This document shows positions 1 through 64,000 of a stretch of DNA of 64,000 bases, piece after piece (positions within the stretch are counted from its first letter, which is position 1; each line of letters starts with the position of its first letter). The notes under the pieces are model-generated. The model was not told the origin of the DNA. It worked only from the letters and a program-made list of their open reading frames with translations, and did no database searches. The translations under genes and the position numbers were made by a program. The stretch comes from Candidatus Heimdallarchaeota archaeon (GTDB lineage: Archaea; Asgardarchaeota; Heimdallarchaeia; Heimdallarchaeales; Heimdallarchaeaceae), in assembly GCA_019057375.1 (NCBI GenBank), contig DXJF01000104.1, positions 1 through 64,000 of the forward strand, written 5' to 3'.

Positions 1-1
1 C

Positions 2-513
2 TTGAATGGTGTTGCTTCTGGTGTATCCCAGGTTATCAATTGTACAATTGAAGGAGGACTTTCAATAGGAGGAATAAATTCTCACTATATGACAGTTCAC
101 AATTGTACTCTTAGAGCCGGACAAGGATCTTTATTCTCTAAAGGATTGAATTTCACGAAGAATGTTATAGAAATTACTGGACCCGCAAGTAGCTCACTAA
201 TGCACTTTAGATATGAAACAATATTATTGAAGAAAACATATTTTACGGAGATTCTTCGGCTATAAGGATTAACGCTGTTCTGAATTCCTCAATTAGGAAT
301 AACATTCTAAATGGAGCAGGATTCTATATCTACGAAGACCAGGTAACTAATATTCTGAATAACACTTATGAGAACAATATCGTTAATGGGAAGCCTTTTG
401 GATTCTTTTACAATCGTTCAGAGGAATTTATTACTGGAAATCAATATGGACAGATATACATAGTAAACTCAGAAGATGTTGATATTCAAGGATATGAGAT
501 TAACAATGTTAAT
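2..513 (+). pseudogene. 5' part of the beta-helix surface protein gene below, split by a 1-nt frameshift near 216-218 (or a sequencing error); runs off the window start
   Basis: Frame 2 (2..~218) and frame 1 (open 217..1560, NNIIEENIFYGDSSAIRIN...) both encode parallel beta-helix-type repeats; one extra A in GAAAC gives YENNIIEEN. Confidence 0.6.
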
Positions 514-1560
514 ATGGGAGTGCAAGTCCATAATTGTACTAATATCTCCATAAGAAACGTAAATGTAACAGGGAAGAACGGAGTGGAAGTAAGAACTGTT
601 GAAGGTTTGTTGGTAGAAAATTGTAATTGGAATGGAGATGATGATGGATCACAATTAGATGGAGTAAATGATGCAATTATTCGGAATAATTACATAGCTA
701 ATTTCCGTTATGGAATAAAATGTGATTTATCAGATAATATCCAAATTCACAATAATACCATATTTAATGCTACTGAAGAAGGTTTGTCTTGTGAAGATGT
801 CAATGATTTACTTGCAACATTTAACATTATCAGCTGTTTTGTTGAATCAGAAGGCAGTCAAATGGCTGTAAATTTCTATACTTGTGAAAATGTAACTTTA
901 TATTACAATGTCTTTATCAGTTTAGGAGATTTAATGGCCCATCCTGTAGAAGAATGGAGCGTTACAAATATAGAATGGTACAACGAGAGTTTAGAGATTG
1001 GGAATCACTACTCAGATTGGAATGGATTGGGCACCTATTCACTTGAAGGAGACGGTGGTAGTGTGGATCTTTATCCTGTAATAGATTTTGATGAGGATGG
1101 TCTTACAGAATTCCAGGAAGTAATGGTTTTCCTTACAGATCCTTTTAATTTTGACAGTGACTTTGATGGTTTGAATGATGGTGAGGAGGTAAACACTTAC
1201 AACACTAATCCTCTATCAGTTGACAGCGACTCCGATGGTATGGATGATTTATGGGAAGTAACATATGGAACAGACCCCATTATAAACGATGCCAATGAGG
1301 ATCCAGATGAAGATGGACTAACAAATCTTGAGGAATTCAACCGAAATACTCTACCAACAAATAACGATACTGACTCAGACGGTTACTTAGATGGTGAAGA
1401 AGTAGATGCGGGAACAGATCCACTGAATAGTTCTAGTTATCCATTATCTGCTGACAAACCTTACTTGTGGTTAATCGTAGGATTATCAGGAGGTTTTGGC
1501 GCAGCTGTAGCGGTTACTAGTTTTGTTGTCATTAGGAAAAGAAGAATCAAGACGTCTTAA
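514..1560 (+). CDS. Parallel beta-helix (NosD/CASH-like) surface protein with DxDxDG calcium-binding (TSP3-like) repeats and C-terminal TM anchor
   Basis: N-rich beta-helix repeats, DFDEDGL/DSDFDGL/DSDSDGM/DTDSDGY repeats, C-terminal hydrophobic helix + RKRR; frame open upstream to 217. Confidence 0.8.
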   Translation: MGVQVHNCTNISIRNVNVTGKNGVEVRTVEGLLVENCNWNGDDDGSQLDGVNDAIIRNNYIANFRYGIKCDLSDNIQIHNNTIFNATEEGLSCEDVNDLLATFNIISCFVESEGSQMAVNFYTCENVTLYYNVFISLGDLMAHPVEEWSVTNIEWYNESLEIGNHYSDWNGLGTYSLEGDGGSVDLYPVIDFDEDGLTEFQEVMVFLTDPFNFDSDFDGLNDGEEVNTYNTNPLSVDSDSDGMDDLWEVTYGTDPIINDANEDPDEDGLTNLEEFNRNTLPTNNDTDSDGYLDGEEVDAGTDPLNSSSYPLSADKPYLWLIVGLSGGFGAAVAVTSFVVIRKRRIKTS

Positions 1561-1652
1561 GATCAAAGGAAAATAAAAACTTTCCATTCTTTTACTCTTT
1601 TTTTTAAATAGAAACAAAAACAAAAGATAAAAACTAAATAACTATTAGAATC

Positions 1653-2225
1653 ATGATATTTATGTTAGTTAAGAAGTTAATTGGCAACAATTGTTATCTT
1701 TCCCCAATTTGTTTAGAACATGCTGAACAATGGACAGAATGGTTGAATGACTTAGAAGTGACCATTCCTCTTGGTGATGAAGCTTATACTCACATTACTG
1801 TTGAAAATCAAAAAGAACTAATTCGCAAGTGGATAGAAAACGATACTCCAGTATTTAGTATATGCGATATAGAAACAAATGAAATAATTGGACGTTCAAT
1901 GCTTCTAGCAGTTGACCTAGTTAATAGAACTGCAAGATTTGGTATAGCTATTGGAAGGAAAGATTTTTGGAATAAGGGATATGGTCAAGAAGCTACAAAA
2001 TTAACACTAGACTATGGATTCAACCTGCTTAATCTAAATAACATTATGTTGGGAACATTCTCATTTAATGAACGAGCTATTAATTGTTATAAGAAAGCAG
2101 GATTCAAAGAAATTGGTAGAAGGAGAGAAGCTAGAATATTAGGAAATAAAAAGTTTGATGTTGTATTTATGGATATTCTTGCTGAGGAATTTGAATCTGT
2201 TGTTGTTCAGAAGATAGTTCAATAG
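1653..2225 (+). CDS. GNAT acetyltransferase, RimJ/RimL family
   Basis: FGIAIGRKDFWNKGYGQEA and FSFNERAINCYKKAGF motifs. Confidence 0.9.
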   Translation: MIFMLVKKLIGNNCYLSPICLEHAEQWTEWLNDLEVTIPLGDEAYTHITVENQKELIRKWIENDTPVFSICDIETNEIIGRSMLLAVDLVNRTARFGIAIGRKDFWNKGYGQEATKLTLDYGFNLLNLNNIMLGTFSFNERAINCYKKAGFKEIGRRREARILGNKKFDVVFMDILAEEFESVVVQKIVQ

Positions 2226-2257
2226 CTGTTTTTTTAGTTATCGTCGATATTGTCTCC

Positions 2258-2530
2258 CTAATCATTTTTACGGAACATTCTCTTAATTCCAACATTCACT
2301 CGTGAGTTTTCACTTGCTAGCCCAATTACTGCGGCAAGTAAAATTAAACCGATGATAAGAAAGAATAAAACTCCTAAGCTTGCAGCAATCCAAAGAGGAG
2401 ACAATACCCATTCCCATGACCAATCAATTACACTTGTTAATTTTAATATAATGAAAATTATCAAAAGAATTGTGGGTAAACCCAACCCACCACCGGCACT
2501 TTTACGTCTATTTTTGTTTGTCATTTTCAT
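2258..2530 (-). CDS. Small membrane protein, transmembrane Fragile-X-F / TMEM185-like motif
   Basis: LKLTSVIDWSWEWVLSPLWI motif between two TM helices. Confidence 0.65.
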   Translation of the reverse strand: MKMTNKNRRKSAGGGLGLPTILLIIFIILKLTSVIDWSWEWVLSPLWIAASLGVLFFLIIGLILLAAVIGLASENSRVNVGIKRMFRKND

Positions 2531-2685
2531 ATAAATTCTAGCTATTTAGGTTTAAAGAGTTTTCCAGAAAAACCCCTGTTTCAGTCTCTAATACGGATTT
2601 AATTTCCTCTTTGCAAAATATACAAACGATTGCATAAATTGGATTTGTCTTTTCCGATAATACACGTCTGCCAAATTATTAAAGA

Positions 2686-2958
2686 CTAATCTTTCTCCGA
2701 TCTTGTTTCTAAATCTTTAATTTCTCTACCATTAAGAATATCATAGGTGCTTCTACGTGTGCTAGAGGTTTCTTGACCTGTTTTCTTCAGAAAATTGAAT
2801 AAAGCTATAACACCTAGAATAACGAAGAAAAGGATTACTCCAAATAATATATAGAAAATGATCTTTTCAGTAACAATTCCTAGCACCAACAAGGTTACTA
2901 AGATTAAAATTAATCCAGTTATTGCACCATTTATAGAACGACGACTTCGAATTCTCAT
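2686..2958 (-). CDS. Small hypothetical membrane protein (2 TM)
   Basis: 90-aa ORF with two hydrophobic segments and a basic N-terminus. Confidence 0.6.
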   Translation of the reverse strand: MRIRSRRSINGAITGLILILVTLLVLGIVTEKIIFYILFGVILFFVILGVIALFNFLKKTGQETSSTRRSTYDILNGREIKDLETRSEKD

Positions 2959-3137
2959 GGTTAGACTTCTCCGTTATTAAATTAAAACCTTTTTCCTAGA
3001 TTTAACAGAGCTCTAAGCTCCATCTAAGCATATAAACCACAAATCCTACTAACTCGCCCAAACTACGAGGAAGTAATAGTCTATCAGTTTCTGCTAATAT
3101 CTATTGAAGCAAGCTAAGTTTCTGAAACTTATACTCG

Positions 3138-4802
3138 TCATCTCTTTTCCGATATGTGCTTTGCTGCAACATACCCAAAAGTCATTGTAGGCCCTACAGT
3201 TGCACCAGGACCGGGATAACTGTTTCCCATAACAGATGATGAACTATTACCAACAGCATATAATCCCTCAATTATTGATCCATCTTTTCGCAAAACTTGA
3301 GCATGTTCGTTAGTAACAAGACCTCCTTTGGTTCCTAAATCTCCAGGAACAAATTCTACAGCATAAAATGGCGATTGCTCTATAGGATATAGATTTGGAT
3401 TGGGTTTAACTTTTGGATCTCCATAGTAATTGTCATATGCACTATCTCCCCTACCAAAATCTTGATCCTTTCCTTCTCTAGCAAATTCGTTGAAGCGTTC
3501 AACTGTATCACTAAGATTTTGTGCATTAATTTCGATTTTCTTAGCTAACTCTTCCAATGTTTCAGCAATTTTAACATACCCACTCTCATAATATTTATCA
3601 GGAAACTTCATCCCTGGAAAAGCCAATCCAAACATATATTTCGATTTGAAACGATGATCAAAGATAAAATAACACGGAACATGAGGTATTTCGTCTGAAT
3701 GTTTTTCATATATATCATGTACAACTACTACATAACTTGCAGATTCATTAGTAAAACGCTTACCTGCTTTGTTAACCATAATTCCTCCAGGGTAACCTCG
3801 TTCTCCAACATGGAAGAAAGGTGGTTCTTCATGTGGAGCTGATGAGGGTCCCCACCAAGCATCATCCATAAGATCAACAGCAGCACCATGTTTCATTCCT
3901 GATAAAATCGCGTCTCCAGTATTTCCAAAATGTGCTGATGTCCATTCAGTTGTTATAGGCTTTGGATGATATTTTTCTCTCATTTCCAGGTTATGTGGAA
4001 AACCTCCAGCTGCAAATATTACACCATGCTCTGCTTTTATTCTTATTTCAGAACCTTCTTTATTTGCAATTACACCCACTACCTTTTCTTTTTCCAATAT
4101 TAGATCTTCAAAGGGGGTGTTAAGCCAGAGAGGAATGTTATCATCTTGCATAGATTTTCTTAACCTACCAATTAGTGCATTCCCTAAAGTAAGGAGTCTA
4201 TAGCGAATCAATAAACCAAAGATAGCTCGCATCCCTGCTTTAAGAGCTGTCCATTTTCCTGCCCAAGTTGACATTATCATTCCTAAATTATGATACTCAT
4301 TAATAGTAAAACTAATTCCAAGAGGAACATCATATGGTAATACATTAATGTGTTTCAAATCCTTCTTTAGCTTTCTACCATTGAACGGTTTACCTTCTAG
4401 AGCTCGACCTTTAGCTATTCCACCAGGTCTTTCTGGATGATAATCTGAGTAGTTTGGAACAAAAAGAAATTTGACCTTAGTATTTTCTCTCAACCAATCA
4501 ATCATTTTAGGAGCATTAACCAAATAAGCTTCTTTGAATTCTGAAGAAACTCGATCTCCAACAGTATTATCCATATAAGTTCTAGCTTTTTCCATTGAAT
4601 CATTAATACCCTTCTTTTCTAGAAGATAGTTATTTGGTATCCAAACTCCTCCCCCAGAGAGAGCAGTGGAACCACCATAATATTGTGTTTTCTCAATAAT
4701 AATAACATCTAAACCTGCTTTTTTTGCCACAAGGGCAGCAGTCATTCCCCCTCCACCTGATCCTACTATCAGTACATCAGTAGTATAATCCCAATCAGTC
4801 AT
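3138..4802 (-). CDS. kstD: 3-ketosteroid delta-1-dehydrogenase-like FAD-binding protein
   Basis: GSGGGG FAD loop, GGSTALSGGGVWIPNN, YSDYHPE, NESASY, GDLGTKGG, YPGPGATVG motifs. Confidence 0.8.
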   Translation of the reverse strand: MTDWDYTTDVLIVGSGGGGMTAALVAKKAGLDVIIIEKTQYYGGSTALSGGGVWIPNNYLLEKKGINDSMEKARTYMDNTVGDRVSSEFKEAYLVNAPKMIDWLRENTKVKFLFVPNYSDYHPERPGGIAKGRALEGKPFNGRKLKKDLKHINVLPYDVPLGISFTINEYHNLGMIMSTWAGKWTALKAGMRAIFGLLIRYRLLTLGNALIGRLRKSMQDDNIPLWLNTPFEDLILEKEKVVGVIANKEGSEIRIKAEHGVIFAAGGFPHNLEMREKYHPKPITTEWTSAHFGNTGDAILSGMKHGAAVDLMDDAWWGPSSAPHEEPPFFHVGERGYPGGIMVNKAGKRFTNESASYVVVVHDIYEKHSDEIPHVPCYFIFDHRFKSKYMFGLAFPGMKFPDKYYESGYVKIAETLEELAKKIEINAQNLSDTVERFNEFAREGKDQDFGRGDSAYDNYYGDPKVKPNPNLYPIEQSPFYAVEFVPGDLGTKGGLVTNEHAQVLRKDGSIIEGLYAVGNSSSSVMGNSYPGPGATVGPTMTFGYVAAKHISEKR

Positions 4803-4914
4803 AGTTAAACACTTCTGTCAAGATGTTTAAGTCTTTTCCAAAAATCCCAGAAGAAATGATTGAAAAAGTAAAGAAAAAAGGTCCCCTATTTCTAGGGATT
4901 TGGGAAAGTATACT

Positions 4915-5802
4915 TTAGTTTTCTGAATTGGTTACCTTTTGAAATGGCAAATCCTCCTCATCTTTGCGAGACATCTTTTTGTATCCATAAAAAATGAAAA
5001 TTAATGCTAAATATAACACTCCCAGAACACTACCAGAGATATCAAATGTAGTTTGATTAAGTAAACCCAACATATCAAGAACAAGAACACTGCTGAAATT
5101 GAAACTGAAGTGTGCCAAAATTGTTATTATCAGGCTACCTTTGGAGTTATTATAAAGGAAAGTCAAAATTTGTGTTACTACCATTACTAACACAAAATAG
5201 ATACTAATGGAAAATACTGCAGGTCCCACTCCATATTGAAGTGATTCCCATTGATTACTTCCTTCTATAAAATAGAATGGAATATGCCATGCAAACCATA
5301 TTGGTCCTAGTATAAGACCAGAAACCAAAGCATTGTATTTAGATTCTAGTTTTGGTAACATAAGACCTCGCCAACCTCCTTCTTCTGAAATGGGTCCAGC
5401 CAATAATCCGTATCCAATAAGATAGAATACATTGCCAACAGTCAAGCTAACACTTGAACCTGGTGATGCACCAATAAGGAAAACCACCAAACCCACTGCA
5501 AGAGGAGCTAGTAATAAAATTACAGCAGCTAAATACCATACCCAGTGGACTTTCCACCTTATATATCCCCTGAGTATTTTGAGTACACCCTCTTTTCCTT
5601 CTGCGAGAGAAACAACCAAGAATGCAGAAATTGTAGGACTAAATATATACACTAGCCATAGGATTATATTGGCAGCTGACACATTATCTAAACTAAAAAA
5701 CGGAATATGAAGCACATTATGTAGAATAGTTACAATACAAGCAAGAAGATAGGAAACTATGACAAACCATAGAATCTGATATTTTTTTATTAAATTATTC
5801 AT
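4915..5802 (-). CDS. CPBP (CAAX protease/Abi) family intramembrane metalloprotease
   Basis: EEGGWRG, FAWH, AHFSFN motifs; multi-TM. Confidence 0.9.
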   Translation of the reverse strand: MNNLIKKYQILWFVIVSYLLACIVTILHNVLHIPFFSLDNVSAANIILWLVYIFSPTISAFLVVSLAEGKEGVLKILRGYIRWKVHWVWYLAAVILLLAPLAVGLVVFLIGASPGSSVSLTVGNVFYLIGYGLLAGPISEEGGWRGLMLPKLESKYNALVSGLILGPIWFAWHIPFYFIEGSNQWESLQYGVGPAVFSISIYFVLVMVVTQILTFLYNNSKGSLIITILAHFSFNFSSVLVLDMLGLLNQTTFDISGSVLGVLYLALIFIFYGYKKMSRKDEEDLPFQKVTNSEN

Positions 5803-6083
5803 ACAATTGGCACATATTCACAATATTTAAGTCTTTCAGGCCAAAATATTGAAGATTATACTTATAATCTAGAAGAAACAAAACCTATTTTTCCTAATCC
5901 TTGTCTTTTTCATTTTACTGCAAAGCCATTTCCCTTCTAGTAAGGTCGTTCATCCAAGAAGATACCTTATTAGAAGAAACTTACACTTGGGCTCGTTGAA
6001 TCCAACACACCACAGTACTCCATTTTTGAGTATGTTCTTTCATTTTTTGGTAATAAACTTTCCTTTAAAAAGCTGCTTTTCTA

Positions 6084-6386
6084 ATGTCAACCATGTACTA
6101 CAAACTTTACAAAACAAAAACAAAGACTACTGATGTTAGTTATGATGAAAGCTTTTCGGATTTTAACAAAATCTACAAGAAACATGATGTTCAGGTTTTA
6201 GGTGGTGGAACAAATGTTGAAGACCGCCGCGAAATGTATCTCATGACTCTTTACAAGAACAAAACACATTATGAAGAGACTGTCAAAAAACTACGTGATG
6301 ATCCAAAATATATGGAACTCTCCAAAAAGCTTGAAGAAGGTCGAGATAGTATCGAAGTTATCACTCTAGAAAGCGACGAGCATTAA
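6084..6386 (+). CDS. Small dimeric alpha/beta-barrel (NIPSNAP-like) protein
   Basis: 100 aa, beta-alpha-beta-beta-alpha-beta pattern; family assignment is inference. Confidence 0.5.
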   Translation: MSTMYYKLYKTKTKTTDVSYDESFSDFNKIYKKHDVQVLGGGTNVEDRREMYLMTLYKNKTHYEETVKKLRDDPKYMELSKKLEEGRDSIEVITLESDEH

Positions 6387-6498
6387 GAAAGTAACTTAAT
6401 AACAGTAATCTACAGAACAATAAAATTAGAAACAAAGAAAAGAATATTTTCTTTTTTCTTTTTTCTATTCGTTTTTAAGCAAATTGATAACCTTCAAT

Positions 6499-7734
6499 TT
6501 AATCACTTGTGGGCATAGCAATTGGAATCTTCTTTTTATTTTGGTTGAAGCTTGTAGCTTGATTTGATTTGGATTGTTTGCTTCTATCAGTTCTTACTTT
6601 ATCGAAACTTAGCCTTTGTATTGGTTTCCTCATGAAGTCTTCTATTTTGTTAAGCACTTCCATTTGTTCATTAGTAACTAGTGAAATTGCTTTTCCTTCA
6701 TGTTCCATTCTTGAAGTTCGTCCTATTCGATGAACATATATTTCTGGTCCTTCCCTTGGTAAATCGAAGTTGAAAATATGAGTTACATGTGGAATGTCTA
6801 GTCCTCTTGCGGCTACATTTGTGGCAATTAAGCAATCAATTTTCTTATCTCTGAAACTTCTCAAGACATACTCTCTTTGACCTTGTGTTTTATCACCATG
6901 CAAAGTATTGAATCTTAAACGCAATCCTTTTTCTTGAGATAAGCGTTTCTTTAGTTTATCTGCCCATCTCCTTGTATTAACAAAGATAATTGCGGATTTA
7001 GGACGTTCCTTTCTGAGTATAGAAACAAATGTGGAATATTTCTTGTCAGGTTTGACTCTGTAATAATACTGTTGACAGTTTTCTACTGTTAGATCATCCT
7101 TGCTAACATTTATCTCAACCAAACTTTCACCATTACTGAATTGATGAGCAATTTTTCTTATCTGTTTAAGCATTGTAGCTGAAAAAAGCAATAAACGAGG
7201 ATAAACACCTTTCATTGCATCAAAAAGAATGTACTGGATATCGGGAAGGAATCCCATATCGAGCATTCTATCAGCCTCGTCAAGTACTACAAATCTTACT
7301 TCCCTGAATGAAATTGCTTTTCTTCTGTAAAGATCCATAAGTCTTCCTGGAGTAGCAATGACTATCTGAGCTCCATCTTTAATCTCTCTTCTTTGTCGAT
7401 CGATCGAGACTCCTCCATAAATCTCTACTGTTTTTAATCTTCTATATCTATTCAATTTAGTAATTACACTGTAAACTTGTTTACATAATTCTCTTGTAGG
7501 TACTAATACGACTGCTTGAACTGCTTTTAGTTTAGGACTAATCTGGTTAGTAATAGGGATGGAAAAGGCTAGTGTTTTTCCAGTTCCTGTCTTAGCTTGG
7601 CCAAGAATATGTGTTTTACCATTATCTAGAAGTCTAGGAATCGCTTTACTCTGAATTTTGGTTGGAGTATAAATCCCCATTTCGTCTAAAGCACGTTTTA
7701 TATGATTGTTTATATTATAATCTTGAAATTTCAT
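6499..7734 (-). CDS. DEAD-box RNA helicase (paralog 1)
   Basis: Q motif, AKTGTGKT, PTREL, TPGRL, DEAD, SAT, ARGLD, HRIGRTSR; ATG at 7734 preferred over GTG at 7743 by alignment with paralog 2. Confidence 0.95.
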   Translation of the reverse strand: MKFQDYNINNHIKRALDEMGIYTPTKIQSKAIPRLLDNGKTHILGQAKTGTGKTLAFSIPITNQISPKLKAVQAVVLVPTRELCKQVYSVITKLNRYRRLKTVEIYGGVSIDRQRREIKDGAQIVIATPGRLMDLYRRKAISFREVRFVVLDEADRMLDMGFLPDIQYILFDAMKGVYPRLLLFSATMLKQIRKIAHQFSNGESLVEINVSKDDLTVENCQQYYYRVKPDKKYSTFVSILRKERPKSAIIFVNTRRWADKLKKRLSQEKGLRLRFNTLHGDKTQGQREYVLRSFRDKKIDCLIATNVAARGLDIPHVTHIFNFDLPREGPEIYVHRIGRTSRMEHEGKAISLVTNEQMEVLNKIEDFMRKPIQRLSFDKVRTDRSKQSKSNQATSFNQNKKKIPIAMPTSD

Positions 7735-7847
7735 TGATACCACTTTTTATGGTTTAACCTAAAATCAAGTATCAATTCCTTGAGGCATGATTCTAAGCAA
7801 TTATTTGGACGTTGAAAAAAACTTAAGCAAATAATCACTTATTTCTA

Positions 7848-7895
7848 ATCTTCCTCAACTACAAGAGTGCTTATAGACTGTGCTTTAAAAGACTT
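7848..7895 (-). promoter_or_regulatory. Promoter (AAGTCTTTTAAAGC) and putative transcript 5' end (AGTTGAGGAAGAT) of DEAD-box gene 1
   Basis: Both blocks recur identically, 21 nt apart, at 27302-27349 upstream of DEAD-box gene 2. Confidence 0.7.
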
Positions 7896-8067
7896 CGATT
7901 GAACAGATTTAAGAAAAATCCCAATTTAACCTCAGAAAGGTCATTGAATCCTTTTCCGCATGAAGGACAGGTTTCATAACCTTCTGGATCACTTTTAGTG
8001 AATTTTTCTCCACAAGCAAACAATACACTGTATTAAGTAATGCATCTATTTGTGTCAAAGAAAACAT
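7871..8067 (-). pseudogene. Frameshifted double zinc-ribbon microprotein (~65 aa)
   Basis: MFSLTQIDALLNTVYC in one frame, FACGEKFTKSDPEGYETCPSCGKGF in the next; one extra T restores CFAC...CPSC. Confidence 0.55.
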
Positions 8068-8159
8068 AATATTTCACTCAAATAAAGGTTTAGTCGACAA
8101 AATGTGAATTTTCAAGGAAGATATATAAGTTAAATTCCCTAGTTATCTTTGGTGATAAT

Positions 8160-9344
8160 ATGAAAAAGATAAATAAAAGGGGATTAGGTATTGGGCTCTT
8201 TCTGGTACTGTTCAGTTTAGGTTTGATTTCAAATTCACAGATAACATTATCTCGTCAAAACGATTCTAAAGCACAAATCATAATTGAAGATTTAGTTGAG
8301 ATACCAGATATAATAATAACACATGATGACAATTTCACAGATTACGCTACTTCAGGAGTTGGATCTCCTGATGATCCTTATGTAATTGAGAACTATAACA
8401 TAACAAGTGGAGGTCCTTGGGGGATATTAATCAATGGAACAGCTAGCGGTCAAATAACTGTTAATTTCATAATAAGAGATTGTTGGATAACAGCAATTGA
8501 TGTTTGTATACTAATTATAGATGCACAACCAAATTTAGTAACTATAGACAACTGTACCTGTGTAAATACACTTGCTGGAGATGGTATTGGTATTCATCTG
8601 ATTAGATGCAATGGAGCAACAGTGATTAATTGTAATTGTAACTATAATTTCCATACCGGAATTAGAGTTGATACATGTTCAGCTTTGTGGATTGAAAATA
8701 ATACTTGCTATCAAAATGGTGATGAAGGACTTTATGTAGACAATGGTTCAGATAATGGTATGTTTAAGAGAAATAACTTGATAGATAACGGTTGGCATGG
8801 AATAGCTAATCAGGTGAGTGATTCTAATACTTATGTCTATAATGACATTTCAAATAATGATAACATTGGATTTGAAATAGTAAGTTCACTATCTTTAATC
8901 ATAGAAAATAACTCAATATGTGAGAATGGAATGCAAGGCATATACCTAGCTTCTTCTGATTACGCTCTCATACGATTCAATAAAATTGAAGGTAACGGAG
9001 ATTATGGTGTTGATATAGTTAATAATACTGATGAATGTGTTATTCATCATAACAACTTCATTGGAAACAATGTTGGAGGTACATCACAAGCTATTGAAGA
9101 TTTTATTACAGGTCATAGAGACTGTGAATGGTATGATTCAGCAATAAATGAAGGAAACTATTGGAGTGACTATGTAAGTCCTGGAGTTTATGATATTGAT
9201 GGTACTGCTTCAAATTATGATCCCTACCCACTTAGTTCTCCGGTAGATCTTGAACTTATACCAGAATATCCAAGCAGTATCCTTTCAATAATCTTGTTAA
9301 TATCATTTATAGGTACTATTTGTTATGCAATTCGAAAAAGGTAG
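8160..9344 (+). CDS. Secreted parallel beta-helix (NosD-like) surface protein with PEF-CTERM-like tail
   Basis: Signal peptide, DPYVIENYNI and GNYWSDY motifs, C-terminal IPEYP + TM + RKR. Confidence 0.85.
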   Translation: MKKINKRGLGIGLFLVLFSLGLISNSQITLSRQNDSKAQIIIEDLVEIPDIIITHDDNFTDYATSGVGSPDDPYVIENYNITSGGPWGILINGTASGQITVNFIIRDCWITAIDVCILIIDAQPNLVTIDNCTCVNTLAGDGIGIHLIRCNGATVINCNCNYNFHTGIRVDTCSALWIENNTCYQNGDEGLYVDNGSDNGMFKRNNLIDNGWHGIANQVSDSNTYVYNDISNNDNIGFEIVSSLSLIIENNSICENGMQGIYLASSDYALIRFNKIEGNGDYGVDIVNNTDECVIHHNNFIGNNVGGTSQAIEDFITGHRDCEWYDSAINEGNYWSDYVSPGVYDIDGTASNYDPYPLSSPVDLELIPEYPSSILSIILLISFIGTICYAIRKR

Positions 9345-9506
9345 GTGTTTCTTACTTTTTCCTTTTTTTAAAATTGGATTTATTCAATTCCGATTATACT
9401 AATTTCTACTAAAATAAAGTTATCTCGAAAAACTGTAATCTGTTTATCTAAAAAACATAAAAAAAGAGGATTTCTCATTCTTCTTTCTTTTTCTTTATTA
9501 TTTATA

Positions 9507-10952
9507 TCAAACTAAATTTCTCAATACATATTCAAGTGCAGTATCTTTTCCTTTACTGATATCTTCTATTGAAGCTTTTATTTCATAATCAGGTTTAATA
9601 CCTCTATGATTGTCTTCTTGGGAAACCGGCATAATAAATCTAAACAAGGGTATACGGAGTACAAGTTTAGAATTAGGTAGACTCACATTTACCATTAAAC
9701 CAGAATTATTTCCTATGTAAGCACCTCTAGTCTCCTCGCCAACAAATTTCACTCTCTGAAATCGATGACATGTTGTTAAAAATTCACAAGCAGCAGAGAA
9801 GCTTCCACCATCAATCAATGCAAATACATCACCTGTGACAGCATTCTTTTTTTTCTTGTGAATTTTGTATAAAGGTGGTATGAAGAAGGGATTATGAATT
9901 TTATAACCATGATTTATTTTTTCTTTCCTTACTAAGCCTAAAATCACTTTATACATATTATTGTTTGTTGTTTTGAAGAAGTCATACCTTTTTTTCCTTA
10001 AACTTACAACATCAAAATATTGAAAATCACATGTAGTTAAATAACTATACAAGAGTGCCCCATAATTTTCCCTTCCTCCAGAGTTCCCTCTCAAATCAAT
10101 AATCAGTTTTTCTATCTTTTCCTCTTCTATCCTTCTAAATGCTTTTTTTAGAAAACGTGCAAATTTATCTTCTTTTGCATATTTTTTTATTCCTGTAAAT
10201 TTCGACATCGTTTTACCGCTATTGAATGTCTTAATTTTCAAAACAGCAACGTTCAAATCAGAATTAAATGTAAGACTGTACAAAGAATCACTGAAATCTT
10301 CAGGAAATCTCTTTTCATGAGTTTCTTTAACTTTCTTTACTGTTATTGCGTTAAGTTTTACTTCTTTTGTTTTTTGAGACCTTAAAACCCTGTATTCTAT
10401 ATCAAAAACACTCTTAACACCATATATCAATGGAAATAATCTACTAAAATTCTTCTCTAATAATCTATATTTTCTTTCAGTTCCAAACCCATCGATGAAT
10501 ACAAATGACAAAAGATTTTTTATTATTTCATTTACAGATTTACCGTTTATTTTCAAAATCTCTGTACCAACTACAATAGATTCATCTTCAGAGAAATCTC
10601 TGTATACATAAAATCTTTCATTGATCAAACTAGGTTTTATAGGAAAAATACCAACCTCATTCTGTATGTGATTTCCTAATTTAGTATCAAAGTTAACTGC
10701 AGTATGACCATCAGCTATGAAATCAATGAATTCAGCAATCAACTTATAAAAATCTAGAAGGGTAGTGGGAGAATCTAATTTTATAGAAAACTCATCAAAT
10801 TTTGTATCAATTTCTGTTTTATTTCTATGGACATATAATCCTGCATGACCTTCCTCAAAAGAACTACGTAACAAAGAGAAATCTTCTTTTAGCTGATTTG
10901 AAGTTAAAAGGTTCCCTAAATCTTGGATTGTTTCTTTCTCTGTTTTTGACAT
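9507..10952 (-). CDS. S41 family peptidase (tail-specific protease-like)
   Basis: IADGHT, LIIDLRGNSGG, GGSFSAACEF, VGEETRG, GIKPD motifs. Confidence 0.9.
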   Translation of the reverse strand: MSKTEKETIQDLGNLLTSNQLKEDFSLLRSSFEEGHAGLYVHRNKTEIDTKFDEFSIKLDSPTTLLDFYKLIAEFIDFIADGHTAVNFDTKLGNHIQNEVGIFPIKPSLINERFYVYRDFSEDESIVVGTEILKINGKSVNEIIKNLLSFVFIDGFGTERKYRLLEKNFSRLFPLIYGVKSVFDIEYRVLRSQKTKEVKLNAITVKKVKETHEKRFPEDFSDSLYSLTFNSDLNVAVLKIKTFNSGKTMSKFTGIKKYAKEDKFARFLKKAFRRIEEEKIEKLIIDLRGNSGGRENYGALLYSYLTTCDFQYFDVVSLRKKRYDFFKTTNNNMYKVILGLVRKEKINHGYKIHNPFFIPPLYKIHKKKKNAVTGDVFALIDGGSFSAACEFLTTCHRFQRVKFVGEETRGAYIGNNSGLMVNVSLPNSKLVLRIPLFRFIMPVSQEDNHRGIKPDYEIKASIEDISKGKDTALEYVLRNLV

Positions 10953-11105
10953 TAATTACAGTTATATTGAAGCATTTATATCAATTCCATAAACAATTCA
11001 GTTAATAGCTAAACAATCTGGTTACATTATTTTCTAATCAAATTAGAATATTTTTTTGGATAAAATTGATAAAGAAGACCAAGAATGTGTTGAGAAGGTA
11101 AAGAA

Positions 11106-12500
11106 ATGAGCAGTGAGGAATTAGACGACTTCAGTAATTCAGTGAATAATGACCAAAGAGTGTCTTCTCGCCAAAGAATCTACATTGGTCTCACTAAAGC
11201 TGGTTCTGATATGTTCAGCGTTTTCTTTGCTGGAGCTTTGTTTGGTTTTTATGTTGATATTTTACATATGAATCCTCAAAGCTATGGGATTGTTATGATT
11301 ATTTTTGCCGTTTGGAATGCAGTAAACGACCCTATATTTGGCTACATGTCAGATAAAAAAAGATTAGATAAACGAGGAAAGAGAACTTTTTTCATTCGTT
11401 TATCAACACCAATCTACTTTATTGGCTATACCATGTTCTGGTTTGCATTTCCTTCATGGTCACAAACTTGGCTTTTCATTTTCCTTCTTATTTCTCTATT
11501 TATTTTTGATACTGGGTTAACTATCGCGGGTTTGAATATAAGTGCGCTTCAAACCGATCAAACTACAAGTACTAATGAACGAACTAGAATAATGCTAATC
11601 TCTATGCTTGTTAGCTTGTTACCTGTAGGAATAGCTTCACTTGTTCCTAATCTTATACTGACTTCTACTACTCTTAGTAATATCGATATGTCATTGATAT
11701 TTATTGCAGGAGGTATAGTTGCAGCCATCTTCATGGGTTTTGGGGCATACAAACTAAAAGAACATTCACTTGAAACAGAAGGTACAGAACCTTTACCTAT
11801 ATTTGCAGCGATTAAAGAAACCTTGAAATCAAAATCATTTATTTTCTTCGTCATTTTTTCTTTTATGATGAATGCCGTTACACTGAATTTAGTTGCTATT
11901 ATACCTCTGTACTTCAAATATGTATTTATGTTAAATGGAATTGAAGTGTTAATTGTTAGTGTGGTTACGGGTGTAGTTTATATTCCTTTATTATTTGTTT
12001 TCGAAAAATTACAGAAGAGATATGGACTAAGAAATAGTTTTTTCATAGCTATAATCCTAATGATAATAGGGTGTTTAGGTTTATTTTTCGCTAAATCTAT
12101 CGTCCTCATGGCCTTCTCATATGGACTATGTTTATGGATGGCAGCACTCTGGTGGCTTTTAGTAAATCCTATGGTTGGTGACATCGCAGATGAAGATGAA
12201 CTTAAAACCAATAATAGAAGAGAGGGAATGTTTTTTGGAACAAATGCACTGATCACAAAACCAGCTTCATCACTCATAATATTCGTTTTTACTGCAATAA
12301 TCGAGTTTTACGGCTATGATTCCCATTTAAATATACAATCTTCTGAAGCTCTATTTGGAATCCGTTTAGGATTAGGTATTCTTCCTCTTGCATTTTTAGT
12401 ACTTGCTTTCATAGCTTTGTATTTCTACCCATTGCATGGAAGGAAATTAAAACAAGTTAAAATGAATTTGGATTATCTTCATAGCAAAAGGAAGGTTTAG
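11106..12500 (+). CDS. MFS transporter, GPH/MelB-like
   Basis: WNAVNDPIFGYMSD and DIADEDELKTNNRREGMFFG motifs; ~12 TM. Confidence 0.9.
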   Translation: MSSEELDDFSNSVNNDQRVSSRQRIYIGLTKAGSDMFSVFFAGALFGFYVDILHMNPQSYGIVMIIFAVWNAVNDPIFGYMSDKKRLDKRGKRTFFIRLSTPIYFIGYTMFWFAFPSWSQTWLFIFLLISLFIFDTGLTIAGLNISALQTDQTTSTNERTRIMLISMLVSLLPVGIASLVPNLILTSTTLSNIDMSLIFIAGGIVAAIFMGFGAYKLKEHSLETEGTEPLPIFAAIKETLKSKSFIFFVIFSFMMNAVTLNLVAIIPLYFKYVFMLNGIEVLIVSVVTGVVYIPLLFVFEKLQKRYGLRNSFFIAIILMIIGCLGLFFAKSIVLMAFSYGLCLWMAALWWLLVNPMVGDIADEDELKTNNRREGMFFGTNALITKPASSLIIFVFTAIIEFYGYDSHLNIQSSEALFGIRLGLGILPLAFLVLAFIALYFYPLHGRKLKQVKMNLDYLHSKRKV

Positions 12501-12514
12501 ATTTAATTACTTCT

Positions 12515-12853
12515 TTATTTTTCCGGATTTGACTTTCTCTCTTTCAAAATTTCCAAAGATATCTCTGAAAGAAAGAAATCTTCAAGCTTTATCCAAGAAG
12601 TCTTAACAAGAATAGGGAACTCGTAAGATGTAAGGGATGTACATTTGTGGTTAGAATACGAGAAAATCTCAGGATGTCCTATTTCTCCACAGAGAAGACA
12701 AATTCGCCATCTTGCTGATGACATAAAAAGCTTTTGATAAGATTCAGAATAGAATAATATTCCCTCTTCAAAAGGAATCTTTGACAAAATAGAACAGTAT
12801 TTTTTAGCGATGGATCTTATTAGTTCTTTTTTCCTATCGGTAATGTCAGGCAT
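12515..12853 (-). CDS. Unassigned CxxC-HxC putative zinc-finger protein, paralog 1 of 7
   Basis: MPDI...ARWRICLLCG...HKC...FPILVKTSW..L..FF, aligns with six other ORFs in the window. Confidence 0.8.
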   Translation of the reverse strand: MPDITDRKKELIRSIAKKYCSILSKIPFEEGILFYSESYQKLFMSSARWRICLLCGEIGHPEIFSYSNHKCTSLTSYEFPILVKTSWIKLEDFFLSEISLEILKERKSNPEK

Positions 12854-12907
12854 ATTACATCTCTCTTCATAAGGTGAAAAAATAAAAGAAGATTCCGAAT
12901 AAATTAA

Positions 12908-13186
12908 CTATTGTCTGAAATCTTCAGCTTGAAAAATTCCTAAGGGATAAATACCTTCAGTAGGTAAATTAGGTATCTTATCTATGATTGCTTTAATAGC
13001 ATCAATATTTTTTGCATCCCATTGACAGAGAATCTTCTTAATGTGACCTTCTTCATTTAAGATTGCCCAACTTTTAACCCAGTAAGCATCGGCATTACAT
13101 AAACCTTTAACTCCTTGTCCAATAGGAGTTGCAGCTTCCACAGGAGCTGGTTCTGGGAAAGGGTGTATTGCTAGAAATTTTGGCAT
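12908..13186 (-). CDS. Small DUF4242-like (dimeric alpha/beta barrel) protein
   Basis: MPKFLAIH...YWVKSW...ILCQWDA; GGAGG SD before ATG 13186 (the longer ORF-track start is unlikely); family is inference. Confidence 0.6.
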   Translation of the reverse strand: MPKFLAIHPFPEPAPVEAATPIGQGVKGLCNADAYWVKSWAILNEEGHIKKILCQWDAKNIDAIKAIIDKIPNLPTEGIYPLGIFQAEDFRQ

Positions 13187-13272
13187 GTTTTTTAACCTCC
13201 TAATTTTTTGCTTTTGTTCTAATTTTCGTTTTGTTCTTTGGTAGAAAAAAAATGAAAAGGTGATTTTGCATT

Positions 13273-13932
13273 CTAGACTATAGTGAAACAAATGACATCA
13301 GTTGGTGCAAAGGGATCGGGAACTGGTTCAGGGAAAAGACCAAGAGGATTCATATAATACTCTGTGACTAAGTTATATGTGCCAGGTTCTAGTTCTCCAG
13401 GTTTGAATAAAGCGCCTACATTAAACCACCATAATGCTTCATCACCATATGCATCTATAAAGAAAAGAGCTGGCTTAATTGGTGTATAGGTCATTTCCAA
13501 TTCAACACCATTTAGATAGATTTTTACAGTCCACCAAGATAGATACTCGAAACATCCTTCATTAATAGTATCATAGGTGAAAACTACTCCAAACCAGTCA
13601 TATAATATATATTGAGCGAATTGAAGACCAAGTTCAGTTACATAAAGTGCTGCGTAAATACCATGAGCATCTTCATAGCGATAAGTTAAACCATCATACC
13701 ATGGAACAATTCTTCCACCATTATATCTTCCATCAAGAACCGCAGGTAATATTTCTCTTTCAATATCGAATTCTGCATTATATACTAAAGTAGTTCCTCC
13801 GTTTAACATTGCATTAAAACTAGCTTGAACGTCTCCATAAGTAACATAGTCATTAGCAGCAGCAACAGGGAGTAATCCAAAGAGAAGAACGCAAAATGCA
13901 CTCAAAGTGATTACAGTTTTTTTCTTTTTCAT
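13273..13932 (-). CDS. Secreted hypothetical protein
   Basis: KKKK + hydrophobic signal peptide (AAA cleavage-like site), GGAGG SD. Confidence 0.75.
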   Translation of the reverse strand: MKKKKTVITLSAFCVLLFGLLPVAAANDYVTYGDVQASFNAMLNGGTTLVYNAEFDIEREILPAVLDGRYNGGRIVPWYDGLTYRYEDAHGIYAALYVTELGLQFAQYILYDWFGVVFTYDTINEGCFEYLSWWTVKIYLNGVELEMTYTPIKPALFFIDAYGDEALWWFNVGALFKPGELEPGTYNLVTEYYMNPLGLFPEPVPDPFAPTDVICFTIV

Positions 13933-13955
13933 TTTTTAACCTCCAAATGAATTAT

Positions 13956-14024
13956 ATGGAACAAAACACGACACATATATGCGTCGCGTTTTGCCACATA
14001 TATGTGTGACAAGAACAGACACAT
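13956..14024 (-). promoter_or_regulatory. Three tandem palindromic operator-like sites (ATGT-N13-NCAY) directly downstream of a TTTTATAT TATA box
   Basis: Sites at 13956-13976, 13979-13999, 14004-14024; CACATATA cores 23 and 25 bp apart. Confidence 0.65.
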
Positions 14025-14077
14025 ATAAAAAGTTTTCTCATAAAATTGTGATTCTATAGAAATAAAATAGAGAAAAA

Positions 14078-14518
14078 TTATACTCGTTCTTCTTCAGTTG
14101 CAGGAATCTTCGCTTGTTCTGATTCCTTTGTTTCCTTTGATACTTTAGTAACCAAGGTCAGTGAGGGGAGTCTATCGATACCTGCTTCTTTCATGAATTC
14201 CTTGTAAGTATCTGTTAAGAAGAATTCCTTTAGTTTATACCAAGATGTTTTAATGAGAACCGGAAAATCATGCACGTCTAATAAACATTTGTGCTTTTCT
14301 AACTCTTCTCCTTCCTTTAGATCTTTCTGGGTTTTGGATTTCAGTATATCTCCACATTTTAAGCAGAATTTCCACCTTGCGGGATGTATATTTAACTTAT
14401 CATTTGTTTTCACATAGAGAATCAATCCTTCGTTAAAAGGTATCCTCCAAATAGAGACAGCATATTGTTTTGCTATCTCTCTAATCTGTGATTTTTCAGC
14501 ATCAGTTATATCTGGCAA
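14078..14518 (-). CDS. CxxC-HxC putative zinc-finger protein, paralog 2
   Basis: TTG start (LPDIT) after AGGAG SD; ARWKFCLKCG...HKC...FPVLIKTSWYKLKEFF. Confidence 0.8.
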   Translation of the reverse strand: MPDITDAEKSQIREIAKQYAVSIWRIPFNEGLILYVKTNDKLNIHPARWKFCLKCGDILKSKTQKDLKEGEELEKHKCLLDVHDFPVLIKTSWYKLKEFFLTDTYKEFMKEAGIDRLPSLTLVTKVSKETKESEQAKIPATEEERV

Positions 14519-14536
14519 TGAAAATCCTACTCCTAC

Positions 14537-14563
14537 GTGTACTAGAATTTGACACATATAATA
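14537..14563 (-). promoter_or_regulatory. TATA box plus ATGT-N13-ACAC site of paralog 2
   Basis: TTATATGT-gtcaaattctagt-ACAC; near-identical arrangement (TTCTAGTACAC) upstream of paralog 3. Confidence 0.6.
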
Positions 14564-14669
14564 AATCTTCCGTATTACTCAGATCTAATTATCTAGTAAG
14601 ATAAATTATCTCAAATTATCAGAAAGTATTATAAAATCTGGTGAGTTAACATTGTGATTAAATAGTTGA

Positions 14670-16601
14670 TTGAGCAAGATGAAAGGAATTTTCGTTAAAG
14701 AGTTAGAAGATATAGAATCACTCATAGATAAAGGAAAGTATAACGTGGCTTTAGAGCATATTGATTCAATATCATCTCAGGAAGCAATTTCTGCAGAGGA
14801 GAAGACAAAATGTACTATTTTTAGATATCGGGTATATTCTGAATTAGCTAAGTATGCTGAAGCTATAAAGCTTGGTGAAAAAGCCTTTGAGGAAAGCCAA
14901 AAACTAAATAATAAACTCCTAATGTTTGATTCACTCGTATATTCTCCTTACATTTACTTTGTTACTGGAGAATATGAATTAAGAAAGGAGAAAGTTAAAC
15001 TTGCTGGTCAAATACTTGAATCAATTGAAGATAAGGAGTCATCGAATTATTTTCTCAGAAGAGCTATATTTCTAACTATGAAAAGTGATAGTTTTGAACA
15101 AACTATAGAAAATCTTGAAGAAAGTATTGAAATCTCTAAGAAATTTGGATTTGATAGAATATTAGTTGATGCATACCATACGCAAGCTTGTACTTATCTT
15201 TGGTCTGGAGGAATCACAAAATCTCTTAAACTAAATCAACAAGCATTAGATCTTGCTGAAGAAATAGATTACTACTGGGGAATCACCGGTACTATGTTTG
15301 CTTTAGCTGTTAACTATTTGCATAAAGGGGAATTAGAACTAGCCCTGGATTATTTCCTACAAACAAAAACGCTAATTGAAGAAGGTGATGACTTATATTT
15401 TATAGCCTGCTTGTATTTGGATCTAGGTTATTTATATTGGTTAAAAAGAGATCTTAAATCCTCACTTGATTATTATAAGAAATCTGTTTCCACTTTTAAA
15501 GAAGCTAAAGTTGTAAGTACACGTCATTTACCATGGACTCTATTCCGAATGAATTTAGTTCTTATTGAAATGGAACAGTATGATGAAGCACTCAAGAATA
15601 TTGAACAGATTGAGCTCTTATTCCTAATGAAAGATACTCCTGTTTTCAAACTATTCTACCATCTTGCAAAAGCTGTTTTTCTTAAAACAAAAACAGATGA
15701 TGATTGTTGGAATGAAGCTACACTTCTACTCGAGGAAGTTGCTGATGAAGAACTTGTTTATCTTGAGTTAAATGGTTTAGTAATCTTTCATTTATGTGAT
15801 GTATATCTAAAGAAAATACAAACTTCAAATGATTTGGATGCATTTGAGAAACTAAAAAATAGGATACAAGAGTTAGCAGAAATGGCTAGAGAGCAAAAAT
15901 CTGTCATTCTGCTTGTTCAATCTCTCTTGTTGCAATCAAAGCTAGAACTAATTGATTTAGACATTGAAAAAAGCCAATCGCTATTAGGAAAAGCACAATC
16001 TATTGCAGAGGAAAAAGGACTTATTAAACTTGCAAAGGTTGTTTCAAATGAATTTGATATTCTCTTAGATCAATTGAGTACTTGGGAAGATATGTCAACG
16101 TATTTACCAAGCTTAGAAGAAAGGTTTGAATTTACTCATATTGAAAATTATCTAAACAGAATGATGAGAGACTATATTATACATGAAAGCATTGTTGATG
16201 AAAAAGAAGCACCAGCATTTTTCTTACTACTGAATAAGGAAGGGGCTATTCTGTTTTCTGAGATATTCAATGAAGTATCTCTGGAAGGTGAATTACTCAA
16301 AGAGATATTATCATCAATTGCCAGATTCAAGACAAGTATATCATTGACTCCTGAAACAATCAAGAGAATGAAATATAAAAATTATACAATTGCAATCAAT
16401 GTTCAAGAAGATCTATTTATAGTTTATACTTTTATAGGAAAATCCTATTATGCGTTACACAAACTCAAATCCCTAATCCAGGAATTTCGCACTTTTACAA
16501 GTGAATGGAATGTGTTTTTTGATAGATTACAGGAGAGTAATGAGTTAACATTCTCAGAAAGGAAACTGTTATCAGAATATGTTGAAAGCGTTTTTCTATA
16601 A
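14670..16601 (+). CDS. TPR-repeat protein with C-terminal longin/roadblock-like domain
   Basis: Multiple TPR-like helical repeats; C-terminal FLLLNKEGAILFS...IVYTFIGKSY region; paralog at 21826-23592. Confidence 0.75.
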   Translation: MSKMKGIFVKELEDIESLIDKGKYNVALEHIDSISSQEAISAEEKTKCTIFRYRVYSELAKYAEAIKLGEKAFEESQKLNNKLLMFDSLVYSPYIYFVTGEYELRKEKVKLAGQILESIEDKESSNYFLRRAIFLTMKSDSFEQTIENLEESIEISKKFGFDRILVDAYHTQACTYLWSGGITKSLKLNQQALDLAEEIDYYWGITGTMFALAVNYLHKGELELALDYFLQTKTLIEEGDDLYFIACLYLDLGYLYWLKRDLKSSLDYYKKSVSTFKEAKVVSTRHLPWTLFRMNLVLIEMEQYDEALKNIEQIELLFLMKDTPVFKLFYHLAKAVFLKTKTDDDCWNEATLLLEEVADEELVYLELNGLVIFHLCDVYLKKIQTSNDLDAFEKLKNRIQELAEMAREQKSVILLVQSLLLQSKLELIDLDIEKSQSLLGKAQSIAEEKGLIKLAKVVSNEFDILLDQLSTWEDMSTYLPSLEERFEFTHIENYLNRMMRDYIIHESIVDEKEAPAFFLLLNKEGAILFSEIFNEVSLEGELLKEILSSIARFKTSISLTPETIKRMKYKNYTIAINVQEDLFIVYTFIGKSYYALHKLKSLIQEFRTFTSEWNVFFDRLQESNELTFSERKLLSEYVESVFL

Positions 16602-16772
16602 TCTGAGAGATATTAGATCCCACATTACAGTTTTTTTCATTCTTTATTAATACTCTAGATTTACTAAAATCATCAAGACAATTTTCCAAAGAACTATACA
16701 ATATACTGTCTAATAAGGGATGATAATTGAACCCTAGTTTCTAAATCGAAGTTTCTCTTTTCTAATACAAAA

Positions 16773-17213
16773 TTATTTAGATTCTTCGGATATTACTTCA
16801 GAAACTTCTGTTTTGATCGTATCGGCTTTAACTTGCTTAACAATAACTTTAGGTTTAGGTAGCTCAGATAATCCGATCTCTTTTAGAATCTTATTGTGTT
16901 GCTTTTGGATTAAGAAGAATTTTCGTAGTTGAAACCATGAGGTTTTCACTAATAAAGGAACATCTTCAAATTCCAAAATGCAAGAATGATTAATTGTTTC
17001 ATCCCTAGTTTTTGTGTCTCTACCTAAAGTAGTTTTGAGAATCAAACCACATTTAAAACAATAACGCCATCTTGCGGGATGAATAAACAATTCGTTGTTT
17101 GTTTTAACATATGCTACAATACCTTTATCGAAAGGGATAGTCCAAAGCTCTTGAGCATATTTTTTCGCTATTTCCCGAATTTCAGATTTTTCTGAAGCAA
17201 GTATATCTGGCAA
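16773..17213 (-). CDS. CxxC-HxC putative zinc-finger protein, paralog 3
   Basis: TTG start (LPDIL) after AGGAG SD; ARWRYCFKCG...HSC...VPLLVKTSWFQLRKFF. Confidence 0.8.
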   Translation of the reverse strand: MPDILASEKSEIREIAKKYAQELWTIPFDKGIVAYVKTNNELFIHPARWRYCFKCGLILKTTLGRDTKTRDETINHSCILEFEDVPLLVKTSWFQLRKFFLIQKQHNKILKEIGLSELPKPKVIVKQVKADTIKTEVSEVISEESK

Positions 17214-17233
17214 GAGAATCACTCCTGTTGAGG

Positions 17234-17260
17234 GTGTACTAGAAACGGTTACATATAAGT
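17234..17260 (-). promoter_or_regulatory. TATA box plus ATGT-N13-ACAC site of paralog 3
   Basis: CTTATATGT-aaccgtttctagt-ACAC. Confidence 0.6.
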
Positions 17261-17334
17261 TTTCTTTTATCTGAAAAAACCTCTTTTTGAATCCATTGGA
17301 GTAAATTTAAGAAACTATATTCAATTGATGTTAT

Positions 17335-17880
17335 TTGGTAAAATTGTCACTTCATGATAGAGTAGAATTTTGGTTTATTTCCTTTATACACGATACAATG
17401 TATAGTCTTTTTATGAATGCGGAAAAACTCCTGTTGCCTGCAGGTTTAAAAGAAGGAGATCATGTTCTTGAAGTAGGCTGTGGTCCAGGATTTTTCACAT
17501 TACCATCTGCAGAAATTGTTGGAGATAAAGGGTTCATTTATGCTATAGATATCAATCCTTTTGCTATTAGAAAGGTTGAGAAAAAAATCGCAAAAGCTGG
17601 TGTTAAGAATGTTAAAACTATGATTGTTGATGTAACTGAAACAACTTTAAAGGATTCCATCATAGATATAGCTTTCTTCTTCGGTGTTATTCACTCATTA
17701 CATAGTATCATTGATAGAGTTGTATTAGAGATGCATAGAATCCTGAAGGATGAAGGGTTAATTTCTATACAGAAGTCAGTAAAATTTAAGGATGGTCTGG
17801 TAGACATCATAACACAGAATAATAAGTTCAAGTTCATAGAGGAAAAAAAGAGAATGTTTGTTTTTCAAAAAATAAAATAA
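17335..17880 (+). CDS. Class I SAM-dependent methyltransferase
   Basis: VLEVGCGPGFFT, YAIDIN motifs. Confidence 0.9.
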   Translation: MVKLSLHDRVEFWFISFIHDTMYSLFMNAEKLLLPAGLKEGDHVLEVGCGPGFFTLPSAEIVGDKGFIYAIDINPFAIRKVEKKIAKAGVKNVKTMIVDVTETTLKDSIIDIAFFFGVIHSLHSIIDRVVLEMHRILKDEGLISIQKSVKFKDGLVDIITQNNKFKFIEEKKRMFVFQKIK

Positions 17881-17935
17881 AAAGAAAGCAAATTAACCCA
17901 GTTTATTCTGAAATTATTTTAAAAAAATAGAAGAA

Positions 17936-18976
17936 TTACTTCTTCCCAATTTTTCTACTTAACAATGTTATTGCTAAAACCGATACTGAAGAGATTGTCA
18001 CGATTTCGATTACACCAAAACCTGCTTTATCAATTACAGGATCTTCTAATGTCCCAACTGAAGGATCATATGTAACTTCATCATCAAAGTGTTCAAAGCT
18101 CAAGTAAGTTTGGACAGAACCATCGCCTAGTGAGGAAACTGAACAATTTACAGTCTTGTATTCATAGGAGTTGTTAATCAAGTATTGAGCTTGATTTGCA
18201 TAAGCAAAGAATGCTTGGTATTGTTCATCACCTATAGAAATTTGTTCTTTCACTGCATCACCATGATTAAGAACTTTGTATTCATAACCAGTTGTGTTTT
18301 CTTTTGTGTTTACTGGATTACCATTTGTATCGTTGAGTCTGTAATTGTATGCTGTGTTCATTGGTATGATATCGAATCTCATAGCAAGGTTAGAGTCTTC
18401 TCTTTGCCATGGCCAGTTGTTCATAATGACGTCAAATTTCATTTCTTGGCCACCAATCAATTCATATCCATCAACTACTTGATCATTGAGGTATAGATGA
18501 ACAACTATGGTAATTTCAAAATCACCATAATTAGGTGCATTGATTGTTTCAGAAGTATAGTTGAAATGAACAGCAGATAGTTCTTCAGTTCCTTCAGTAT
18601 ATTCTACATCAAAACCATTGAAAATGAATCTTACACTTGATAATGGTAGTGTGTTTGAGAATACTGGACCTGGTGGAGCTTCTTCCTTCCATAAACCTGT
18701 TTCATTAAACTGGAATACTCCATCTTCATTATAATCTAGATATTCAGTAAGTGAATGGAACATAACATTATATTCAAATCCTGCATCTGTCATAAATTGG
18801 AATTTAGGAACTTGTCCTCCAGCTTTGGCGATAAAGTGCATATCATAATAAGAAAATGTCACTTGGTTGTTATCTTCTATCCATAAGAAGTCTTGATCAT
18901 CAGCATTTACTTGAGTAACTATAAGTAAAGCTAGAAACGCTAATCCGATTGTTATTTTGATTGCTTTGTGTTTCAT
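17936..18976 (-). CDS. Surface protein with signal peptide and C-terminal GF-TM-basic anchor
   Basis: N-terminal signal peptide; C-terminal AGFG + TM + RKIGKK. Confidence 0.75.
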   Translation of the reverse strand: MKHKAIKITIGLAFLALLIVTQVNADDQDFLWIEDNNQVTFSYYDMHFIAKAGGQVPKFQFMTDAGFEYNVMFHSLTEYLDYNEDGVFQFNETGLWKEEAPPGPVFSNTLPLSSVRFIFNGFDVEYTEGTEELSAVHFNYTSETINAPNYGDFEITIVVHLYLNDQVVDGYELIGGQEMKFDVIMNNWPWQREDSNLAMRFDIIPMNTAYNYRLNDTNGNPVNTKENTTGYEYKVLNHGDAVKEQISIGDEQYQAFFAYANQAQYLINNSYEYKTVNCSVSSLGDGSVQTYLSFEHFDDEVTYDPSVGTLEDPVIDKAGFGVIEIVTISSVSVLAITLLSRKIGKK

Positions 18977-19098
18977 TTTTGCTCAACATTTCGTATGCTT
19001 CCCTTTTTGAATAGGTTCTCATTTAAACAACCAAAGATTGATACTTCAGAAAAGTAAAGTTAGTGAAAATAAGAAAAAAAAGAAAAAGTAACATAACG

Positions 19099-20466
19099 TT
19101 ATGTTATGCTCATATCTAAAGCTAGAAATGCATGAGAATCAGAAATAGACCAGTAAACAGGAGGAAGTGGATAGCCATATAGAGGATACATCCAATAATT
19201 TGTCCCTACTATAGCCATAGTTCCATAACCAGCTACATTTAGATATAGAAACTCATCATCTAGTGGTGGGAATTCAGATTTCGCAATTTTGAACTCAAAA
19301 ATTCTATGATCTTCTGCACAATTTTCACTAGAACCATAAGTATATGCAATATCATAGTTTCCAGAAGCGACAGTGTTACCAACTATTGACGCTATGTCAC
19401 CCCCTGTGATTTTGAGTGAAAGTTTATCGATTTGGAGCTCATAGGCAGTTGGAACTACATCTGGATCATTCCAGCAGTGAATTGTGAAATAGAACATTCC
19501 ATTTGAAGCATTGATATTATTATGATTGATGTCTACTGAACCACTTACTATTGTATCTGCAGCAAAAGATATCTCATTAACATCTGATAGAAATGTAAAA
19601 CTATCACTCATATTTATTGGCATTCCACCGTGTTCTGCAACAGAGCAATAAAACTCATTAGGTACTCCATAGTGTCCTATAGGATTTGAGGTCAAATTAG
19701 ATTTTAATCTATATTCTAAATCCATATCAGTTATACTTGCCATGAATAATCCAACTATTTCATCTGGGATCTTTTCGGTAATATTGACACCAAATTGGAT
19801 ATCTAAGAAGTCTCCTGCTAACCAAGCACCATCTGTCTCATAATAATTCGAAGTTCCAGTGTAGTTCTTGTTATCATATTCTGTCCAGAAGTCATAAAAA
19901 TCTCCAGTTGTATTTCCTCTAAGTACTTCTAATGTATCAGTTTCTGGTACAATCGGGATATCAGGGTAAGCACGTGTGCTAGGAATTGGATTTAAACCAA
20001 AATCGAACACATTATCACCACTTACATTATAGTATAAATATTCATATCCATAATCTTCTAATGCAAAGAAAGCGAGTTTCGATCCCCACGTATCAGGTAA
20101 ACGATTTGCTAAGTGAAAGGCGAGCCATTCACCGTCTTGATTATCCGTTCGATCAGAACACAAGTCTAATGCAATATAGTAGAAATCATCATCTTCCGCT
20201 ACCGAAAGGTAATTCCATCCATCTACATTTGCTTTGTCTACGACCGGATCAATTTCATTGTCTACGTCTAAATAAAATGGGATATTGTAATAACTACTAC
20301 GTAACCATTCTCTTTTCTCAATGATACCATCAATTGTTGGTGTTAATTGAGTTGGGTCTGTGTTAATCATCCAGTTGTTTCCCATGAGATAGCCCACAAA
20401 AAAAGCACCACCACCAATTGCTAGAGCAAGGAAAACGGCTGTTATTGTAATTGAACTTTTTGCCAT
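19099..20466 (-). CDS. Membrane-anchored extracellular hypothetical protein
   Basis: N-terminal TM helix, long acidic beta-rich body. Confidence 0.75.
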   Translation of the reverse strand: MAKSSITITAVFLALAIGGGAFFVGYLMGNNWMINTDPTQLTPTIDGIIEKREWLRSSYYNIPFYLDVDNEIDPVVDKANVDGWNYLSVAEDDDFYYIALDLCSDRTDNQDGEWLAFHLANRLPDTWGSKLAFFALEDYGYEYLYYNVSGDNVFDFGLNPIPSTRAYPDIPIVPETDTLEVLRGNTTGDFYDFWTEYDNKNYTGTSNYYETDGAWLAGDFLDIQFGVNITEKIPDEIVGLFMASITDMDLEYRLKSNLTSNPIGHYGVPNEFYCSVAEHGGMPINMSDSFTFLSDVNEISFAADTIVSGSVDINHNNINASNGMFYFTIHCWNDPDVVPTAYELQIDKLSLKITGGDIASIVGNTVASGNYDIAYTYGSSENCAEDHRIFEFKIAKSEFPPLDDEFLYLNVAGYGTMAIVGTNYWMYPLYGYPLPPVYWSISDSHAFLALDMSIT

Positions 20467-20610
20467 ATTTTTCGACCTTTTTTTTATTTTTAACCTTTTA
20501 AAATTGTAAAAAGTAGTATACCATTAGCGTGAGAGAGGATATATACTTTTCCCAGAATTCTAAGCAATAAGATACGAAAGTTAAAAAATTGGAGAAATAA
20601 AATAACTTTA

Positions 20611-21300
20611 ATGAAGAAAATAGGTATAATAGGCGGATTGAGTGCTGAATCTACAATAGAGTACTATATGATATTAATTAAAGAATATAACAAGCGAAAA
20701 GGGGGAGCGTCTTCACCTCTACTCATAATCGATAGTTTAGATTTAGAAGAAGTTGTTAATTTAATGAAAAATGACGATTGGGACGGAGTTTTTAATATCA
20801 TTTTCCAATCTGCTAAAAATCTAGAACAAGCAGGAGCAGAAGTTATTATCATTGCAACCAACACCATTCACAAAGTTTTTGATAGATTACAAAAGAAAAT
20901 CAAAACCCCGATGATTAGTATATTGGATGTAACTGCAGAAGCTGCTAAAAAACAAGGTCTTAAGAAAGTAGGTCTATTGGGGACAATTTTCACAATGCAA
21001 TCAGATTTCTTTCAAAAAGCATTCCAAAGATATAATCAAGAAATTATTGTACCTAACCAAGAAGATCAAGAATTAATTAATGAAATCATTTTCAACGAAC
21101 TGACGTTTAATATAATAAAGTCTGAATCTAAAAGAGGATATCTAGAAGTAATTGAAAGATTACAGCAAGAAGGAGCTGAAGGAGTTATCCTAGGATGTAC
21201 TGAAATCCCCTTATTAATTAAGCAGGAAGACAGTCCTATACCTGTATTTGACACAACCACCCTTCATACAATGGCTGCCCTTGAATATGCAATGAAGTAA
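20611..21300 (+). CDS. Aspartate/glutamate racemase family protein
   Basis: IGIIGGLSAESTIEYY, ATNTIH, ILGCTEIP motifs. Confidence 0.9.
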   Translation: MKKIGIIGGLSAESTIEYYMILIKEYNKRKGGASSPLLIIDSLDLEEVVNLMKNDDWDGVFNIIFQSAKNLEQAGAEVIIIATNTIHKVFDRLQKKIKTPMISILDVTAEAAKKQGLKKVGLLGTIFTMQSDFFQKAFQRYNQEIIVPNQEDQELINEIIFNELTFNIIKSESKRGYLEVIERLQQEGAEGVILGCTEIPLLIKQEDSPIPVFDTTTLHTMAALEYAMK

Positions 21301-21424
21301 GATTTTCTTTCAAATACATTTATCTGACATATTTTTTTTACGACTAAAACAAGATATAAATACATTTCAACTCTCTGTAGATTACTTATAGTGAAATCTC
21401 TACTTAGGGATAACTCAAAATGAC

Positions 21425-21829
21425 ATGGTGAACATAATGACTGCTGAAACTGTGGAGTTGAAATTTGATCAAGAAGAGATAGATAAAGCTGAGGAAGAAT
21501 ACAAGAAGCTTCATCTAGATCCTGCTCAACAAGACATGGTTGACTCCATAACAAAAATCATGAATGAACTGGTGCCAATACCTGAAGCAGCTATTAAGGG
21601 ATTCACATGGAAAGTCATGAGTAATTGGCAGAGGATGCGTAGAATTACTATAGCTGAGTTAAATAATAGACCTCTAAGAGATAGAATAGAGGTAACCAAA
21701 GAGATGATTAAGCAAGCAAAGAAATTTTTTGTTAGTCTTCTTTCAGAATCTACACCTGAGCAGAGAGAGATACTGGAAAAAAAGTTTGATACGGTTTTAA
21801 AACAAAGCTCAGAGTTATTGAAAAATTAG
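21425..21829 (+). CDS. Hypothetical helical protein
   Basis: 134-aa ORF filling the gap; stop overlaps the convergent TPR gene. Confidence 0.7.
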   Translation: MVNIMTAETVELKFDQEEIDKAEEEYKKLHLDPAQQDMVDSITKIMNELVPIPEAAIKGFTWKVMSNWQRMRRITIAELNNRPLRDRIEVTKEMIKQAKKFFVSLLSESTPEQREILEKKFDTVLKQSSELLKN

Positions 21830-23592
21830 ACAAAGATTGATTCTAAATAATCAGATAATCTTGTTCTGTCAGACAAACTCAGTTCTTGATTGGAGTTTAT
21901 TTTTGTGCTTAAATCTCCCCAGATTTCTGAAAATGTGCTAAAATCAGTGATAAGCTTCTTTATTTTCTGTACAGCAGAATAAGATTTACCAACAAAAACA
22001 TAACTAAGTAGCATATCTTCACTTTGATAAAGAGCAATACCAAAATTCCTAAATTGAAGACGATGAGAAGTGTTTTTATCAGGTTTTTTTTCTTCTAGAA
22101 AGTCATGTATTGTAGTTATAATCCCCTCAACTAAATCATTTTCTAGAGCAATAACTTTGAAATTATCAGAAAAGACAACATGACCAGTTTTGTCCATAAT
22201 CAAGAAAATATTTGGATCTTCATTTTCATGAGAAACATCTGCAAAATTTTGAGCTTTTTCTAGCATTATTTTTGCTTCTTCAATTTTAAGTTCTATTAGC
22301 GATAAGTGGGATTTGAGCATATAGGTTTCAGCGAGTAGGATTGATGATTTCTGAGTTTCAGCTAATTTATCTAATTGGTCTAGAGTCGCCCTAAGAGATT
22401 CAAATAGAGTTAAATCATTAGTTTCTTTCAATCTTTTTAAATAAAAATCACACAGGTGAAACAAAGCCAAACTGTTCATTTCAATATAGAAGAACTTCTC
22501 TTGAACTACATCTTTCAACATTAGTTCTATTTCACCTTGATTTTCTTCTAATGAATCAGTCTTTAGAATAATAGATTGAGCTAATTTGTAGATACTCATA
22601 AAGGAATATCTTTCTTCGCTTTCATCTTGAAGACTTCTCAATGTTGCTACTATTTCTATTTTTTCTAATATCTGTTTTGCTTCTTCTATCTTACCTAGTT
22701 CTAGATACACTAAAATTAATCTAAAATTAACAGCAGGATAATGTATATGTCCAAGATGTTTTCCTCTTTTTATTTGCTCTATACTCTTATTATAATACTG
22801 GAGAGAAGCAGCTAAATCCCCTTTCTGCCAATAAAAGAATCCCAGATCAGCATAAATAGCTCCTAGCATATAGGGGGCATCAATTTCCTCAGCAATGGAT
22901 AAAGCTTTCAAAGAATATCCCAAAGCTGTATTCAATTCCCCTTTTTGCAAATAAATTGCAGCAATATTAGTAGTACATGCTGCCTGTCCTACAATATTAC
23001 CAATTTTGGTGAAAAGCTTCAAACCTTCATCATAGTATTTACCAGCCTGTGCATATTTGGCAGTCTTCCAGTATGTACTAGAAATAGTAAAAAGTAAACA
23101 AGCTTTTTCATAATCATCTCCGATTTGATCTAAAATAGATAAAGATTGCTTTAGGCGCTCTAAATAGGTTTCTACATCTTCTCCAAGTCTGAATTGTAAT
23201 ACAATAGCTTTTTGTTTCAGATATTCTTTAGTTTCTTGTATTTCTGAATCTTCAAAAACCTTTTTCGCTTGGTGAACCTTCTCAAGAGCTGAATTTAAGA
23301 AACCTAGAATATTTAGAGTACGAGCATAATGTCTAGCTGAATCAAAAATTAGAAACTTATTCCCAAGTTTTACACTTTCATCATATGCTTGTTTAGCATT
23401 TTCTAATGCCTCAGAGAAGGGTTGAATATCAAGAAATATCCTTGTTTTGAGGATTTTTGCTTGAATGATTTCTTCTTCAAGAAGTTCATTTCTTTTCAGA
23501 AGATTATCCAATCGTTTCAAAGCTTCTTGAAATTTACTGGTAACAAATAATTGTTCTATTTCTTTTAACTCAGTAGAAAATACTCCTTTCAT
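21826..23592 (-). CDS. TPR-repeat protein with C-terminal longin/roadblock-like domain (paralog with internal deletion)
   Basis: Aligns end to end with 14670-16601 except for a missing block before the C-terminal domain. Confidence 0.75.
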   Translation of the reverse strand: MKGVFSTELKEIEQLFVTSKFQEALKRLDNLLKRNELLEEEIIQAKILKTRIFLDIQPFSEALENAKQAYDESVKLGNKFLIFDSARHYARTLNILGFLNSALEKVHQAKKVFEDSEIQETKEYLKQKAIVLQFRLGEDVETYLERLKQSLSILDQIGDDYEKACLLFTISSTYWKTAKYAQAGKYYDEGLKLFTKIGNIVGQAACTTNIAAIYLQKGELNTALGYSLKALSIAEEIDAPYMLGAIYADLGFFYWQKGDLAASLQYYNKSIEQIKRGKHLGHIHYPAVNFRLILVYLELGKIEEAKQILEKIEIVATLRSLQDESEERYSFMSIYKLAQSIILKTDSLEENQGEIELMLKDVVQEKFFYIEMNSLALFHLCDFYLKRLKETNDLTLFESLRATLDQLDKLAETQKSSILLAETYMLKSHLSLIELKIEEAKIMLEKAQNFADVSHENEDPNIFLIMDKTGHVVFSDNFKVIALENDLVEGIITTIHDFLEEKKPDKNTSHRLQFRNFGIALYQSEDMLLSYVFVGKSYSAVQKIKKLITDFSTFSEIWGDLSTKINSNQELSLSDRTRLSDYLESIFV

Positions 23593-23734
23593 GTACTCAC
23601 TTTATAATCTCAAATTGCTTATAATAGAACTTTACTTCTTAAGAGTTTTATGTAAAATTCAAGAATCTTAATGGATGTGTTCATGAAAAAGATTAAAACT
23701 AAATCAATAGATTTTTCTTCATAGGGTATTTACA

Positions 23735-25198
23735 ATGACAAATTCCACCAACATAATTCACTGGCTTGATGCAAATCAACAAAGATTTATAGATATTTCT
23801 GATAAAATCTGGGATTTTGCGGAAATTCGCTTTGAAGAAGTCAAATCTGCTAAGCTACAAATTGAGGTTTTGGAAGAAGAAGGTTTTGAAGTTACTAAAG
23901 GTGTAGCAGATATGCCCACAGCTTTTGTTGCTTCTTATGGAAATGAAGGACTCATTATAGCTGTTTTAGGTGAATATGATGCATTATCAGGTTTAAGTCA
24001 AAAAGCAGGAGTATTTGAAAAAACTCCTGTGGAAGAAGGAGCTAGTGGTCATGGATGTAGTCATAACCTACTGGGTGCCGGTAGTTTAGCAGCTGCGATT
24101 GCTGTAAAAAACTATCTTGAATCTCATAAAATTCCAGGTATCATTCAATATTATGGGTGCCCCGGAGAAGAAGGTGGCTCAGGCAAAACTTACATGGTTA
24201 GAGAAGGATTATTCGATGATGTTGATATTGCTCTATGTTGGCATCCCTTTAGTACAAACTTCATATTCAATTTATCTAGTTTATCTAATATTCAAGTATA
24301 TTTTCGTTTTAAGGGGATAAGTGCTCATGCAGCAGCAGCAGCACCTCATATGGGTCGATCGGCTCTGGATGCTGTTGAACTCATGAATATAGGTGCGAAC
24401 TACTTACGAGAGCATATTATAACTCAGGCTAGATTGCATTACGCTATCACAAATACAGGAGGAAATGCGCCTAATGTAGTCCAAGCAGATGCCGAAGTAT
24501 TGTATTTAATTCGTGCTCCGACTTCTTCACAAACAAAAGAAATTTACGAAAGGGTGAAAAAAATAGCTAAAGGAGCAGCATTAATGACAGAAACTGAAGT
24601 TGAGATAATCTTCGATAAAGCTGCATCTAATCTTATACCAAATGATGTTGTAGGTGATGTGCTATTTGAGAAATTCAAAGAAGTGGGAGCCCCCCAATAT
24701 ACAGAAGAAGAAATAGAATTCGGTAAGAAACTTCGACAAACCTTCAATAAAGGAGAACTGCCTGAACTAAACAGATTTAGAGCATTTAGAAAAGAACTGG
24801 GAGAAGATATGATTGAAAAAATCAAAAATAAAATCATCTTTGATGATATCCTCCCAAATGTATTACCAGAGTTTACTTTTCCTGGATCAACTGATGTAGG
24901 GGATGTAAGCTGGGTAGTACCTACTTCGCAAATAGGAACACCATGTGTGATTTTAGGCACTCCTGGTCATTCTTGGCAAGAGGTAACTCAATGTACAACT
25001 AGTATAAGCCACAAAGGAATGATAGCAGCAGCAAAAGTGATGGCTTTAACAGCATTGGAGTTTATGGAAAATACTGAACTTATTGATAAGGCTAAAGCTG
25101 AATTGAAAAAGAGATTAGGTTCTTCAAAGTATGAGTCTCCAATTGCATCAGTAATAAAACCAAATGTTCCTGAATGGGTTTTTGAAGCAATGAAATAG
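23735..25198 (+). CDS. abgB: M20 amidohydrolase, p-aminobenzoyl-glutamate hydrolase subunit B-like
   Basis: GEYDALSGLSQ, GHGCSHNLLG, GCPGEEGGSGK, GSTDVGDVSWVVP motifs. Confidence 0.85.
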   Translation: MTNSTNIIHWLDANQQRFIDISDKIWDFAEIRFEEVKSAKLQIEVLEEEGFEVTKGVADMPTAFVASYGNEGLIIAVLGEYDALSGLSQKAGVFEKTPVEEGASGHGCSHNLLGAGSLAAAIAVKNYLESHKIPGIIQYYGCPGEEGGSGKTYMVREGLFDDVDIALCWHPFSTNFIFNLSSLSNIQVYFRFKGISAHAAAAAPHMGRSALDAVELMNIGANYLREHIITQARLHYAITNTGGNAPNVVQADAEVLYLIRAPTSSQTKEIYERVKKIAKGAALMTETEVEIIFDKAASNLIPNDVVGDVLFEKFKEVGAPQYTEEEIEFGKKLRQTFNKGELPELNRFRAFRKELGEDMIEKIKNKIIFDDILPNVLPEFTFPGSTDVGDVSWVVPTSQIGTPCVILGTPGHSWQEVTQCTTSISHKGMIAAAKVMALTALEFMENTELIDKAKAELKKRLGSSKYESPIASVIKPNVPEWVFEAMK

Positions 25199-25260
25199 AA
25201 GAAAAAAACCAATAGGGCAATAAGAAACGAAATATAGCTATACTGTTTGATGTACATCCT

Positions 25261-25548
25261 CTAGGGAGTTAATTGTTTAATAACATCAAAGATTCTAATT
25301 TCTGGTAATCCTACTAAATCATAAACTTCCTTAATGCTTTTTGCTAATTCGGAGGTTCGAAAATTATTCAGATTGCTCTCACTATCAAAGAACATAATGC
25401 TTCCATATTGATTTATTCGTTCATCTTTCATATAGACAATCTGTGTTAATCCTGTTACATCCTTGTATTGACTTTCCCTAGACTCAGCTAATTTCATTAT
25501 CTCATCAAATGACATATTACTTCTAAAATGAAAACTAAGCACTTTCAT
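25261..25548 (-). CDS. YdhR-like/ABM-like small protein
   Basis: GLTQIVYMKDE...YGSIMFFDS pattern; family is inference. Confidence 0.55.
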   Translation of the reverse strand: MKVLSFHFRSNMSFDEIMKLAESRESQYKDVTGLTQIVYMKDERINQYGSIMFFDSESNLNNFRTSELAKSIKEVYDLVGLPEIRIFDVIKQLTP

Positions 25549-25652
25549 AAAGAGACTTAGTTCGTTTTTTCTTTTTAATGTAGTTATTCACCAAAAAAGG
25601 TAATTTTGTTAATCCACAACACTCATAATTTGTGACTGGGGGAATTATCAAG

Positions 25653-25865
25653 ATGAGTGAACAGACTAAATTACTAAAAACATGTTGTGGAGGAGATCTA
25701 CCATCAAAAGAGGTCACAACGATCCATAAAGGTAAGAAATTGTATTTTTGCGATACACCTTGTTTAGATCTCTTCATAAAGAATCCTGAAAGGTTTTTGG
25801 CTTCGACTCATTTTCGTCTTAATTTTGAAGAACTAGAAGATGAGCAAAGCAAGTTTACTAACTGA
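25653..25865 (+). CDS. YHS/TRASH-domain metal-binding microprotein
   Basis: CCGG...HKGKKLYFCDTPCLDLFIKNPERF. Confidence 0.75.
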   Translation: MSEQTKLLKTCCGGDLPSKEVTTIHKGKKLYFCDTPCLDLFIKNPERFLASTHFRLNFEELEDEQSKFTN

Positions 25866-25898
25866 AGAAATTTTATCAATATAGAAAGAAAAAGAAGA

Positions 25899-27188
25899 TC
25901 ATCCATAAATTGATGTATCTGCGAATGTTTCAGGATAGTCTTCGTCTTCGAAATCTTCTGGTTTCTGACTTGGTGAAGGTTTCTGATCTGGTAAAGATTT
26001 AGTCTTAGGATATCGACCATGTCTTTCACGATCTTGTTCTCTTTCTTGTTTGTACAAGTAATATCTTCTGATATCTTTCTTCATGAACATCTCAATACGT
26101 CTAATCATATTTCTTTCTTCGTGATCTATTAGAGAGATTGCGACACCAGCTCTTTCCATCCTTGAAGTTCTTCCTATTCTATGAATATAATTTTCGGGAT
26201 TTCCAATAGGTAGATCATAATTGAAGATATGAGAAACATGAGGTATGTCTAATCCTCTTGCTGCAACATCTGTCGCAATAAGACAACTGATTTTACCTTT
26301 TCTAAACTCTCGCATAGAAATTTCTCTTTGTCTTTGTGACATATCTCCTTGAAGTGAACCTATTCTCATATGGATTCTTTTATCATTACGCAGTTTCTGC
26401 TCTAGGTTTGTACCCCATCTTTTGGTATTAACAAAAACAATACTTGATTTTGGCTTTTCTCTTAATAGAATATTAACAAAGGAGTTGTATTTTTTCTTAG
26501 GATCCGGTACTTCATAGTAATATTGCTTGCAAGAACCTACAGTTAGATCATCTCTACTAACATCAATCTCAACAATGTTCTCTTCTAAACTATAATCAAG
26601 CATTATGTCTTTTACTTCTGGTAGCATAGTAGCTGAAAACAGAAGAAATCTAGGGTAGATGTCTTTCATAGCTTCAAATAAAATGTAATTAACATCAGGA
26701 AGGAAGCCCATATCGAGCATACGATCAGCCTCGTCAAGTACTACATATTTTACTTCTTTGAAAGAAATTGCTTTTCTGTTGAATAAATCTATCAGTCTTC
26801 CAGGTGTAGCTACAACAATTTGAGCTCCTGAGCGGATATTTTCTATTTGTCTATTTATGGATACTCCTCCATAAACCTCAACAGCTTTTAATCTTCTATG
26901 TCTATTCAGTTTGGATATTACTGTATAAACTTGTTTACATAATTCTCTAGTAGGAACTAGAATAACTGCTTGAATTTTTCTTAGTGTGGGGTCGAGTTCT
27001 TCGGTAATTGGTATAGCGAAAGCTAATGTCTTTCCTGTACCTGTTTTAGCTTGCGATAAAATATGTGTTTTTTCTCCCTTAAGAATCTCAGGGATAGCTT
27101 TTTCTTGAATTTCTGTTGGGGTATGAATTCCCATTTCTTGTAAAGCTTGTTTTATTTGGTCATTAATCTTGTAATCTTTAAATTTCAT
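25899..27188 (-). CDS. DEAD-box RNA helicase (paralog 2)
   Basis: AKTGTGKT, PTREL, DEAD, SAT, ARGLD, HRIGRTSR. Confidence 0.95.
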   Translation of the reverse strand: MKFKDYKINDQIKQALQEMGIHTPTEIQEKAIPEILKGEKTHILSQAKTGTGKTLAFAIPITEELDPTLRKIQAVILVPTRELCKQVYTVISKLNRHRRLKAVEVYGGVSINRQIENIRSGAQIVVATPGRLIDLFNRKAISFKEVKYVVLDEADRMLDMGFLPDVNYILFEAMKDIYPRFLLFSATMLPEVKDIMLDYSLEENIVEIDVSRDDLTVGSCKQYYYEVPDPKKKYNSFVNILLREKPKSSIVFVNTKRWGTNLEQKLRNDKRIHMRIGSLQGDMSQRQREISMREFRKGKISCLIATDVAARGLDIPHVSHIFNYDLPIGNPENYIHRIGRTSRMERAGVAISLIDHEERNMIRRIEMFMKKDIRRYYLYKQEREQDRERHGRYPKTKSLPDQKPSPSQKPEDFEDEDYPETFADTSIYG

Positions 27189-27301
27189 TAGTATCATTCG
27201 TGTATCTTTTTAATCAAACTAGGTATCATTGTGACGAATGTTTTCGCTTCAAATTTTTTCATAGTTTTAATTGCTGAAAAAGATAGGTGTTCTATTTTCT
27301 T

Positions 27302-27349
27302 ATCTTCCTCAACTCTAAGCTACTTAATTTTTCTAGCTTTAAAAGACTT
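27302..27349 (-). promoter_or_regulatory. Promoter and putative transcript 5' end of DEAD-box gene 2
   Basis: AAGTCTTTTAAAGC-N21-AGTTGAGGAAGAT, same as 7848-7895. Confidence 0.7.
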
Positions 27350-27440
27350 TGTTATTGCAACTTTAAGAGCTAAACCTTCTAATAATGAAATTTACCAGAA
27401 TGGAGAAATTTAGGAGAAAGAAAGAGGTCACTACATAATA

Positions 27441-27471
27441 CTTATAATTTGTACAGTATTCCAAGTACAAA
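27441..27471 (+). promoter_or_regulatory. TATA box (CTTATAAT) followed by palindrome TTTGTAC-N10-GTACAAA upstream of paralog 4
   Basis: Perfect 7-bp inverted repeat at 27448-27471. Confidence 0.55.
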
Positions 27472-27485
27472 AAGTTGAATGAAGA

Positions 27486-27848
27486 ATGCCAGATATACCA
27501 AATAAAGAAAAACAAGAGATCAGAATATTGGCAGAGGATTTCAGTTGTTTAATTGCAACCCTTTCATTCAAAAAAGGTTCTTATATCTTCTATGAAGTTT
27601 TCAAGTCTCTCTATAGTAGATCAGCTAGATGGAGATATTGTTTGATTTGTGGTAATATAGATTTACCTAAGGATTTTATCCATAAGGATCAAAACTACCC
27701 CCAAGTATCTTGTCACAAAATCCAGTCACTAATACCAACTTCTTGGATGAAACTAAGAGATCTCTTCATTAAAGGTAATTATAAGAAACTCCTTAAAGCA
27801 ATGGGGGTTCAAAATGTAGAAAAAAAGACAACCAGTGTCTCTAATTAA
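27486..27848 (+). CDS. CxxC-type putative zinc-finger protein, paralog 4 (divergent second ligand pair)
   Basis: MPDIP...ARWRYCLICG...SCHK...IPTSWMKLRDLF. Confidence 0.75.
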   Translation: MPDIPNKEKQEIRILAEDFSCLIATLSFKKGSYIFYEVFKSLYSRSARWRYCLICGNIDLPKDFIHKDQNYPQVSCHKIQSLIPTSWMKLRDLFIKGNYKKLLKAMGVQNVEKKTTSVSN

Positions 27849-27875
27849 ATAAAGTGTGAGAATATTCCTTTAGAT

Positions 27876-28352
27876 TTAGGATGTCTCCCCAATTTTTATT
27901 GCTTCAGGCAATTTGTTTTCTTCTGCAACTGCGAATATTTCTCGTATAATTGGTATCTGACCTGGTTTGTCTGTTACTCCAGCATTTTCTAGAGCTCGTA
28001 TATGCTTCTTTGACATAAAGAAGTCCCGCAGTTTATACCATGATGTAGTAATTAAAACAGGAAAACGATTCGCACCTAAAGTACATTCATGGATTCTCTC
28101 TTTTAATTCAGATTTCTTCTCTTCTGAATACTTATCACTACCAAGCTCTCCATCATCAATCATCAACTCGGTGGGTTCAATAATCCCACACTTAAGACAG
28201 AATTTCCACCTGGCAGATCTAATATACAGTGCTTCAAAAGTTTCTGAATAAACTAATAGCCCTTCATTGAAGGGAGATACCCATAATCCCATTGCATAGC
28301 GTCTTGCAATTGATTTTATAAATGATTTTTCAGCATTAGATATTTTTGGCAT
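27876..28352 (-). CDS. CxxC-HxC putative zinc-finger protein, paralog 5
   Basis: ARWKFCLKCG...HEC...FPVLITTSWYKLRDFF. Confidence 0.8.
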   Translation of the reverse strand: MPKISNAEKSFIKSIARRYAMGLWVSPFNEGLLVYSETFEALYIRSARWKFCLKCGIIEPTELMIDDGELGSDKYSEEKKSELKERIHECTLGANRFPVLITTSWYKLRDFFMSKKHIRALENAGVTDKPGQIPIIREIFAVAEENKLPEAIKIGETS

Positions 28353-28443
28353 ACTACACCCCTTGCCAATATGATTGAATCCATACCGACATATTAAGAT
28401 ATCTCTACAACTCTAAGCTGAAAAAAATTGAAATATATTACAA

Positions 28444-28827
28444 CTAGACTTGAAGCAAACTACCTATGAGGAACAAAATTGCTACAAGTGTTTTAATTAC
28501 GGGACACAACTTCATAGGAATTACTGGAACTCTTGCACCTGTAAAGGATGAAAGAATAGCCATTATTACAAGCATTGCAGAAGAAAACCAGAAAACAATC
28601 TGAGGGATAAGTGTAGTTATATTTCCGAAAATAGTTACAAAGACTACAAGTGTTCCAATAAAGATGAGAGTTATTCCTTCAGCTATCCATTCCATTTTAA
28701 TAATATGCTTATTATCTTTAGATATTTCACCAAATCCTTTAACTATTGATTTAGTTGGAAAGATGTGGGCGATACCCCAAACAATTATCAAACCTGATCC
28801 TATGTAGAGAAGTATGGAATTTATCAA
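28444..28827 (-). CDS. Hypothetical 4-TM membrane protein
   Basis: Four hydrophobic segments, WGIAHIFPT motif. Confidence 0.75.
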   Translation of the reverse strand: MINSILLYIGSGLIIVWGIAHIFPTKSIVKGFGEISKDNKHIIKMEWIAEGITLIFIGTLVVFVTIFGNITTLIPQIVFWFSSAMLVIMAILSSFTGARVPVIPMKLCPVIKTLVAILFLIGSLLQV

Positions 28828-28963
28828 GATTAATCACTTGAATTGGTAGTAGATTTACATTAATAAAAGATTAATGTCTTTTCCTTCTCTTTTTCTTAAG
28901 ACAGTATTAAAATTCAAAAAACATAAAAAAAAATGAAATAAGGACTAATATACAACATGATTC

Positions 28964-29113
28964 TTAAAATGACTGAGATACAGCAGATAAGGAGAGCAAT
29001 CCAATTACGATTAAGACACATATAGGGATAGCATAAGCTAGAAACAGGCCAACATAGTAAATTGCTTTTTCCAGTATAGCTTTTCTTCTTATCTGACTAA
29101 TATTTGAAATCAT
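28964..29113 (-). CDS. 49-aa single-TM microprotein, cassette A (MISNISQIRRKAILEKAIYYVGLFLAYAIPICVLIVIGLLSLSAVSQSF)
   Basis: GAGGTG SD before ATG; same length as and alignable with 30584-30733. Confidence 0.7.
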   Translation of the reverse strand: MISNISQIRRKAILEKAIYYVGLFLAYAIPICVLIVIGLLSLSAVSQSF

Positions 29114-29191
29114 TTTTATTTCACCTCTTTTGTAATCAGCTCCTTAATACTCCACCAGAGGAAGATGGTTATTTACTGATCTTGAATAGGT

Positions 29192-29305
29192 ATCAGGAGA
29201 GCCAGATGAAAACTTACAGCACACGAATATTCATCCAGCTCAGATCCTGATCCGTAGTAGACAAAGGGTCTGTTGTAGTGAGTGTTTCAGCAAGAAACAA
29301 TCAGC
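29192..29305 (-). ncRNA. Putative structured leader/ncRNA, cassette A: 23-nt conserved hairpin + ~30-nt linker + ~19-bp stem-loop
   Basis: GCTGATTGTTTCTTGCTGAAACA at 29283-29305 identical to 30875-30897; ATCAGGA/TCCTGAT, GAGC/GCTC, GATGAA/TTCATC stems at 29192-29251. Confidence 0.5.
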
Positions 29306-29396
29306 GTGTTAGAGATCAACCAGATTAAATGTTGATCAAGATATTATTGTAAGTGCAAGAAGAAGAAGAAAAGTGATTCATTCACTCCTCTAAATC

Positions 29397-29549
29397 TTAT
29401 ATATATCTTACTGCTACTAGAGCTCCTCCAAAAACTACACCAAGAGCGTATAGAAATACTGGTAGAGCGAATCTGAGAAATCTATATAGATATACTATTG
29501 GTCTTGAAATTTTGAGTTTATAAAACCACACAGGTCGTCTGTAATTCAT
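29397..29549 (-). CDS. 50-aa aromatic/basic membrane microprotein (MNYRRPVWFYKLKISRPIVYLYRFLRFALPVFLYALGVVFGGALVAVRYI)
   Basis: GGAGGTG SD before ATG; C-terminal TM helix. Confidence 0.65.
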   Translation of the reverse strand: MNYRRPVWFYKLKISRPIVYLYRFLRFALPVFLYALGVVFGGALVAVRYI

Positions 29550-29580
29550 TCCTTTTCACCTCCAAATCAGTTATAGAAAA

Positions 29581-29621
29581 AGGGAGAGCTTCAGCTTACC
29601 CTGGAAGAGGGTATTGCTGAA
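29581..29621 (-). promoter_or_regulatory. Switchable hairpin over the stop codon of the basic peptide, cassette A (attenuator-like)
   Basis: TTCAGC-AA-TACCCT-CTTCC-AGGGTA-A-GCTGAA; alternative AGGG(TA)AGC-TGAA-GCT(CT)CCCT followed by T-run. Confidence 0.5.
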
Positions 29622-29742
29622 AAGCTAAACCTAAACGAGATTTTGATCTTAGGGCGCGACGAGCTCTCTTGAACTGCTTTAACTCCTTTTGGAGTGCCTT
29701 AACCTTTTGGTCCAACAAGTTTGAAACTTCATCATACTTCAT
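29596..29742 (-). CDS. 48-aa Arg/Lys-rich coiled-coil microprotein, cassette A (MKYDEVSNLLDQKVKALQKELKQFKRARRALRSKSRLGLAFQQYPLPG)
   Basis: AAGGTGA SD; 24/48 identical to 31829-31975 without gaps. Confidence 0.8.
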   Translation of the reverse strand: MKYDEVSNLLDQKVKALQKELKQFKRARRALRSKSRLGLAFQQYPLPG

Positions 29743-29768
29743 TTTTTTCACCTTGTGATTTCTTTCAC

Positions 29769-29862
29769 ATGTAGGACTTGCTGCGACATCCTATATAAAG
29801 GAGTTTGAGTGGGAAATTGTTGTCACAAAGAGAAATGTGAATGTCGGACTTAATGCGACATC
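29769..29862 (-). promoter_or_regulatory. Cassette A promoter: TATA (CTTTATATAG, 29791-29800) with two copies of a 21-22 bp operator-like palindrome
   Basis: ATGTAGGACTTGCTGCGACATC (29769-29790) and ATGTCGGACTTAATGCGACATC (29841-29862). Confidence 0.65.
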
Positions 29863-30030
29863 ATAAACATATGTGCAAGGATGCACACACACGTAATTCA
29901 CAGATTTAAAGGGCTAAATAGTAGATATGAAGTATTTCAGCTTTGCGGCAAAAATTACCTATTGTGTTAAAAAGATGTAGTCTTTTGGACAACTATTTTG
30001 ATTAGCAGAACAAAAAAAGAGATCATAAAA

Positions 30031-30477
30031 CTACCTGATTCGATCAGTGGAATCAGCTTTAGATTTAGCCTTAGAGGTGGAAGAGGAGACAATCTCTGAA
30101 ACTTCAGGATAAGTAGTAACTGTAACTGCTTCAACATCCCTCGCGATGTCTGGTTCTACACCGATCTTCTGAAGTGCTTTGACATACTTATCTGTTAAGA
30201 AGAAATCTGCCATTTCAAGCCAACTAGTGGTTACTAAAACAGGAAATCTATTAAAATCTAATGCACATTTATGAGTATCTTCAGTTAAATCTTGTATTGT
30301 ATCAATAGTTCCACATTTCAAACATATTCTCAAACGAGAAGATTTTTTGTATAAATCATTCATTGCTTCTTGATACAAATGTAAGCCTTGATCAAGCGGA
30401 GCATCCCATAGATCAAGAGCAAAGCGTCTTGCTCGGGAGCGAATTACTTTCTTTTTTGCGTTAGACATATCAGCCAT
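30031..30477 (-). CDS. CxxC-HxC putative zinc-finger protein, paralog 6
   Basis: SRLRICLKCG...HKC...FPVLVTTSWLEMADFF. Confidence 0.8.
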   Translation of the reverse strand: MADMSNAKKKVIRSRARRFALDLWDAPLDQGLHLYQEAMNDLYKKSSRLRICLKCGTIDTIQDLTEDTHKCALDFNRFPVLVTTSWLEMADFFLTDKYVKALQKIGVEPDIARDVEAVTVTTYPEVSEIVSSSTSKAKSKADSTDRIR

Positions 30478-30489
30478 TGTGCATCCCTC

Positions 30490-30520
30490 ATGTATTATTA
30501 AGTCCTACATCATTATAAAG
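30490..30520 (-). promoter_or_regulatory. Paralog 6 promoter: TATA (CTTTATAATG) followed by the cassette A operator
   Basis: ATGTAGGACTTAATAATACAT on the minus strand, matching 29769 and 29841 sites. Confidence 0.65.
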
Positions 30521-30583
30521 TTTGGCCCTATGGCACAAATTTCCTAATCTTGGTTTATGTTTTAAATTAAAAAAAAAGAGAGT

Positions 30584-30733
30584 TTAAGATAAGTTTGCTA
30601 GAGATAGAAATGCTACTACAAACAAAGCAACTGAAAACACTATGAGTATTGTATACCCCAAGAGTGTTCCTGCGTTTGTTCTTGTTTTTTCTATCCACAT
30701 TTTTCTTTTAGTGTTATTCACGTTTTTGGCCAT
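30584..30733 (-). CDS. 49-aa single-TM microprotein, cassette B (MAKNVNNTKRKMWIEKTRTNAGTLLGYTILIVFSVALFVVAFLSLANLS)
   Basis: GAGGTGG SD; homolog of 28964-29113. Confidence 0.7.
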   Translation of the reverse strand: MAKNVNNTKRKMWIEKTRTNAGTLLGYTILIVFSVALFVVAFLSLANLS

Positions 30734-30779
30734 TTATTCCACCTCGGTTTTTTTATGCAGATTTCTCCTCATAGTTTTA

Positions 30780-30897
30780 GGATTAGAAGGACCAAACTTA
30801 CTGGCTAGCAAGGGGGATAGCTGTTCAGTCTGGTCTTCCCGATCCCATCCTGGTGATGAAATCTGACTAATGAATGTTTCAGCAAGAAACAATCAGC
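30780..30897 (-). ncRNA. Putative structured leader/ncRNA, cassette B
   Basis: Same 23-nt element (30875-30897), 29-nt linker, GGAT/ATCC + GGAA/TTCT + GACCAGACT/AGTTTGGTC stem at 30780-30845. Confidence 0.5.
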
Positions 30898-30975
30898 TTG
30901 ATTTTTTTTAATTTAATTTTTGTAAAAAAATTCGAAAGAAGAAAATGGTTTTGAACATTTTCTTCCCCGTTACAA

Positions 30976-31392
30976 TTATCTAACTACATATATGTCAGCA
31001 TTTGTTTTAGCAACTCTAACTAAAACATATTCTACACCATCAGTTATTGATATTCTAGTTAATTCCTCAGCCACATCATCAACTGCATCTAATCTAACTA
31101 AATCAACAACAGCTGTGTTACCTAAAGCTGCTCTAACCACATATACATCTGCATCATCAACCTCATTAGTTCTGAATACTTCAATTGCTGCATTATCAAC
31201 TGTAGCAATTACCACATAATCAGAGTAATTTTCAGTTGCAGCTACAACATTATTGTAAGTTAAATTTATACTTGCTAGAGATACGATCAAAGCTACGATC
31301 ATTGGTAGAACTACTAATAATATTCTAGTTAGGTTAATTTCAGGACTAGTAAAATTTAGTCGAGCTAATAATTCTTTAGCAGATCTTTTCAT
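30976..31392 (-). CDS. 138-aa single-TM protein with six 12-13-residue beta-type repeats
   Basis: AGGAGGTGA SD; TM ~24-42; repeats at residues 62-138 each end in Arg. Confidence 0.8.
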   Translation of the reverse strand: MKRSAKELLARLNFTSPEINLTRILLVVLPMIVALIVSLASINLTYNNVVAATENYSDYVVIATVDNAAIEVFRTNEVDDADVYVVRAALGNTAVVDLVRLDAVDDVAEELTRISITDGVEYVLVRVAKTNADIYVVR

Positions 31393-31459
31393 TCTTTTTC
31401 ACCTCCTAGAATTTTTCTTTTTCTCCTGAATCTTTTTCAAGTAATTGCAAAAAATTAAT

Positions 31460-31476
31460 GAGCCCTTCATGGGCTC
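31460..31476 (-). terminator. Hairpin GAGCCC-ATGAA-GGGCTC followed by a T-rich run
   Basis: Perfect 6-bp GC-rich stem, then ATTAATTTTTT on the minus strand. Confidence 0.35.
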
Positions 31477-31530
31477 GAATTTGATCGTTCAGAGAGAGAG
31501 TTGTTTAAACAGTGTATCCACCTTCACTAA

Positions 31531-31791
31531 TTAATAGTAAAGCGACCCAAACAGGAGTAATTTTTGAGCAAGTGCTTTGTCCTTAGCCTTTCTCACTTTG
31601 TTCTCTATGCTTTCCTTGGAAATCTCTTTATCAGGTCGGGATTTTTTGTTATCGCGATCAGATAACCCTTCCACAAGTTGCTTGATGAACGAATAATAAA
31701 GCTCCTCATCAATGAATTCAAAATCATACAAAACTTTCATATTGTCAATTACTATTTGGCGCACTGTTTCTACTTGAACTTTGGATGCCAT
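31531..31791 (-). CDS. 86-aa hypothetical protein, cassette B
   Basis: GAGGTGA SD; follows the basic peptide in operon order. Confidence 0.7.
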   Translation of the reverse strand: MASKVQVETVRQIVIDNMKVLYDFEFIDEELYYSFIKQLVEGLSDRDNKKSRPDKEISKESIENKVRKAKDKALAQKLLLFGSLYY

Positions 31792-31814
31792 TCATTTCAC
31801 CTCTATTTGAAAAT

Positions 31815-31854
31815 GGTAAGACTCAAGCTTACCCGTAAATCAGGTATTGCCTGA
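31815..31854 (-). promoter_or_regulatory. Switchable hairpin over the stop codon of the basic peptide, cassette B
   Basis: TCAGGC-AA-TACCTG-ATTTA-CGGGTA-A-GCTTGA (G-U pairs); alternative GGTAAG-N7-CTTACC followed by ATTTT. Confidence 0.5.
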
Positions 31855-31975
31855 TTGGAAATCTAGAACGAGCTTTTGCTCTTCTAGTGCGACGAGCTCT
31901 TTTGAGCTTATTCAACTCCTTGCGGAGTGCCTTAATCTTTCGATCCAACATTAAACTTACTTCTTGTCCATACAT
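31829..31975 (-). CDS. 48-aa Arg/Lys-rich coiled-coil microprotein, cassette B (MYGQEVSLMLDRKIKALRKELNKLKRARRTRRAKARSRFPIRQYLIYG)
   Basis: GAGGTG SD; homolog of 29596-29742. Confidence 0.8.
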   Translation of the reverse strand: MYGQEVSLMLDRKIKALRKELNKLKRARRTRRAKARSRFPIRQYLIYG

Positions 31976-31986
31976 TTCTTTACACC

Positions 31987-32175
31987 TCAAATGTTTGCAA
32001 ATCTCCTTAGGTTCAGGTTAGAGTAGAAGCTAATAGTTGCAGTCAAGTATTGCTCATAGATATCCAATTTCTTGTCTGAATATCTGTTAGATAGAGTTTT
32101 CATGAGTTTATTGAGATCCTCGTAAAGTCTTCGAACCTCGGGATCCAGCAGTTTTTTTATTTCGTTTGTATTCAT
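31987..32175 (-). CDS. 62-aa helical hypothetical protein, first gene of cassette B
   Basis: GAGG SD 8 nt before ATG; stop overlaps the SD of the next ORF. Confidence 0.65.
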   Translation of the reverse strand: MNTNEIKKLLDPEVRRLYEDLNKLMKTLSNRYSDKKLDIYEQYLTATISFYSNLNLRRFANI

Positions 32176-32201
32176 TTTTCATGCCTCAGTATTTTTGTCA
32201 T

Positions 32202-32463
32202 TATTACTGCATTATGCAGCAACTTATTTAAGTGTCGTTATGCAGTAATATATTGCCGCATTGTACAGCAATAAAATAATATTGCTAAGAAACGACAAAA
32301 TAACTTTATGGGGGATTTTAATGTTTAAACACCATTCTATACCCTATAATGTATGTCATAAATAGAGGTAAATATTTCCGTTTAAGTTGTTTTTTCTGCA
32401 GTAATAAAATAACTTTAGGAAATTTTTACCTTGAGATATACATATATATACATTACTGCATAA
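32202..32463. promoter_or_regulatory. Divergent promoter region with repeated TATTRCTGCA-NNN-TGCAGYAATA sites and half-sites
   Basis: Sites at 32202-32224 and 32251-32273; half-sites 32241-32250, 32397-32406, 32451-32460. Confidence 0.6.
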
Positions 32464-32496
32464 ATGTAACATAGAAAAACATTAAGAGGTAAAATC

Positions 32497-32922
32497 TTGC
32501 CTGTAATTAAAGATGCTGAAAAAACACAAATCAAATCCAGAGCCCGTAGATATGCTCAAGATCTAGCTGATGCTCCCTTAAGTTCTGGTTTAGAATTATA
32601 TAGTGAAACTATCTCAAAGCTCCATGATCGTTCTTCCCGATTGCGAATTTGTCTAAAGTGTGGAACTATTGATAAAAAAGAGAGTCTTACTAATAGTAAT
32701 CATCATTGTGCATCTGGCATTGATAAACTCCCTGTTATCATTCTTACAAACTGGGTCATTTTGAAAAATTTCTTTCTCACTGATGAATACACTAAAGCGT
32801 TGCAAAAGCTTGGGGTTGAACCCATCACTGCTAAAACTGTTCCAAGTACAACTTCTTCCAAAGAAGAGAGTGCAGACACCAAAAAACAAATGGAAGAAAC
32901 ATTAGCTGATACAGCCAAGTAG
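32497..32922 (+). CDS. CxxC-HxC putative zinc-finger protein, paralog 7
   Basis: TTG start after GAGGT SD; SRLRICLKCG...HHC...LPVIILTNWVILKNFF; closest to paralog 6. Confidence 0.8.
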   Translation: MPVIKDAEKTQIKSRARRYAQDLADAPLSSGLELYSETISKLHDRSSRLRICLKCGTIDKKESLTNSNHHCASGIDKLPVIILTNWVILKNFFLTDEYTKALQKLGVEPITAKTVPSTTSSKEESADTKKQMEETLADTAK

Positions 32923-32940
32923 ATAAAAGAATTTTCTATT

Positions 32941-33183
32941 TTATAATTTCAGTTTTTCCTTCAGTTCATCATTTGAAGGTTCAACAAGAATCGAGCCATC
33001 TTCAAAAACAATTGTTAGGACTCTGGCTCTGCCATTGTTTAATTCCAATGTTTTTCTTTTTCCGTCTGTATCTGAATCTATGTCAATCTATTTTTAGTGA
33101 ATATTATTCTCATCTAGAAACTTCTTAGATCTTTTGCAATCCCCACACCAATCAGTTCCGTATATTATTTCTATTCTAGTCAT
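32941..33183 (-). pseudogene. Mycoredoxin/NrdH-like glutaredoxin with two in-frame stops
   Basis: YGTDWCGDCKRSKKFL...IH*K*IDID...TIVFEDGSILVEPSNDELKEKL; TAA 33094-33096, TAG 33088-33090. Confidence 0.8.
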
Positions 33184-33288
33184 CTTGAAAAGTCTTCTAA
33201 AAAACACGCATTTAAGGATATTGCATTTATATTAAAAAAATGTACAATTAATTACTTTTTTATACACTTATCGTCCACGCACGATTAA

Positions 33289-34956
33289 GTGAAAAAATGC
33301 ATTAGGAGAAGCGCGTTATTGTTTAACAATGTTATTGTGGCTCAACAAATTGAAGATATACCATTTGAAAATATTCGCTCAGTTAAAGGTGAGATGATTA
33401 TTTCAGAAGACTTTCCAAGTTATCTAATCGATGAATCCAAGATAAGCGGAGGGCATGCTGAATACTTATTTTTCCCAAATACTGAAGAGGAAATAATCTC
33501 GCTCATTAAAAAGATGAAGGAGGAGGAGCTTATGATCACAATATCAGCTGCACGAACAGGAATTGTCGGTAGCGCAGTTCCTTTTGGTGGAGCTGTTCTT
33601 TCTTTAGAGAGGATGGATGGGGTCATTGGCCTAGGTTATGATGAAGAGGTTAAGAAATGGTTTCTAAGAGTGCAACCAGCGATTTCTTTGGCTGAAATAA
33701 ATCACATAGTAAAATTGAAAAAACTTGAACCTGATCAAAGTATTCCTCAAGAAGGGAATTGGGTTGAGAAGTTTGAAAAAGAACATACACATTATTATCC
33801 TGTAGATCCTACTGAAATGACTGCATCAATTGGTGGTACTATTGGAGCAAATGCTAGTGGCGCACGCTCTTTCAAATATGGTTCCACAAGAGAGTGGATA
33901 AGAAGAATTCGGGTAATTATAGGTGCAGGAGAAGTATTGGTCATCCCTAGAGGAAAATACAAGGCAAAAGATGGAAAATTCATTGTAAAAACCTCTAAAG
34001 CAGACTATGAATTAAAATTACCAACTTATAAAATGCCTGGAGCAAAGAATGCTGCAGGACTATATACCAAAAAAGATATGGATTTGATTGATCTTTTTAT
34101 TGGTTCAGAAGGAGTATTCGGTGTGATATCTGAAGCTGATGTTTGGCTGAAAGATCATACACCCCAAATGTCCAATGTAGCGTTTTTCAAAAATGAAAAC
34201 GATGCTTTAGACTTCGTAACTAAACTTAGAGCAAGTGAAAAAATAAAACCAGAATTTATTGAATTTTTTGAAGACCATGCTCTCACCTTATTAAGAAACA
34301 AACAAAAAGAAGACCCTAAGTTTGTGGATATGCCAATAATAGCTGAAGATATAACAACAGCAATTTCTTTTGATCTACCTTACTCTGAGGAAACCCTAAA
34401 TGAATATTTTAGTGAAATTTCCATCATGTTAGAAGAATGTAATTCCTCTTTGAGCAACACCTGGAGTGCATACGAAGACAGGGAAGTAGCACGGATTAAA
34501 CACTTTAGACATGCAGTTCCTGAAATTGTAAACAATATCATTGCTGAGCGTAAAAAAGAATATCCTGAGATTCATAAGCTAGGAACAGACATGTCCGTTG
34601 AAGACAAGTACTTGAAAGAGATAATGAAGTTCTATTATGATACTCTCAAAGAAGTAGGATTAGAGTATGTAATGTGGGGTCATATTGGTGATAATCATGT
34701 TCATGTTAATATTCTCCCACGAGATATTAATGATTTAGAATTAGGAAAGCAAATCTACAAAAAATTTGCAAAGAAAGCTGTTCAGTTTGGGGGATCAGTT
34801 TCTGCAGAGCATGGAATTGGAAAAATCAAACACGAATATCTTCAAATCATGTATGGGGAAGAAGGAGTTCTTCAAATGAGAGAAATTAAGTTCTCACTAG
34901 ATCCAGAATGTGTTTTTAATTGTGGTAATATTTTTGGTAGAGGTGCTAAAAGTTGA
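33289..34956 (+). CDS. FAD-binding oxidoreductase, D-lactate dehydrogenase/GlcD family (start uncertain)
   Basis: ARTGIVGSAVP, ASIGGTIGANASG, IGSEGVFG, GHIGDNHVHVN, SAEHGIGKIK motifs. Confidence 0.85.
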   Translation: MKKCIRRSALLFNNVIVAQQIEDIPFENIRSVKGEMIISEDFPSYLIDESKISGGHAEYLFFPNTEEEIISLIKKMKEEELMITISAARTGIVGSAVPFGGAVLSLERMDGVIGLGYDEEVKKWFLRVQPAISLAEINHIVKLKKLEPDQSIPQEGNWVEKFEKEHTHYYPVDPTEMTASIGGTIGANASGARSFKYGSTREWIRRIRVIIGAGEVLVIPRGKYKAKDGKFIVKTSKADYELKLPTYKMPGAKNAAGLYTKKDMDLIDLFIGSEGVFGVISEADVWLKDHTPQMSNVAFFKNENDALDFVTKLRASEKIKPEFIEFFEDHALTLLRNKQKEDPKFVDMPIIAEDITTAISFDLPYSEETLNEYFSEISIMLEECNSSLSNTWSAYEDREVARIKHFRHAVPEIVNNIIAERKKEYPEIHKLGTDMSVEDKYLKEIMKFYYDTLKEVGLEYVMWGHIGDNHVHVNILPRDINDLELGKQIYKKFAKKAVQFGGSVSAEHGIGKIKHEYLQIMYGEEGVLQMREIKFSLDPECVFNCGNIFGRGAKS

Positions 34957-35756
34957 AAATAGTAATACTAGTTAAACAAGTTCCAGAAGCTGATAAAGTT
35001 GCTGTTGATCCTGAAACAGGAACACTCATTCGAGAAGGCGTTGCTTCCATCTTAAATCCATATTGTGAGTATGCCTTGGATCAAGCTGCTAAATTAAAGA
35101 AAGACAATCCTGAATTAAAAATCGAGGTTACTGCAATAAGCATGGGACCACCTCAAGCAAAAATAGCTTTGCTACGATGTTTGGAATTAGGTGCTGATAA
35201 AGCTTATCTGTTATCTGACAGAAAATTTGCAGGTTCAGATGTTTGGGCTACATCAACTGCTATTAAAGAAGGCATTGTGGGTTTAGAGCCTAATTTTGAT
35301 TTGATTCTTGCTGGAAAGCAAGCAATTGATGGAGATACAGCTCAAGTACCAGCTGAAACAGCTGAGCAACTAGGAGTACCTCAGATTACTTATGGTGTTG
35401 ATGTAGCAATCAACGACAAAAGGGTTGAAGTAAAACGAGAGACAGAAACAGGATACCAAATTATTTCAACAAAAATGCCTGCTTTAGTAACCATGAGTAA
35501 AGGATCTAACATCAGAAGGGTTCCCTCAATGCAAGATGTTTTAGAGGCAAGAAAAAGACCTCTAAAAGTAGTCTCAGCTGATGATTTGAATATAGAAGAG
35601 AGCAAAGTAGGGCTGAGTGCATCACCCACTCAAGTCGACAAGATCTTTGCACCCCCTTCCAAGTCAGGCGGACAGATCATAGATGGTAGTGATCCGAAAG
35701 CAGCGGCAAGGAAATTATTTGATTATCTAAGGGAGAACAAGTTTCTGAGAGCGTGA
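34953..35756 (+). CDS. etfB: Electron transfer flavoprotein beta subunit
   Basis: VKQVP, SMGPP, DRKFAGSDVWAT, GKQAIDGDTAQV. Confidence 0.92.
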   Translation: MKIVILVKQVPEADKVAVDPETGTLIREGVASILNPYCEYALDQAAKLKKDNPELKIEVTAISMGPPQAKIALLRCLELGADKAYLLSDRKFAGSDVWATSTAIKEGIVGLEPNFDLILAGKQAIDGDTAQVPAETAEQLGVPQITYGVDVAINDKRVEVKRETETGYQIISTKMPALVTMSKGSNIRRVPSMQDVLEARKRPLKVVSADDLNIEESKVGLSASPTQVDKIFAPPSKSGGQIIDGSDPKAAARKLFDYLRENKFLRA

Positions 35757-35761
35757 TATGA

Positions 35762-36976
35762 ATGTTGAATGTAGATATTGAAACATGTATTGGTTGCAAA
35801 ATATGTGAAAGAGTATGTCCATTTGCAGCAATAATTGTGGAACCAGAAACAAAAAAAGCTAAAGTACTTGAAGGATGTACACTTTGTGGAACCTGCGTGG
35901 GAGCTTGTCCTGTAAATGCATTAAGTATTGAGCGAAAAGCTGTTTCAGAAGAAGAAATTGCATTATACAAAAACGTCTTTATCTGGGGAGAGTGGGAGAA
36001 AAAAGAAGATAAAAAAGTCATTAAAAATGTGGTTCTTGAACTACTTGGGAAAGGTAAGGATCTTGCAGAAAAACTTGGTGAGACCTTAGCAGTTGTTCTT
36101 CCTGGAAATGATGTTGGACATTTAGTACCAGAACTTTTTCATCATGGAGCGGATAAAGTATATCTCTGTGAACATGAACTACTAGAAGATTATTCAACTG
36201 ATGGATACACAAGCGTAATTGCAAGCGTAATTGCGTCTGAAAAGCCATCTATTGTTCTTTATGGAGCTACACCTAATGGTAGAGATTTAGCACCTAGAAT
36301 TGCAGGAAGATTAGCTTTAGGTTTAACTGCTGATTGTACTGGTTTAGATATAAATGAATCCAGACAATTAGTCCAAACCCGTCCAGCTTTTGGTGGGAAC
36401 ATTATGGCATCAATACTATCGCCTTATACCAGACCTCAAATGTCATCAGTTAGACCAAATGTGTTTCCTAAACCAGAAGCAGATGTATCCAAAACAGGAG
36501 TTCTTGAAGAAGTTGAAGTTATTCTTAAACAAGTGAGTATAAGAACTAAAATCATAGAAGAAATCGTTTCTCATGAAGAAAGCATCAATATAGAAGAAGC
36601 AAATATTTTGGTTTCTGCAGGTAGAGGAGTAGGTTCCAAAGATAATTTAGAATATATAGAAGAACTAGCTGAAGCCGTAAATGGAACAGTATCTGGATCA
36701 AGGCCACTTGTTGATTTAGGCTGGTTACCGCATCCACAACAAGTAGGACAATCTGGAAAAACTGTTGCTCCTACCTTATACATAGCGTTAGGAATTTCAG
36801 GTGCGGTACAACATCTTGTAGGAATGACTTCTTCAGATACAATAGTTGCAATAAATAAAGATAAAGAAGCTCCAATCTTTGAGGTTGCGGATTTTGGAAT
36901 TGTTGGTGATATCTTCGAGATTATTCCTGAGTTTGTAAAAATAGTTAAAGAGGAACAAGCTAAAGAAATAAATTAA
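35762..36976 (+). CDS. etfA: Electron transfer flavoprotein alpha subunit with N-terminal 2x[4Fe-4S] ferredoxin domain
   Basis: CIGCKICERVCP and CTLCGTCVGACP; GLTADC, RPAFGGN, QVGQSGKTV, GISGAVQH. Confidence 0.92.
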   Translation: MLNVDIETCIGCKICERVCPFAAIIVEPETKKAKVLEGCTLCGTCVGACPVNALSIERKAVSEEEIALYKNVFIWGEWEKKEDKKVIKNVVLELLGKGKDLAEKLGETLAVVLPGNDVGHLVPELFHHGADKVYLCEHELLEDYSTDGYTSVIASVIASEKPSIVLYGATPNGRDLAPRIAGRLALGLTADCTGLDINESRQLVQTRPAFGGNIMASILSPYTRPQMSSVRPNVFPKPEADVSKTGVLEEVEVILKQVSIRTKIIEEIVSHEESINIEEANILVSAGRGVGSKDNLEYIEELAEAVNGTVSGSRPLVDLGWLPHPQQVGQSGKTVAPTLYIALGISGAVQHLVGMTSSDTIVAINKDKEAPIFEVADFGIVGDIFEIIPEFVKIVKEEQAKEIN

Positions 36977-37001
36977 TAGCTGTTTATTTTATTCCTAGAA
37001 T

Positions 37002-38081
37002 TTAGATTCTAGGAGCTTTTTCATAACCCCACTTATCAATTGTCTTTTGCCAGACAGAATAAATTATTTGCTTATCTGCGATAGACATCTCATATTGACT
37101 AGGTTTATATCCAGCAACTGATTCAAGATAAGGTTTAACTCGATCCTTCAGAAGAGCATACCCCTCTAACCCTAAACTTGTATAGATTCGTTCTAACTCA
37201 GAGTAAGGATTTTTGCTTAGTTGCTCAAATTGCACTTCTACTAGATTACCTTTTGGAATCAACTTGATATCCTCATAGTATTTTTCATACATCTCTACAT
37301 GGGTTTCGAATATCAGCTGACGTGCATCATAATCTTGTTTTTGCAGAGCATATATTCTGGAATTATGTTTGTGCAGTTTTAATGTAGAAAAGAAAAGATC
37401 ATAGGGATTACGATAAATATGAATAAACTTTGCATTAGGAAAGAGTTCTAGAATTAGGTTTATGCGAAAGGTATCTACTGGATTCTTTAATATGAGCTGT
37501 TTACCTTTTTCTTTTAAAGTAAGTTTCTTTATTAAGTACACAAACCAACTCTTCCATTCTTCAATATGCTTCTTTGAAACATTTTTTAGAGAAACATATT
37601 TTTTATAATGATTAAGATTATTAGGAAATGCAAACATCATAATTGGGGAATGCATGGAAAGAAACAATAAAGCAAATTCATGCTCGTGAGGCATTTTGGG
37701 AAACATATCAACTTTATCAGTTGGTCTTTTTTTTGGGGTTAAAGGTTTCATTATTGTATGAATCAGTTTAGAACTAGTTAAAAACAAATGAGGAAGACTT
37801 GTTTCTGTTAGAGTAATATAACCAAATTGCTCATCAAATGCTAACAATCTATGCAAATGAGTAGTTCCACTTCGCCAGTGTCCCACAATAAAAACTGGAT
37901 CCTTTGTTATTTCTGTATTCTGTATTTTCTTTCTATATCTAAGACGTTCATGAAGGATAAAAGGACTAAGGACAATATTGATTACAGTTATACCGAATAT
38001 TTTTGGTAGAAATCTTAGCTTTACGTTAAATTTATTGTCATATAATAGCTTCAACCATTCCTTTAAGCTAATCCCAATCAT
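37002..38081 (-). CDS. Sulfotransferase family protein
   Basis: PVFIVGHWRSGTTHLH (5'-PAPS loop), LKNP, HIYRNPY. Confidence 0.85.
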   Translation of the reverse strand: MIGISLKEWLKLLYDNKFNVKLRFLPKIFGITVINIVLSPFILHERLRYRKKIQNTEITKDPVFIVGHWRSGTTHLHRLLAFDEQFGYITLTETSLPHLFLTSSKLIHTIMKPLTPKKRPTDKVDMFPKMPHEHEFALLFLSMHSPIMMFAFPNNLNHYKKYVSLKNVSKKHIEEWKSWFVYLIKKLTLKEKGKQLILKNPVDTFRINLILELFPNAKFIHIYRNPYDLFFSTLKLHKHNSRIYALQKQDYDARQLIFETHVEMYEKYYEDIKLIPKGNLVEVQFEQLSKNPYSELERIYTSLGLEGYALLKDRVKPYLESVAGYKPSQYEMSIADKQIIYSVWQKTIDKWGYEKAPRI

Positions 38082-38156
38082 CAGAACCCTCTTGATACAT
38101 TTTAATTTAATCGTACTTAATAAGAGTTTTATTGCAACACTAATTTAATCAGTGGT

Positions 38157-39899
38157 CTATGCAGTTTGATTAAATTTGTAGATAAAAGCTATTTCATTTA
38201 TTGAATGGTTAAGTACATAATTATAATCATTAAGAGCATCAACAATATAGGGGGTTACATCTCTTTGATAGATGGAAAAAATGATATAATTAAACGTTTC
38301 ATTTTCTATGGCGCAATCTCTTATAATAGGCCTAATTTGAAATGCATCCCATAAATTAATAATTTCATTCAGGGGAATATCTTTGTGAAGATAAAAATAG
38401 GAGTCCATTTTTGATCCTTGAGTAAATAATAAAACACCATTAGAATCTTCCATTTGCCCCACATAACATAGACTTCTCGCTAATGAATCATAAGCTTTCC
38501 AGTCATACATCTGTGAACCCTGATAAGAGGATATAGCTCCCCCTGACACAATCAACATCAAAGCAAATATTGAATATGTATAATTAAACATTCTACTGAT
38601 TTTCGCTGATTCTGTTTTTCTGGTTATTTTTGTGAAGAGTTTTGTGCTATAAGCACTTATCTTGGGAGAAAATACTTGAAATAATAATAAAAGAGAAATT
38701 GCTAAACTTACATGTAAGTAAATGAAACCTAGATGAACGAAACGGAATTCCTTATGGCTAGGGATTGAAAATAAAGAAATGATAATTATTGAAGCAGCTG
38801 GAAAACCACATATATTTCGGAGTAAAATCCAATTCTTCTCTTTACATTTGATATACCTGCAAGTTGTATAAACTAGTGTACCAAACATAACTAAAGCGCA
38901 AAAAACTAGAAAGATTATCAACGGAATATAACTAAATAAACTATCTAGATAGAAGGTTACTGGTTGAACACCATGTGTTGAACTCAAACCCTCTAATATA
39001 TTATATCTGAACCACTGAATAGGTGAAATGAGAAAATCTCCATAAGTTATAAAATCAACCAATCCACCAAAAAGTGCAGCTAAACCCAAACCAAGAAAAT
39101 TACATGCTATTACTTTTATTTTCTTATAAGGAAACTTGAAAACAAGTGTAGCTATCAAACCAACGATAAAATCAATTCGAATGTAGATGATTAAACCAAT
39201 AAAGAATGAAAGTACAATGATTTTCAAATAAGATTTAAAGGATTTTCTCATTTTGAGTTTTCTTTGACTTTCGTCTCCATTCTCCTTCTGAAGCTTTTCC
39301 AATGTTTTCCAGAATGAATTTATTATAAAGAAAAACCAAGGTACAAAGAAAATGTTTGACACAGATCTAAAGGAACTAAACATAAGAAGGGGAGAAAAAA
39401 CTATAATAAGCGCAGATGCACTAGCGAAAACTTTCTTCCCTTTAGTGTATCTTTTTACAAGCACATAAGTGGACGGTGCAAGTAAAGAACCGTTGATTCC
39501 AAGTAGAATCCTGATAAACGGTATCGTGAATCTCCAATAATTCCACCCGAACAGCTTACCCAAGTACATAGGAACAGTGAAAATTATAGGAAACAGAAAC
39601 GATCGAGATTTTGCATAACTCGGAATAACCGGATTTGATTCCTGAAATTCAGGGGGAATTGTTCCGTAATTATATACAATATCATGTGCTATTTCTAAAC
39701 TCTGAAAAATTTCGTCTGGGTGAATTGTGCCCCAAGTACTGAGAGAAAAAGAGATCTGCATTGCAGCTGAAATAATTGTTAAAAGAAGTACAAAACTCAA
39801 TTCCCTTCGGTTTACAAAAAATCTGAAAGTTCTTTTTCCTAATCCATGAAAAGATACAAAAACCTGTTTGAACAGCTTTTTTCTCTTTTCTTGACTCAT
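38157..39899 (-). CDS. GT-C mannosyltransferase, PIG-B/ALG9 (GT22)-like
   Basis: HPDEIFQSLEIAH near the N-terminus and HKEFRF late motif; multi-TM. Confidence 0.75.
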   Translation of the reverse strand: MSQEKRKKLFKQVFVSFHGLGKRTFRFFVNRRELSFVLLLTIISAAMQISFSLSTWGTIHPDEIFQSLEIAHDIVYNYGTIPPEFQESNPVIPSYAKSRSFLFPIIFTVPMYLGKLFGWNYWRFTIPFIRILLGINGSLLAPSTYVLVKRYTKGKKVFASASALIIVFSPLLMFSSFRSVSNIFFVPWFFFIINSFWKTLEKLQKENGDESQRKLKMRKSFKSYLKIIVLSFFIGLIIYIRIDFIVGLIATLVFKFPYKKIKVIACNFLGLGLAALFGGLVDFITYGDFLISPIQWFRYNILEGLSSTHGVQPVTFYLDSLFSYIPLIIFLVFCALVMFGTLVYTTCRYIKCKEKNWILLRNICGFPAASIIIISLFSIPSHKEFRFVHLGFIYLHVSLAISLLLLFQVFSPKISAYSTKLFTKITRKTESAKISRMFNYTYSIFALMLIVSGGAISSYQGSQMYDWKAYDSLARSLCYVGQMEDSNGVLLFTQGSKMDSYFYLHKDIPLNEIINLWDAFQIRPIIRDCAIENETFNYIIFSIYQRDVTPYIVDALNDYNYVLNHSINEIAFIYKFNQTA

Positions 39900-40080
39900 T
39901 CTTTCACCTCAAGAGTTGTCTATCTATATTTGGATGGAAATTGCTTTTCTTCTATTTAGTTTATTTGTAATTTAATAAGGATTCGGGAAAAATCTTGATG
40001 AATCTCCAAAAGTTTATATTTTGGAAAAAGCTTCCTTAGAATTAATTAAATCGAGTTTTCGGTTATTTGGTGAAAAGAAT

Positions 40081-40989
40081 ATGAAAAGAATAAAATTAAA
40101 ACTAACCATTGTGATGGTTTTAGGATTATTAGTTTTAACTAGTATTTCTAAAACAAATACAGTTCAAGGACAAGAGTATACCTATCCTTCTGAGCTGACT
40201 ATTGGAGATTCTTATGAATGGGGAGTTACAGAGCTTACTCTGTTAGGATCAGTAAGCACAAGTTTTCTTAATTATGGAGATGATTCTCTTGAACAAGGGG
40301 ATAAATTCTCGGTAATACTACTAGACAATATTAACAATGTTACAAACGGAACCCCATCAGAGTTACTAAATCCAGCTAATATCTGGGCTGAATTTTATCT
40401 TAATGGTGAATTTAAAACTAATGAAACTGCTCTGATTGGATTGTTAGATCTCGATTGGTTGGGAACAATGACTATAGGTATGGATGATTTCTTCTTATAA
40501 CCTACAACATATGAAAATATAACTGGAGTTTACAATTATTTCGAGATTTTAAATGCTAATTTCCCAAAGTTAACTATCACCACTGATGAAGAAGTAGAAA
40601 GCCACGGGTATTATAGTCACCATACTATGAAAATTACTCAGTCATCTAAACTAACTACAAAATCATGGATTATAAAACTTCAAATCGAAGAGGACGAAAT
40701 AGAGGATGACTTAATCAATCCTTTGGATTGGGAAAAAACTATTGAGAAAACTACAAGGCACATTGAAGCAAGATTCAATATTAAAACAGGCTTGCTAACC
40801 TACTTAGATTATGATTATGCTTGGCATCTTGAAAGAACTGTGGAAGGACCACAAGATATTGATGATAACTCAATTAATCTTCTTATCGAAAGTACAACCC
40901 TTCCTATAGGTGCACCTTTTAATTGGGCATATTCTGTTATTGGCTTGGCTCTAGTAAGTTTAATTATTTACAAACGAAAAAGAAGATAA
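40081..40989 (+). pseudogene. Surface protein with C-terminal TM anchor, interrupted by an in-frame TAA (40498-40500)
   Basis: Frame continues (PTTYENITGVYNYF...) into ORF 40627-40989; signal peptide at 40081, KRKRR tail. Confidence 0.75.
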
Positions 40990-41099
40990 TTTCTTCTTTT
41001 TAACTACTTTTTTAAATTCTGAATTCTTCTAGTAAATGTTATAAGAAGTAAAATTACTATTAGTTCAGAAGATTAATACTCTTGTGAATTAATAAAGAA

Positions 41100-41675
41100 A
41101 ATTCCTGTTAGAGTGTTGATTCTCGCAATCAATGGTGGAGAAGGATTAGGTTTTTATGAGGCTGTAGATAATAAAAATGAATCATTAAAAAATACGTTGA
41201 ACAAATGAGAAAATCGATGCAGGTTGTTAATATAAAAATTACTCGTAAATCCCCATCTAGATATTGGACTAGAGTAACTCATAAACTAGATTTCCCCTCC
41301 ATTCATTAAACCATTTTGGAAAGTGGAAGTATGACAATTCTTCCTATCGTTATTGAAAATGGAGTACAGTATAATAATATTTTTTCCCCTACACCTGACG
41401 CCTTTAGAAAACTATTGAAACAGCTCAAAGAGAGATTTTCCAACATCAATCTGAGGGCGCTTTCATCAAAACCTATTGATTCGTTACAAGAGCTGTTAAC
41501 AGATAAATAATATGAAGCGATTGCATTTGCTTTTCAAAAAGGATACTATGAAATCCCTAGGAAATGTACTTTGGAGGAACTAGCTCTTATATTAAGCACA
41601 AAACGAGTGGCTTAGCAAGAGAGAATAAGAAGAGCTGAACAAAGGATTGTGGTAAATCAACTTGTTTACTCCTGA
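41100..41675 (+). pseudogene. HTH_10 (bacterio-opsin activator-type) regulator, decayed; 5' boundary approximate
   Basis: LLTDK*YEAIAFAFQKGYYEIPRKCTLEELA...VA*QERIRRAE; stops at 41307, 41508, 41613. Confidence 0.75.
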
Positions 41676-42673
41676 ACATCAGTAATCGTTACATCCTTTT
41701 TCGTTTTAAATAAAGGTAAAATTAATCCAGAAATAGCTACTATAATTAATCCTATCCACTGGATTCCTGAGGGTCTCTCAGAGAGAAAAATCACTGCCAG
41801 TATTGTTATTTGAAACAACATAGTATTATTGATTATTGAGATTTCAACAGCTCTCAGTTTCTGCATAGCATGGTTCCAAAGAGTAAAAGCTAAAGCAGTA
41901 TTTACTATGCTTAACCAGAGTATATATCCTACTGAGACGGGGGATAGTCTAGGTATTCCTTCTACAATAAGACCAGAAATTAGTAAAATCATAGATCCTA
42001 TAAACATACTTACTGAAGTGATAACAACTGAACTTACTTCTTTAGATTGGTTTATTGATCTTCCAATAATTGCCGAAAACGCATTTGCTAAAACCCCCAC
42101 AATGACAATTATAAGTCCTAAAATTCTCAAATTAAGTGGAATTGAACCAGAAGAGGATATGAAAAGTTGCATATACCCTGAGACTATGTTAAATTGATTA
42201 CTGATTAATTCAGGACTTAAAAGAAAGTAAAGTAAAGCTCCGCTCAAAGCAACAATAACTAATAGAATTTGTACTATGTTTGACTTCTCCTTTAGAAGTG
42301 TGTTCGCAAAAAAGAGGACAATAATTGGAGTAAAACTAAGTAAGAGACTTACAGTGATAGCAGGAAGATACTGTAAACCAAGAAATTGTGCACCTTGAGT
42401 TATAGAATAAAAAATAACCCCATAAAATACTAGTTTTGACCACCATCTCACGGACAGATTCTTAATTTCATTTCTATATTTTGAAAAAGAAAACACATAG
42501 ATAAGAAGGATAGCTGAGGCAACAAAATATCTCATCCCCGCAAAAATAAGGGGGGGAATCTCCTCAAGACCAAATTTTATTATTGGCCAAGATGATGACC
42601 ACAGGATTGTGACAAAAAATGCTTGAAAGACTGTAAATCCCCGCTTATTTGTCAACCTAGATATTCGATGCAT
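41666..42673 (-). CDS. EamA/DMT family transporter
   Basis: Two EamA-like halves, LWSSSWPIIKFGL, ~10 TM. Confidence 0.9.
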   Translation of the reverse strand: MHRISRLTNKRGFTVFQAFFVTILWSSSWPIIKFGLEEIPPLIFAGMRYFVASAILLIYVFSFSKYRNEIKNLSVRWWSKLVFYGVIFYSITQGAQFLGLQYLPAITVSLLLSFTPIIVLFFANTLLKEKSNIVQILLVIVALSGALLYFLLSPELISNQFNIVSGYMQLFISSSGSIPLNLRILGLIIVIVGVLANAFSAIIGRSINQSKEVSSVVITSVSMFIGSMILLISGLIVEGIPRLSPVSVGYILWLSIVNTALAFTLWNHAMQKLRAVEISIINNTMLFQITILAVIFLSERPSGIQWIGLIIVAISGLILPLFKTKKDVTITDVQE

Positions 42674-42823
42674 ACTTGTTTACACCTATTCACAAACAAT
42701 TAATAGATTACAACCAAATTAAATTTTCCCCGTCATAAGACGGGAATACTAATAGAATGAAAAGGTAAAAGGATAAGAAAAAAAGAAAAATAAAAGCCCA
42801 AGCTCTAAAAGAAGAAATAGAAA

Positions 42824-43252
42824 TTAGGGAATGTATTTGAGAGTTTCAAGAAAATCTATAACTCCAGGAGCACCTTTTTTGATTCCAAATACTCTAAAAG
42901 ATTCGACAGTTTCCTTAACAAGGTCTACATCAATATCCCGTGCAAATCTACAAGCACCAATAGTAAAAATCTTCATTTTTGTTCCAGCTTGAAGATGCTT
43001 TTCAAGAGTATTTCTATTAATATTAGCAACACCAATTGCAAAAAAAGAACCAGGTACGCTGGATTTTTCTTTTGTTATTGTCTCAAATGTAAAGGAATTC
43101 TTCTCAATTTCCTGTTTGATTGATGTTCGAATGAATTCAGTTCGAGTGTTGTAAAAGCCTTGATCTACTAAGTAATCAATCTTTCCAAAATCTACAGCAG
43201 GAAGGTTTATTGTTATCTTTTCATAGTTTTTTTCTGTTTTTTTGTCAGACAT
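42824..43252 (-). CDS. CopG/ribbon-helix-helix transcriptional regulator
   Basis: KITINLP...IDYLVDQGFYNTRTEFIRTSI. Confidence 0.85.
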   Translation of the reverse strand: MSDKKTEKNYEKITINLPAVDFGKIDYLVDQGFYNTRTEFIRTSIKQEIEKNSFTFETITKEKSSVPGSFFAIGVANINRNTLEKHLQAGTKMKIFTIGACRFARDIDVDLVKETVESFRVFGIKKGAPGVIDFLETLKYIP

Positions 43253-43265
43253 AAATACCACCAAA

Positions 43266-43304
43266 GGATGTTCTGTACCATCCTTGTGGATGGGCAGTTA
43301 TAAA
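43266..43304 (-). promoter_or_regulatory. Putative autoregulatory operator of the RHH gene
   Basis: GGATG-N8-CATCC overlapping CCATCC-TTGT-GGATGG between TATA (TTTATAA) and start codon. Confidence 0.5.
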
Positions 43305-43379
43305 TGTTTTGATGTGTGATTTAAGAAAAAGGGAACAAATTTTTCAAAAACGAAGTTTAAAATATTCATATACAGCCCC

Positions 43380-43550
43380 CTACACCTGTAACGATATCAT
43401 CAAGTACAACTATGAATTTATTGCTTCACTTGAGGGGTTAAATTCTGTTGTATACTTCCCAGAAGCAACTGAAGCAAGATTTTCACTCTTTGGTATCTTA
43501 GCATTTGTCGGCATAGATACTTATTATTAATTCAAGCTAGAAGAAGAAAT
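43380..43550 (+). pseudogene. Remnant of the 3' end of an ABC substrate-binding protein gene
   Basis: NDIIKYNY...FSLFGILA resembles the C-terminus of 51297-53228; 23-nt exact inverted match 43393-43415 vs 51430-51452. Confidence 0.65.
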
Positions 43551-43610
43551 AACTTCTTTTTCTTTCCCTTTTTCCTTAATATTTTTAATACATAGAAGCA
43601 ATCAGTACAC

Positions 43611-44123
43611 ATGTATAGTGATTACGTTTCTCGTCATAGTCTCCATAAGGTTGGTGTTGGTGGCTTATGCTATCATGATGGGAAAATTCTATTGATCAAA
43701 TATAACTATGGAATCAATAAGGGAAATTGGAATTTACCTGGCGGTTATGTTGATTTAGGGGAAACACTTTCATCTGCAATTGAACGTGAAGTTCTAGAAG
43801 AAACTGGGGTACACACACAAACTATTGATTTGATAGCGATACGACACATGAATAATGAGAAGAACGACAAGGGGTTAATTTCAGACGTGTACATTGTCTT
43901 CAATCTTCAATTTAAAGGAGGAGAGCCTGTAGCAGATAATGTAGAAATTACAGAAACCGAATTTATTCCTTTTGAAGAAATTAAAAAACATGAACTATCA
44001 AGTTTAAGCAGATATATAATCGAATATAAAATAGGAAAAAAGGGGTTTCCTCTATTAAGTTATGTTCCTGACCGAGAAATCAAAAAGCAATTAAATGTCC
44101 ATAATTACGAATTATATGGCTAA
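43611..44123 (+). CDS. NUDIX hydrolase
   Basis: GGYVDLGETLSSAIEREVLEETG Nudix box. Confidence 0.92.
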   Translation: MYSDYVSRHSLHKVGVGGLCYHDGKILLIKYNYGINKGNWNLPGGYVDLGETLSSAIEREVLEETGVHTQTIDLIAIRHMNNEKNDKGLISDVYIVFNLQFKGGEPVADNVEITETEFIPFEEIKKHELSSLSRYIIEYKIGKKGFPLLSYVPDREIKKQLNVHNYELYG

Positions 44124-44261
44124 TTTCTTTATTTTTTTATTCCCTTATGTTATTATTTTTTACTAGAAATTTTTTCTTCTTCAAAGTTGTAAAAATCTAT
44201 TCAGTTCGAATATTACAGAAGATAAGGCTTTTATTTAAGCTTAACATTCACATTATCACGA

Positions 44262-45197
44262 ATGCAAGAAGACATAGAGGCGGTTCTGGAAAGGCAAACA
44301 GTCTTAGGTAAATTTCTCGATAGGTTAAACTATCGAACACTCCGCCACATATATACATTGATGAGCAGAATGTTATCCTCTATTGATCGCTTTCTAAGTT
44401 CAAATGAAGATAGCATTTATACCTTAAGAACAACCCTGTTGTCTTCTATGTCCATGCTTGCACGAACATTTTATCAAAGCTCATTAGTTGATTATCTTCG
44501 AACAGGAGGTAGAACAGCTACAGATTTTGAAGAAGAGGTAGAAAGAGCCTATTTGAAAGGCATGAATGAACGTGAGATAATCGTTCAAAAAATCGAAAAT
44601 ACGCTAGTTAGAGGAGAGGAGCTACTAGAATTAAAAGAGATTGTCAACAACACTTGGCAGGATATTTATTACAGGACTTCACCTGAATCTACAGCGGATG
44701 AAAATCTCCGAAATAATATGTCCTTAGTAATGGAGAAACAGGATGAATATATAACACTGCATAAATCAAATGTAACAGGATTAGAAAGCCAAGAAATACA
44801 AAAAGATTTGATAAAACAAATAACAGATTTATCATACCATGCAATTGACCTTGGGGATAAAGCACAAATGACTTTGCATGAATTGCTTGATATCTGTATA
44901 TTGCCGCTAGTATCAATCTATGATGATGAATCCTTGAGTGCAGAAAAAATCTTGTCTCAGATTCAGATGCTTGAATCAAAATCTAAAGATGTTCTAAGTG
45001 AGGATGAAATAGGAAAATTGTGTGATGTTCTTTCCTGGGGATTAGATGATATCAACAATTTTGATGATCTTATCAATCTGGGAAAAGAATTAAGAAATGA
45101 ATATGCTTCTTTGCTTTCGGAATTTCTGGTATATTTAGTTGATATTGATCTGGGTATTCAAGAACTTGAATCTTTTATTTTAGAGAGTTCTGAATAG
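44262..45197 (+). CDS. Hypothetical alpha-helical acidic protein
   Basis: 311-aa ORF; no recognised motif. Confidence 0.75.
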   Translation: MQEDIEAVLERQTVLGKFLDRLNYRTLRHIYTLMSRMLSSIDRFLSSNEDSIYTLRTTLLSSMSMLARTFYQSSLVDYLRTGGRTATDFEEEVERAYLKGMNEREIIVQKIENTLVRGEELLELKEIVNNTWQDIYYRTSPESTADENLRNNMSLVMEKQDEYITLHKSNVTGLESQEIQKDLIKQITDLSYHAIDLGDKAQMTLHELLDICILPLVSIYDDESLSAEKILSQIQMLESKSKDVLSEDEIGKLCDVLSWGLDDINNFDDLINLGKELRNEYASLLSEFLVYLVDIDLGIQELESFILESSE

Positions 45198-45246
45198 CAT
45201 ATGACAAAAAGAAGGATTTTTATTAAAATCAAAGAATCATACACTA

Positions 45247-45741
45247 ATGACTTATAATTTGTTTCTAAATAGGGATTACTTAACCTTCTCTTGTGCACAT
45301 TTTGTAATTGGAGAAAACTTCTATGAGCCACTTCATGGACATAATTATAAGATTTTGATTAATGTTTATGGAACACAAGGAAAAGATAACATGGTCATTA
45401 ATTTCCACGACATCAAAAAAATCTTGAAGCCTTTTGTTGATTCTCTGGATCACTATGTTCTTGTCCCATCTAAAAATAAGTTTCTAGAAATTACAGAAAA
45501 AGATGAACAGGTAATAATAAAAATCCCTCATCTCGATAAAGAATATGAACTGCCTAAATCAGATGTTGTTTTACTCCCTATTGAAAACACAACTGTAGAA
45601 GAGATGAGCCATTATTTTGTTCAACTCCTAGCACAAAGTGATGAAATAAAAAGAGAAAACATAAGCCAAGTTACAGTTACTGTCTATGAGTATGAAGGGC
45701 AAGGAGTAACAACTGAATTATTCCCGGTTCATGGTGATTAG
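45247..45741 (+). CDS. queD: 6-pyruvoyl tetrahydropterin synthase/QueD family protein
   Basis: FSCAHF, LHGHNY, LDH, TTVEEMS motifs. Confidence 0.8.
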   Translation: MTYNLFLNRDYLTFSCAHFVIGENFYEPLHGHNYKILINVYGTQGKDNMVINFHDIKKILKPFVDSLDHYVLVPSKNKFLEITEKDEQVIIKIPHLDKEYELPKSDVVLLPIENTTVEEMSHYFVQLLAQSDEIKRENISQVTVTVYEYEGQGVTTELFPVHGD

Positions 45742-45742
45742 T

Positions 45743-46504
45743 CTATTTTTTAACTAAAAAAATATCTTGGCCAGTGTTAGAACACCAATTGATTATCGAC
45801 TTAGCAACAGTAAATTTTTTCAGTTTTCGCTTTTTGGCTTCTTTGTTCAATTTTGACATTTTAGAATACTTGCCTATTTTTGTCCCGAAGTCATACCCAA
45901 TTAAACCAATTTTTGATGCGGACATAAGAGTGGATAAACAAATTATTCTATCCCCATCAGTAAATCCAAAGAAGTTAAATGAACCAGGTAAAGGAGTTGT
46001 CTGTGTGGAAATTATGAAAGGCTTTTTAGAAATTTGAGTAATATTAGCCTTAACGGCTTCTAAGTTATCGCCATGTACATGAACAATAGGTATAGATCCT
46101 TTTAGTTGAGCAGTTAGTTGATCACCAATTGCCCCATCTAGATCAGTAACTATGAAATTTGGAATAATTCCTTGGGAAATAACATAGGAAGTAGCCCCAT
46201 CAGCTGATATTAAGACATCTGAAGCCTTAGCATGTTTTTCGAGATATTCAGAAAAGTCTTCTTCTAAATGGATTCCTGGAGCTATTGCATAAACCAATTT
46301 TTCTTCAAGTATGTTTCGTAATTTAATTTCAGAATAATTACTTGGATGGGATTGTATAATTTGTTGAAGAGCTTTTAAGTCTTCATTATCGTCAATATTT
46401 AGAAATTCGCAAATCTTTGGATACCAATATTCATCCCATATTTGTAAAGAAAATTTGAGTTCCTCTAGTTCATAGAAAGAAGATTCAACTGTGTCAAAAA
46501 TCAT
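45743..46504 (-). CDS. mptE: 6-hydroxymethyl-7,8-dihydropterin pyrophosphokinase (archaeal)
   Basis: SADGAT, IVTDLDG, VHVHGDN, GFTDGDR motifs. Confidence 0.8.
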   Translation of the reverse strand: MIFDTVESSFYELEELKFSLQIWDEYWYPKICEFLNIDDNEDLKALQQIIQSHPSNYSEIKLRNILEEKLVYAIAPGIHLEEDFSEYLEKHAKASDVLISADGATSYVISQGIIPNFIVTDLDGAIGDQLTAQLKGSIPIVHVHGDNLEAVKANITQISKKPFIISTQTTPLPGSFNFFGFTDGDRIICLSTLMSASKIGLIGYDFGTKIGKYSKMSKLNKEAKKRKLKKFTVAKSIINWCSNTGQDIFLVKK

Positions 46505-48305
46505 CTAAATCCCCTTCATCACTTTCTAATTCTTCTATGGTTAATGACCTTTTACTGTGTAATCGAGTAAGCTCTGATTCATAGCGTGCTTCTATATCTC
46601 TAAATGTTAAGAAACCAACAATTGTCTTTTGCTCCGTTCTATCAACAACTGGAAGACATTCTATTCTATGAGTTGTTAATCGATCAAAAACTGCTGTAAG
46701 TGTTTCGTCAGGATAAGCTACAATGACTTCAGATGTCATACAATCACCAACAGTACTTTTACCTTTTGAGAAACCTTTTTGGTAATCTATGGCACTAATA
46801 ATTCCTACTAAAGAATCATTGTCATCAACGACAGGTAATGAACTTCTCTTCTCTAAGTACAAAAGTGGAAAAGTTTCTTCCAGTAAATCATGTTTTTTGA
46901 GTGAAGCAAAAGAATCCTCCATTGCTGATTTTACAGTAAGTGTCTCAAGAACATCAGTATGTTGAATTGTTCTTCTTAGAATAACTTCTTTGCTTCTGAT
47001 TTGACCTTTGTAGAGACTAAAATCCATTGAAATGATGAAAGCCATAGCGTTAGTTAGAATAATTGGTATTATTAAATTTGGAAACCCTACCATTTCAAGA
47101 ACAAGGATCATTGAAGCGATAGGTGTTTTTGTTGTTGAAGTATGCATTGCGGACATCCCTACAACCATTAATGCAGTTGCTTCTAAGGAAGGAAACAATC
47201 GCGAGTATAACAACCCTAAAGCTGCCCCTGTTACTAAAGTTGGTCCCATAACTCCTGCACTATTTCCAAAACCAACACATGTTGAAGTTACTAAAATTTT
47301 CCCCAATAACAATACAAACAAAATACCTATTTCAATGGATTCATTTGCAAGTAAGTTATTTATAGATCTAAAACCCGTACCCGACAGTCCAACGCCTTCA
47401 GGTAGCCAAAAGTCATCTACTAAAAACACAATAATGGCAGTAATTGCCATTCCTATTAAAGGCAAAAAGTGATTCTTAATGTATTTGTCAAATCCTTTTG
47501 ATAAATATCTAAAAAGTAGAGAAAATCCTATACCAAGAAATCCTGCGATTATTCCAAACAAGAGAAACTGAAGTGAATTAACAAAAGTTATAATAAAAAT
47601 AGAAGTTACAGGAGACAAAAGTACTGGAGCTTCCGAAAGAAAAGGAATTTTCTGCAAAGCTAAGAGAAGACCGTTGTAAATTAAAAATGATATTGCGCTT
47701 GCTACCAAAGCTGGTAGAAAGACAGTTTCATCTAAATCTCGCTTGTATGGTACCTCTGATGCAAAAACTGTTCCACCAAGAGGAGCTTGAAATACAGCAG
47801 CAGTACATGCAGCTGCACCAATCGTAATTGCATGATTTTCATCTTCTGAAGTCATCCCTAATTTATTAGATATAACAGATGAAGCTGTACTCCCCAGGGT
47901 TACAGAAGGCCCTTCTCTCCCAGCAGGTGCTGAGACTCCTAATGTGAGTGTGCTTGTGAAAAATTTTGTTAATAGTCCCCTAGTTCGTAAAGGGGTAGAC
48001 GTGTTTTTATGAGACAAAACCTGAGATAAGCCAGCCCCATAAACTTCTTTATAACCAAGAAAAAGAAACAAAGATGTTATTCCTCCAACTATAGGATATT
48101 TAACATAGATAGGAACATTGGACAACCAACTTTGCATATTCACAACTAGGCTTGTAAATATAGCCATCAAAACACCACTTATTGCTCCAATTAGAAGAGC
48201 AAAAGGGAACCATTTCTTAGTATATTTCCAATATCTCTTTACTTGGATTCTGAAACGATTTCTAAGCTTGAGAGGTTCTTTATCTGCTTTTTCCTTCTCT
48301 GTCAC
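46494..48305 (-). CDS. CLC chloride channel/antiporter family protein with CBS pair
   Basis: GREGP, APLGG, GVMGP motifs; two C-terminal CBS domains. Confidence 0.92.
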   Translation of the reverse strand: MTEKEKADKEPLKLRNRFRIQVKRYWKYTKKWFPFALLIGAISGVLMAIFTSLVVNMQSWLSNVPIYVKYPIVGGITSLFLFLGYKEVYGAGLSQVLSHKNTSTPLRTRGLLTKFFTSTLTLGVSAPAGREGPSVTLGSTASSVISNKLGMTSEDENHAITIGAAACTAAVFQAPLGGTVFASEVPYKRDLDETVFLPALVASAISFLIYNGLLLALQKIPFLSEAPVLLSPVTSIFIITFVNSLQFLLFGIIAGFLGIGFSLLFRYLSKGFDKYIKNHFLPLIGMAITAIIVFLVDDFWLPEGVGLSGTGFRSINNLLANESIEIGILFVLLLGKILVTSTCVGFGNSAGVMGPTLVTGAALGLLYSRLFPSLEATALMVVGMSAMHTSTTKTPIASMILVLEMVGFPNLIIPIILTNAMAFIISMDFSLYKGQIRSKEVILRRTIQHTDVLETLTVKSAMEDSFASLKKHDLLEETFPLLYLEKRSSLPVVDDNDSLVGIISAIDYQKGFSKGKSTVGDCMTSEVIVAYPDETLTAVFDRLTTHRIECLPVVDRTEQKTIVGFLTFRDIEARYESELTRLHSKRSLTIEELESDEGDLDDF

Positions 48306-48508
48306 AAAATAATATTAGCTTTTAGTGATTTAACTTTATTTGTTATCTTATGTCTTTCATGGATGAATTTGACAATTAAGTTCAAACATCCAAAGAAGAA
48401 AAATAATAAAGGTCTAAACTTGTCTATGACAAAGATTGATTAATTTCTAAGTATTTAATAAATTAGAAACATCATCTTAAATTAACTATAAAGAAGTAGT
48501 GTGGTATC

Positions 48509-50710
48509 ATGCAAAAAAACTATCAAAGATTTTTTACATTATTTTTTGTTATCTTAATCTATTTCGCATCATTTAATGAATGGAATGGTGGAACTGGGGG
48601 GGTGCAGATTTACAATGAGGACCTTTCTTCTAAAAACTCCGATGTGAGTTTCATTTATATTGATGACCAAGATAGATTGATAGTTCTTCCTCAGGAATAT
48701 TCTTACGGAGTTCAACCTTTCGTGCTTGATATTGACGATGATTCTCTTCTTGAAACAGTCATAGTTGCGGATATGGGGGGAATACAGGGGAAAGTAATAT
48801 ATTTGATTAAGGATGAAAGTGTAGCAAGTGGTTGGCCATTAAAGCTTTACTGGGATATGAATTATGTTGAAATCCTAGGCAGAATGGACATAAACAATGG
48901 TACTGATCCAAGGATAATCATACGATATACTAAGGACCTTCTAGATAATGTCACAACTTCATTCATTGCAATAGATGCAGGAGGGAATATTGATATCTCA
49001 TGGGGATTCGAACTTATAGGGGCCTTTATTCCTTACCCAGCCCCGCTATCCCATACAACCCACACAATTTTCTCTGATTTAAATAATGATGGCAACAAGG
49101 AATTCGTTCTCATTGACATAAATGAAACGGTATATTATTTGGACCATTTAGGTAACAAAATGACAAACTGGCCAATAAAAGTAAATGATACAATTAGTTA
49201 TATTCCACCTGTAGCAGTAGATATTACAAATGATGGAGAAAAGGAGATAATTGCTACTACTGATAAAGGATTCATAAATGCATGGTTCTTGAATGGCTCA
49301 ATAGTAGAGGGGTTTCCACTTAAAATTAATGTCACATATCCAACTGAAGAAGAATTCAGGGAAATGCCAATGATAAGTGATTTTAATCTGGATGGTGATG
49401 TAGATCTATTCATAGCGTCTACTAGTAGCTACATGTATGGAATAACACTTAATCCTGATAATAACAAAACATGGGCAAAAGAAATTCCTCAGAGTGTGTA
49501 TTATCCATCCACCCAAGGGATAACATATGATATTGATAACGATGGCCACCAGGAGATATTACAATTGCTCACGAATGGACTAGCCGTATATAATGTTACA
49601 GAATCTCTCAATCTAGAATTCTACTTTAGTGCTGGAAGTAATTTCATAGGAGCACCAGCCATTGCTGACATAGATAGGGATAATGAAGTAGAAATCATAA
49701 TTTTGAATACCATTTATGCATATATTCTTGAACATGACGGAGAAGTTCTTGAACAAATACAAAATTGGATCACTACTAGTAACATAGTAGCACCATTAAT
49801 ATATGATATTGATAGGGATAAGGAAATTGAGATCGTACATTTATCATTGGGGGGAGTGATTTTAATTAAGGAAACAAATGATTTTGGTTTAGCTCCTTGG
49901 ATTTATCCTTTAGGCTCGCCAACTCACACATCAAATACCGATTTAGATGAAGATGGATTATTGGATTTTGAAGAATATATAATAGGCACGGATATGAATA
50001 ACAGTGACTCAGATGGTGATACAGTGCTAGATGGTCTAGAGGTTAATCAATATGTGCTGAATCCTCAAATTCCGGATATAGACTGGGACAGCGACAGTGA
50101 TGGGTTGACAAATATTGATGAAATTGATACATACCTAACCAACCCTTTAAACCCAGATTCAGATTTTGATACTTTAAGTGATGGAGATGAGATTTATGTT
50201 TATTTTACCAGCCCAGTTTCTTCAGATTCAGACGAAGATGGAATGCCAGATAACTATGAAATACTCTTTGATAGTCATGACCCAAATGATCCTACTGATG
50301 CACAAGAAGATCCAGATAATGACAATCTAGTAAATCTAGATGAAAGAGCTATGGGGACTCATCCTGAAAATCCTGACACAGATGGTGATTCTTTACTTGA
50401 TGGTGATGAGATAAATAGGTATTATACTAATCCTCTCCAACCCGATGCTGACTTCGATATGGATGGCGATGGCTTAACTAACGTTGAGGAAGTTGACATC
50501 TACGGTACTAATCCTTGTGATCCAGACAGCGATCATGATGGCTATACTGACAAAGAAGAGATTGACGCCAAATCTGATCCTCTTGATCCCACCAGCATTC
50601 CTAGAGAGAGATCCTACAACTGGATGTATAGTTTCATTGCCATCGTACCTGTTGCTATTCTTACTCCCATATATGTTCGCAGATTATCTTCAAGAAGGCT
50701 TTTGAAATGA
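48509..50710 (+). CDS. Surface protein with FG-GAP/VCBS-like repeats, TSP3-like calcium-binding repeats and C-terminal TM
   Basis: DLNNDGNKE, DITNDGEKE, DIDRDNEVE repeats; about ten DxDxDG-type repeats; TM + RRLSSRR. Confidence 0.85.
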   Translation: MQKNYQRFFTLFFVILIYFASFNEWNGGTGGVQIYNEDLSSKNSDVSFIYIDDQDRLIVLPQEYSYGVQPFVLDIDDDSLLETVIVADMGGIQGKVIYLIKDESVASGWPLKLYWDMNYVEILGRMDINNGTDPRIIIRYTKDLLDNVTTSFIAIDAGGNIDISWGFELIGAFIPYPAPLSHTTHTIFSDLNNDGNKEFVLIDINETVYYLDHLGNKMTNWPIKVNDTISYIPPVAVDITNDGEKEIIATTDKGFINAWFLNGSIVEGFPLKINVTYPTEEEFREMPMISDFNLDGDVDLFIASTSSYMYGITLNPDNNKTWAKEIPQSVYYPSTQGITYDIDNDGHQEILQLLTNGLAVYNVTESLNLEFYFSAGSNFIGAPAIADIDRDNEVEIIILNTIYAYILEHDGEVLEQIQNWITTSNIVAPLIYDIDRDKEIEIVHLSLGGVILIKETNDFGLAPWIYPLGSPTHTSNTDLDEDGLLDFEEYIIGTDMNNSDSDGDTVLDGLEVNQYVLNPQIPDIDWDSDSDGLTNIDEIDTYLTNPLNPDSDFDTLSDGDEIYVYFTSPVSSDSDEDGMPDNYEILFDSHDPNDPTDAQEDPDNDNLVNLDERAMGTHPENPDTDGDSLLDGDEINRYYTNPLQPDADFDMDGDGLTNVEEVDIYGTNPCDPDSDHDGYTDKEEIDAKSDPLDPTSIPRERSYNWMYSFIAIVPVAILTPIYVRRLSSRRLLK

Positions 50711-51141
50711 AATGCCCTTATTGTGGTTATATTAAAACGGTTAACAAAGAAGGTAAAATACGTGTTTTTACTTGCCCTCGATGTGATTATTTATTTGAAG
50801 AACCCCTTAGTAGAGTACTTTTAGAAAAAGTTCTTTCTGTGCCTTTTTGCAGTTTAATCTATACCCCTATTTTACTTGTAATAAATTATTACCTTACTCA
50901 ATTAATCTATCATGAAAACAGTCCTTTATCTTCTGGAGCTTTAATGATGTTTCTTATTTTATTAACCGCTTTTGTGCTGTTTTTTGTATTCTATATCACA
51001 TCAGGAGGAAGTTCTAGGATTTTCATTGTTAAGCCAACTGAGAATAGAAACCTAATCAAACAGCTAATGGATATCAATCCACTTGTTAAGATTTCTGTTT
51101 TTCTGCTTATATCCTCTATATTTGCCGGAATTTACTTTTGA
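50707..51141 (+). CDS. Zinc-ribbon membrane protein
   Basis: CPYC...CPRC followed by TM helices; ATGA overlap with upstream stop. Confidence 0.75.
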   Translation: MKCPYCGYIKTVNKEGKIRVFTCPRCDYLFEEPLSRVLLEKVLSVPFCSLIYTPILLVINYYLTQLIYHENSPLSSGALMMFLILLTAFVLFFVFYITSGGSSRIFIVKPTENRNLIKQLMDINPLVKISVFLLISSIFAGIYF

Positions 51142-51296
51142 TAGTGGGCAAATAAATGAACGATATACCACCCATTTGTTCTTTTCAACTCTATTGGGTA
51201 TAGAACAACATAACACACTAACTTAGTTAACTGACAAATAATTTTGTTTTTCAAGTTAGTTAAAAAGAAAAAGAAAAAGAAAAAGGGAATTAAAAC

Positions 51297-53228
51297 TTAT
51301 TTCCTTTTGCGGTAGTATGCAATGAAAGCAGCGGCACCAATAGCAGCTATTATTCCAAAGACTGGGAATGGAGTTCTCTCAGGTACTGGATATCCAGCAG
51401 CTTCTAACCATTCGAATGATGCATCAATGTCATAGTTGTACTTGATGATATCATTGTAGTAGTAGAAGGCTTGTGAGGGATATATTACACTATGAGCGAC
51501 CCAATCTTCACCGTCATGAAGGACAGCGTTCATTTCGTCTCTGTTAACAGCATAGTTGATTGCTTTTCTCACTGCGACACCCTTTGTATATTCTTTTTTA
51601 CCTGCAGCATCTAAGTATTCAAAGTTATCAACACCACCAATGAAAGGTCTTCGGAGGTTGTAGAACATGAATATCATGGAAGAACCTACAATAGATTGTA
51701 CATCAAATTTTGGATCGGCTTGCATTTGCTTTCTTTCAGATGGGAAGAGACTTAGACCACCAATGTCTAGCTTTCCTGCTTTGAATTCAGCAAGTTCAGC
51801 AGAAGCATCAGGGATTACACGAATATTGATAGTGTCAACGAATGATGTTAATCCAGTGGTTCCGTCCATTACACCTTTACCATGCCAACCATCGTATCTT
51901 TTCATTACAGTTACAGAGTTTGGGATGCGGTAGTCTAAACTAAACTGACCACAACCAAAAGCTGAGGTACTGAAAGCTACCCACTGAGGAGTTAAAATTA
52001 TATCTTCGTATAAACCAGTTGTTTGAACACCACCTTCTGTGTAAGTAACAGTTGGATTAGTGGAGTTTAAGAAGAACTCAGGTAATGGTTCCCATGGGAG
52101 CATAGCCCACATGTCAGCAAATGGTTCTAATGCTGTAGTGCCAGGATCACCATCTATGTGGATGTGGAAAGATAATTCATCTTCTGGATCTACATATATG
52201 TCTGATATCCATTCGTGATAGCTTGTACTTTCACTTACAACTTTATTACCCCAAGCAACGTATGAGAAGATGGCATCTTTAGCTGTAACTTGTTGGTTAC
52301 TACCATCGCTGTATTCTCCATTCTTCAAACCAACCAGCAAGTCACTAGTTGGAACGTCGGCTAATGGAACAGAATTCGAATCTCTATCTGTTGAGTCGTA
52401 AGAGGGGTTCCAGTATATGTCATCTCTCATCCAGAATTGGTAATGTGTCTCATCAATTTGATCCCAATCATATACAAGTCCTGTATCCAAAGGAGCATAA
52501 TCAGGGTTCATAGCTACAATTGACTCCATCATCAAACCTGAAATGAATGAACTGGAGGTATCATCTGTGAATAATGGGTTTAGTTCTTTCCAGTTAGCAT
52601 CTGCTATGTTGAATTCGGTAAGATCCTCTTGGCCGTCATGATAACCAGCATAACTCATATATGGTAAGGAATCAGTAAGTCCCCATCGAATATCATAACC
52701 AAGTGTATTAGCCCATAGACCGTTGTATCCTCTTGAAGAGAATAATGGTAGAATTGGAACGATCTTATCCATCATTAACTGTTGCCAATCATAAAGAAGT
52801 TGTTGTCTTTCTACTGGGTCTACTTTGGTAACACTTAGATCTTGCATTTGTTCAGATTGGTTACCATATGGTAAATCTATACCTAGTCCGAAGACGTTTA
52901 ATGAACCGTCTTCCATCCAAACATCTCTTGCTCCTGGAGTAGATCCACCACCACTTAAACCTACACAACCTAAATCGTAGTTGTGTGTTAGAAATAGTGT
53001 TCCTAGGAATACTACCCATTCTTCTACTCTGACTTCTACTTCAATACCTATATCTCGCAAGTATTGTGCAATGTATAATCCATAATCAGGCCTAACTCCA
53101 CCACCATTAGTCTTGAAAGTCAAGTTTGCGATGGGTTCTTGGGCTTGAAGGGTATTTGCATTAAAAGCACTCATTACGATCAAGCTAGAGAGAATAAAAA
53201 GTGCGAAAATTGTTGATTTTTTCTTCAT
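51297..53228 (-). CDS. ABC transporter substrate-binding protein, family 5 (peptide/nickel), C-terminally anchored
   Basis: Signal peptide, WKELNPLF, VRKAINYAVNRDEM; PERTPFP-TM-RKRK tail. Confidence 0.8.
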   Translation of the reverse strand: MKKKSTIFALFILSSLIVMSAFNANTLQAQEPIANLTFKTNGGGVRPDYGLYIAQYLRDIGIEVEVRVEEWVVFLGTLFLTHNYDLGCVGLSGGGSTPGARDVWMEDGSLNVFGLGIDLPYGNQSEQMQDLSVTKVDPVERQQLLYDWQQLMMDKIVPILPLFSSRGYNGLWANTLGYDIRWGLTDSLPYMSYAGYHDGQEDLTEFNIADANWKELNPLFTDDTSSSFISGLMMESIVAMNPDYAPLDTGLVYDWDQIDETHYQFWMRDDIYWNPSYDSTDRDSNSVPLADVPTSDLLVGLKNGEYSDGSNQQVTAKDAIFSYVAWGNKVVSESTSYHEWISDIYVDPEDELSFHIHIDGDPGTTALEPFADMWAMLPWEPLPEFFLNSTNPTVTYTEGGVQTTGLYEDIILTPQWVAFSTSAFGCGQFSLDYRIPNSVTVMKRYDGWHGKGVMDGTTGLTSFVDTINIRVIPDASAELAEFKAGKLDIGGLSLFPSERKQMQADPKFDVQSIVGSSMIFMFYNLRRPFIGGVDNFEYLDAAGKKEYTKGVAVRKAINYAVNRDEMNAVLHDGEDWVAHSVIYPSQAFYYYNDIIKYNYDIDASFEWLEAAGYPVPERTPFPVFGIIAAIGAAAFIAYYRKRK

Positions 53229-53245
53229 TTTAAGCTCACCTAATA

Positions 53246-54463
53246 TTATTTTCTACGACGCACAAAATATAGTGCGGCTGCTAGCCCGAGTATTGAGACA
53301 CTTATAAATATGCCGAAGCCTAAACCTGTTGATTCTGGCAATTCGCCTACCCATATGTTGAATATTGCTACATCGGCCACCACTCTTGGTACTGCTATAC
53401 CGTCATCTAGTGCTATGTCATCTGCTGCGGTTCCAAATACGATGAAGTACACATAATTCTGTCCTATGTTCAATCCTGTTAATGTTTCTGGTTCATAGGT
53501 ATCAGTTGCTATATCTAATTCCTCGTTGTTCACTATCCACATGTATGTCATTGGTCCCATTTCATAGATATTGTCTAAAGCAACATCCCAATATTCGACG
53601 AGTGTCGTGGGGTGTGTCCAATAATAAAAGTCGACAAGATTTAGATTTGTATCTGAAGCGTTGAAGTTAGCCTCTATATCAGTAGTTACGACTGCTCCTT
53701 CTATACCTTCTTCTGCAATTGAGTACTGTGTATCTAATTTTGCTTCAGCAACGGGTCTTGGATTATCTAACCAATCTGTAATATTGTATCCTTGAGAAGG
53801 CAAATCTTTAGAAGCGAGTTTGTTAGCGGTAACACCTACTTCATTATAGTATGCTCTTACTGATAATGGGGGAATGACATCGCTGGTTTCTGCAACATAG
53901 AATTTCTTTGAATCATGAGAATATTCCCACAACCATTCTGTGTGATTACCATCAGATACCAATTCCGCTGCGGTTATTGTCAGATAGTGCCATCCTACAT
54001 CAAGTTGTATTGGAATTTCTTGATAGGTTCCTCCATCTGATCCAACGTCGAAGTTGCTCATACCCAGATCATATCCATCGAGTATAACATCCATATATCC
54101 TGCGAATCGTGTTGTATTGTAAAGAACAGTTTCATTGTAACCTGCGTCCCAGTCGTTTTGGGGATCATAGAACCAGTAACTAGGTTGGAATCCGTTACCG
54201 GGGGCAACAGCTCCAGCCCAAGCTTCAATTGCAACATCGTAGGAGAATGAAAAACTAATGACGTCGTTTTCACCATAGACAGTATTGTCATCTAAGAATC
54301 TCTCGTCAAATTCAACCCAACAATAGCCCATATCTATATAAGCTGATGGTACGTAGTTGATTGTGACGTCTACTTTGTCATCGGTTGCTGCATTTGAAAA
54401 AGCAACAAATCCGACTGTAGATACTACAAAAAGGAAAATTAAAATTAGTCCTTTCTTATTCAT
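53246..54463 (-). CDS. Surface protein with C-terminal GF-TM-RRRK anchor
   Basis: Signal peptide; LPESTGLGFG...YFVRRRK; 17-nt gap to the SBP gene. Confidence 0.8.
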   Translation of the reverse strand: MNKKGLILIFLFVVSTVGFVAFSNAATDDKVDVTINYVPSAYIDMGYCWVEFDERFLDDNTVYGENDVISFSFSYDVAIEAWAGAVAPGNGFQPSYWFYDPQNDWDAGYNETVLYNTTRFAGYMDVILDGYDLGMSNFDVGSDGGTYQEIPIQLDVGWHYLTITAAELVSDGNHTEWLWEYSHDSKKFYVAETSDVIPPLSVRAYYNEVGVTANKLASKDLPSQGYNITDWLDNPRPVAEAKLDTQYSIAEEGIEGAVVTTDIEANFNASDTNLNLVDFYYWTHPTTLVEYWDVALDNIYEMGPMTYMWIVNNEELDIATDTYEPETLTGLNIGQNYVYFIVFGTAADDIALDDGIAVPRVVADVAIFNIWVGELPESTGLGFGIFISVSILGLAAALYFVRRRK

Positions 54464-54656
54464 TTTTTATTTCACCTTTGCCTACATCTTTGTAAGCTAA
54501 ATAATTCAACCTAATATAATATAAAAGTATTATGCAATAATGCTATAGTATAAACAGAAGTGTTGATTTTTGAATCTCAGATATCAAAGAAGTGTTCAAG
54601 AATGTATTTTCAGAACTTCCTACTTCAAACTATGTAAATAAGCGCTTTTACTAGGC

Positions 54657-55394
54657 TTATTTCAAGTTGTTAATTATTTTTTTCACTTCATTCAAATCAT
54701 TGTGAAGGTTGAACATTTTATTTTCAAGATCTTCTAGCATTTGAACAATTTTCCCCATTGACTCATCAGTGCTGGTTGATTCAGTTTGAGTTTTTTGTTC
54801 TATTTCAGGAGCTTTCTCGATTTCCTGTACTTCCATCTGCTCTTCCTTTTTATCATCACCAATAATTAACCTTCTACTCATATTCTCAAAAAGCTCAACA
54901 ATATTTTCACCAGTTAATGCAGAAGTTTCATATAATTCTACTGGAAAACTTAGCAATTCCCTGAACTGCTTAGCTACCTTTTCTATGTCTTCAGGTTGTA
55001 CTAATCTATCATCTTCGAGGTCTATTTTATTGCCAATAAGATAGATATTTTTTAGAGAGTTCTTTGCATAATTTGATGCTTCTTGTGCCCATTTATTGCA
55101 ATTTTCTAGAGATTTAGGATTAGTTACATCAAACACTACAAGTGCACATTTACACCCATGGTAGAAAGATGATCTCATTCCATGAAAGATTGATTGTCCT
55201 GCAAGATCCCAAATTGTTAGAAGTACAGATTCTCCTTCAACAATCACTTTCTGAGCTGCGAAGTCAGCACCAAGAGTCTTGAGATAATCAGCTCGGAATG
55301 ACTTTCCCATATATTTTCTACGAATTGATGTTTTACCGACCTCTGGGTCGCCAATTAAAACAATTTTGTATGCTCTTTTTGGTTCAAGTGACAT
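54657..55394 (-). CDS. Rab-like small GTPase with C-terminal coiled-coil extension
   Basis: GDPEVGKTS (G1), TLGADF (G2), WDLAGQ (G3), NKID (G4), ETSA (G5). Confidence 0.9.
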   Translation of the reverse strand: MSLEPKRAYKIVLIGDPEVGKTSIRRKYMGKSFRADYLKTLGADFAAQKVIVEGESVLLTIWDLAGQSIFHGMRSSFYHGCKCALVVFDVTNPKSLENCNKWAQEASNYAKNSLKNIYLIGNKIDLEDDRLVQPEDIEKVAKQFRELLSFPVELYETSALTGENIVELFENMSRRLIIGDDKKEEQMEVQEIEKAPEIEQKTQTESTSTDESMGKIVQMLEDLENKMFNLHNDLNEVKKIINNLK

Positions 55395-55485
55395 ACTATC
55401 CCTACCTTATTTCTTATTACTTGATTTTAATTCTTTTGCAGTATATTATATGCAGATATATAAATTGAACTGAAACATCAAAGAC

Positions 55486-56838
55486 TCAACTCAAGTTTAC
55501 TAAATGGGTAAACAATCTTAAATAAAACTCTCTTACTACCTCTAAGCTGGATAGTTCTACATATTCATTTGGGCCATGTACATTCCCTCCAAGTGGACCA
55601 AATTCAATTGAAGGAACCCCTTTAGCGCTGAACCATCTAGAATCTGTTGCTCCTCCCATTTCAATTGGGTGATCAGATAGTCCCATCTTTTTTGCTATTG
55701 TTGTGCTTGTTTTAACAAGTGTTGAATCCTTGTTGGTATAAACTGGACCAATGCTCCCTTTTGTTTCAATTTCAGCATCTATAGAAGAGGAGCTTACGAA
55801 TTCCTCAAAATAATTTCTTACATCATCCATTGTTTTGCTCATGATTCTTAAATCCATTTGACAGAGATGATGGTCCTCTTCTTTGCGATAATAGTTAAAT
55901 GTCAGAGTTATACCATAATCACTAGGTGCTGAAGGAATATTAGTTTCCTTAAAATTTGTAACTGAGAGCAAAAACTTAGTTAAATTTTGGTCATATTCAT
56001 ATTCTTGTTCACTATTCTCGTCTGGGATGATATATTCAATACTAATCTCAGATGGTAGAACATTATTCTTAACAAAATTACCTTTCAAAGTTTGAACTAC
56101 GTATGAATTTTCTCTCAAAAAATCAGAAGCTTTGTCCATACAATGAACGTCTATGTCTCTCATGAAATATGCAGCATGCATTGTTCTTTTTCCAGCTATA
56201 TCAGTAACAAAAGTTTTGCTCTCCTTTCTCCCTTGAATTTTATTTAACATTTTTCTCAGCTTAAGATTTGCTACATATGAATTTCTTCTTCTATTGACTA
56301 CCTGAAGTCCATTTGCATCCCCATTAATTACATAATCAGGAATAAGGTTGTTACTCTCGAGATATTTAATTGCTTCTTCTGCACCATTTTTTCCCCCCGA
56401 TTCCTCATCTAGATTGATGAGATAAATTACAGACCCTTTTTCAATTCTCGCAAGATCTTCAGCTAGACTGATCATAGTTGAAACAGCGCCTTTCATATCA
56501 GCTGTTCCTCTTCCATAGGCTTCATCTTCCTTAATTGTCATCTCAAATGGATCTGTGTTCCAACCTGGTCCCTCAGGAACAACATCACAATGTCCCAAGA
56601 ACAAAATTTTAGGAGAGCCCCTATCCAAATAAGAAATTAGAGAGGAATATCCATTTTTTTCATAAAACAAATTCCTATACCCAAAGGGTTCCAGAAGATC
56701 TTTCCCTATAAAATGAAGGATTTCCTTTGAAGGAATTTTGTTTTCCATAGGATTGTTAACAGTTGAAAATGAAACTAGTTTCTCTAAAATCTCAATATAA
56801 GTTAACAAGCAATTTTCCTCGTTTCTTGATGGTTTCAA
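55486..56838 (-). CDS. M20 family metallopeptidase (ArgE/DapE-like)
   Basis: GHCDVVP, GRGTADMKG, DEESGG, GGATDSRWF, HGPNEYV. Confidence 0.9.
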   Translation of the reverse strand: MKPSRNEENCLLTYIEILEKLVSFSTVNNPMENKIPSKEILHFIGKDLLEPFGYRNLFYEKNGYSSLISYLDRGSPKILFLGHCDVVPEGPGWNTDPFEMTIKEDEAYGRGTADMKGAVSTMISLAEDLARIEKGSVIYLINLDEESGGKNGAEEAIKYLESNNLIPDYVINGDANGLQVVNRRRNSYVANLKLRKMLNKIQGRKESKTFVTDIAGKRTMHAAYFMRDIDVHCMDKASDFLRENSYVVQTLKGNFVKNNVLPSEISIEYIIPDENSEQEYEYDQNLTKFLLSVTNFKETNIPSAPSDYGITLTFNYYRKEEDHHLCQMDLRIMSKTMDDVRNYFEEFVSSSSIDAEIETKGSIGPVYTNKDSTLVKTSTTIAKKMGLSDHPIEMGGATDSRWFSAKGVPSIEFGPLGGNVHGPNEYVELSSLEVVREFYLRLFTHLVNLS

Positions 56839-56904
56839 CTATTTTTAAGATATTTGAAATTTCCCTATGAAATTATATACAAAAGGAAAAGATTTCTTCA
56901 CTAA

Positions 56905-57483
56905 TTAAGGGGAAACAACTAATGAACTCTGATAAAATGTTGATATTTTTCTTAGTTTTCCTCCTAATTCCGACATGTAAGAGTAATCAATTACTATATG
57001 GAAAGAAGTACCACTACTAATTTCTCCTTCATCCAAGTTCAAATTTTCTACTTGGATTGTAAAAGATGCATTAATGTATCCATATTGCAGTGTGAAACCA
57101 AAATACTCGTCATTCCATGGCTGTGATGTTCCAGCTATTAACCACGGGTTCAGATCATCCAAAACCTGCCCTGTTGGAAGAAGCATATCAAAGTCCTGAA
57201 TGTAAATAGAGGGCGATTCTGCATCTAATGACAGATAGAAAATCATTGTATCAGACAAAGTGTCTAAATCTGTGTCATTTATTATTAGGATGTTTAGAGA
57301 GATTGCAACGTCTTTTTCTTGAGGAACATCTAGATAGCCGAATAAATCTACTATATCTACATTTAATAGAATGCTTCCAACTAAAGCACTTGCCCCCACA
57401 ACGAGAGAGATAATGATTACACTGGCAAGAACTTCAGAAACACCTCTAGATGACTTACGTAATCTGTGAAACATCTGATACAC
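56905..57483 (-). CDS. Archaeal type IV pilin-like protein (class III signal peptide)
   Basis: RKSSRG|VSEVLASVIIISLVVGASALV. Confidence 0.75.
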   Translation of the reverse strand: MYQMFHRLRKSSRGVSEVLASVIIISLVVGASALVGSILLNVDIVDLFGYLDVPQEKDVAISLNILIINDTDLDTLSDTMIFYLSLDAESPSIYIQDFDMLLPTGQVLDDLNPWLIAGTSQPWNDEYFGFTLQYGYINASFTIQVENLNLDEGEISSGTSFHIVIDYSYMSELGGKLRKISTFYQSSLVVSP

Positions 57484-57601
57484 TCGATTTTACTTTGAAT
57501 AGTATATGGCGAACGTAGTTTATAACTTTTGAGGATTCGGGCAACTGAAATTGTAGTTGTCTCAACAGAAAATGAACTATAAAGACTTAATCAGTTCTGT
57601 C

Positions 57602-59266
57602 TTATCTGTTAAATAATTTTTTAATTCCTATAATTCCTCGTTTCAAAATGTTGTAAAAATGAATCATCACAGCAGTAACGGACGATTTAGCTCTTTTGAG
57701 CCAAAACTTTGTTTGGGCATAAATATAGGTTACATCAGTTTTTATCATTTTATAATTTCTTTCATCAAATATGCTAAGATAAATAGAAGGAGGAAGTAAT
57801 AAGCTTACTACCACAAATAGAATAAGTAAAAAAAGCGGATGCAAATATCTGGATTTGACAATAAGTATACAATTAAAGTAATAGAAGAGAGCACTCACTA
57901 AGATAAATGTGGTGCTTATTATACCAAATGAAATTCGATTATTATCTGTCAGAGCATAATTTTCTCTATCAGTAGAGAGTTTCATTTTCACATCTGATAA
58001 ATGTTTGAATTTCCTGGGCTTAATTCTTTTTATCAGATTAGAGCTTTTTTCCTCAATGAAAGTTAATAAACTGAGTACAAAAAATGGAGTGATAAATGCA
58101 TTATAGTATTTGTAAATCCCTCTTGAGATGAATAGATGAGTATTAATTATAATCCATGTAGCGAATATTATTTGATAGCTTTCATTCCCGCCTATTTTCT
58201 TCCCATTAAAGTAAGCGAAAACAGCTGTAAAACCATAAAAGAGGAGGAAGGGAATCATATATTTATTAATTACAAAATAAAAGTCCGCAAGACCTTGGTT
58301 CCCAAGAAATAGAAAACTATTTGCCAAAGTAACAGTATGACCTGAATGCTCTAAATCAACAAATCCTAAAGGTCTTCCTGGTCCAAATACTCTTACAGCG
58401 TATTCATCTGGTGTCATGAATAACCAAGGAAGAGATAGAATAAATGTTGAGATTAAAAATGGGAAAAGAAAATCTCTAAATGCAGCTCGTAAGTCTTTCT
58501 TCTTCCAAATTATTAGGAACCATGGTATCAGTAGAAATAAAGGCATTTGTTTTGATAACCATGCAACTGAAAGAAAGAACCCTGTTAACCTATATTTATC
58601 TTTGATGAATAGTAAAAAGCTGATCAGAGTAAAGAAAGTCATTTGAGGTGTATTCAAGAAAACTGAATCAACATATAGAAGGTTAATAGGCATCATAGAA
58701 AAAATTGCAGCAGACAAGATTCCCAAAGCATGTTTTGTTGATGTTTTGTCTTTAAATGTTTTAAGCGTGACCACAATCAAATAAACCATGACAACCGATA
58801 ATGCATCAAAGACAATATGTGTCCATTTTACTGATTCCAAAATCATTTCGGGCTTATCAAGTTGAGGAAAGAATAAGCTTACAAAAAGGGAGATAAAATA
58901 TAATCCATAAATGAACATAGGACCATAAACATATCCGTTGAGTGGTCCTTCTCCACCAGCATAAGGATTCCAATTCTCATAGCGAAAAGATTCTAGATAT
59001 GGTTCATAATAAAATGAAGCATCTGAATATGCTTCCAAATACCAAACTTTTACTACCTCTGACCCTTCATAGTGAAACCAGTTAAATCCAGCACCATGAA
59101 CCCTCCAATACCATTCTGAAATTAGATTCTTAACATAGAGAGAAAGAACAAAAAGGAGAATTGAAATCGAAATAATGATAAATATTTCACTTAAACTCTT
59201 TTTGTTGATTCTCCCTTGATTGAATCTTTTGGTTTTGAAGTTTCTCAAAGTAGCCATTCTATTCAC
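57602..59266 (-). CDS. GT-C type membrane glycosyltransferase (GT87-like)
   Basis: YVYGPMF, LSKQMP motifs; multi-TM. Confidence 0.65.
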   Translation of the reverse strand: MNRMATLRNFKTKRFNQGRINKKSLSEIFIIISISILLFVLSLYVKNLISEWYWRVHGAGFNWFHYEGSEVVKVWYLEAYSDASFYYEPYLESFRYENWNPYAGGEGPLNGYVYGPMFIYGLYFISLFVSLFFPQLDKPEMILESVKWTHIVFDALSVVMVYLIVVTLKTFKDKTSTKHALGILSAAIFSMMPINLLYVDSVFLNTPQMTFFTLISFLLFIKDKYRLTGFFLSVAWLSKQMPLFLLIPWFLIIWKKKDLRAAFRDFLFPFLISTFILSLPWLFMTPDEYAVRVFGPGRPLGFVDLEHSGHTVTLANSFLFLGNQGLADFYFVINKYMIPFLLFYGFTAVFAYFNGKKIGGNESYQIIFATWIIINTHLFISRGIYKYYNAFITPFFVLSLLTFIEEKSSNLIKRIKPRKFKHLSDVKMKLSTDRENYALTDNNRISFGIISTTFILVSALFYYFNCILIVKSRYLHPLFLLILFVVVSLLLPPSIYLSIFDERNYKMIKTDVTYIYAQTKFWLKRAKSSVTAVMIHFYNILKRGIIGIKKLFNR

Positions 59267-59351
59267 AATTAAGTCTCGGTATAGGTTCTTGGATGTATAA
59301 CTAATTTAAAACATTTAATATTTTCCTCTATGGAATTATGTCATATTATAA

Positions 59352-60266
59352 TCAAACAACAGGATTATCATCAGAGTATTCTTCCTTAATTATCTGATAC
59401 CACTGACGGATTATTTTTGCGAAATTTTGAAAAGTATTCTGAACATTAGAACCTTCAGTTAAAGATACCAACTCACTTACCACTATAGTCCCATAATTGG
59501 TCTCTAACTGTTCTCTAAAGAGTTCAACGACAGATTCAAATTCATTCAACTCGCTTTTCTCAAGTAAATCAATTTTGGTTCCGAGGAGTAAGATAGGTGG
59601 GCACAGATCATAAGAATATACTTCAAGAAAAGTATCTAACCAATATTGTAATTTCTCAAATGTCTGAAGTTCAGTTACATCATATGCTAGAACAACTCCA
59701 AAACTTGCTTTTGCATAAATCCACAGAGGAGAATCAGGAGGGATATCTAAAATAATGCATTCAAAATCAATATTAAAATCATCAACAGATCGATTGATTT
59801 TTCCGAAATAAACACCAGGAGCGGGTCTATTAAGTGATTCGCCAGTTAAAGCATAAACAAAAGATTGTTTTCCTGTTTTATCCTCACCAAGAATTACAAT
59901 TCTAGCAGAGAATGTTTTCACTAAAACGCTTTCAATTATTTTTGGCTTTGGGATAACTTTAATTCTTGAAGTATCTGCAACCGCTGATCCTTCCTCCCAT
60001 GCAAGGTCACTATAACTAGGTACGTTTTTCAAGTACCAATTCCAAAATGATTCATGTAAATCATCGATTTTGTCCCTAATCAATTCGTGGGCAAAGAAAA
60101 CGGTGCTTCCCTCTTTTATGAAACCCCAGTCTTCAGGTCGGGAAAAAAAATAATCTTTGATCTCTTTTAAACTGATTTGGATTTTATTACTTAATTTCTC
60201 AGCATCTAAGTGGGAATTGCTAAAAATATAATTATCTAATACTTCGCTAAGCTCTTCTTTTTGCAC
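59352..60266 (-). CDS. Degenerate Ras/Rab-like GTPase with N-terminal extension
   Basis: GEDKTGKQS (G1), LAYDVT, TKIDL (G4); G2 Thr and G3 Gly absent. Confidence 0.7.
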   Translation of the reverse strand: MQKEELSEVLDNYIFSNSHLDAEKLSNKIQISLKEIKDYFFSRPEDWGFIKEGSTVFFAHELIRDKIDDLHESFWNWYLKNVPSYSDLAWEEGSAVADTSRIKVIPKPKIIESVLVKTFSARIVILGEDKTGKQSFVYALTGESLNRPAPGVYFGKINRSVDDFNIDFECIILDIPPDSPLWIYAKASFGVVLAYDVTELQTFEKLQYWLDTFLEVYSYDLCPPILLLGTKIDLLEKSELNEFESVVELFREQLETNYGTIVVSELVSLTEGSNVQNTFQNFAKIIRQWYQIIKEEYSDDNPVV

Positions 60267-60368
60267 GTAGTAACCCCCAAGTTATATCGAATCTCAAACT
60301 AACCTCAAGATATGCTAACTAAATTCAATATGGGTACAAGGTATTAAAACTTGCTTGTAATTTCTAAA

Positions 60369-60812
60369 TCAAAGAGGTTTCTGAGGGCAGGGGATGGATT
60401 TCATCATCGCGTATGATTTTTCAGCAGTTTGTAATGACATTCTTAAAAGTTTAATCTCTTCGTTGTTCAGACCTGCGTCTCTAAGTTCAGAAGTAAACGT
60501 TTTAGGTGAAATCATGAATCTTTTCCAATTGTCATTTACTTTTAGGAGCTTCTCCATCTTCTTTCTGGTATTATAGAGATATGGTCGATTCTTGAAATGT
60601 ATGAGGGCTTTTCGTATCTCGCCGCGTACTATTTCTGCATTTTTTGGTTCAACCTTGTTTTCATTTTCTTCCAGGAAATGAGTTATTTCCTTAAGAATAG
60701 AAGGTTCTATTTCTTCAGTTGAGGGGAAGATACAATTTAAAGCTATATCAATAAACTCCTCAGTATCCATTTCAAATGTCATTGTTAAGTTTAGAGATAT
60801 GAAAAATAACAT
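60369..60812 (-). CDS. Hypothetical protein (start uncertain)
   Basis: 147-aa ORF in the same orientation as neighbours. Confidence 0.65.
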   Translation of the reverse strand: MLFFISLNLTMTFEMDTEEFIDIALNCIFPSTEEIEPSILKEITHFLEENENKVEPKNAEIVRGEIRKALIHFKNRPYLYNTRKKMEKLLKVNDNWKRFMISPKTFTSELRDAGLNNEEIKLLRMSLQTAEKSYAMMKSIPCPQKPL

Positions 60813-60905
60813 AAAAGCACATGAGACAGAGATATGATTGTAGACATAATCCCAGTATTACACTTCAGATTTTAGAGAATCAATACTGTTAATTAAAATG
60901 CATTT

Positions 60906-63452
60906 TCACACATATGCATCATATTCTGCATAGTCGTCTATAATCTTCAGTTTAGATTCATTTAGAAGTTTTATTGATTCGATGGCACCAGTCTTGTTCA
61001 AGGGTTGATTGTTGTTACCACATTGGTAAGAATAAGTACATCTTGGACAACCATCAGAGGTTTTACAAGTGCAGTTTTCCAGAATTTTCAGTGAACGGCT
61101 GAGACCTTCTTCTAGCTTATCGTATAGAAGTTTGGATAATCCGCTTCCACCTTTTGCACCATCATAAACAAAAATTGCGCCAGATTTACCCATGGATATT
61201 CCTCCAATCTCGGAACTTCCTCCTCCAGTTAACATCGAACTAGATTCAATCACAACATGCTCAACAGCGTGGAAGGTTCCATTTAGTAGAACATCTTCTG
61301 ATAAGTTTGCAAAAGTGTTTAGAAGATCTATTGGCTTTGGCATTGTGAACATGAAACCTTTTGTTTGAAATGAGTAAATTATTGGTTCTTTAAAGGTCTC
61401 AGTTTTATGAAGCTTGTTTGTAAAGATATCATTGACATTATAACCAGTAACGTGTTCAGTTATTTGTAAATCACAATAGATGACCTCAGTTCCAAGAACC
61501 TTCTTTCTTTCATTTACAGCCAATATAGATGGGGTTGCATATCGATTAGCTGTTGTTTTCTGATTTATGGGTGGTATAAGCTGTAAGATTATTTCTCCGC
61601 CACCAAATCGATTGTCATACTTGAAAGTTAAAGACCTGTAATGTTTACCTCCATGAAGATATATAGCCCCAGGATGTAATTCTCTAGCAGCCATAGGCAT
61701 AGATCTTTCCCCCAATCTTTTACCAGTTTTATCTTTTAGCAATAAAGTATCCCCAATCCCCCTAATTGAATAAGCTCGTAGCAAACGCAAAATATCAGTT
61801 TTAGATTTGGCTCTATATCCTCCATCTGATGTTTTACGCAGTTTTTCTTCGCTCTCTAATTGTGTTAAGATAGTTTGGTGTTTAACGAATTCTTTTTGTT
61901 CTATAGGTTTTTCCAAGACAGCAGCTAAAAGCTGAAAATAGGAAACGATTTCATTTTTTGGCTCAATGTATCCGTGTCTGATGTCAGCAAAGTATGTTTC
62001 TGGATAAACTGAATAGAATGTACTAATGGGATCATCATTTTTTAGAATCAGGGAACCAATTGATTCTTGTCCTTTTCTTCCAGCTCTTCCCAATCTTTGT
62101 ATAAAACTTGTAACATTAACAATAGAGGAGACTACACCATCAACATCGCCAATGTCAATCCCTAATTCTAGTGTTGGTGTAGACACTAACGCGTCTAAAT
62201 CACCTTCCCTAAATTTCTGTTCCACTTTGTTTCTATAATGTCTTGTTAAACCAGCTCTGTGAACAGCTGATTTTATTCTTGCAGAACGTAGAAGCAAATT
62301 TATTATCTCAGCGTTTTTATGACTGTTCTGAAAACAAAGTGTCTTATGACCGGAGGTTACCAGTTGTCTTGTTATCTCAGAGGTTATAGTATATTGACTT
62401 ACATTCCAAGGGATGGTAATCAACAGATGAGTTGGTGCTTTTCTAGCTTCTTTAACTATAATTGCTGTTACTTCTCTATCAAAAAGCTGAGAAGAAAAGT
62501 CAAGTGCATTCCCAATTGTTGCAGAAGATCCGATAAATTGGATTTTATTAGATACAAGTCGTTGAAGTCGTTTTAAAATGAAATAGAGATTAGACCCGAA
62601 AGCACCTATAGCTACATGAATTTCATCAATAATTATGAATTTGAGATTTCTTATTATTGAAACAAAAGGTAAATTTCTCATATGATAGTGTAGCATGTCT
62701 GGATTAGTGATAAGAATATCAGGAGGAGATTCAAGGATCTTTTCTCTCTTTGTTTTAGGAGTATCACCATCGTATACTTCGCAAGTAATTCCTAAAGTAC
62801 TTCCATATTTCTTGATTTTCTTCTCTTGATCTTTGGCTAGGGCTTTTGTTGGATATATGATAAGAGCAGATAAACCTCTTCTCTGGAGTGGATGGGAAGC
62901 TTCATTCCAAATTTGTGTTAAAACTGGCAATATAAAAGCTTCAGTTTTTCCTGTCCCTGTTGGAGCTACAATAACAATATCCTCTCCTTTGTCAATTAAA
63001 TCAAAAGCTTCTTGTTGAAATTCATATAAAGAGGGGAGATTATTATTACTTAGAAAGGAACTCAATTTTTCTGGAAATTCCATCTTTGTTGAGCTATGTT
63101 TGGGGAATTTTTGTTCCAGAAAGCCATAGTAAATTAACTCAATATCGGGGTTGTTAATTATGTTCTTAATTGCGGAAGGTATTTTTTGTGGATCATATCC
63201 TCCGTTTAGTATTAGTTTTCTCTTCTCCTCCTTTGTTTTCCTTGGAACAGGGAAGAGATTTTCCTCTTTTTTCTTTTTTAATTGCTTTGCTAATTCCCGT
63301 CGAGATTGCTTAGAATCTACTAATTGATTGTATGCTTCAGTTTTATCAGTAACAAAAATTGTTTCTTTAAGACCGCAAAAATTACATTGAAACAGAAAGG
63401 AATTTGATTGTCTTGTTACAGTTAAATCTTTTTTGCAGTCTGGACATTTCAT
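60906..63452 (-). CDS. Hrq/MrfA-like DEAD/DEAH-box helicase with DUF1998 zinc domain and N-terminal zinc ribbon
   Basis: APTGTGKT, DEIH, QRLGRAGR, C-terminal CTCKTSDGCPRC; N-terminal CPDC...CNFC. Confidence 0.9.
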   Translation of the reverse strand: MKCPDCKKDLTVTRQSNSFLFQCNFCGLKETIFVTDKTEAYNQLVDSKQSRRELAKQLKKKKEENLFPVPRKTKEEKRKLILNGGYDPQKIPSAIKNIINNPDIELIYYGFLEQKFPKHSSTKMEFPEKLSSFLSNNNLPSLYEFQQEAFDLIDKGEDIVIVAPTGTGKTEAFILPVLTQIWNEASHPLQRRGLSALIIYPTKALAKDQEKKIKKYGSTLGITCEVYDGDTPKTKREKILESPPDILITNPDMLHYHMRNLPFVSIIRNLKFIIIDEIHVAIGAFGSNLYFILKRLQRLVSNKIQFIGSSATIGNALDFSSQLFDREVTAIIVKEARKAPTHLLITIPWNVSQYTITSEITRQLVTSGHKTLCFQNSHKNAEIINLLLRSARIKSAVHRAGLTRHYRNKVEQKFREGDLDALVSTPTLELGIDIGDVDGVVSSIVNVTSFIQRLGRAGRKGQESIGSLILKNDDPISTFYSVYPETYFADIRHGYIEPKNEIVSYFQLLAAVLEKPIEQKEFVKHQTILTQLESEEKLRKTSDGGYRAKSKTDILRLLRAYSIRGIGDTLLLKDKTGKRLGERSMPMAARELHPGAIYLHGGKHYRSLTFKYDNRFGGGEIILQLIPPINQKTTANRYATPSILAVNERKKVLGTEVIYCDLQITEHVTGYNVNDIFTNKLHKTETFKEPIIYSFQTKGFMFTMPKPIDLLNTFANLSEDVLLNGTFHAVEHVVIESSSMLTGGGSSEIGGISMGKSGAIFVYDGAKGGSGLSKLLYDKLEEGLSRSLKILENCTCKTSDGCPRCTYSYQCGNNNQPLNKTGAIESIKLLNESKLKIIDDYAEYDAYV

Positions 63453-63576
63453 TGAAATACCTCTTTATGTGTTATCAGTATTATAATTAATAAAGTTGCA
63501 GAGTGCAACCTCTTAAAGGATATTTAATGGATAGATTTAAAATAAGTTATTTCTGTATCGGCTCAAGGTAAGAAAA

Positions 63577-63834
63577 ATGGCTTCTCAAAGAGTATGTAAA
63601 TGGAAGCAAGGGATGACTGGAAGAAGTCCTGAAGGAAAGGTACAACAAGTAAATTTCCCCTGCAGATATCCCACAGAAGAACTCACAACAGATTTATGTA
63701 CATTGTGTCTCCTGGGTGATTTGTTTGCAATGTTTTATGCACAGTCAATGAGTTTCAAGAAAAGTTCAGACATGCAGGAAGAAATTATGGCTTTTCTAAA
63801 AGGTTTCACTTCAGAAGATTTTGATATGAGATAA
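63577..63834 (+). CDS. Small Cys-containing hypothetical protein
   Basis: 85 aa with C, C and CxxC. Confidence 0.6.
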   Translation: MASQRVCKWKQGMTGRSPEGKVQQVNFPCRYPTEELTTDLCTLCLLGDLFAMFYAQSMSFKKSSDMQEEIMAFLKGFTSEDFDMR

Positions 63835-63874
63835 TAACATATCTAACTTTATCATCAATGAATCCAAATTCATG

Positions 63875-64000
63875 CTATTTTCTAAAGCGTGAAATAATAA
63901 TCACTATCACCAAAACGCCAGCTAATGCTCCAGTACTTATAAGAGGATATAGCCATGGAAGTGAAGAGAAAGTAATTTTATCGTATTTCTCTGAAAATGG
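63875..64000 (-). CDS. 3' end of a C-terminally anchored surface protein (truncated by the window)
   Basis: ...PWLYPLISTGALAGVLVIVIIISRFRK*. Confidence 0.65.
   Translation of the reverse strand, partial: PFSEKYDKITFSSLPWLYPLISTGALAGVLVIVIIISRFRK

Follow-up and report, generated by a model that had tools for sequence, protein, structure and literature searches.

A cluster of seven small, putatively zinc-binding proteins with conserved promoter dyads in a Heimdallarchaeon

Results

The ZF genes and their products

The window, a 64,000-nucleotide stretch of DNA from a Heimdallarchaeon (an Asgard archaeon), contains seven paralogous genes, here called ZF_a to ZF_g, all within a single 20-kb stretch. 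The preliminary description of this locus had listed seven related ORFs between 12515 and 32922; all are found at those positions and align as one family, with 31-44% identity to the first copy, ZF_a. The proteins have a common core of ~110 amino acids containing CxxCG...HxC, in which the HxC of ZF_d is degenerate. The motifs listed at that stage are likewise present, with (M/L)P-D-I, EK..IR..A..Y/F and P..G...Y in the N-terminal part, along with R[WL]+xCxxCG, a variable loop, HxC, P-x-[LI], T[SN]W..L..FF and low-complexity tails. Residues K9, I12, A16, G31, L42, R48, C52, C55, G56, I58, T85, W87 and F94 are invariant in the seven-paralog alignment. Since the family profile matches the seven copies with E-values of 1e-49 to 1e-59 and finds no further match in the 3.47-Mb genome, the seven-copy family is far beyond chance.

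ZF_a (12515..12853, minus strand) encodes 112 residues with no tail and is the final gene of the unit ZF_b > unk219 > SCO4226-like > ZF_a, in which it has no promoter of its own. ZF_b (14078..14518) and ZF_c (16773..17213), both on the minus strand, each encode 146 residues and begin with TTG at 14518 and 17213, and ZF_g (32497..32922, plus strand, 141 residues) starts with TTG at 32497. These three TTG starts had been noted before, and orthologs use ATG at that codon, so that more distal 5' coordinates for ZF_b and ZF_c are over-extended. A ZF_b start at 14557 was rejected because the ATG there is part of the promoter dyad, and a ZF_c start at 17222 because the GTG lies within the Shine-Dalgarno sequence. 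ZF_d (27486..27848, plus strand) encodes 120 residues with a short tail; QNY replaces the canonical HxC, and SCH follows seven residues downstream, as had been recorded for the fourth paralog. Orthologs of ZF_d retain H-Q-C. ZF_e (27876..28352, minus strand) encodes 158 residues and ZF_f (30031..30477, minus strand) 148. The variable loop between CxxC and HxC has 12 extra residues in ZF_b and ZF_c and an insertion of 21 in ZF_e. The cores are slightly basic, with pI 7.6-9.4 and a net charge of +1 to +8, and most copies end in a disordered tail of ~30 residues that is rich in E/V/K/S/T/P and begins with a conserved P-x-[PV]-[IV]-[IV].

Predicted fold and searches for relatives

The AlphaFold2 models of ZF_a (m405b004e251f, pLDDT 85.7) and ZF_g (m3bef4333308c, pLDDT 85.0) agree in topology: a helical hairpin leads into a beta-hairpin with the zinc knuckle, followed by the short helix that carries HxC and by two helices at the C-terminus. 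In these models CxxCG (C52-C55) forms the turn of the beta-hairpin between strands 49-52 and 58-60, H69 and C71 lie at the start of a helix, and a third strand runs between the HxC helix and the C-terminal helices. Across 60 sequences C52, C55 and G56 never vary, and conservation of H69 and C71 is 90% or higher. A treble-clef finger combines a zinc knuckle carried by a beta-hairpin with two further ligands in the opening turn of a helix. By the secondary structure of both models the predicted C2HC site would resemble it, with one ligand pair at the knuckle of the hairpin and the other at a helix N-terminus, and it probably binds zinc. It differs in that the finger sits within a scaffold of four helices and has H-x-C spacing in its second ligand pair, and Foldseek and VIA searches with the ZF models recovered no treble-clef structure.

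The family had initially gone unrecognised, and the searches bear this out. Profile, sequence and structure searches gave zero matches in Pfam, NCBIfam, PHROGs, PADLOC, PDB, BFVD and the ESM Atlas, and the best Foldseek E-values (0.8-2.8) and VIA Z-scores (4.9-5.1) are at noise level. Pfam and NCBIfam profiles, winged-helix ones included, matched 0 of 25 family members, and the HTH proteins POU, HipB and MarR appeared at noise level only (Z 3.2-4.0 or Foldseek E 7). Several known zinc folds were considered and rejected. A zinc ribbon has two CxxC-type knuckles on beta-hairpins, a C4 (or C3H) site and a three-stranded sheet; ribbons of the TFIIB, RPB9 or TFS kind do not fit, as the ZF proteins have one CxxC and an H-x-C pair at a helix start, and two of 25 members hit Zn_ribbon_RPB9 with E 0.035-0.041, which does not pass the cut-off. 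The WRKY-GCM1 fold is an all-beta four-stranded structure with C-X4-7-C-X22-23-H-X-H/C and a WRKYGQK-like strand. The ZF cysteines are spaced by 2, the models are mostly helical, no member has a Pfam match to WRKY, FLYWCH or FAR1, and the H-x-C pair is the sole likeness to group III WRKY. The THAP domain, with C-x2-4-C-x35-53-C-x2-H and a C-terminal AVPTIF box, was discarded on ligand order (C, C, H, C with H-x-C in the ZF proteins) and for want of a Pfam match.

Distribution and selection

The family was proposed to be lineage-specific, and its occurrence among the genomes of relatives agrees. It occurs in 26 of 26 genomes of two Heimdallarchaeial genera (g1, 24/24; g2, 2/2) and in 0 of 34 genomes of other relatives, and ~23 relatives were found among 1.84 billion representative proteins. 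Seven orthogroups (OGs) predate the radiation of the genus, and each copy in the window has its own orthologs. The orthogroups are syntenic and GC content is uniform. Purifying selection acts on the paralogs (dN/dS 0.02-0.33; ZF_a 0.05-0.29, ZF_b 0.10-0.32, ZF_c 0.09-0.26, ZF_d 0.19, ZF_e 0.02, ZF_f 0.08-0.28), including the ligand-deficient copies (ZF_d with QNY and P0009 with HEG). These proteins constitute a previously undescribed, genus-level family of small, putative zinc-binding proteins of the Heimdallarchaeia.

Dyads in the ZF promoters

A dyad, ATGT-N13-ACAY, lies immediately 3' of the TATA box in 16 of 46 ZF promoters versus 1 of 184 controls, and de novo enumeration of dyads ranks TGTA-N11-TACA first (12 of 46 versus 0 of 184), with the enrichment statistics inflated because orthologous promoters are not independent. 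The dyads begin 31-49 nt upstream of the start codon, abutting the TATA box. Five orthogroups (b, c, e, f and g) have the TATA-fused dyad across species, forming a phylogenetic footprint with orthogroup-specific variants. Genome-wide, 3 of 7 TATA-fused sites fall in this 21.5-kb cluster (0.04 expected), as do 10 of 222 loose sites (1.4 expected); nearly all sites outside the cluster are within coding regions.

The ZF_b dyad ATGTGTCAAATTCTAGTACAC (14537..14557, minus strand) is fused to the TATA box (TTTATTAT), and its right half TAGTACAC is retained in 6 of 7 orthologs, genus g2 included. The ZF_c dyad ATGTAACCGTTTCTAGTACAC (17234..17254, minus strand) is also fused to a TATA box; two of the eight genome occurrences of CTAGTACAC are the ZF_c and ZF_b promoters. 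At ZF_e, the site ATGTCGGTATGGATTCAATCAT (28371..28392, minus strand) is fused to TTAAT, with a left half, TTAATATGT, conserved in six species and a variable right half. The ZF_f dyad ATGTAGGACTTAATAATACAT (30490..30510, minus strand) is a perfect ATGTA-N11-TACAT, and 7 of 8 OG f orthologs match the form ATGTAkGA-N8-MTACAT perfectly. The ZF_g site ATTACTGCATAA (32452..32463, plus strand) immediately follows a TATA-like box. A palindrome in the ZF_d promoter, TTGTAC-N10-GTACAA (27449..27470, plus strand), is not kept in orthologs, and OG d has no conserved promoter site.

Sites at neighbouring genes

Four divergent arrangements had been described and are confirmed, ZF_b with a TPR gene (113 nt apart), ZF_c with a methyltransferase gene (113 nt), ZF_d with a DEAD helicase gene (288 nt) and ZF_g with microprotein cassette B (322 nt). 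Neighbours of ZF genes are diverse, and ~20 of 46 ZF genes are divergently transcribed from a neighbour. Such diverse, often divergent neighbours are usual for local regulators. The proposal that each copy is wired to adjacent genes holds for only three of the pairs. The TPR, methyltransferase and DEAD-helicase genes lack a dyad in their own promoters, but unk219 and cassettes A and B carry sites that match the ZF variants.

The gene unk219, which encodes a secreted 219-residue protein and always adjoins ZF_b, has three tandem dyads phased by 23 bp (13956, 13979 and 14002; 13956..14024, minus strand) between its TATA box and Shine-Dalgarno sequence. The triple array is conserved in six species and is missing from unk219 paralogs that do not adjoin ZF genes. 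Of the two dyads of cassette A, the proximal one (29769..29789, minus strand) is TATA-fused and the distal one (29841..29861, minus strand) lies ~50 nt upstream of the TATA box; a second site is conserved in genomes G013, G006, G001, G023 and G020. The 11-mer ATGTAGGACTT is common to the proximal dyad and the ZF_f promoter, with three genome occurrences, two of them here. Upstream of cassette B lie operator-like TTRCTGCA palindromes (32204-32222, 32238-32249 and 32253-32271, within 32204..32271, no strand assigned), and TTACTGCA occurs four times in 321 bp where 0.02 would be expected; a cassette B half-site is the same as that of the ZF_g promoter, ATTACTGCATAA. The promoters of ZF_g and cassette B both carry TTACTGCA sites in G000, G013 and G006, whereas in G001 and G023 the sites at both promoters are of the ATGT..ACAT kind; the two thus switch site type in concert between clades. 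The match between ZF-promoter and neighbour variants is confined to some clades, and cassette A and ZF_f have different half-sites in G001.

A winged-helix regulator with a similar site

A TrmB/MarR-like winged-helix (wHTH) regulator with a Cys-rich N-terminus, unrelated to the ZF family, is encoded in the same genome at C145:58028-58483 and occurs in each of the five genera of the taxonomic family, at 1-3 copies per genome. The promoter of this gene contains a 21-bp dyad fused to the TATA box, ATGTG-N11-CACAY, in the same frame as the ZF dyads. Because this dyad is present in g1 and also in g4, a genus without ZF genes, the site architecture predates the ZF family and has another candidate binder.

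Discussion

The preliminary description had suggested that the ZF proteins are dedicated regulators, and the conserved TATA-abutting dyads in their promoters indirectly favour this part of the claim; the lack of a recognisable DNA-binding fold and the dyad frame shared with the wHTH gene count against it. Our leading interpretation, which we hold tentatively and at somewhat less than even odds of being correct, is that the family comprises new autoregulating DNA-binding repressors. We infer that the proteins bind zinc, form dimers, bind DNA and repress transcription. ZF dimers would bind the 21-bp dyads (ATGT-N13-ACAY, in paralog-specific variants) sequence-specifically in the ZF genes' own promoters and at the adjacent units, namely unk219 and the microprotein cassettes A and B. 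Occupancy of the interval from the TATA box to the transcription start, the latter placed by the TATA-to-start spacing typical of archaea, would keep RNA polymerase from being recruited, and each paralog would be an autoregulated local switch. Against this interpretation, neither profile nor fold searches recognise a DNA-binding domain or fold, the charge of the core is only slightly basic, OG d lacks a conserved site and OG a lacks a promoter.

The autoregulated archaeal repressors Pyrococcus LrpA and Archaeoglobus MDR1, with operators that span the interval from TATA box to transcription start, are established examples of binding 3' of the TATA box and blocking RNA polymerase recruitment (cited in PMC2995911). 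The ZF promoters are similar in having a dyad immediately 3' of the TATA box in the putative regulator's own promoter and a local or divergent arrangement with putative targets, and a block of polymerase recruitment would be implied here also. Those repressors, however, have HTH, RHH or Lrp folds, whereas the ZF proteins have no HTH match and a predicted C2HC site. Small archaeal zinc-finger proteins are also known, among them Brz, a regulator of bop in Halobacterium salinarum that is encoded beside its target (PMC2253796), and the C(P)XCG micro-proteins of Haloferax volcanii (PMC11241148). Like the ZF proteins these are small, have a CxxCG zinc knuckle and in many cases are lineage-specific, but they are shorter than 70 residues with two C(P)XCG motifs (C4), compared with a 110-residue helical scaffold with one CxxCG and HxC in the ZF family. 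No sequence similarity was found between the two groups.

The chief alternative is that the ZF genes are themselves targets, with the dyads read by another factor, most likely the C145 wHTH, and the ZF products acting as adaptors or chaperones. The small, zinc-stabilised proteins would bind partners encoded nearby, such as beta-helix/NosD-like, TPR, secreted or membrane proteins, perhaps through their C-terminal tails. The shared TATA-fused frame at the wHTH gene in g1 and in ZF-less g4 is in keeping with this, as are the ZF_b, ZF_c and unk219 sites, which start ATGTG or ATGTA, end TACAC and are one position from the wHTH class, and a similar site at a TPR gene elsewhere (C125). The tails with their conserved start and the failure of the searches to find a DNA-binding fold point the same way. 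In relatives, a beta-helix gene directly follows 8 of 46 ZF genes on the same strand, often with a TPR gene next, yet none follows a ZF gene in the window, and ZF neighbours are too varied for a single dedicated interaction. The sites fall into four or more distinct classes, each conserved separately (wHTH, G5/C17; OG f, A5/T17; cassette A, ATGTCG; and TTACTGCA), and so many are hard to explain with two or three wHTH paralogs, and in g4 genomes dyad-type sites are not enriched beyond the wHTH gene's own promoter. We consider this alternative unlikely.

A role as RNA-binding zinc-knuckle proteins, acting post-transcriptionally on structured leaders and hairpins of the adjacent microprotein cassettes, seems improbable. 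Invariant R48 and basic residues beside the CxxCG knuckle would suit it, as would the flanking of cassettes A and B by ZF_e, ZF_f and ZF_g. This adjacency, however, covers only three of seven paralogs, the ZF-linked conserved elements are placed after the TATA box but ahead of the expected transcription start and so in mostly untranscribed DNA, and there were zero matches to RNA-binding families. An immunity- or antitoxin-like array in a conflict or defence island, comparable to arrays of immunity paralogs beside secreted beta-helix proteins, is highly improbable: divergent small paralogs do cluster with genes for secreted, membrane and beta-helix proteins and for small membrane peptides, and their distribution is lineage-restricted, but PADLOC and PHROGs gave no match, toxin domains were not found in neighbours, and the old syntenic orthogroups, strong purifying selection and uniform GC are unlike fast-turnover conflict loci.

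Returning to the autoregulatory repressors, a broader proposal, about which we are more doubtful, is that the ZF proteins represent a DNA-binding fold of a new kind, in which a C2HC knuckle is inserted into a scaffold of four helices, and that the paralogs have co-evolved with private operator variants. The family may have arisen in one Heimdallarchaeial lineage and diversified to up to nine paralogs per genome, with private operators controlling envelope and microprotein modules, and the disordered C-terminal tails may be effector- or partner-binding arms. If true, the cluster would be a compact natural case of regulator-operator co-diversification in the archaea closest to eukaryotes.

The ZF gene family

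The seven ORFs at 12515 (ZF_a), 14078 (ZF_b), 16773 (ZF_c), 27486 (ZF_d), 27876 (ZF_e), 30031 (ZF_f) and 32497 (ZF_g), which the preliminary description had grouped as CxxCG...HxC paralogs, do form one family, with 31-44% identity to the first copy and thirteen invariant columns, among them C52, C55, G56, T85, W87 and F94. Their motif had been described accurately, including the missing HxC in the copy at 27486. A profile built from the seven gave exactly seven matches (E 1e-49 to 1e-59) in the 3.47-Mb, 159-contig genome, all inside 20 kb of C54, the contig of the window. Three of the genes (14518, 17213 and 32497) use TTG starts, as had been noted; the same codon is ATG in the orthologs, so the longest-ORF coordinates are over-extended for two of them. 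The ATG at 14557 belongs to the ZF_b promoter dyad and is not a gene start, and the GTG at 17222 sits within the ZF_c Shine-Dalgarno sequence. Two points bear on annotation of the family: gene callers stretch two of the genes into a candidate operator or a Shine-Dalgarno sequence, and three start with TTG.

Four ZF genes are divergently paired with a neighbour, as first described: one with a TPR gene, one with a class-I methyltransferase gene, one with a DEAD-box helicase gene and one with a microprotein cassette. The window encodes two DEAD-box helicase paralogs (6499-7743 and 25899-27197), whose nearest relatives outside Heimdallarchaeota in the genome collection are from Bacteroidota, at 35-40% identity.

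Predicted fold and database searches

Two AlphaFold2 models of different paralogs, from alignments of 25 and 60 sequences, converged on one common topology (pLDDT 85.7 and 85.0, pTM 0.79 and 0.77). Two helices (6-25 and 28-42) are followed by a strand (49-52), the CxxCG turn (52-56) and a second strand (58-60); a variable loop then leads to H69-x-C71 at the start of a short helix, a strand at 81-84 and the C-terminal helices 86-93 and 96-104. From the secondary structure of the models, the core is predicted to be a treble-clef-like C2HC arrangement within a four-helix scaffold. This core is mildly basic (pI 7.6-9.4), and 44 of 58 copies end in a disordered extension, 22-38 residues long and enriched in E, V, K, S, T and P. 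The candidate specificity-determining residues (5, 7, 11, 25, 26, 29, 36, 39, 45, 61, 64, 72, 78 and 83) are scattered and single out no one recognition element.

The family had been left without an assignment, and the profile, sequence and fold libraries that we searched gave no match above noise. Pfam (single proteins and all 25 members) and NCBIfam returned nothing above threshold, nor did PDB sequences searched with 7- and 60-sequence profiles; sub-threshold noise comprised Terminase_6 (E 0.0019, in 2 of 25 members), Zn_ribbon_RPB9, GLO3 ArfGAP (E 0.065) and SBP. Foldseek found no fold match to either model in PDB or BFVD. VIA-align against 48,161 chains reached best Z scores of 5.1 and 4.9 (a de novo designed helical protein), under the tool's noise guide, and the ESM Atlas gave no named match (top score 0.85, to clusters without names). 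No fused or longer forms were found, in a search that is weak as evidence. Membership of the zinc-ribbon, WRKY-GCM1 and THAP families was rejected, the defining features of each being absent. The protein family is novel, and its modelled fold is possibly new.

Distribution and evolution

Judged by the genes around the family, the window comes from a Candidatus Heimdallarchaeota MAG close to the AB_125 lineage; one preprint places AB_125 in Heimdallarchaeaceae (10.1101/2025.05.16.653879). Among 1.84 billion representative proteins the profile matched 25, two of which (P0024 and P0025) were rejected as repeat artefacts; named members are annotated only as 'hypothetical protein'. Across 60 related genomes, the family is present in all 24 of the window's genus and both of a second genus, at 1-9 copies per genome, and was not found in the remaining three genera of the taxonomic family or in the order and class genomes searched.

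A maximum-likelihood tree was built from 46 copies in ten genomes, and in it every window paralog groups with its own orthologs, so the duplications are old and have persisted. All seven genes, the HxC-less copy included, have pairwise dN/dS values of 0.02-0.33. The order FAD-oxidase/ETF, ZF_g, cassette B, ZF_f, cassette A, ZF_e, ZF_d, DEAD helicase is syntenic throughout the genus, as is a separate block of ZF_b, unk219, an SCO4226-like gene and ZF_a. The ETF alpha subunit of this region (35762-36976) has a fused N-terminal 2x[4Fe-4S] ferredoxin domain, and its gene adjoins those for ETF beta and the FAD-linked oxidase (33289-35756).

GC content is uniform over the region, and PHROGs and PADLOC searches of the family gave no match. 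The cluster is chromosomal and is no mobile element; a mobile or viral origin was rejected on the uniform GC, the genus-wide synteny with housekeeping genes and the lack of phage or defence matches.

A dyad adjoining the TATA box of ZF promoters

Five of the seven orthogroups have a 21-bp dyad, ATGT-N13-ACAY, placed directly after a TATA-like box and beginning 31-49 nt upstream of the start codon. We enumerated every 4-mer dyad with a 3-19-nt spacer in 46 ZF promoters and 184 control promoters from the same loci. TGTA-N11-TACA ranked first (12/46 versus 0/184) and ATGT-N13-ACAT second, with ATGT-N13-ACAY found in 16/46 versus 1/184; the enrichment p-values are inflated, as orthologous promoters are non-independent, and the sites nonetheless recur in separate orthogroups. 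Of the sites in the whole genome, 3 of the 7 fused to a TATA box and 10 of the 222 loose ones lie inside the ZF region, which makes up 0.6% of the genome, and matches outside it fall nearly all within coding regions. Other promoters in the window have no dyad. A general promoter feature of the organism was rejected on the single control hit and the intragenic position of almost all out-of-cluster matches. The loose form TTATGT-N13-ACAY was not commoner than a control pattern in genomes of the window's genus, the second genus or g4, a genus without ZF genes.

Site variants are conserved within individual orthogroups. The ZF_f orthogroup has ATGTAkGA-N8-MTACAT in 7 of 8 species, and TAGTACAC is retained in ZF_b promoters as far as the second genus. 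A second inverted repeat, AATTATCT..AGATAAATT, lies at 14590-14625 between the divergent promoters of ZF_b and the TPR gene TPR643; it is conserved in genome G013 and not in G006.

Related sites at neighbouring units

The gene unk219 (13273-13932) lies immediately downstream of ZF_b in the loci examined, and upstream of ZF_a where the contig reaches. Its promoter carries three dyads at 13956, 13979 and 14002, phased by 23 bp and conserved in six species; two unk219 paralogs away from ZF genes have no dyads. The product is a predicted secreted protein of 219 aa that begins with a signal peptide or anchor and matches nothing in Pfam. Both unk219 and unk86, another dyad-bearing neighbour, were found solely in the window's genus among the genomes searched.

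In six species the cassette A promoter contains two sites, one proximal and one distal. In the window's clade the 11-mer ATGTAGGACTT is common to this promoter and that of ZF_f; the 11-mer has only three genomic occurrences. Sites of the form TTACTGCA are found at both cassette B and ZF_g, with four in 321 bp where 0.02 would be expected. In genomes G001 and G023 both promoters have ATGT..ACAT sites instead. Judged from the promoter sequences, this change between clades is a concerted switch.

The ORFs of cassettes A (28964-29751) and B (30976-32175) are conserved genus-wide at 45-97% identity. Among their products are Arg-rich coiled-coil peptides (51-53 aa) and single-pass membrane peptides (49-50 aa), together with two larger proteins: one of 86 aa, found in 15 of the 24 genomes of the genus, and one of 138 aa that is anchored in the membrane.

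Candidate binders of the dyads

The ZF proteins are natural candidates to bind these sites because no other family in the cluster is multi-copy, because at least four site classes are conserved separately, and because the sites occur in their own promoters and those of adjacent units. They may be autoregulating repressors acting at the dyads, a reading we consider quite possible if short of probable. A factor bound downstream of the TATA box and ahead of the transcription start would keep RNA polymerase from being recruited; LrpA and MDR1 are among the archaeal repressors for which such a block is established (cited in PMC2995911).

An obvious alternative binder, at least for the ZF_b, ZF_c and unk219-type sites, would be a winged-helix (wHTH) protein encoded elsewhere. 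Promoter-like sites are few outside the cluster, and one of them precedes C145:58028-58483 (L071:3029-3484), the gene for a 151-aa protein whose N-terminus is Cys-rich and which shows a weak, sub-threshold TrmB/MarR-like wHTH. Each of the five genera of the taxonomic family has members of this wHTH family, often as a long and a short paralog in tandem. The wHTH gene's own promoter carries a proximal TATA-fused ATGTG-N11-CACAY in the same 21-bp frame as the ZF dyads, also in g4; because g4 has no ZF genes, the TATA-fused architecture predates the ZF family. Two observations speak against this protein reading every site: the site classes show consistent differences at positions 5 and 17, and there are only 2-3 wHTH paralogs per genome. 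The wHTH promoter also has a distal GTGTG-N-CACAC palindrome.

If the wHTH protein binds the dyads, the ZF proteins might serve beta-helix/NosD-like and TPR proteins as adaptors; in relatives, 8 of 46 ZF genes have such genes downstream of them on the same strand. ZF-headed operons there (L053-L070) run ZF, in some cases an SCO4226-like gene, a right-handed beta-helix/NosD-like gene, then a TPR gene; in the window these genes are dispersed (cf. 8160-9344), and no beta-helix gene follows any ZF gene. The gene for a 681-aa TPR protein (C125:6005-8050, L072), of the same kind as those at 14670-16601 and 21826-23592, is preceded by a TATA-fused ATGTG..AACAT site some 100 nt before its start; the C-terminal ~150 residues of the protein match nothing in Pfam.

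Relation to known regulators

As candidate repressors, the ZF proteins most likely have a familiar role. To our knowledge, few transcription regulators besides bacterial-type HTH families are known in Asgard archaea, and we know of none characterised in Heimdallarchaeia. Autoregulated archaeal repressors are closest in how the system would work, but the ZF proteins belong to none of those families. Brz and the C(P)XCG micro-proteins are likewise small zinc-knuckle proteins encoded beside their target (PMC2253796, PMC11241148), the target being only a candidate for the ZF proteins, which are members of neither family.

Were the wHTH protein the binder, the cluster would define the regulon of that Cys-rich sensor, leaving the ZF proteins as an orphan zinc-protein fold. 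As it stands, a family with no homolog or fold match comes with candidate operators and natural variants of each. With seven proteins set against about five site classes, it offers a testable system for the origin and divergence of regulators and their sites.

Follow-up and report, generated by a model that had tools for sequence, protein, structure and literature searches.

A conserved island of small protein genes with candidate zinc-protein operators in one Heimdallarchaeaceae genus

Two tandem cassettes of small genes lie on the minus strand of the 64,000-nucleotide stretch of Heimdallarchaeota DNA analysed here (the window), each coupled to a gene for a small zinc-motif protein (Table 1). 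The best overall explanation, to which we give about an even chance, is a vertically inherited microprotein island under zinc-protein control. Judged by their sequence conservation, the small ORFs are genuine protein genes. Their order is kept in at least 13 related genomes, which represent over a dozen species of one Heimdallarchaeaceae genus, and most are under purifying selection (dN/dS 0.06-0.25). Because the order is kept and dN/dS is well below 1, the small ORFs are far beyond chance.

Small genes at a fixed chromosomal site

The ORF listing bears out a preliminary description in the number, sizes and positions of nine small minus-strand ORFs. All nine carry the strong Shine-Dalgarno site ascribed to almost all of them (GAGG or AGGTG, 6-10 nt upstream of the ATG), and paralog 6 of the zinc protein is indeed placed upstream of cassette A and paralog 7 divergent from cassette B. 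The same description held that the end modules are kept and the middle cargo is swapped. In agreement with this, A1 and B1 are related (52% identical, E 2.6e-8; DNA 76% identical over 127 nt) and A3 and B4 are weakly alike (37-41% to each other's orthologues), while A2 is unrelated to B2 and B3. Four cassette products are membrane peptides. The core B0-B1-B2, which is the oldest part and the best conserved, is soluble, and the structure prediction for B2 is a helical model of low confidence.

Table 1. Features of the island (window positions)
Feature	Positions	Strand	Basis or remark
Zinc-protein paralog 7, 141 aa, CxxC...HxC, divergent from B0/cassette B	32497-32922	+	ORF listing, family alignment
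Divergent control region, paralog 7/cassette B	32176-32496	.
Further TTACTGCA half-sites, paralog 7/B0 region	32238-32248, 32397-32403, 32453-32463
TATA-like box of cassette B	32223-32232	-
Palindrome TTGCTGCAT/AATGCAGTAA	32204-32222		directly after cassette B TATA-like box
B0, 62-aa helical protein, N-terminus like that of basic peptide	31987-32175	-	ORF, dN/dS 0.08-0.25
B1, 48-aa peptide, leucine-zipper-like heptads then Arg/Lys-rich stretch, pI 11.7	31829-31975	-
Hairpin over last codons and stop codon of B1	31823-31854	-	short U run after; covariation
B2, 86-aa three-helix protein, best conserved product	31531-31791	-	alignment, dN/dS 0.06-0.19
Terminator-like hairpin and T run after B2	31460-31476	-
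B3, 138 aa, N-terminal membrane anchor and acidic 13-residue repeats, variable cargo	30976-31392	-	ORF
Strong terminator-like hairpin, 13 pairs, and T7 after B3	30935-30968	-
Structured leader of B4	30734-30897	-	starts with 23-nt element 30875-30897
B4, 49-aa peptide, basic N-terminus, membrane helix at C-terminal end	30584-30733	-	ORF
Paralog 6 promoter	30490-30521	-	TATA-like box 30511-30521
Palindrome ATGTA-N11-TACAT, paralog 6 promoter	30490-30510		directly after TATA-like box
Zinc-protein paralog 6, 148 aa	30031-30477	-	ORF, family comparison
Second cassette A operator copy	29841-29861		upstream of TATA box
Cassette A promoter	29769-29861	-	TATA box 29790-29801
Cassette A operator ATGTCG-N9-CTACAT	29769-29789		directly downstream of TATA box
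A1, 48-aa basic zipper peptide, pI 10.5	29596-29742	-	ORF
Hairpin over last codons and stop codon of A1	29588-29625	-	then CUCUCCCUUUUUC; covariation
A2, 50-aa basic membrane peptide	29397-29549	-	ORF
Terminator-like hairpin and T/C run after A2	29367-29391	-
Structured leader of A3	29114-29305	-	starts with 23-nt element 29283-29305
A3, 49-aa peptide, layout as in B4	28964-29113	-	ORF
127-aa multi-pass membrane protein, downstream of A3, variable cargo	28444-28827	-
Zinc-protein paralog 5	27876-28352	-	helicase-side end of island
Zinc-protein paralog 4	27486-27848	+	helicase-side end of island

The lowest dN/dS values are those of B0, B2, B4 (0.14-0.20) and paralog 6 (0.08-0.15), all within 0.06-0.25. 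Against the more distant genome G006, values of 0.23-0.42 were obtained for A1, A2, A3 and B1; A2 spans 0.23-0.55 and B3 reaches 0.55-0.69. B3 is 39-91% identical among close species and has no match in the G001 and G023 loci, and among the loci compared the 127-aa multi-pass protein occurs in that of G018 only.

The small proteins and the zinc protein had been said to match no described system, and comparisons with Pfam, NCBIfam, PHROG and PADLOC gave no match. An exact-sequence look-up in the public protein collection returned eight of 10 queries, each without a name or labelled 'hypothetical', but neither A2 nor B1 in its 48-aa form. The basic peptide (A1, B1) has the invariant residues E5, L10, L17, E20, L21, R28 and R29. 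Its family comprises 55 clusters, every named one from Heimdallarchaeota. Within the genus, 20 of 24 genomes encode it; one sister genus gave weak matches, and the 53 genomes from the rest of the class gave none. A PspA/IM30 match (E 0.0032) of one out of 14 basic peptides was read as generic coiled-coil, and this kinship was rejected.

The island always lies between an FAD-oxidase/ETF operon, present wherever the locus extends far enough, and, on the other side, a DEAD-box helicase gene, found in the seven loci reaching it. Small orphan ORFs and zinc-finger proteins are commonly carried by archaeal viruses, and one weak Pfam match of paralog 7, below threshold, is to a terminase small subunit (E 0.0019; 19 bits, cut-off 27). 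Both would fit the relic of an integrated virus or plasmid that retained such genes. However, the island occupies one chromosomal site throughout the genus, diverges like its flanking genes and has the GC content of its surroundings. The Pfam-matched flanking ORFs are ordinary chromosomal genes, with no integrase, capsid or replication gene among them, as had been noted for integrase and replication genes. The zinc protein, B2 and the basic peptide have no relatives in IMG/VR contigs, which leaves the suspicion of a proviral relic unsupported, and there is no PHROG match below E 0.007. We consider such a relic highly improbable. From these comparisons, the island is chromosomal, vertically inherited and specific to the genus, and not a mobile element. 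Its ancestral form was probably one cassette, a zinc-protein gene divergent from B0-B1-B2 and a membrane peptide, which was duplicated into B and A in the window's clade.

The zinc-protein family and its putative operators

By sequence comparison the zinc protein (CxxC...HxC) is an orphan family, with only 23 representatives among 1.84 billion proteins. All 24 genomes of the genus that were compared encode it, and none of 16 other genomes of the order does. The seven paralogs all lie at 12.5-33 kb of the contig; paralogs 7 and 6 are 53% identical. C52 and C55 are invariant in the family alignment, H69 and C71 near-invariant, and the resulting C2HC site sits inside a 110-aa helical domain (AlphaFold model of paralog 6, pLDDT 81). 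In structure comparison no DNA-binding fold could be recognised (best hits: Foldseek E 1.4, VIA Z 5.1).

A palindromic site lies directly downstream of the TATA box at every zinc-protein-gene or cassette promoter. The paralog 6 promoter consists of TATA and ATGTA-N11-TACAT in nine of nine species, and the A1 promoter of TATA and GATGTCG-N(variable)-ACAT with a second copy ∼55 nt upstream in eight of the nine species compared, the exception being a second copy in G001 that is located after a B0-like gene. The remaining zinc-protein paralogs also have TATA and a palindrome. ATGTM-N11-KACAT occurs 13 times in the genome, three times in a 21.5-kb stretch where 0.08 are expected, and for this spacing only. 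The control region between paralog 7 and cassette B is kept in the four closest species, with other palindromes in more distant clades. TTRCTGCA palindromes are common to paralog 7 and B0 in the window's clade; single-cassette species have an ATGTCG-type site at B0, and their divergent zinc protein is closest to paralog 6. The link between zinc protein and operator is adjacency and co-variation alone, and another factor could bind the sites.

The cassettes had been called regulated, and the dedicated putative operators, together with the conserved RNA structures described below, agree with this. Since the operator half-sites are constant across the species compared while the spacer drifts, the zinc proteins are probably autoregulating repressors. 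We slightly favor the view that they form a novel transcription factor family that binds these operators. By sitting on the site that separates TATA from the transcription start, each would repress two promoters, its own and the one of the neighbouring cassette, and the paralogs would have diverged together with their operators.

Brz of Halobacterium salinarum is a small archaeal zinc-finger regulator (PMC2253796). Like such regulators, the zinc protein is a small zinc-motif protein encoded beside its putative target genes; unlike them it has a C2HC site in a 110-aa helical domain, seven clustered paralogs and diverging operators, and it lacks sequence or fold similarity to any known regulator. 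The palindromes lie between TATA and start, as with archaeal repressors that bind downstream of TATA, and this layout suggests autoregulation. A site at this position is the classic geometry for blocking RNA polymerase recruitment.

Hairpins and leaders within the cassettes

A hairpin spans the last codons and the stop codon of the basic-peptide gene. Eight of its 12 pairs show compensatory changes among 24 gene copies; 81% of cells are paired, versus 26-47% when the partner is slid by 1-3 columns, and none of 500 shuffles reached its score. A UAA-to-UGA stop change is compensated by U-to-C on the opposite arm, and the C-terminal seven residues of the peptide vary while the pairing stays. The hairpin is followed by U7-8 in single-cassette species; three B1-type copies have no U run after it. 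Hairpin-plus-U elements also follow B2, B3, A2 and paralog 6, and similar ones most genes (six in 4.2 kb, four of them on the coding strand, versus 1.8 ± 1.5 in shuffles), so the stop-codon element seems to belong to a set of terminator or stabiliser hairpins placed between cistrons.

Tentatively, the stop-codon hairpin and U tract may act as an intra-operon attenuator or 3'-end stabiliser that would let the first products, B0 and the basic zipper peptide, stay abundant and hold the distal membrane peptides at a low level. Because the 5' arm sits within the last eight codons, the ribosome must melt the hairpin, and read-through or downstream translation would thus be coupled to peptide translation. 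The last gene of each cassette would additionally be gated by its leader of ∼165-190 nt. Termination in Archaea relies on U tracts and the factor aCPSF1/FttA rather than on hairpins; for this reason, and because three B1-type copies have no U run, attenuation is not the sole reading. A1 and B1 show little synonymous change among close species and contain two further hairpins inside the coding region; their RNA may therefore have a role beyond the proposed model.

The cassettes had also been described as RNA-switched. In a leader-peptide switch like trp-type transcription attenuation or ermC/cat-type translation attenuation, the basic-peptide ORF would serve mainly as a regulatory leader. Depending on where the ribosome stands in its last codons, either the stop-codon hairpin or an alternative pairing further downstream would form, the latter being a terminator-like hairpin or an anti-Shine-Dalgarno tract, and the membrane-peptide genes would be switched on or off. 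As in bacterial attenuators (trp/pheL, ermC/cat), the 3' end of a short ORF forms the 5' arm of the hairpin, and a U tract and the ribosome site of the next gene follow. The four-segment layout is present in the window's clade: the 3' arm (Gly codon, stop codon and GCUG) can pair with CUCUCCC/CUUACC before the U run, and in copies of type A this tract has the GGAGG of the following gene as a further possible partner. However, when the 5' arm is kept from pairing, folding predicts the alternative hairpin for no more than about half of the copies and with differing shapes, the constrained whole fold has -3 to -12 kcal/mol versus -10 to -25 unconstrained, and in the single-cassette clade the alternative is nonexistent. 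The ORF shows no evident string of regulatory codons. Its product is conserved at the protein level, as a pure leader seldom would be, and probably works in trans. Ribosome-dependent attenuators are not known from Archaea, and searching revealed none. A switch of this kind seems unlikely. What stands of the claim is the covariation-backed stop-codon hairpin; the alternative hairpin is weak and clade-specific.

A 33-nt stretch with an identical 23-mer occurs exactly twice in the genome, at the two leaders. This element and its stem-loop had been proposed as a module preceding the last gene. They are conserved, yet dispensable in some species: in G018 and G013 the leader is absent before an intact B4. 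Leaders of this length before genes for ∼50-aa hydrophobic peptides recall bacterial type I toxin mRNAs (tisB, hok, zorO). Accordingly, the small, basic, membrane-directed 49-50-aa products with cargo varying between conserved ends could be type-I-toxin-like or holin-like peptides, silenced by folded leaders and zinc repressors, in a stress, dormancy or defence module. This is rather improbable. The locus is single, fixed, vertically inherited and under purifying selection, PADLOC gave no match, Rfam revealed no antisense RNA gene, the oldest core is soluble and B4 is retained without a leader in the two species. The peptides also differ from type I toxins in having a basic N-terminus and a C-terminal membrane helix.

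The basic peptide and possible membrane output

Relatives of the core genes lie elsewhere in the genome. On C150 a basic-peptide copy has as its divergent neighbour a protein that we judged by eye to be winged-helix, a copy on C145 is the first gene of an operon whose last gene encodes a coiled-coil protein of similar C-terminus, and B2-like paralogs on C14 adjoin three proteins of this putative DNA-binding group. Because it is conserved as a protein and its relatives adjoin such proteins, the most likely role of the basic peptide is a trans-acting one, with nucleic acid or a regulator as its target, rather than that of a leader alone. Like lambda N/boxB and other arginine-rich-motif peptides, which bind RNA hairpins, this very small protein has an Arg-rich segment, and short conserved hairpins with loops of 4-5 nt occur in its mRNA and where the downstream leader starts. 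This is an analogy only; the hairpins share no loop consensus, and the peptide has a zipper that N lacks. The overall arrangement, in which an operon of small soluble and small membrane proteins has a regulator gene next to it or divergent from it, is like that of the phage-shock-protein locus (pspF <> pspABCDE), to which there is no homology. We speculate that the output of the peptides may be at the membrane or cell surface.

Small genes of the two cassettes

The two tandem cassettes of small genes on the minus strand, A and B, represent a real, conserved and undescribed system. The window corresponds to contig C54 of a 3.47-Mb assembly with 159 contigs. The anatomy given in the preliminary description was correct, as exactly the open reading frames listed there are present on the minus strand: B0 to B4 in cassette B, A1 to A3 in cassette A and, between the cassettes, the gene of a zinc protein (paralog 6). 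The strong ribosome sites described for them were also found, with GAGG or AGGTG located 6-10 nt before the ATG in all nine minus-strand genes. A relationship between the two cassettes, likewise proposed earlier, is evident from A1 and B1, two basic peptides sharing 52% identity at the protein and 76% at the DNA level, and from an identical 23-mer which starts the leaders of A3 and B4 and occurs only at these two sites in the whole genome. Paralog 6 is 53% identical to paralog 7, the zinc-protein gene divergent from B0. The GC content is ~0.34 in the island and 0.31-0.39 over the window.

Positions of the features in the window
Feature	Position	Strand	Description
Cassette B ORFs	28964-32175 region	minus	B0 62 aa, B1 48 aa, B2 86 aa, B3 138 aa, B4 49 aa
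Zinc-protein paralog 6	28964-32175 region	minus	148 aa
Cassette A ORFs	28964-32175 region	minus	A1 48 aa, A2 50 aa, A3 49 aa
23-mer, two copies	29283-29305 and 30875-30897		identical sequence
Central 60 nt of B1	31863-31928	minus	almost invariant across the genus
B0/paralog-7 operator	32204-32222		TTGCTGCAT/AATGCAGTAA in the window's clade
TATA-like box	32223-32232		abutted by the B0/paralog-7 operator
Palindrome series	13940-14030	minus	three consecutive ATGTGTC/GACACAT-type palindromes
ORF downstream of the palindrome series	13273-13932		219 aa, no known family
Large TPR (MalT-like) protein	14670-16601	plus
Large TPR (MalT-like) protein	21826-23592	minus
Glutaredoxin-like gene	32938-33207	minus	two in-frame stops (TAA, TAG)

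The small ORFs are genes. In tBLASTn and BLASTP searches, the former suggested as a check in the preliminary description, they recurred in the same order in loci from 13 related genomes, and synteny is thus conserved. B0, B2, B4 and paralog 6 showed dN/dS ratios of 0.06-0.25 (Nei-Gojobori, against four close species), and A1, A2, A3 and B1 ratios of 0.23-0.42 against the more distant genome G006. B3 evolves fast (0.55-0.69) and is without a match in the loci of some species; on both grounds it behaves as variable cargo. Across 13 basic-peptide genes the entropy at codon positions 1, 2 and 3 (0.65, 0.46 and 0.81) was as expected for coding sequence. Most products are already held in public protein sets as unnamed hypothetical proteins. 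Gene conversion was considered as an explanation for how similar the peptide genes are in DNA, and rejected: paralogs within the genome are 76% identical, while orthologues of the closest species, by inspection of the alignment, differ at few positions.

A1 and B1 are very basic (pI 10.5 and 11.7). Both show a heptad-like 3-4-3-4 spacing of hydrophobic residues (L10, I/V14, L17, L21, L24) followed by a K/R-rich stretch, and across the genus nine positions of the peptide are invariant and six near-invariant. A2, A3 and B4 are peptides of 49-50 aa (pI 9.5-10.7) with a single hydrophobic helix at the C-terminal end, and B3 carries an acidic repeat region behind an N-terminal anchor. Scans of all products against Pfam, PHROGs, NCBIfam and PADLOC returned sub-threshold coiled-coil or compositional matches only, including Synaptobrevin for B4 (E 0.023), the terminase small subunit for paralog 7 (E 0.0019) and DUF1192 for two of 14 basic peptides. 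This agrees with the earlier statement that the system could not be matched to a described one. For B2, a feature search of the ESM Atlas gave no usable match, and the quality of its AlphaFold model (pLDDT 60) was insufficient for fold comparison. As small hydrophobic membrane peptides, A2, A3 and B4 resemble the toxins of type I toxin-antitoxin systems; the PADLOC defence models gave no match among ten proteins at E ≤ 0.01. An output in membrane remodelling or toxicity, as had been proposed, is not supported by any of the analyses.

Relatives of the microproteins elsewhere in the genome were found beside different partners. A third basic-peptide gene, 82% identical over the central 100 nt, is located on contig C150 (~116960-117320, minus strand). 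Behind it come a basic ORF of 34 codons, a terminator-like hairpin with T7 and the gene of an MFS transporter, and divergent from it is the gene of a 211-aa protein, which by eye we took for winged-helix. The promoter region of the peptide gene contains TTCTCAA...TTGAGAA palindromes, unlike the operators of the zinc-protein genes. On contig C145, a more distant copy is the first gene of an operon that also encodes an acidic protein of 78 aa and a coiled-coil protein of 455 aa with a similar C-terminus. On contig C14 (24587-28044), two tandem B2-like paralogs of ~87 aa each adjoin a 259-aa coiled-coil protein and two proteins (297 and 235 aa) resembling the putative winged-helix protein of C150. 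That the microproteins recur beside putative DNA-binding proteins points to a role of B0, B1 and B2 in regulation or related to nucleic acids, and would argue against a purely membrane-directed one.

Zinc proteins and palindromic operators

The zinc proteins form an orphan family with seven paralogs, all between 12.5 and 33 kb on the contig of the window. All 24 sampled genomes of the genus contain the family and none of 16 genomes from other genera of the order does, and a profile search of 1.84 billion representatives yielded only 23 proteins. In the AlphaFold model of paralog 6, which is confident (pLDDT 81), two long helices lead to a zinc knuckle, followed by three short helices and a disordered tail. 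Fold searches with the model gave nothing above background (best Foldseek PDB match E 1.4, Atlas TM ≤ 0.33), and the best hit of a VIA-wide search was a designed protein (Z 5.1). A complex prediction with two copies of the core, run without controls, scored 0.02 and speaks neither for nor against dimerisation.

Promoter alignments from nine species revealed palindromes close to the TATA-like boxes. In eight of nine sequences, CCTTTATATAGG stands before A1, followed by GATGTCG, a variable spacer and ACAT, and a second such palindrome is located another ~55 nt upstream. The ninth sequence, a second copy in genome G001 behind a B0-like gene, is without such a promoter. Paralog 6 has a TATA-like box, ATGTA-N11-TACAT and then the ribosome site in 9/9. 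In both the A1 and paralog 6 operators the half-sites are invariant and the spacers drift. The pattern ATGTM-N11-KACAT occurs 13 times in the genome, three times in this region compared to 0.08 expected, and the excess is confined to the 11-nt spacing. In the region between B0 and paralog 7, the paralog-7 side carries TTACTGCA half-sites. At the position of the operator found there in the window's clade, genomes G001 and G023 have ATGTCAT-type palindromes and the single-cassette species ATGTCGG...CCTACAT. At the other five paralogs, TATA likewise precedes a palindrome of (A)TGT...ACA(T) type.

Archaeal repressors usually sit directly downstream of TATA. Since one zinc-protein gene is recurrently paired with one operator type, the zinc proteins are the obvious candidates for binding, and we infer from this arrangement that they may occupy the TATA-proximal operators. 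A bZIP-like action of the basic peptide at these sites was rejected: the basic region of bZIP proteins is N-terminal to the leucine zipper and their half-sites abut, whereas in the basic peptide the zipper-like heptads precede the basic stretch and the operator half-sites are 11 bp apart. Palindromes in the style of the zinc-protein operators, three in a row behind a TATA-like box, were also observed upstream of a 219-aa ORF elsewhere in the window.

Hairpins at the stop codon and between genes

A two-part stem surrounds the stop codon of the basic-peptide gene in 24 non-identical gene copies. It consists of an outer and an inner stem of up to six pairs each and a loop of 5-6 nt, and RNAalifold returned the same stem. 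Compensatory changes affect eight of the twelve pairs, and 81% of the cells are paired, compared to 26-47% after shifting the partners by 1-3 columns. None of 500 shuffles reached the covariation score. A UGA instead of a UAA stop is coupled with an opposing C instead of U. Apart from the final Gly, whose GG pairs in the stem, the seven C-terminal residues of the peptide are free to vary, indicating that selection acts on the RNA here. Most copies have a U run 0-15 nt after the hairpin, which is missing in three B1-type copies. Read-through of the stop codon or frameshifting at the hairpin was rejected, the downstream frames being short and non-conserved.

The preliminary description considered the system to be RNA-switched, with a switch hairpin behind each basic peptide. 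Such a switch is not supported by the analyses. When the 5' arm is blocked, an alternative hairpin from the Gly/stop codons to a pyrimidine tract is predicted in about half of the copies, with low stability and shapes differing between them. The single-cassette clade lacks it; there, U7-8 and then immediately the next ribosome site come after the stop-codon hairpin. For A-type copies, pairing of the pyrimidine tract with the GGAGG of the next gene is possible as well. A four-segment, ermC-like layout is hence possible in some species, yet not conserved. Like the leader of a ribosome-dependent attenuator of the trp or ermC type, A1 and B1 are 48-codon ORFs with a ribosome site, placed first (A) or second (B) in the operon; unlike it, they lack a regulatory codon run and the peptide is conserved, not free to vary. 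Of the two exclusive pairings of an attenuator, the stop-codon hairpin is conserved, while the alternative pairing is weak and clade-specific.

The central 60 nt of the basic-peptide genes, in A1 as in B1, are almost invariant across the genus, third positions included, and can form two or three small hairpins with AAAA or GCAA loops. Two of these (alignment columns 98-111 and 118-131) are nearly invariant with one or two compensatory pairs each, and a third exists only in B1-type copies. Terminator-like hairpins followed by T are located after B2, B3, A2 and paralog 6. A scan for such elements found six, four of them on the coding strand, compared to 1.8 ± 1.5 in shuffles. We take these elements for partial stops that separate the genes of each cassette.

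The 23-mer and a GGATCRGGA box are kept in seven leaders of A3 and B4. The long stem-loop of these leaders shows compensatory differences between A-type and B-type, and RNAalifold predicted 26 pairs in total, six with double changes, all of which fall in the long stem. In G023 most of the 23-mer sequence is kept and the pairing of its small hairpin is lost, so sequence rather than fold may be conserved there. In genomes G018 and G013, B4 is intact and the preceding leader absent. The leader before A3 of the G013 locus (contig C41, ~5830-6400) is replaced by unrelated sequence, apparently an insertion. Rfam covariance models gave no match at E ≤ 1 over 27000-33500, a range including the stop-codon hairpin and the 23-nt leader. 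No antisense RNA of the kind that serves as antitoxin in type I systems was thus seen among Rfam families in this range.

Distribution, origin and significance

The basic peptide is present in 20 of 24 genomes of the genus and, in divergent form, in one sister genus, and was found in none of 53 other genomes of the class. Among 5.8 billion clusters it had 55 matches, those with a name all being from Heimdallarchaeota. The range of B2 is identical, and the genus additionally contains more distant B2 paralogs. On one side, all loci of sufficient length show an FAD-linked oxidase/ETF operon next to the island; on the other, a DEAD-box helicase gene is present in the seven loci that extend to it. 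The neighbours are ordinary genes (MFS transporter, TPR proteins, methyltransferase, racemase, M20 peptidase, sulfotransferase). As already stated in the preliminary description, integrase and replication genes are missing among the flanking ORFs, as are structural genes. Searches of IMG/VR with the zinc protein, B2 and the basic peptide found no relatives. An integrated virus or mobile element was rejected on these grounds, i.e. flanks free of hallmark genes and no viral relatives, together with the use of the same site in all species. The nearby glutaredoxin-like gene has its two stops at positions reading Tyr and Trp in most relatives (...PYKWIDID...). It carries other disruptions in G011 and G013, is intact in G001, G016, G020 and G023, and seems to be decaying in the window's clade.

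Species with a single cassette, whose flanking genes are ~68-70% identical to those of the window, carry B0-B1-B2 divergent from a zinc-protein gene that is closest to paralog 6. The two cassettes of the window therefore seem to have arisen by duplication within the genus, and the ancestor was probably a single cassette. In G005, the single-cassette genome that was read through, a membrane peptide of ~51 aa and a large TPR protein come after the cassette. This 768-aa TPR protein directly follows in the same direction and may therefore belong to the ancestral unit. In the window, genes of large TPR (MalT-like) proteins lie between those of the zinc-protein paralogs.

The reading best supported by these comparisons is a genus-specific island of operons that would be autoregulated under an orphan zinc-protein family. 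The zinc proteins would control the operons through the TATA-proximal palindromes, and the stop-codon hairpin together with the series of hairpin/U elements would grade expression along each operon. A further-reaching idea, which we regard as improbable, is that the island unites a translation-coupled RNA device with a new family of zinc-dependent transcription factors, the paralogs of which co-diversified with their palindromic operators in this one genus; both are undescribed in Archaea. The ribosome finishing the conserved Arg-rich zipper peptide would then melt the stop-codon hairpin and thereby set read-through or translation of the downstream membrane-peptide genes, and the peptide might also bind the conserved hairpins in the RNA of its own operon, similar to N/boxB.

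Among known prokaryotes, Heimdall-group archaea are most closely related to eukaryotes, and to our knowledge almost nothing is known of their gene regulation or lineage-specific small proteins. With a reach limited to one genus, the locus offers an orphan zinc-protein family with readable operators that differ between paralogs, and a set of microproteins under selection, as test objects. The stop-codon hairpin, supported by covariation, could help to decide whether archaea use translation-coupled control of transcription or translation.

What the first reader, a model, noticed from the sequence alone, without database searches (positions are those of the whole stretch)
29192..30897. Identical 23-nt element plus position-matched long stem-loop: candidate structured RNA leader
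Seen: GCTGATTGTTTCTTGCTGAAACA is identical at 29283-29305 and 30875-30897 although flanks are unalignable, and it folds as TGTTTC-TTGCT-GAAACA. After a 31-nt (A) or 29-nt (B) variable linker, each copy has a long irregular hairpin of different sequence (60 nt, ~19 bp at 29192-29251; 66 nt, ~17 bp at 30780-30845). A TTG in the element opens a uORF (LFLAET...; 28 aa in A, 52 aa in B, ending TAA-ATG flush with the TM peptide). In A, a GATCAAC-N10-GTTGATC palindrome (29314-29337) brackets a TATA-like TTTAAT ~27 nt upstream of that TTG. Inference: riboswitch-like leader, processed small RNA with a variable ~30-nt segment, or uORF control.
Basis: partly seen in the sequence, partly recalled or inferred. 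Interest (0 to 1): 0.78.

Follow-up and report, generated by a model that had tools for sequence, protein, structure and literature searches.

The report
Structured mRNA leader in Heimdall archaea
Two small membrane-peptide genes of an Asgard (Heimdall-group) archaeon are each preceded by a folded, 140-200-nt RNA leader that opens with the same invariant hairpin. This RNA motif matches no Rfam family, is probably regulatory, occurs in only one genus, and its partner and mechanism are still unknown.

Summary
The 23-mer is exact at 29283-29305 and 30875-30897 on the minus strand, and these are the only two copies in the 3.47-Mb genome. Both long hairpins fold where stated (z -4.8 and -3.2).

The organism is a Heimdallarchaeota MAG. 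Comparison across genomes turns the pair into a family of leaders with three subtypes. A and C are orthologous; B is a paralogue. The family occurs in 12 of 25 genomes of one genus and nowhere else that I searched. It nearly always lies between a terminator-like hairpin and the Shine-Dalgarno site of a 49-aa single-pass membrane peptide.

The 23-mer is hairpin P1, with an invariant UUGCU loop. Its stem is kept through one A-U to U-A swap, G-U wobbles and a bulge, which fits RNA better than a DNA operator. P3 is kept as a long hairpin across sequences that no longer align.

- The "variable linker" is itself paired.
- The uORF is not conserved (9-55 aa).
- The TATA-like loop of the copy-A palindrome is not conserved.
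- No Rfam family matches.

One lineage deleted leader B cleanly. One leader A carries a 355-nt mobile insertion, and earlier notes of this scan already described that case on another genome.

Best reading: a cis-acting structured leader whose invariant hairpin is read by a shared trans factor. The mechanism is inferred, not shown.

The parts
29367..29391 (-). Copy A: terminator-like hairpin plus pyrimidine/T-rich tail, just after the stop of the upstream 50-aa membrane peptide gene (29397-29549)
   Evidence: Consensus scan; sequence; conserved in orthologues
29342..29353 (-). Copy A: conserved T/A-rich box (TTTAYRATTAT family), candidate TATA box, 37-48 nt upstream of P1
   Evidence: Conserved in all A- and C-type loci. 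Its role as a TATA box is inferred from spacing only
29314..29337 (-). Copy A only: palindrome P0 (GATCAAC-N10-GTTGATC) between the T/A box and P1. Either an operator or an extra RNA hairpin
   Evidence: z -3.4. In orthologues one pair changes on both sides, one becomes T.G and one is broken: ambiguous
29279..29305 (-). Copy A: hairpin P1 (contains the 23-mer at 29283-29305), 9 pairs, 1x1 internal loop, invariant UUGCU loop
   Evidence: pair counts
29257..29273 (-).
   Evidence: Weak in this genome (4-5 pairs), 6 pairs in most orthologues
29188..29254 (-). Copy A: long hairpin P3 (base GGAUCAGG/CCUGAU, apical GUGUGCUG motif)
29134..29181 (-). Copy A: hairpin P4 with inner helix P4b and a CU-rich (anti-Shine-Dalgarno-like) loop UUCCUCU
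   Evidence: In the G011 orthologue the inner P4b pairs are CUGC/GCAG instead of CAUC/GGUG
29122..29127 (-). Copy A: Shine-Dalgarno GAGGTG, 8 nt before the ATG
28964..29113 (-). Copy A: 49-aa peptide gene pepA (basic N-terminus, one hydrophobic span)
30935..30968 (-). Copy B: terminator-like hairpin (13 pairs) followed by a T7 run, after the upstream 138-aa gene (30976-31392)
   Evidence: sequence
30916..30930 (-). Copy B: T/A-rich box TTTTTTTACAAAAAT, candidate TATA box centred about 26 nt upstream of P1
   Evidence: It is retained in the natural leader-deletion variants. Its role is inferred
30871..30897 (-). Copy B: hairpin P1 (contains the 23-mer at 30875-30897)
30758..30865 (-). Copy B: long hairpin P3 (core 30778-30847) enclosed by a closing helix (CAGAUUUC.../...GAAAUCUG)
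   Evidence: In the G024 orthologue the closing helix is CAGAUAUC/GAUAUCUG
30740..30745 (-). Copy B: Shine-Dalgarno GAGGTG, 6 nt before the ATG
30584..30733 (-). Copy B: 49-aa peptide gene pepB (37% identical to pepA)

Best explanation
Each copy is the structured 5' leader of an mRNA for a 49-aa single-pass membrane peptide. The leader is about 165-195 nt here and 140-198 nt across the family. It sits in a variable small-protein island of a Heimdall-group (Asgard) archaeon.

The leader begins, at or within about 20 nt of the inferred transcription start, with hairpin P1, which contains the 23-mer. Then come a short helix, a long irregular hairpin P3, and in the A type a fourth hairpin with a CU-rich loop. 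It ends at a strong Shine-Dalgarno site.

I propose that P1 is a sequence-specific recognition hairpin for one trans-acting factor shared by both mRNAs. That factor is most likely a protein encoded in the same cassette. Its binding, together with the leader fold, would set translation and/or stability of the peptide mRNA.

Shown: the element, its fold, its conservation, its fixed position before the peptide gene, and its dispensability in nature. Inferred: that it is transcribed from the T/A box just upstream, that a factor binds P1, and that the output is translational or stability control.
For: 1. Exact duplication and uniqueness.

2. Family and distribution. The same element occurs in 12 of 25 genomes of one genus, 1-2 copies each. 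It is absent from the other 4 genera of the family and from the rest of the class, where the only hits lie inside long ORFs. Metagenome and species-genome scans add only Heimdallarchaeota contigs as true members.

3. Fixed position. In 17 of 18 loci the element sits between a terminator-like hairpin and GAGGTG-N6-8-ATG of a pepA or pepB homologue. The locus is syntenic between a DEAD-box helicase and an FAD oxidase gene.

4. RNA structure. All 16 full leaders fold with z from -2.2 to -5.4. The sense strand is more stable than the antisense in 11 of 12 A/B leaders. A covariance model built from A-type P1-P3 alone finds C-type (36-46 bits) and B-type (26-32 bits) leaders over its full length. 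On that alignment 94.4% of cells are standard pairs, 16 pairs change on both sides, 0 of 500 shuffles reach this, and slid controls give about 40% paired.

5. P1 behaves as RNA. A5-U25 becomes U5-A24 in all five C-type sequences. U9-A21 becomes U9.G21 in two A-type sequences. The C-type stem carries a bulged A. The non-palindromic loop UUGCU and the 5' GC are invariant except for one loop G-to-U change in the G011 B copy.

6. A shared factor is suggested because P1 is 23/23 identical between paralogous leaders whose peptides are only 37% identical and whose remaining leader sequence aligns poorly. Also, leader B is found only in genomes, or on contigs, of the lineage that carries cassette A.

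7. It is a regulatory add-on. G014 and G018 lack the whole B leader through a clean deletion that keeps the T/A box, the Shine-Dalgarno site and an intact pepB.
Against: There are no transcript data, so the start site, the strand actually expressed and any processing are inferred.

Within one subtype the sequences are too similar to test covariation. The unfitted A-type alignment is not significant (2 double changes, reached by 190 of 500 shuffles). The strong statistics therefore rest on an alignment fitted to the model.

In the three C-type leaders the antisense strand folds slightly better.

The predicted partner of the Shine-Dalgarno site differs from leader to leader, so no consistent sequestering helix was found.

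In the A type the T/A box lies 37-48 nt upstream and a palindrome intervenes. P1 may therefore be about 20 nt inside the RNA, or the leader may be internal to a polycistronic transcript.

No binding factor is identified. The neighbouring zinc-finger protein has no recognisable fold relative.
Confidence: 0.55

Rival explanations
1. The 23-mer is a DNA operator. A dimeric repressor, for example one of the neighbouring C2HC zinc-finger paralogues, binds the TGTTTC-N5-GAAACA dyad at the transcription start of the internal promoters of pepA and pepB. The downstream hairpins are an unrelated leader fold.
For: The element has dyad symmetry and lies at +1 to +23 of the inferred start in B and C types. 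In archaea this is the usual place for repressors (established knowledge; spacing). Several zinc-finger paralogues flank the cassettes. Copy A has a second palindrome nearby.
Against: The non-palindromic centre (TTGCT) and the 5' GC are as invariant as the arms. Stem changes include G.U pairs, which are mismatches in DNA symmetry. The C type has a 1-nt bulge that breaks half-site spacing. One arm position changes together with its partner. In the A type the element would lie about 20-40 nt downstream of the inferred start.
Confidence: 0.12
2. A type I toxin-antitoxin-like module. The 49-aa hydrophobic peptide is a membrane toxin whose mRNA is kept silent by its long folded leader. P1 is the target of a small antisense or trans RNA.
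For: The module combines a small single-pass peptide, a long structured 5' UTR and a strong Shine-Dalgarno site. It lies in a hypervariable island that other congeners fill with different cassettes. Natural loss, insertion and an orphan copy suggest non-essential, fast-evolving modules.
Against: No second copy or complement of the element exists elsewhere in the genome, even with 3 mismatches allowed. The mok-like uORF is not conserved. The leader-less pepB variants keep an intact gene behind a T/A box, which is hard to reconcile with an unchecked toxin. No PADLOC or PHROG family matches the neighbours. The peptides sit in syntenic operon-like cassettes with other small proteins.
Confidence: 0.12
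3. A riboswitch-like leader. P1-P3 form an aptamer for a small molecule or ion, and ligand binding switches access to the Shine-Dalgarno site.
For: The leader is a multi-helix fold ahead of a ribosome-binding site. CUGAU and AUCAG motifs recur and could pair in alternative ways. CU-rich anti-Shine-Dalgarno-like stretches are present in every subtype.
Against: No Rfam match, even at E up to 1. The A/C and B leaders share only P1 and the base of P3, so there is no common junction or pocket. The proposed alternative pairings are not conserved between subtypes. The distribution is one genus with one or two copies per genome. The regulated gene gives no hint of a ligand.
Confidence: 0.08
4. P1-P3 is a free-standing small RNA, or an RNA released from the 5' UTR, that acts in trans. 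The peptide gene merely lies downstream.
For: An orphan copy in G022 (contig C11) has P1-P3 followed by a T-run and a convergent gene, with no peptide gene.
Against: In 17 of 18 loci there is no T-run between P3 and the Shine-Dalgarno site, and the peptide gene follows directly. The orphan copy has a damaged P1 (3 changes, top pair lost), which looks like decay.
Confidence: 0.08

Closest known systems
Protein-binding 5' hairpins shared by several mRNAs: iron-responsive element with IRP, phage lambda boxB with the N arginine-rich motif, archaeal and bacterial ribosomal-protein or L7Ae autoregulatory leaders
   Same: A short hairpin with an invariant loop and a small internal irregularity sits close to the 5' end and is repeated on paralogous mRNAs whose other sequence has diverged. 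Small arginine-rich peptides and zinc-finger proteins are encoded in the same cassettes.
   Different: No sequence or structural match to any of these. No k-turn by inspection. No binding protein is known. The resemblance is functional analogy only.
Type I toxin mRNAs with long folded leaders (hok/mok/sok, tisB, zorO)
   Same: A hydrophobic peptide of about 50 aa behind a folded 5' UTR of 150-200 nt. In copy B of this genome a uORF ends exactly at the peptide start codon.
   Different: The uORF is not conserved. No antisense or complementary RNA gene was found. Leader-less natural variants exist. The host is an archaeon, and toxicity is untested.
Riboswitches and other Rfam cis-regulatory leaders
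   Same: A multi-helix leader directly upstream of a ribosome-binding site, with helices kept by compensatory change.
   Different: No Rfam 15 family matches. No conserved junction is shared by all subtypes. The range is extremely narrow.
Palindromic archaeal operators overlapping the transcription start
   Same: Dyad symmetry and a position just downstream of a T/A-rich box.
   Different: The non-symmetric loop is invariant, and the stem shows G.U pairs, a bulge and a compensatory swap. The element continues into a covarying RNA fold.

Membership tests
Any Rfam 15 family (riboswitches, leaders, sRNAs) | Match to the family covariance model | tested here: not met
   No hit at gathering score in the window. 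No hit at E up to 1 in three representative loci, one per subtype.
Riboswitch (generic) | Conserved ligand-binding core shared by all members | tested here: not met
   A/C and B leaders share only P1 and the base of P3. Their interiors do not align.
Riboswitch (generic) | Ligand-dependent conformational change | not testable with these tools
   Needs in-line probing or SHAPE with ligands.
Type I toxin-antitoxin (hok/sok-like) | Small hydrophobic peptide with a long structured 5' UTR | tested here: met
   49-aa peptides with one hydrophobic span of about 25 residues. Leaders of 140-198 nt with z from -2.2 to -5.4.
Type I toxin-antitoxin (hok/sok-like) | Antisense or complementary antitoxin RNA | tested here: inconclusive
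   No other copy or complement of the element in the genome at up to 3 mismatches. An overlapping cis-antisense transcript cannot be excluded without RNA data.
Type I toxin-antitoxin (hok/sok-like) | Conserved coupled uORF (mok-like) | tested here: not met
   uORF length is 9-55 aa, stops are not conserved, and indels shift the frame.
Type I toxin-antitoxin (hok/sok-like) | Toxicity of the peptide | not testable with these tools
   Needs expression assays.
CRISPR repeat / crRNA-like solo repeat | Similarity to a resident CRISPR repeat, or an array of repeats | tested here: not met
   The two arrays found in the genome (contigs C103 and C17) have unrelated repeats. The element occurs only twice, 1.6 kb apart.
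Palindromic DNA operator | Dyad symmetry with conservation concentrated in the two half-sites and fixed spacing | tested here: not met
   The loop and 5' GC are as conserved as the arms. There are G.U-type changes, and a 1-nt bulge in the C type.
Palindromic DNA operator | Position overlapping TATA box or transcription start | tested here: inconclusive
   About +1 to +23 of the inferred start in B and C types, but about +20 to +40 in the A type. The start site has not been mapped.
Protein-binding 5' hairpin regulon (IRE-like, boxB-like) | The same hairpin with an invariant loop on several mRNAs | tested here: met
   P1 is on pepA and pepB leaders in four genomes. 17 of its first 20 positions are invariant across 17 distinct sequences.
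Protein-binding 5' hairpin regulon (IRE-like, boxB-like) | A cognate RNA-binding protein | not testable with these tools
   The candidates are cassette-encoded arginine-rich peptides and C2HC zinc-finger proteins. The zinc-finger model (pLDDT 75) has no PDB relative.

The most novel reading that the evidence does not exclude
P1 is the RNA address tag of a small post-transcriptional regulon in an Asgard archaeon. A cassette-encoded arginine-rich microprotein or C2HC zinc-finger protein would bind the invariant hairpin on both peptide mRNAs, in the manner of IRE/IRP or boxB/N, and gate production of membrane microproteins in a hypervariable island. Alternatively, the modules are the first type I toxin-antitoxin-like systems described in Asgard archaea.
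Probability: 0.2. Interest if true: 0.72.

Novelty: new member of a known kind. Interest (0 to 1): 0.5.

Why it matters
Few cis-regulatory RNA leaders are known in archaea. I know of none described for Asgard archaea, the closest prokaryotic relatives of eukaryotes. One full-text search returned nothing relevant in its 15 listed papers, none of which mentions Asgard archaea.

This leader offers a compact system that could be tested directly:
- an invariant 27-nt hairpin on two mRNAs;
- natural variants that have lost the leader, carry an insertion in it, or stand alone without a peptide gene;
- a short list of candidate binding proteins encoded next door.

If a factor does bind P1, it would show how these organisms control microprotein synthesis after transcription. 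The narrow range (one genus, one or two copies per genome) limits how general the result would be.

Tried and rejected
- **uORF control.** Rejected, because frame length and stop position are not conserved.
- **Guide-like variable linker.** Rejected, because the linker is paired.
- **TATA box in the palindrome loop of copy A.** Rejected, because it is not conserved.
- **CRISPR-repeat-like solo repeat.** Rejected, because the resident repeats are unrelated.
- **C/D-box or k-turn reading of P3.** Rejected by inspection: the candidate positions form Watson-Crick pairs, and the GA needed on the non-bulged strand is missing.
- **Long-range pairing of P1 with the coding region or 3' end.** The best duplexes fall at different places in different orthologues.
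- **A consistent helix that sequesters the Shine-Dalgarno site.** The predicted partners differ.
- **More family members.** A pattern with 2-3 mismatches over 83 genomes of the class, a covariance model over 31 family genomes, and scans of metagenome, virus and species-genome collections found nothing outside one genus. Bacterial and out-of-genus hits are chance matches, and those I inspected lie in coding regions.
- **Function of the neighbours.** Pfam, NCBIfam, PHROGs, PADLOC, a PDB profile search, an AlphaFold model with Foldseek, and the ESM Atlas gave no family for the peptides, the zinc-finger paralogues or the other small proteins.
- **Literature.** One full-text search found nothing relevant to structured RNAs of Asgard archaea.
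Full report
**1. The observation**

The 23-mer is present exactly twice, on the minus strand at 29283-29305 (copy A) and 30875-30897 (copy B). No match was expected by chance, even with three mismatches allowed. These are the only copies in the whole 3.47-Mb, 159-contig assembly. Identity continues to 28 of 30 nt, and the rest of the two regions aligns poorly.

The element folds best as a 27-nt hairpin, which I call P1. It has nine pairs, a 1x1 internal loop and the loop UUGCU (-7.1 kcal/mol, z -3.0).

| Hairpin | Coordinates | Energy | z |
|---|---|---|---|
| A | 29192-29251 | -24.0 kcal/mol | -4.8 |
| B | 30780-30845 | -23.6 kcal/mol | -3.2 |

The uORFs (28 and 52 aa), the TAA-ATG junction in B and the copy-A palindrome at 29314-29337 are also as described. 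Each copy is followed by GAGGTG, 6-8 nt, ATG and a 49-aa peptide with a basic N-terminus and one hydrophobic span.

**2. Organism and setting**

- The genome encodes TATA-binding proteins, so it is archaeal.
- Its GC content is 33%.
- Close homologues of a neighbouring protein, and all archaeal contigs that carry the element, are labelled Candidatus Heimdallarchaeota, including AB_125.

The two copies lie in two tandem small-protein cassettes on the minus strand:
- Cassette A: basic 51-aa peptide, 50-aa membrane peptide, leader A, pepA.
- Cassette B: 62-aa protein, basic 53-aa peptide, 86-aa protein, 138-aa protein, leader B, pepB.

Each cassette is flanked by C2HC zinc-finger paralogues. The whole block sits between a DEAD-box helicase gene and an FAD oxidase gene.

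Other species of the genus fill the same interval with different zinc-finger and small-protein cassettes and lack pepA, the 50-aa peptide and the leader. The block is therefore a variable island.

**3. A family with three subtypes**

I searched the family's 31 genomes with a pattern and with a profile of the peptides. I searched the 83 genomes of the class with a looser pattern. I also scanned metagenome, virus and species-genome collections. True members occur only in one genus, in 12 of 25 genomes, with one or two copies each. Out-of-genus hits with two mismatches lie inside long ORFs. The bacterial exact matches lack any leader context, and there are no viral hits.

- **A type** (7 genomes plus 2 metagenome contigs): follows the 50-aa peptide gene.
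- **C type** (G015, G022 twice, G029, G030): occupies the same syntenic place in more distant species, so it is the orthologue of A.
- **B type** (G000, G007, G011, G024): precedes pepB.

A covariance model built only from A-type P1-P3 recovers C-type leaders at 36-46 bits and B-type leaders at 26-32 bits over its full length. It finds nothing further in the family's genomes.

**4. Evidence that it is a folded RNA**

All 16 complete leaders fold more stably than dinucleotide shuffles, with z from -2.2 to -5.4 and a mean of -3.6. The sense strand is the more stable one in 11 of 12 A/B leaders, although not in the three C-type leaders.

On the model-fitted alignment of 17 distinct sequences:
- 94.4% of cells form standard pairs;
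- 16 of 38 pairs show changes on both sides;
- none of 500 shuffles reaches any of the five measures;
- sliding the partners by 1-3 columns drops pairing to about 40%.

The caveat is real. That alignment is fitted to the structure. The unfitted alignment of the eight A-type leaders is too conserved to be informative (two double changes, reached by 190 of 500 shuffles).

Changes that can be checked by eye without the model:

| Helix | Usual form | Variant | Where |
|---|---|---|---|
| P1 | A5-U25 | U5-A24 | all five C-type sequences |
| P1 | U.C internal loop | U.G pair | C type |
| P1 | U-A pair | bulged A | C type |
| P1 | U9-A21 | U9.G21 | two A-type sequences |
| P4b | CAUC/GGUG | CUGC/GCAG | G011 |
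| B closing helix | CAGAUUUC/GAAAUCUG | CAGAUAUC/GAUAUCUG | G024 |
| P2 | GCAGAC/GUCUGC | GACAAA/UUUGUC, CAGCA/UGCUG, GCAGA/UCUGC | various |

Indels of 1 nt among orthologues show that the leader does not code for protein.

**5.

- The uORF opened by the TTG inside P1 runs 9, 14, 21, 28, 35, 52 or 55 codons and stops at unrelated places. It has no ribosome-binding site of its own. It is not a conserved feature.
- The "variable linker" is hairpin P2 in A and C types, and one strand of the closing helix in B. It is not a free guide-like segment.
- The TTTAAT in the loop of the copy-A palindrome is not conserved.

A T/A-rich box of the form TTTAYRATTAT is conserved. Its 5' end lies 26-31 nt upstream of P1 in C-type loci. 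The equivalent box in copy B is TTTTTTTACAAAAAT, centred about 26 nt upstream, although two of the four B-type loci space or place it differently. In the A type the box lies 37-49 nt upstream, because the palindrome is inserted between box and P1.

With the usual archaeal spacing, transcription would start at about the first G of P1 in B and C types, and about 20 nt upstream of P1 in the A type. This is inference only.

Both leaders are preceded by a terminator-like hairpin with a T-rich tail (29367-29391 and 30935-30968). This fits a separate transcription unit. It also allows read-through from the upstream genes.

**6. Natural variants**

- G014 and G018 lack the entire B leader. The sequence runs from the T/A box straight into AAAACCGAGGTGG-ATG, and pepB is intact. 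More distant species keep the leader, so this is a loss. It shows that the leader is dispensable for keeping the gene.
- In G014 the A leader carries a 355-nt insertion between P3 and P4. The same element is present in several copies in the window's own genome, one of them 98.6% identical over its full length. Earlier notes of this scan, made on another genome, describe this insertion as a gene-less TnpB-type guide-RNA mini-transposon. They describe the flanking sequence as a conserved four-hairpin host element. I confirmed only the multi-copy nature of the insertion.
- G022 has a second copy of basic peptide, 50-aa peptide and leader that lacks the peptide gene and ends in a T-run. Its P1 is damaged.
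- In G030 the peptide start codon appears to be deleted.

**7. Mechanism**

P1 is 23/23 identical between paralogous leaders whose peptides share 37% identity. Across 17 distinct sequences, 17 of its first 20 positions never vary, and these include the unpaired 5' GC and the loop. Constraint of that kind points to sequence-specific recognition by a macromolecule rather than to a merely stabilising stem.

Three features argue for RNA-level rather than DNA-level reading: the G.U changes, the bulge, and the invariance of the non-symmetric loop.

Leader B occurs only in the lineage that also has cassette A. This fits a factor encoded in cassette A to which pepB was later connected.

I therefore favour a shared trans factor, probably a protein, that binds P1 and sets translation or stability. 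Candidates are the arginine-rich 51- and 53-aa peptides and the C2HC zinc-finger proteins. The zinc-finger model has pLDDT 75 and no PDB relative.

A second motif, GUGUGCUGC or a one-base variant, is kept in P3 of A and C types. B has CCUUGCUAGC at the P3 apex, which shares UGCU with the P1 loop. This may be a second contact, but I could not test it.

CU-rich anti-Shine-Dalgarno-like stretches exist in every subtype. However, predicted partners of the ribosome-binding site are inconsistent, and candidate alternative pairings are not conserved. I therefore do not claim a specific switch.

**8. Comparison with known systems and verdict**

No Rfam family matches. The element works most like protein-binding 5' hairpins that several mRNAs share (IRE, boxB, ribosomal-protein leaders), but it is not a member of any of them. 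It resembles type I toxin mRNAs in outline, yet it fails the conserved-uORF test and no partner RNA is visible. It is not related to the genome's CRISPR repeats.

I rate it a new RNA motif of a known kind, namely a structured cis-regulatory leader. It is real and well delimited but narrow in range, and its mechanism is unproven. Interest 0.5.

Noticed in passing
L005:1041-1395 (G014 contig C41); copies in the window's own genome, e.g. G000 contig C65:8488-8842: A 355-nt, 45% GC insertion splits the A-type leader of G014 between P3 and P4. It is multi-copy in the window's own genome: one copy 98.6% identical over its full length, two at about 85-88%, and many copies of the first ~82 nt. Earlier scan notes call it a gene-less TnpB guide-RNA mini-transposon.
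   Followed up: partly
window 27486-27848 (+), 27876-28352 (-), 30031-30477 (-), 32497-32922 (+): A family of ~140-160-aa proteins with a conserved CxxC...HxC (C2HC) site and a helical C-terminal part. Homologues were found in metagenomes and in Heimdallarchaeota-labelled MAGs. There is no Pfam family. The AlphaFold model (pLDDT 75) has no PDB fold match. Several paralogues flank each small-protein cassette.
   Followed up: partly
window 25899-34956, compared with L091-L094: The interval between the DEAD-box helicase and the FAD oxidase is a hypervariable island in this genus. Different species carry different numbers and kinds of zinc-finger genes and small-protein cassettes there.
   Followed up: partly
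window 29596-29751 (-) and 31829-31990 (-): Two ~50-aa peptides with a heptad-like stretch followed by an arginine-rich run (KRARR...). They open both cassettes and also occur in congeners that lack the leader. They could be nucleic-acid-binding microproteins.
   Followed up: no
L029 and L030 (G018 contig C652, G014 contig C41), upstream of pepB: Clean natural deletion of the whole B leader. The T/A-rich box ends 23 nt before the ATG, which would give a leaderless or nearly leaderless pepB mRNA.
   Followed up: partly
L003 / L068 (G007-like), 30-55 nt upstream of P1 of the B leader: An extra palindrome, TCTGAAA-GA-TTTCAGA, lies between the T/A box and P1. Its position is analogous to the copy-A palindrome, but its sequence is different.
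   Followed up: no
G000 contigs C103:874-1198 and C17:20288-20489: Two short CRISPR-like arrays whose repeats are unrelated to the 23-mer.
   Followed up: no

Follow-up and report, generated by a model that had tools for sequence, protein, structure and literature searches.

Two small genes, encoding peptides A (coding sequence 29599-29742, stop codon 29596-29598) and B (31832-31975, stop codon 31829-31831), lie on the minus strand of the 64-kb window, by which we mean the whole stretch of DNA, from a Heimdall-group Asgard archaeon, analysed here. Each encodes 48 amino acids and each terminates in GGG-TAA-GCT. Peptide A (HMM E value 1e-25) combines a zipper-like helix with an arginine-rich stretch, and AF2 predicts a single helix over residues 2-43 (pLDDT 85), along which 7-8 Arg fall within 14 residues, specified by codons 26-38. 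The peptide is under purifying selection (pN/pS 0.42), with a core that is invariant between subfamilies. Searches with the peptide against Pfam, PHROGs, NCBIfam, PDB sequences and the ESM Atlas returned only generic coiled coils.

Both peptide genes are followed on the same strand by a second small gene, here called gene 2, with its own strong Shine-Dalgarno sequence (SD). In cassette A, the SD at 29556-29563 precedes a 50-aa single-pass membrane peptide (29397-29549) that is kept across A-type and TQRIPLAG-type cassettes, while in cassette B the SD at 31797-31803 precedes an 86-aa orphan protein (31531-31791) that is kept across B-type, GGNP-type and one IGQIP-type cassette. The gap between the peptide gene and gene 2 is 25, 26, 27, 37 or 46 nt among orthologues, and the frame of gene 2 varies. 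None of the downstream genes (34-132 aa, orphan) matched a family in Pfam, NCBIfam or PHROGs, and they showed no link to arginine. Peptide B occupies second place in its operon; the 62-aa ORF that precedes it (31987-32175, minus strand, HMM E value 6e-4) is weakly paralogous to the zipper part, and its stop codon overlaps the SD of B.

The hairpin over the stop codon

The stop codons of A and B are enclosed in 32-nt hairpins on the minus strand, at 29590-29621 in A (-14.1 kcal/mol, z -4.69) and at 31823-31854 in B (-12.8 kcal/mol, z -3.91), neither of which was equalled by any of 200 shuffled sequences. Both consist of an outer stem of 6 bp, a 2x1 internal loop, an inner stem of 6 bp and a 5-nt loop, exactly as the initial annotation had drawn them. 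Hairpin A can be lengthened by 3-4 bp to 29587-29626 and reaches -20.1 kcal/mol in a 78-nt context. The same annotation had pointed to compensatory and G-U changes, and these are present: three pairs are altered on both sides between A and B, and hairpin B has two G-U pairs and is lost on the plus strand. Hairpin A is equally stable on the opposite strand, where all of its pairs are Watson-Crick. Hairpin B has an ensemble probability of 0.54, and its outer stem is retained in just three of seven B-type orthologues; a competing 7-bp hairpin located entirely within the coding tail of B (31838-31856, minus strand) remains paired in each of the six distinct B-type sequences, synonymous compensation included. 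A covariance model (R1) matches both hairpins (E values 9e-8 for A and 2.5e-7 for B) and finds no further copy in the 3.47-Mb genome. There was no Rfam match at gathering score in the 64-kb window, and a tRNA search gave nothing.

The element is present in the 'long' branch (48-49 aa) of the peptide family, which is found in one Heimdallarchaeial genus; a metagenome scan for more distant homologues yielded only four loci. In this branch a two-tier stem-loop takes in the ~11 final codons, the stop codon and the 6-10 spacer bases that follow it, which make up the 3' arm, with the stop codon placed either in this arm or in the internal loop. The non-coding 3' arm follows the coding 5' arm over about ten distinct stem sequences. 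Among 24 homologous gene ends, a set that leaves out six divergent peptide clusters (P0012, P0017, P0018, P0020-P0022), double changes occur at 10 of 15 pairs, and the covariation score is 0.393, compared with 0.11-0.17 in slid controls and matched in 0 of 500 shuffles. Covariation in further homologues, which the initial annotation had listed among its checks, came out in favour of the stop hairpin. Both stems were also recovered by RNAalifold. When the 12 nt after the stop codon were swapped among ten subfamily representatives, the native arrangement had a total energy of -153 as against -112 +/- 8, and 0 of 20000 swaps were as good. The first six post-stop nucleotides pair back into the coding tail with a probability of 0.86, the corresponding value for 1000 further genes in this genome being 0.31.

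Core pairs include 23 G-U and 7 A-C combinations, which favours RNA of the coding strand. The loop and internal-loop sequences are not conserved. Short-type paralogues, in which the stop codon overlaps or abuts the next start, are without the hairpin, and the mean minimum free energy of the stop region is -18.4 in the long type, -8.9 in the short type and -9.2 +/- 3.7 across the genome. Since relatives preserve the fold by matching base changes, we conclude that the stop-codon hairpin is a real, selected and uncatalogued RNA element of the sense transcript. Recoding (Sec or Pyl insertion, SECIS, PYLIS, read-through or frameshift) was rejected, because TAA, TGA and TAG all occur among orthologues and the frame of gene 2 varies as well. 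A K-turn or L7Ae site was also rejected, as the internal loop is without tandem G-A pairs.

T-tracts and a candidate 3'-end signal

Hairpin A is followed by a pyrimidine tract (29576-29586, minus strand) with T5 at 29581-29577, and hairpin B by a T4 run (31810-31813, minus strand), in agreement with the earlier description of a T4-5 run just before the next SD. The T5 of A comes after 5 nt and the T4 of B lies 9 nt from the stem, and A-type orthologues have T5-T7 at this place. In the GGNP subfamily and in L024, T7-8 begins 0-2 nt past the stem; L044 and L063 have a C/T tract followed by T7, and one TQRIPLAG member has T5. The run is weak or missing in most TQRIPLAG members (T3) and in L007, L017, L018 and the type III genes (none). 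That the T-run is not universal is an observation against a 3'-end role. Automatic measurements of the distance from hairpin to T-run were discarded, as long-range A/T pairing in the minimum free energy structures confounds them. Genome-wide, only 10.8% of genes have T>=7 no further than 60 nt from the stop codon. Hairpin-plus-T ends are rare overall (84 of 2173 genes, compared with 49 in the reverse-complement control), which speaks against the 3'-end reading. At the ends of other genes in the same cassettes, six cases of a hairpin with a T-rich tail were found where 1.5 were expected, and the hairpin and T-rich end after gene 2 is kept in relatives.

In the subfamilies with T7-8 the run adjoins the stop hairpin itself, so this hairpin would be the terminator-like arm rather than an anti-terminator. 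It probably controls the amount of message or of translation that reaches the next small gene. We favour, at somewhat less than even confidence, the reading that it is an intercistronic 3'-end or terminator-like element that is melted by the terminating ribosome, through occlusion of the pyrBI kind. The stem-loop and its pyrimidine or U tract would cause some transcripts to end past the peptide cistron, or would protect such ends, and the outcome would be a set ratio between the peptide message and that of the small gene located 25-50 nt downstream. The ORF ends within the hairpin, so that a ribosome completing the peptide must melt it; and since the hairpin and a ribosome at the stop codon cannot coexist, the terminator would be occluded as at E. 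coli pyrBI, and its action would depend on peptide translation close behind the polymerase. Both the 3'-end formation and its modulation by translation are what we infer from this arrangement.

Several published results bear on this reading. Terminators located a few base pairs past a stop codon are repressed by ribosomes (PMC4824070), and pyrL attenuation requires tight coupling (PMC5021804). In Haloferax, a hairpin within a coding region terminated 59% of transcripts (PMC7237163). However, archaeal polymerases stop at U-tracts and a hairpin is unnecessary (PMC8716108), which counts against a 3'-end role for the hairpin.

Alternative readings of the element

The initial annotation had proposed that the stop hairpin and a hairpin further downstream are mutually exclusive, and that translation of the RARR-rich peptide gates expression of the cargo. 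In the corresponding classical leader-peptide attenuator, progress of the ribosome over the Arg codons would decide between the stop hairpin and the downstream hairpin with its T-run. In A and B it is possible to draw the alternative pairings, which end beside the T5 and T4, and a compatible pyrimidine tract is retained in A-type orthologues; however, at -9.0 kcal/mol in A (z -1.3) and -6.2 kcal/mol in B (z -0.2) they are 5-7 kcal/mol weaker than the stop hairpins, they are no better than shuffles in 25 of 25 sequences (z +1.7 to -1.5), and they are missing in the GGNP type, whose T-runs are the longest of any subfamily. Covariation is seen in the stop hairpin alone. Two folds do compete in the B type, but the rival of the stop hairpin is located further upstream, within the coding sequence. 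Moreover, we expect no state of the ribosome to cover the 5' arm while freeing the 3' arm, and, given the size of the ribosome footprint, a ribosome paused at Arg codons 26-38 would cover neither. The peptide is a conserved helical protein, B comes second in its operon and the cargo has no relation to arginine, so that A and B are not classical leaders; gating by Arg codons is likewise not supported. A crude scan of this genome for classical Trp or His leader ORFs, as a comparator, gave none that was convincing. What survives of the attenuator-like layout is a short ORF ending in a stable, selected hairpin, followed by a pyrimidine or T tract and then an SD; the two-hairpin switch is not supported, and we consider a leader-peptide attenuator very unlikely. 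A translational device, in which the hairpin governs initiation of gene 2 by hiding the SD or by holding the ribosome for re-initiation, seems unlikely as well, if less so. It draws on the GGNP type, where the SD lies 12-15 nt past the stop codon in five of six sequences and blocking of the stop region, as a ribosome would do, raises the predicted unpaired probability of the SD there from 0.24-0.61 to 0.68-0.86, and on the short-type paralogues, whose direct overlap of stop and start marks coupling as an ancestral trait of the family. For A, B and the remaining subfamilies, by contrast, the SD is outside the hairpin, 25-35 nt past the stop codon, its accessibility is unchanged (0.50 to 0.38 in A, 0.14 to 0.19 in B), and the SD of every gene 2 is strong in its own right. 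Sequestration of the SD relieved by the ribosome fits the GGNP subfamily only and fails in A and B.

Structure is also found inside the coding sequences. Peptide gene A contains a chain of short hairpins (4-5 bp) capped by A-rich tetraloops (29662-29712, minus strand; individual hairpins at 29712-29701, 29695-29682 and 29675-29662), and gene B a similar chain of small hairpins (31863-31945, minus strand; 31945-31934, 31928-31915, 31908-31895 and 31887-31863). This structure in the remainder of the peptide mRNA is unusual and is unexplained by a simple terminator. A further alternative is autogenous control, in which the Arg-rich helix binds hairpins of its own message, whether the one at the stop codon, the small ones with A-rich loops or both kinds. 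Its feedback would act on translation, on stability or on read-through into gene 2, after the manner of ribosomal proteins or of arginine-rich-motif (ARM) peptides such as lambda N and HIV Rev. The density of Arg along a continuous helix is consistent with such binding, as is the finding that long-type mRNAs are structured from end to end (mean z -3.0, n=25) whereas those of the short-type paralogues, which are poorer in Arg and richer in Lys, do not share this structure (z -0.36, n=20), and that the small stems are built on rare codons kept across subfamilies (CTC 7%, GAG 22%, CGT 10% and CGC 3% of genome usage). However, the binding is putative, unconserved loops in the stop hairpin are unusual for a specific protein site, and the Arg-rich tail and the hairpins co-occur through a single phylogenetic split; we therefore give autogenous control only a small chance. 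Most improbable of all is an absence of any RNA function, the inverted repeat being due to templated correction of a quasi-palindrome or to action at the DNA level. Palindrome correction is able to mimic compensatory change, and the stability of hairpin A on the opposite strand would suit it, but the excess of G-U over A-C pairs and the loss of hairpin B on the plus strand would not. Internal loops and bulges persist, about ten stems in differing registers hold one position with respect to the stop codon, and the 3' arm always follows the coding arm, which is itself under protein selection.

Relation to known systems and significance

The favoured 3'-end element invites comparison with E. coli pyrBI (pyrL), rph-pyrE and engineered stop-adjacent terminators, with which it has in common an ORF that ends at a stem-loop before the next gene, here with a U-run of varying strength (PMC5021804, PMC4824070). 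In those systems the hairpin is sterically blocked once a ribosome has reached the end of the ORF, and here the stop codon is within the stem-loop. They differ in that the cassettes come from an archaeon, with a polymerase that is not known to depend on hairpins, that the upstream ORF encodes a conserved, functional-looking protein with no evident nucleotide-sensing pause, and that a strong U-run is found in some subfamilies only. The trpL, hisL, leuL and thrL leaders share with the cassettes a small ORF, RNA hairpins, a T-run and a downstream SD, but in the cassettes an antiterminator/terminator pair is not supported, the codons show no cognate relation to the cargo, the sequence of the peptide is conserved under selection, and another ORF precedes B. 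Stabilising hairpins between cistrons, of the REP type or as found after pufA in the Rhodobacter puf operon, set the ratios of cistrons. They too stand between the cistron of a small, abundant peptide and downstream cistrons, with more of the upstream message expected, but they are bacterial and lie in the spacer rather than over the stop codon. Archaeal terminators use U4-7 tracts with aCPSF1/FttA (PMC8716108), and termination sites in Haloferax carry a hairpin motif (PMC7237163). In most subfamilies here the element is likewise followed by U/T tracts; however, such terminators are general gene-end signals, while the element is a family-specific, covarying structure within an operon that encloses the stop codon.

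Lambda N-boxB, HIV Rev-RRE and BIV Tat-TAR are pairs of an ARM peptide and a hairpin, and the lambda pair controls read-through of terminators. A helical Arg-rich peptide together with small A-rich-loop stem-loops and an internal-loop hairpin resembles these pairs, but there is no conserved loop sequence and no GNRA-like pentaloop here, and the hairpins are within the peptide's own gene. By analogy, we speculate, as a long shot, that the Arg-rich micropeptide may read its own stem-loops and control read-through or translation into its neighbour in an N/boxB- or Rev/RRE-like circuit; if true, an Asgard archaeon would have a native control circuit made of a peptide and its RNA.

Documented examples of cis-acting RNA structures are few in archaea, and a literature search found none covering a stop codon in Asgard archaea; the hairpin described here is supported by covariation and not by a single fold. 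It also presents a protein-coding gene in which RNA structure largely dictates the C-terminal tail and the choice of codons. The cassettes are small two-gene units that come with natural variants, having a strong, a weak or no T-run, and with hairpin-free paralogues, and these variants make it possible to address in reporters the long-standing question of whether archaea control the ends of their transcripts by means of hairpins and ribosome position.

A covarying stem-loop encloses the stop codon

The genes for peptides A and B, two homologous 48-aa ORFs on the minus strand (29599-29742, stop 29596-29598, and 31832-31975, stop 31829-31831), each have their own SD and, as the initial annotation stated, end GGG-TAA-GCT. 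A hairpin had been drawn over each stop codon (29590-29621 in A and 31823-31854 in B, minus strand; 6 bp, 2x1 loop, 6 bp, 5-nt loop), and the 32-nt segments do fold in this way, at -14.1 kcal/mol for A (z -4.69) and -12.8 kcal/mol for B (z -3.91), with none of 200 shuffles as good in either case. Within a 78-nt context, hairpin A gains 3-4 extra pairs and reaches -20.1 kcal/mol. The claim that pairing works only on the coding strand holds for B: hairpin B contains two G-U pairs, and the plus strand of B fails to form the fold. Among core stem pairs G-U outnumbers A-C by 23 to 7, which places the structure on the sense RNA.

Covariation in further homologs, proposed initially as a check, was found when the 3' ends of the long-type genes were aligned by codon, gap-free. 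RNAalifold recovers two stems, the outer one formed by three tail codons and the first 4-7 non-coding bases 3' of the stop. These post-stop bases change whenever the tail codons change, giving ~10 distinct arm pairs that encode FQQ, YQR, TQR, VQR, FGG, YGE, IGQ, IRY and IRQ. Double-sided changes occur in 10 of 15 stem pairs, and the covariation score is 0.393, compared with 0.11-0.17 for slid partners (0/500 shuffles reach the native value). When the 12 post-stop bases were swapped among ten subfamily representatives, total energy was -112 +/- 8 kcal/mol, as against -153 natively, and none of 20000 swaps reached native. Measured without any alignment, the pairing probability between the first six post-stop bases and the coding tail is 0.86 in long types, compared with 0.31 in 1000 other genes of the genome and 0.24 in short-type paralogues; the stop-region MFE averages -18.4 in long types and -9.2 +/- 3.7 genome-wide. 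Genome-wide, a covariance model of the hairpin matches A and B alone, and Rfam holds no match. Hairpins A and B are thus confirmed, as members of an uncatalogued RNA element that covaries and is shared across the family. The sequence of the peptide tail beyond the Arg-rich stretch is variable, but the tail provides the 5' arms in every case: Pro (CCN) faces Gly (GGN) in the majority of subfamilies, and in B Leu (CTG) takes the place of Pro. The C-terminal tail therefore looks shaped by RNA structure.

The peptide family and the leader interpretation

The host assembly (3.47 Mb, 33% G+C; the window is its contig C54) encodes four family members. The family is present in 20 of 24 same-genus genomes and weakly in both sister-genus genomes, and all relatives found to carry it are titled Candidatus Heimdallarchaeota. 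A long-type profile (A5) searched against 400 genomes of the phylum matched in one of 85 genera, the window's own, and only 24 clusters reach E <= 1e-10 among 1.84 billion representative proteins. Two groups are distinguished: long types of 48-49 aa, mostly Gly-terminated, and short types of 43-45 aa. The gene following the peptide (gene 2) varies with subfamily, encoding an acidic coiled coil of 70-77 aa in short types and otherwise a membrane peptide of 47-69 aa, an orphan protein of ~86 aa or a 34-aa basic peptide. The last is conserved as the partner in type III loci (L003, G000:C150:117126-117269; L014, L020, L022, L041 and L047), whose peptides end in Ile or Met and whose genes lack a T-run and have their hairpins in different registers within the tail or close to it. 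In short-type loci (L004, G000:C145:97671-97793; L009, L010, L039, L040 and L052-L061) a gene for a very acidic coiled coil of 60-77 aa always comes next, with stop and start overlapping or at most 10 nt apart, which suggests a basic/acidic helical pair. Interleaved with cassettes A and B are four orphan paralogues of ~120-158 aa with a Cys-x2-Cys motif (27486-27848 and 32497-32922, plus; 27876-28352 and 30031-30477, minus), which have no match in Pfam, NCBIfam or PHROG.

The initial annotation read each peptide as an Arg-rich leader whose translation gates the downstream cargo through a second, mutually exclusive hairpin. The downstream pairings exist as written, but are weak (A, -9.0 kcal/mol, z -1.3; B, -6.2, z -0.2), range from z +1.7 to -1.5 across 25 sequences, and are absent from the GGNP subfamily. 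Judging from known footprint size, no ribosome position would cover the 5' arms yet free the stop region for downstream pairing, and no downstream partner relates to arginine metabolism. Moreover, the peptide core is near-invariant between subfamilies, pN/pS is 0.42 pooled and 0.44 in the tail, and AlphaFold predicts one helix (residues 2-43, mean pLDDT 85) with no known-family match in Pfam, NCBIfam, PHROGs, PDB sequences or the ESM Atlas beyond a generic coiled coil. A TATA-like box (29798-29791) lies upstream of peptide A, and B is second in its operon, since a 62-aa ORF (31987-32175, minus) precedes it with a stop overlapping the SD of B. This ORF, a weak paralogue of the peptides' zipper half (HMM E 6e-4), is also conserved in two further genomes, again in B-type cassettes. 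What the peptide gene encodes is a protein rather than a leader; the exclusive downstream hairpin and the leader reading are not supported, and such a two-hairpin attenuator is very unlikely.

Further structure along the message

RNAalifold on 26 ungapped genes reveals successive hairpins of 4-5 bp, capped by A-rich tetraloops, within the coding sequence (29662-29712 in A and 31863-31945 in B, minus). They are 72-94% paired, and each has one or two covarying pairs. Their stems draw on codons little used in the genome (CTC 7%, GAG 22%, CGT 10%, CGC 3%) but kept in 16 to 24 of the 26 sequences, across subfamilies. Mean full-gene folding z is -3.0 in long types, -2.7 in type III and -0.36 in the short-type paralogues, which spell out the same protein motif in different codons.

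Of seven B-type orthologues, only B and two near-identical sequences preserve the outer stem as first drawn. A competing 7-bp hairpin inside the coding tail (31856-31838, minus) is 100% paired in all six distinct B-type sequences; in B itself the original fold has an ensemble probability of 0.54 and the competitor 0.03, while in three orthologues the inner hairpin and a different outer stem dominate, with the stop codon still enclosed. One B-type lineage shows joint third-position changes in an Arg, a Tyr and a Gly codon (AGG/TAC/GGG to AGA/TAT/GGA; 31838-31856 with 31832-31834), leaving both helices paired. B-type genes may thus have two exclusive folds, with the competitor upstream rather than downstream; as a single lineage event, the co-change is only suggestive.

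T-runs and the role of the hairpin

A carries T5 at 29581-29577, five bases past the extended stem, and B carries T4 at 31813-31810, nine bases past the stem. In the GGNP type a T7-8 run begins 0-2 nt after the stop hairpin itself; T7-8 directly follows the stem at locus L024, T7 follows a C/T tract at L044 and L063, and several members have T3 or no T-run. At least five T's occur within 60 nt of the stop in 40% of the genome's genes and at least seven in only 10.8%, so that the long runs in these 25-50-nt operon spacers are notable, though not every member has one. Hairpins with a T-rich tail close further genes of these cassettes at six sites, against 1.5 expected, and relatives conserve the one behind gene 2; across the genome, endings of this kind are infrequent (84/2173 genes; reverse-complement control, 49). 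In cassettes A and B, small genes other than those of the peptides each end in this way (29367-29391, 30935-30968 and 31460-31476, minus), and the hairpin behind the 50-aa membrane peptide recurs, its loop varying, in other genomes' A-type and TQRIPLAG-type cassettes. An identical 23-nt element (29283-29305 and 30875-30897) has exactly two copies in the 3.47-Mb genome, both lying ~80-90 nt 3' of a cassette gene; in relatives, TQRIPLAG-type cassettes have a similar sequence behind gene 2.

Overall, these data show that a sense-strand stem-loop around the stop codon is under selection. Downstream of it there is usually a pyrimidine/T tract, with an independent SD beyond. That the stem-loop has no RNA function is the least probable reading of all. 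Control of gene 2 translation by the hairpin finds support in the GGNP type only and is improbable, as is putative autogenous binding of the message by the peptide's Arg-rich helix. Most likely, although we propose this tentatively, the hairpin creates or protects 3' ends. Against this, the T-run of B is weak and some members have none, and archaeal termination needs U-tracts only (PMC8716108), with no hairpin required. Precedents for it are a coding-region hairpin that terminates transcription in Haloferax (PMC7237163) and ribosome occlusion, in attenuation at pyrL (PMC5021804) and in terminators set beside stop codons (PMC4824070). We suggest that the stem-loop would make or shield 3' ends of transcripts in the interval separating the peptide cistron from gene 2, and that, since a ribosome terminating on the peptide would have to melt it, its effect would depend on translation of the peptide.
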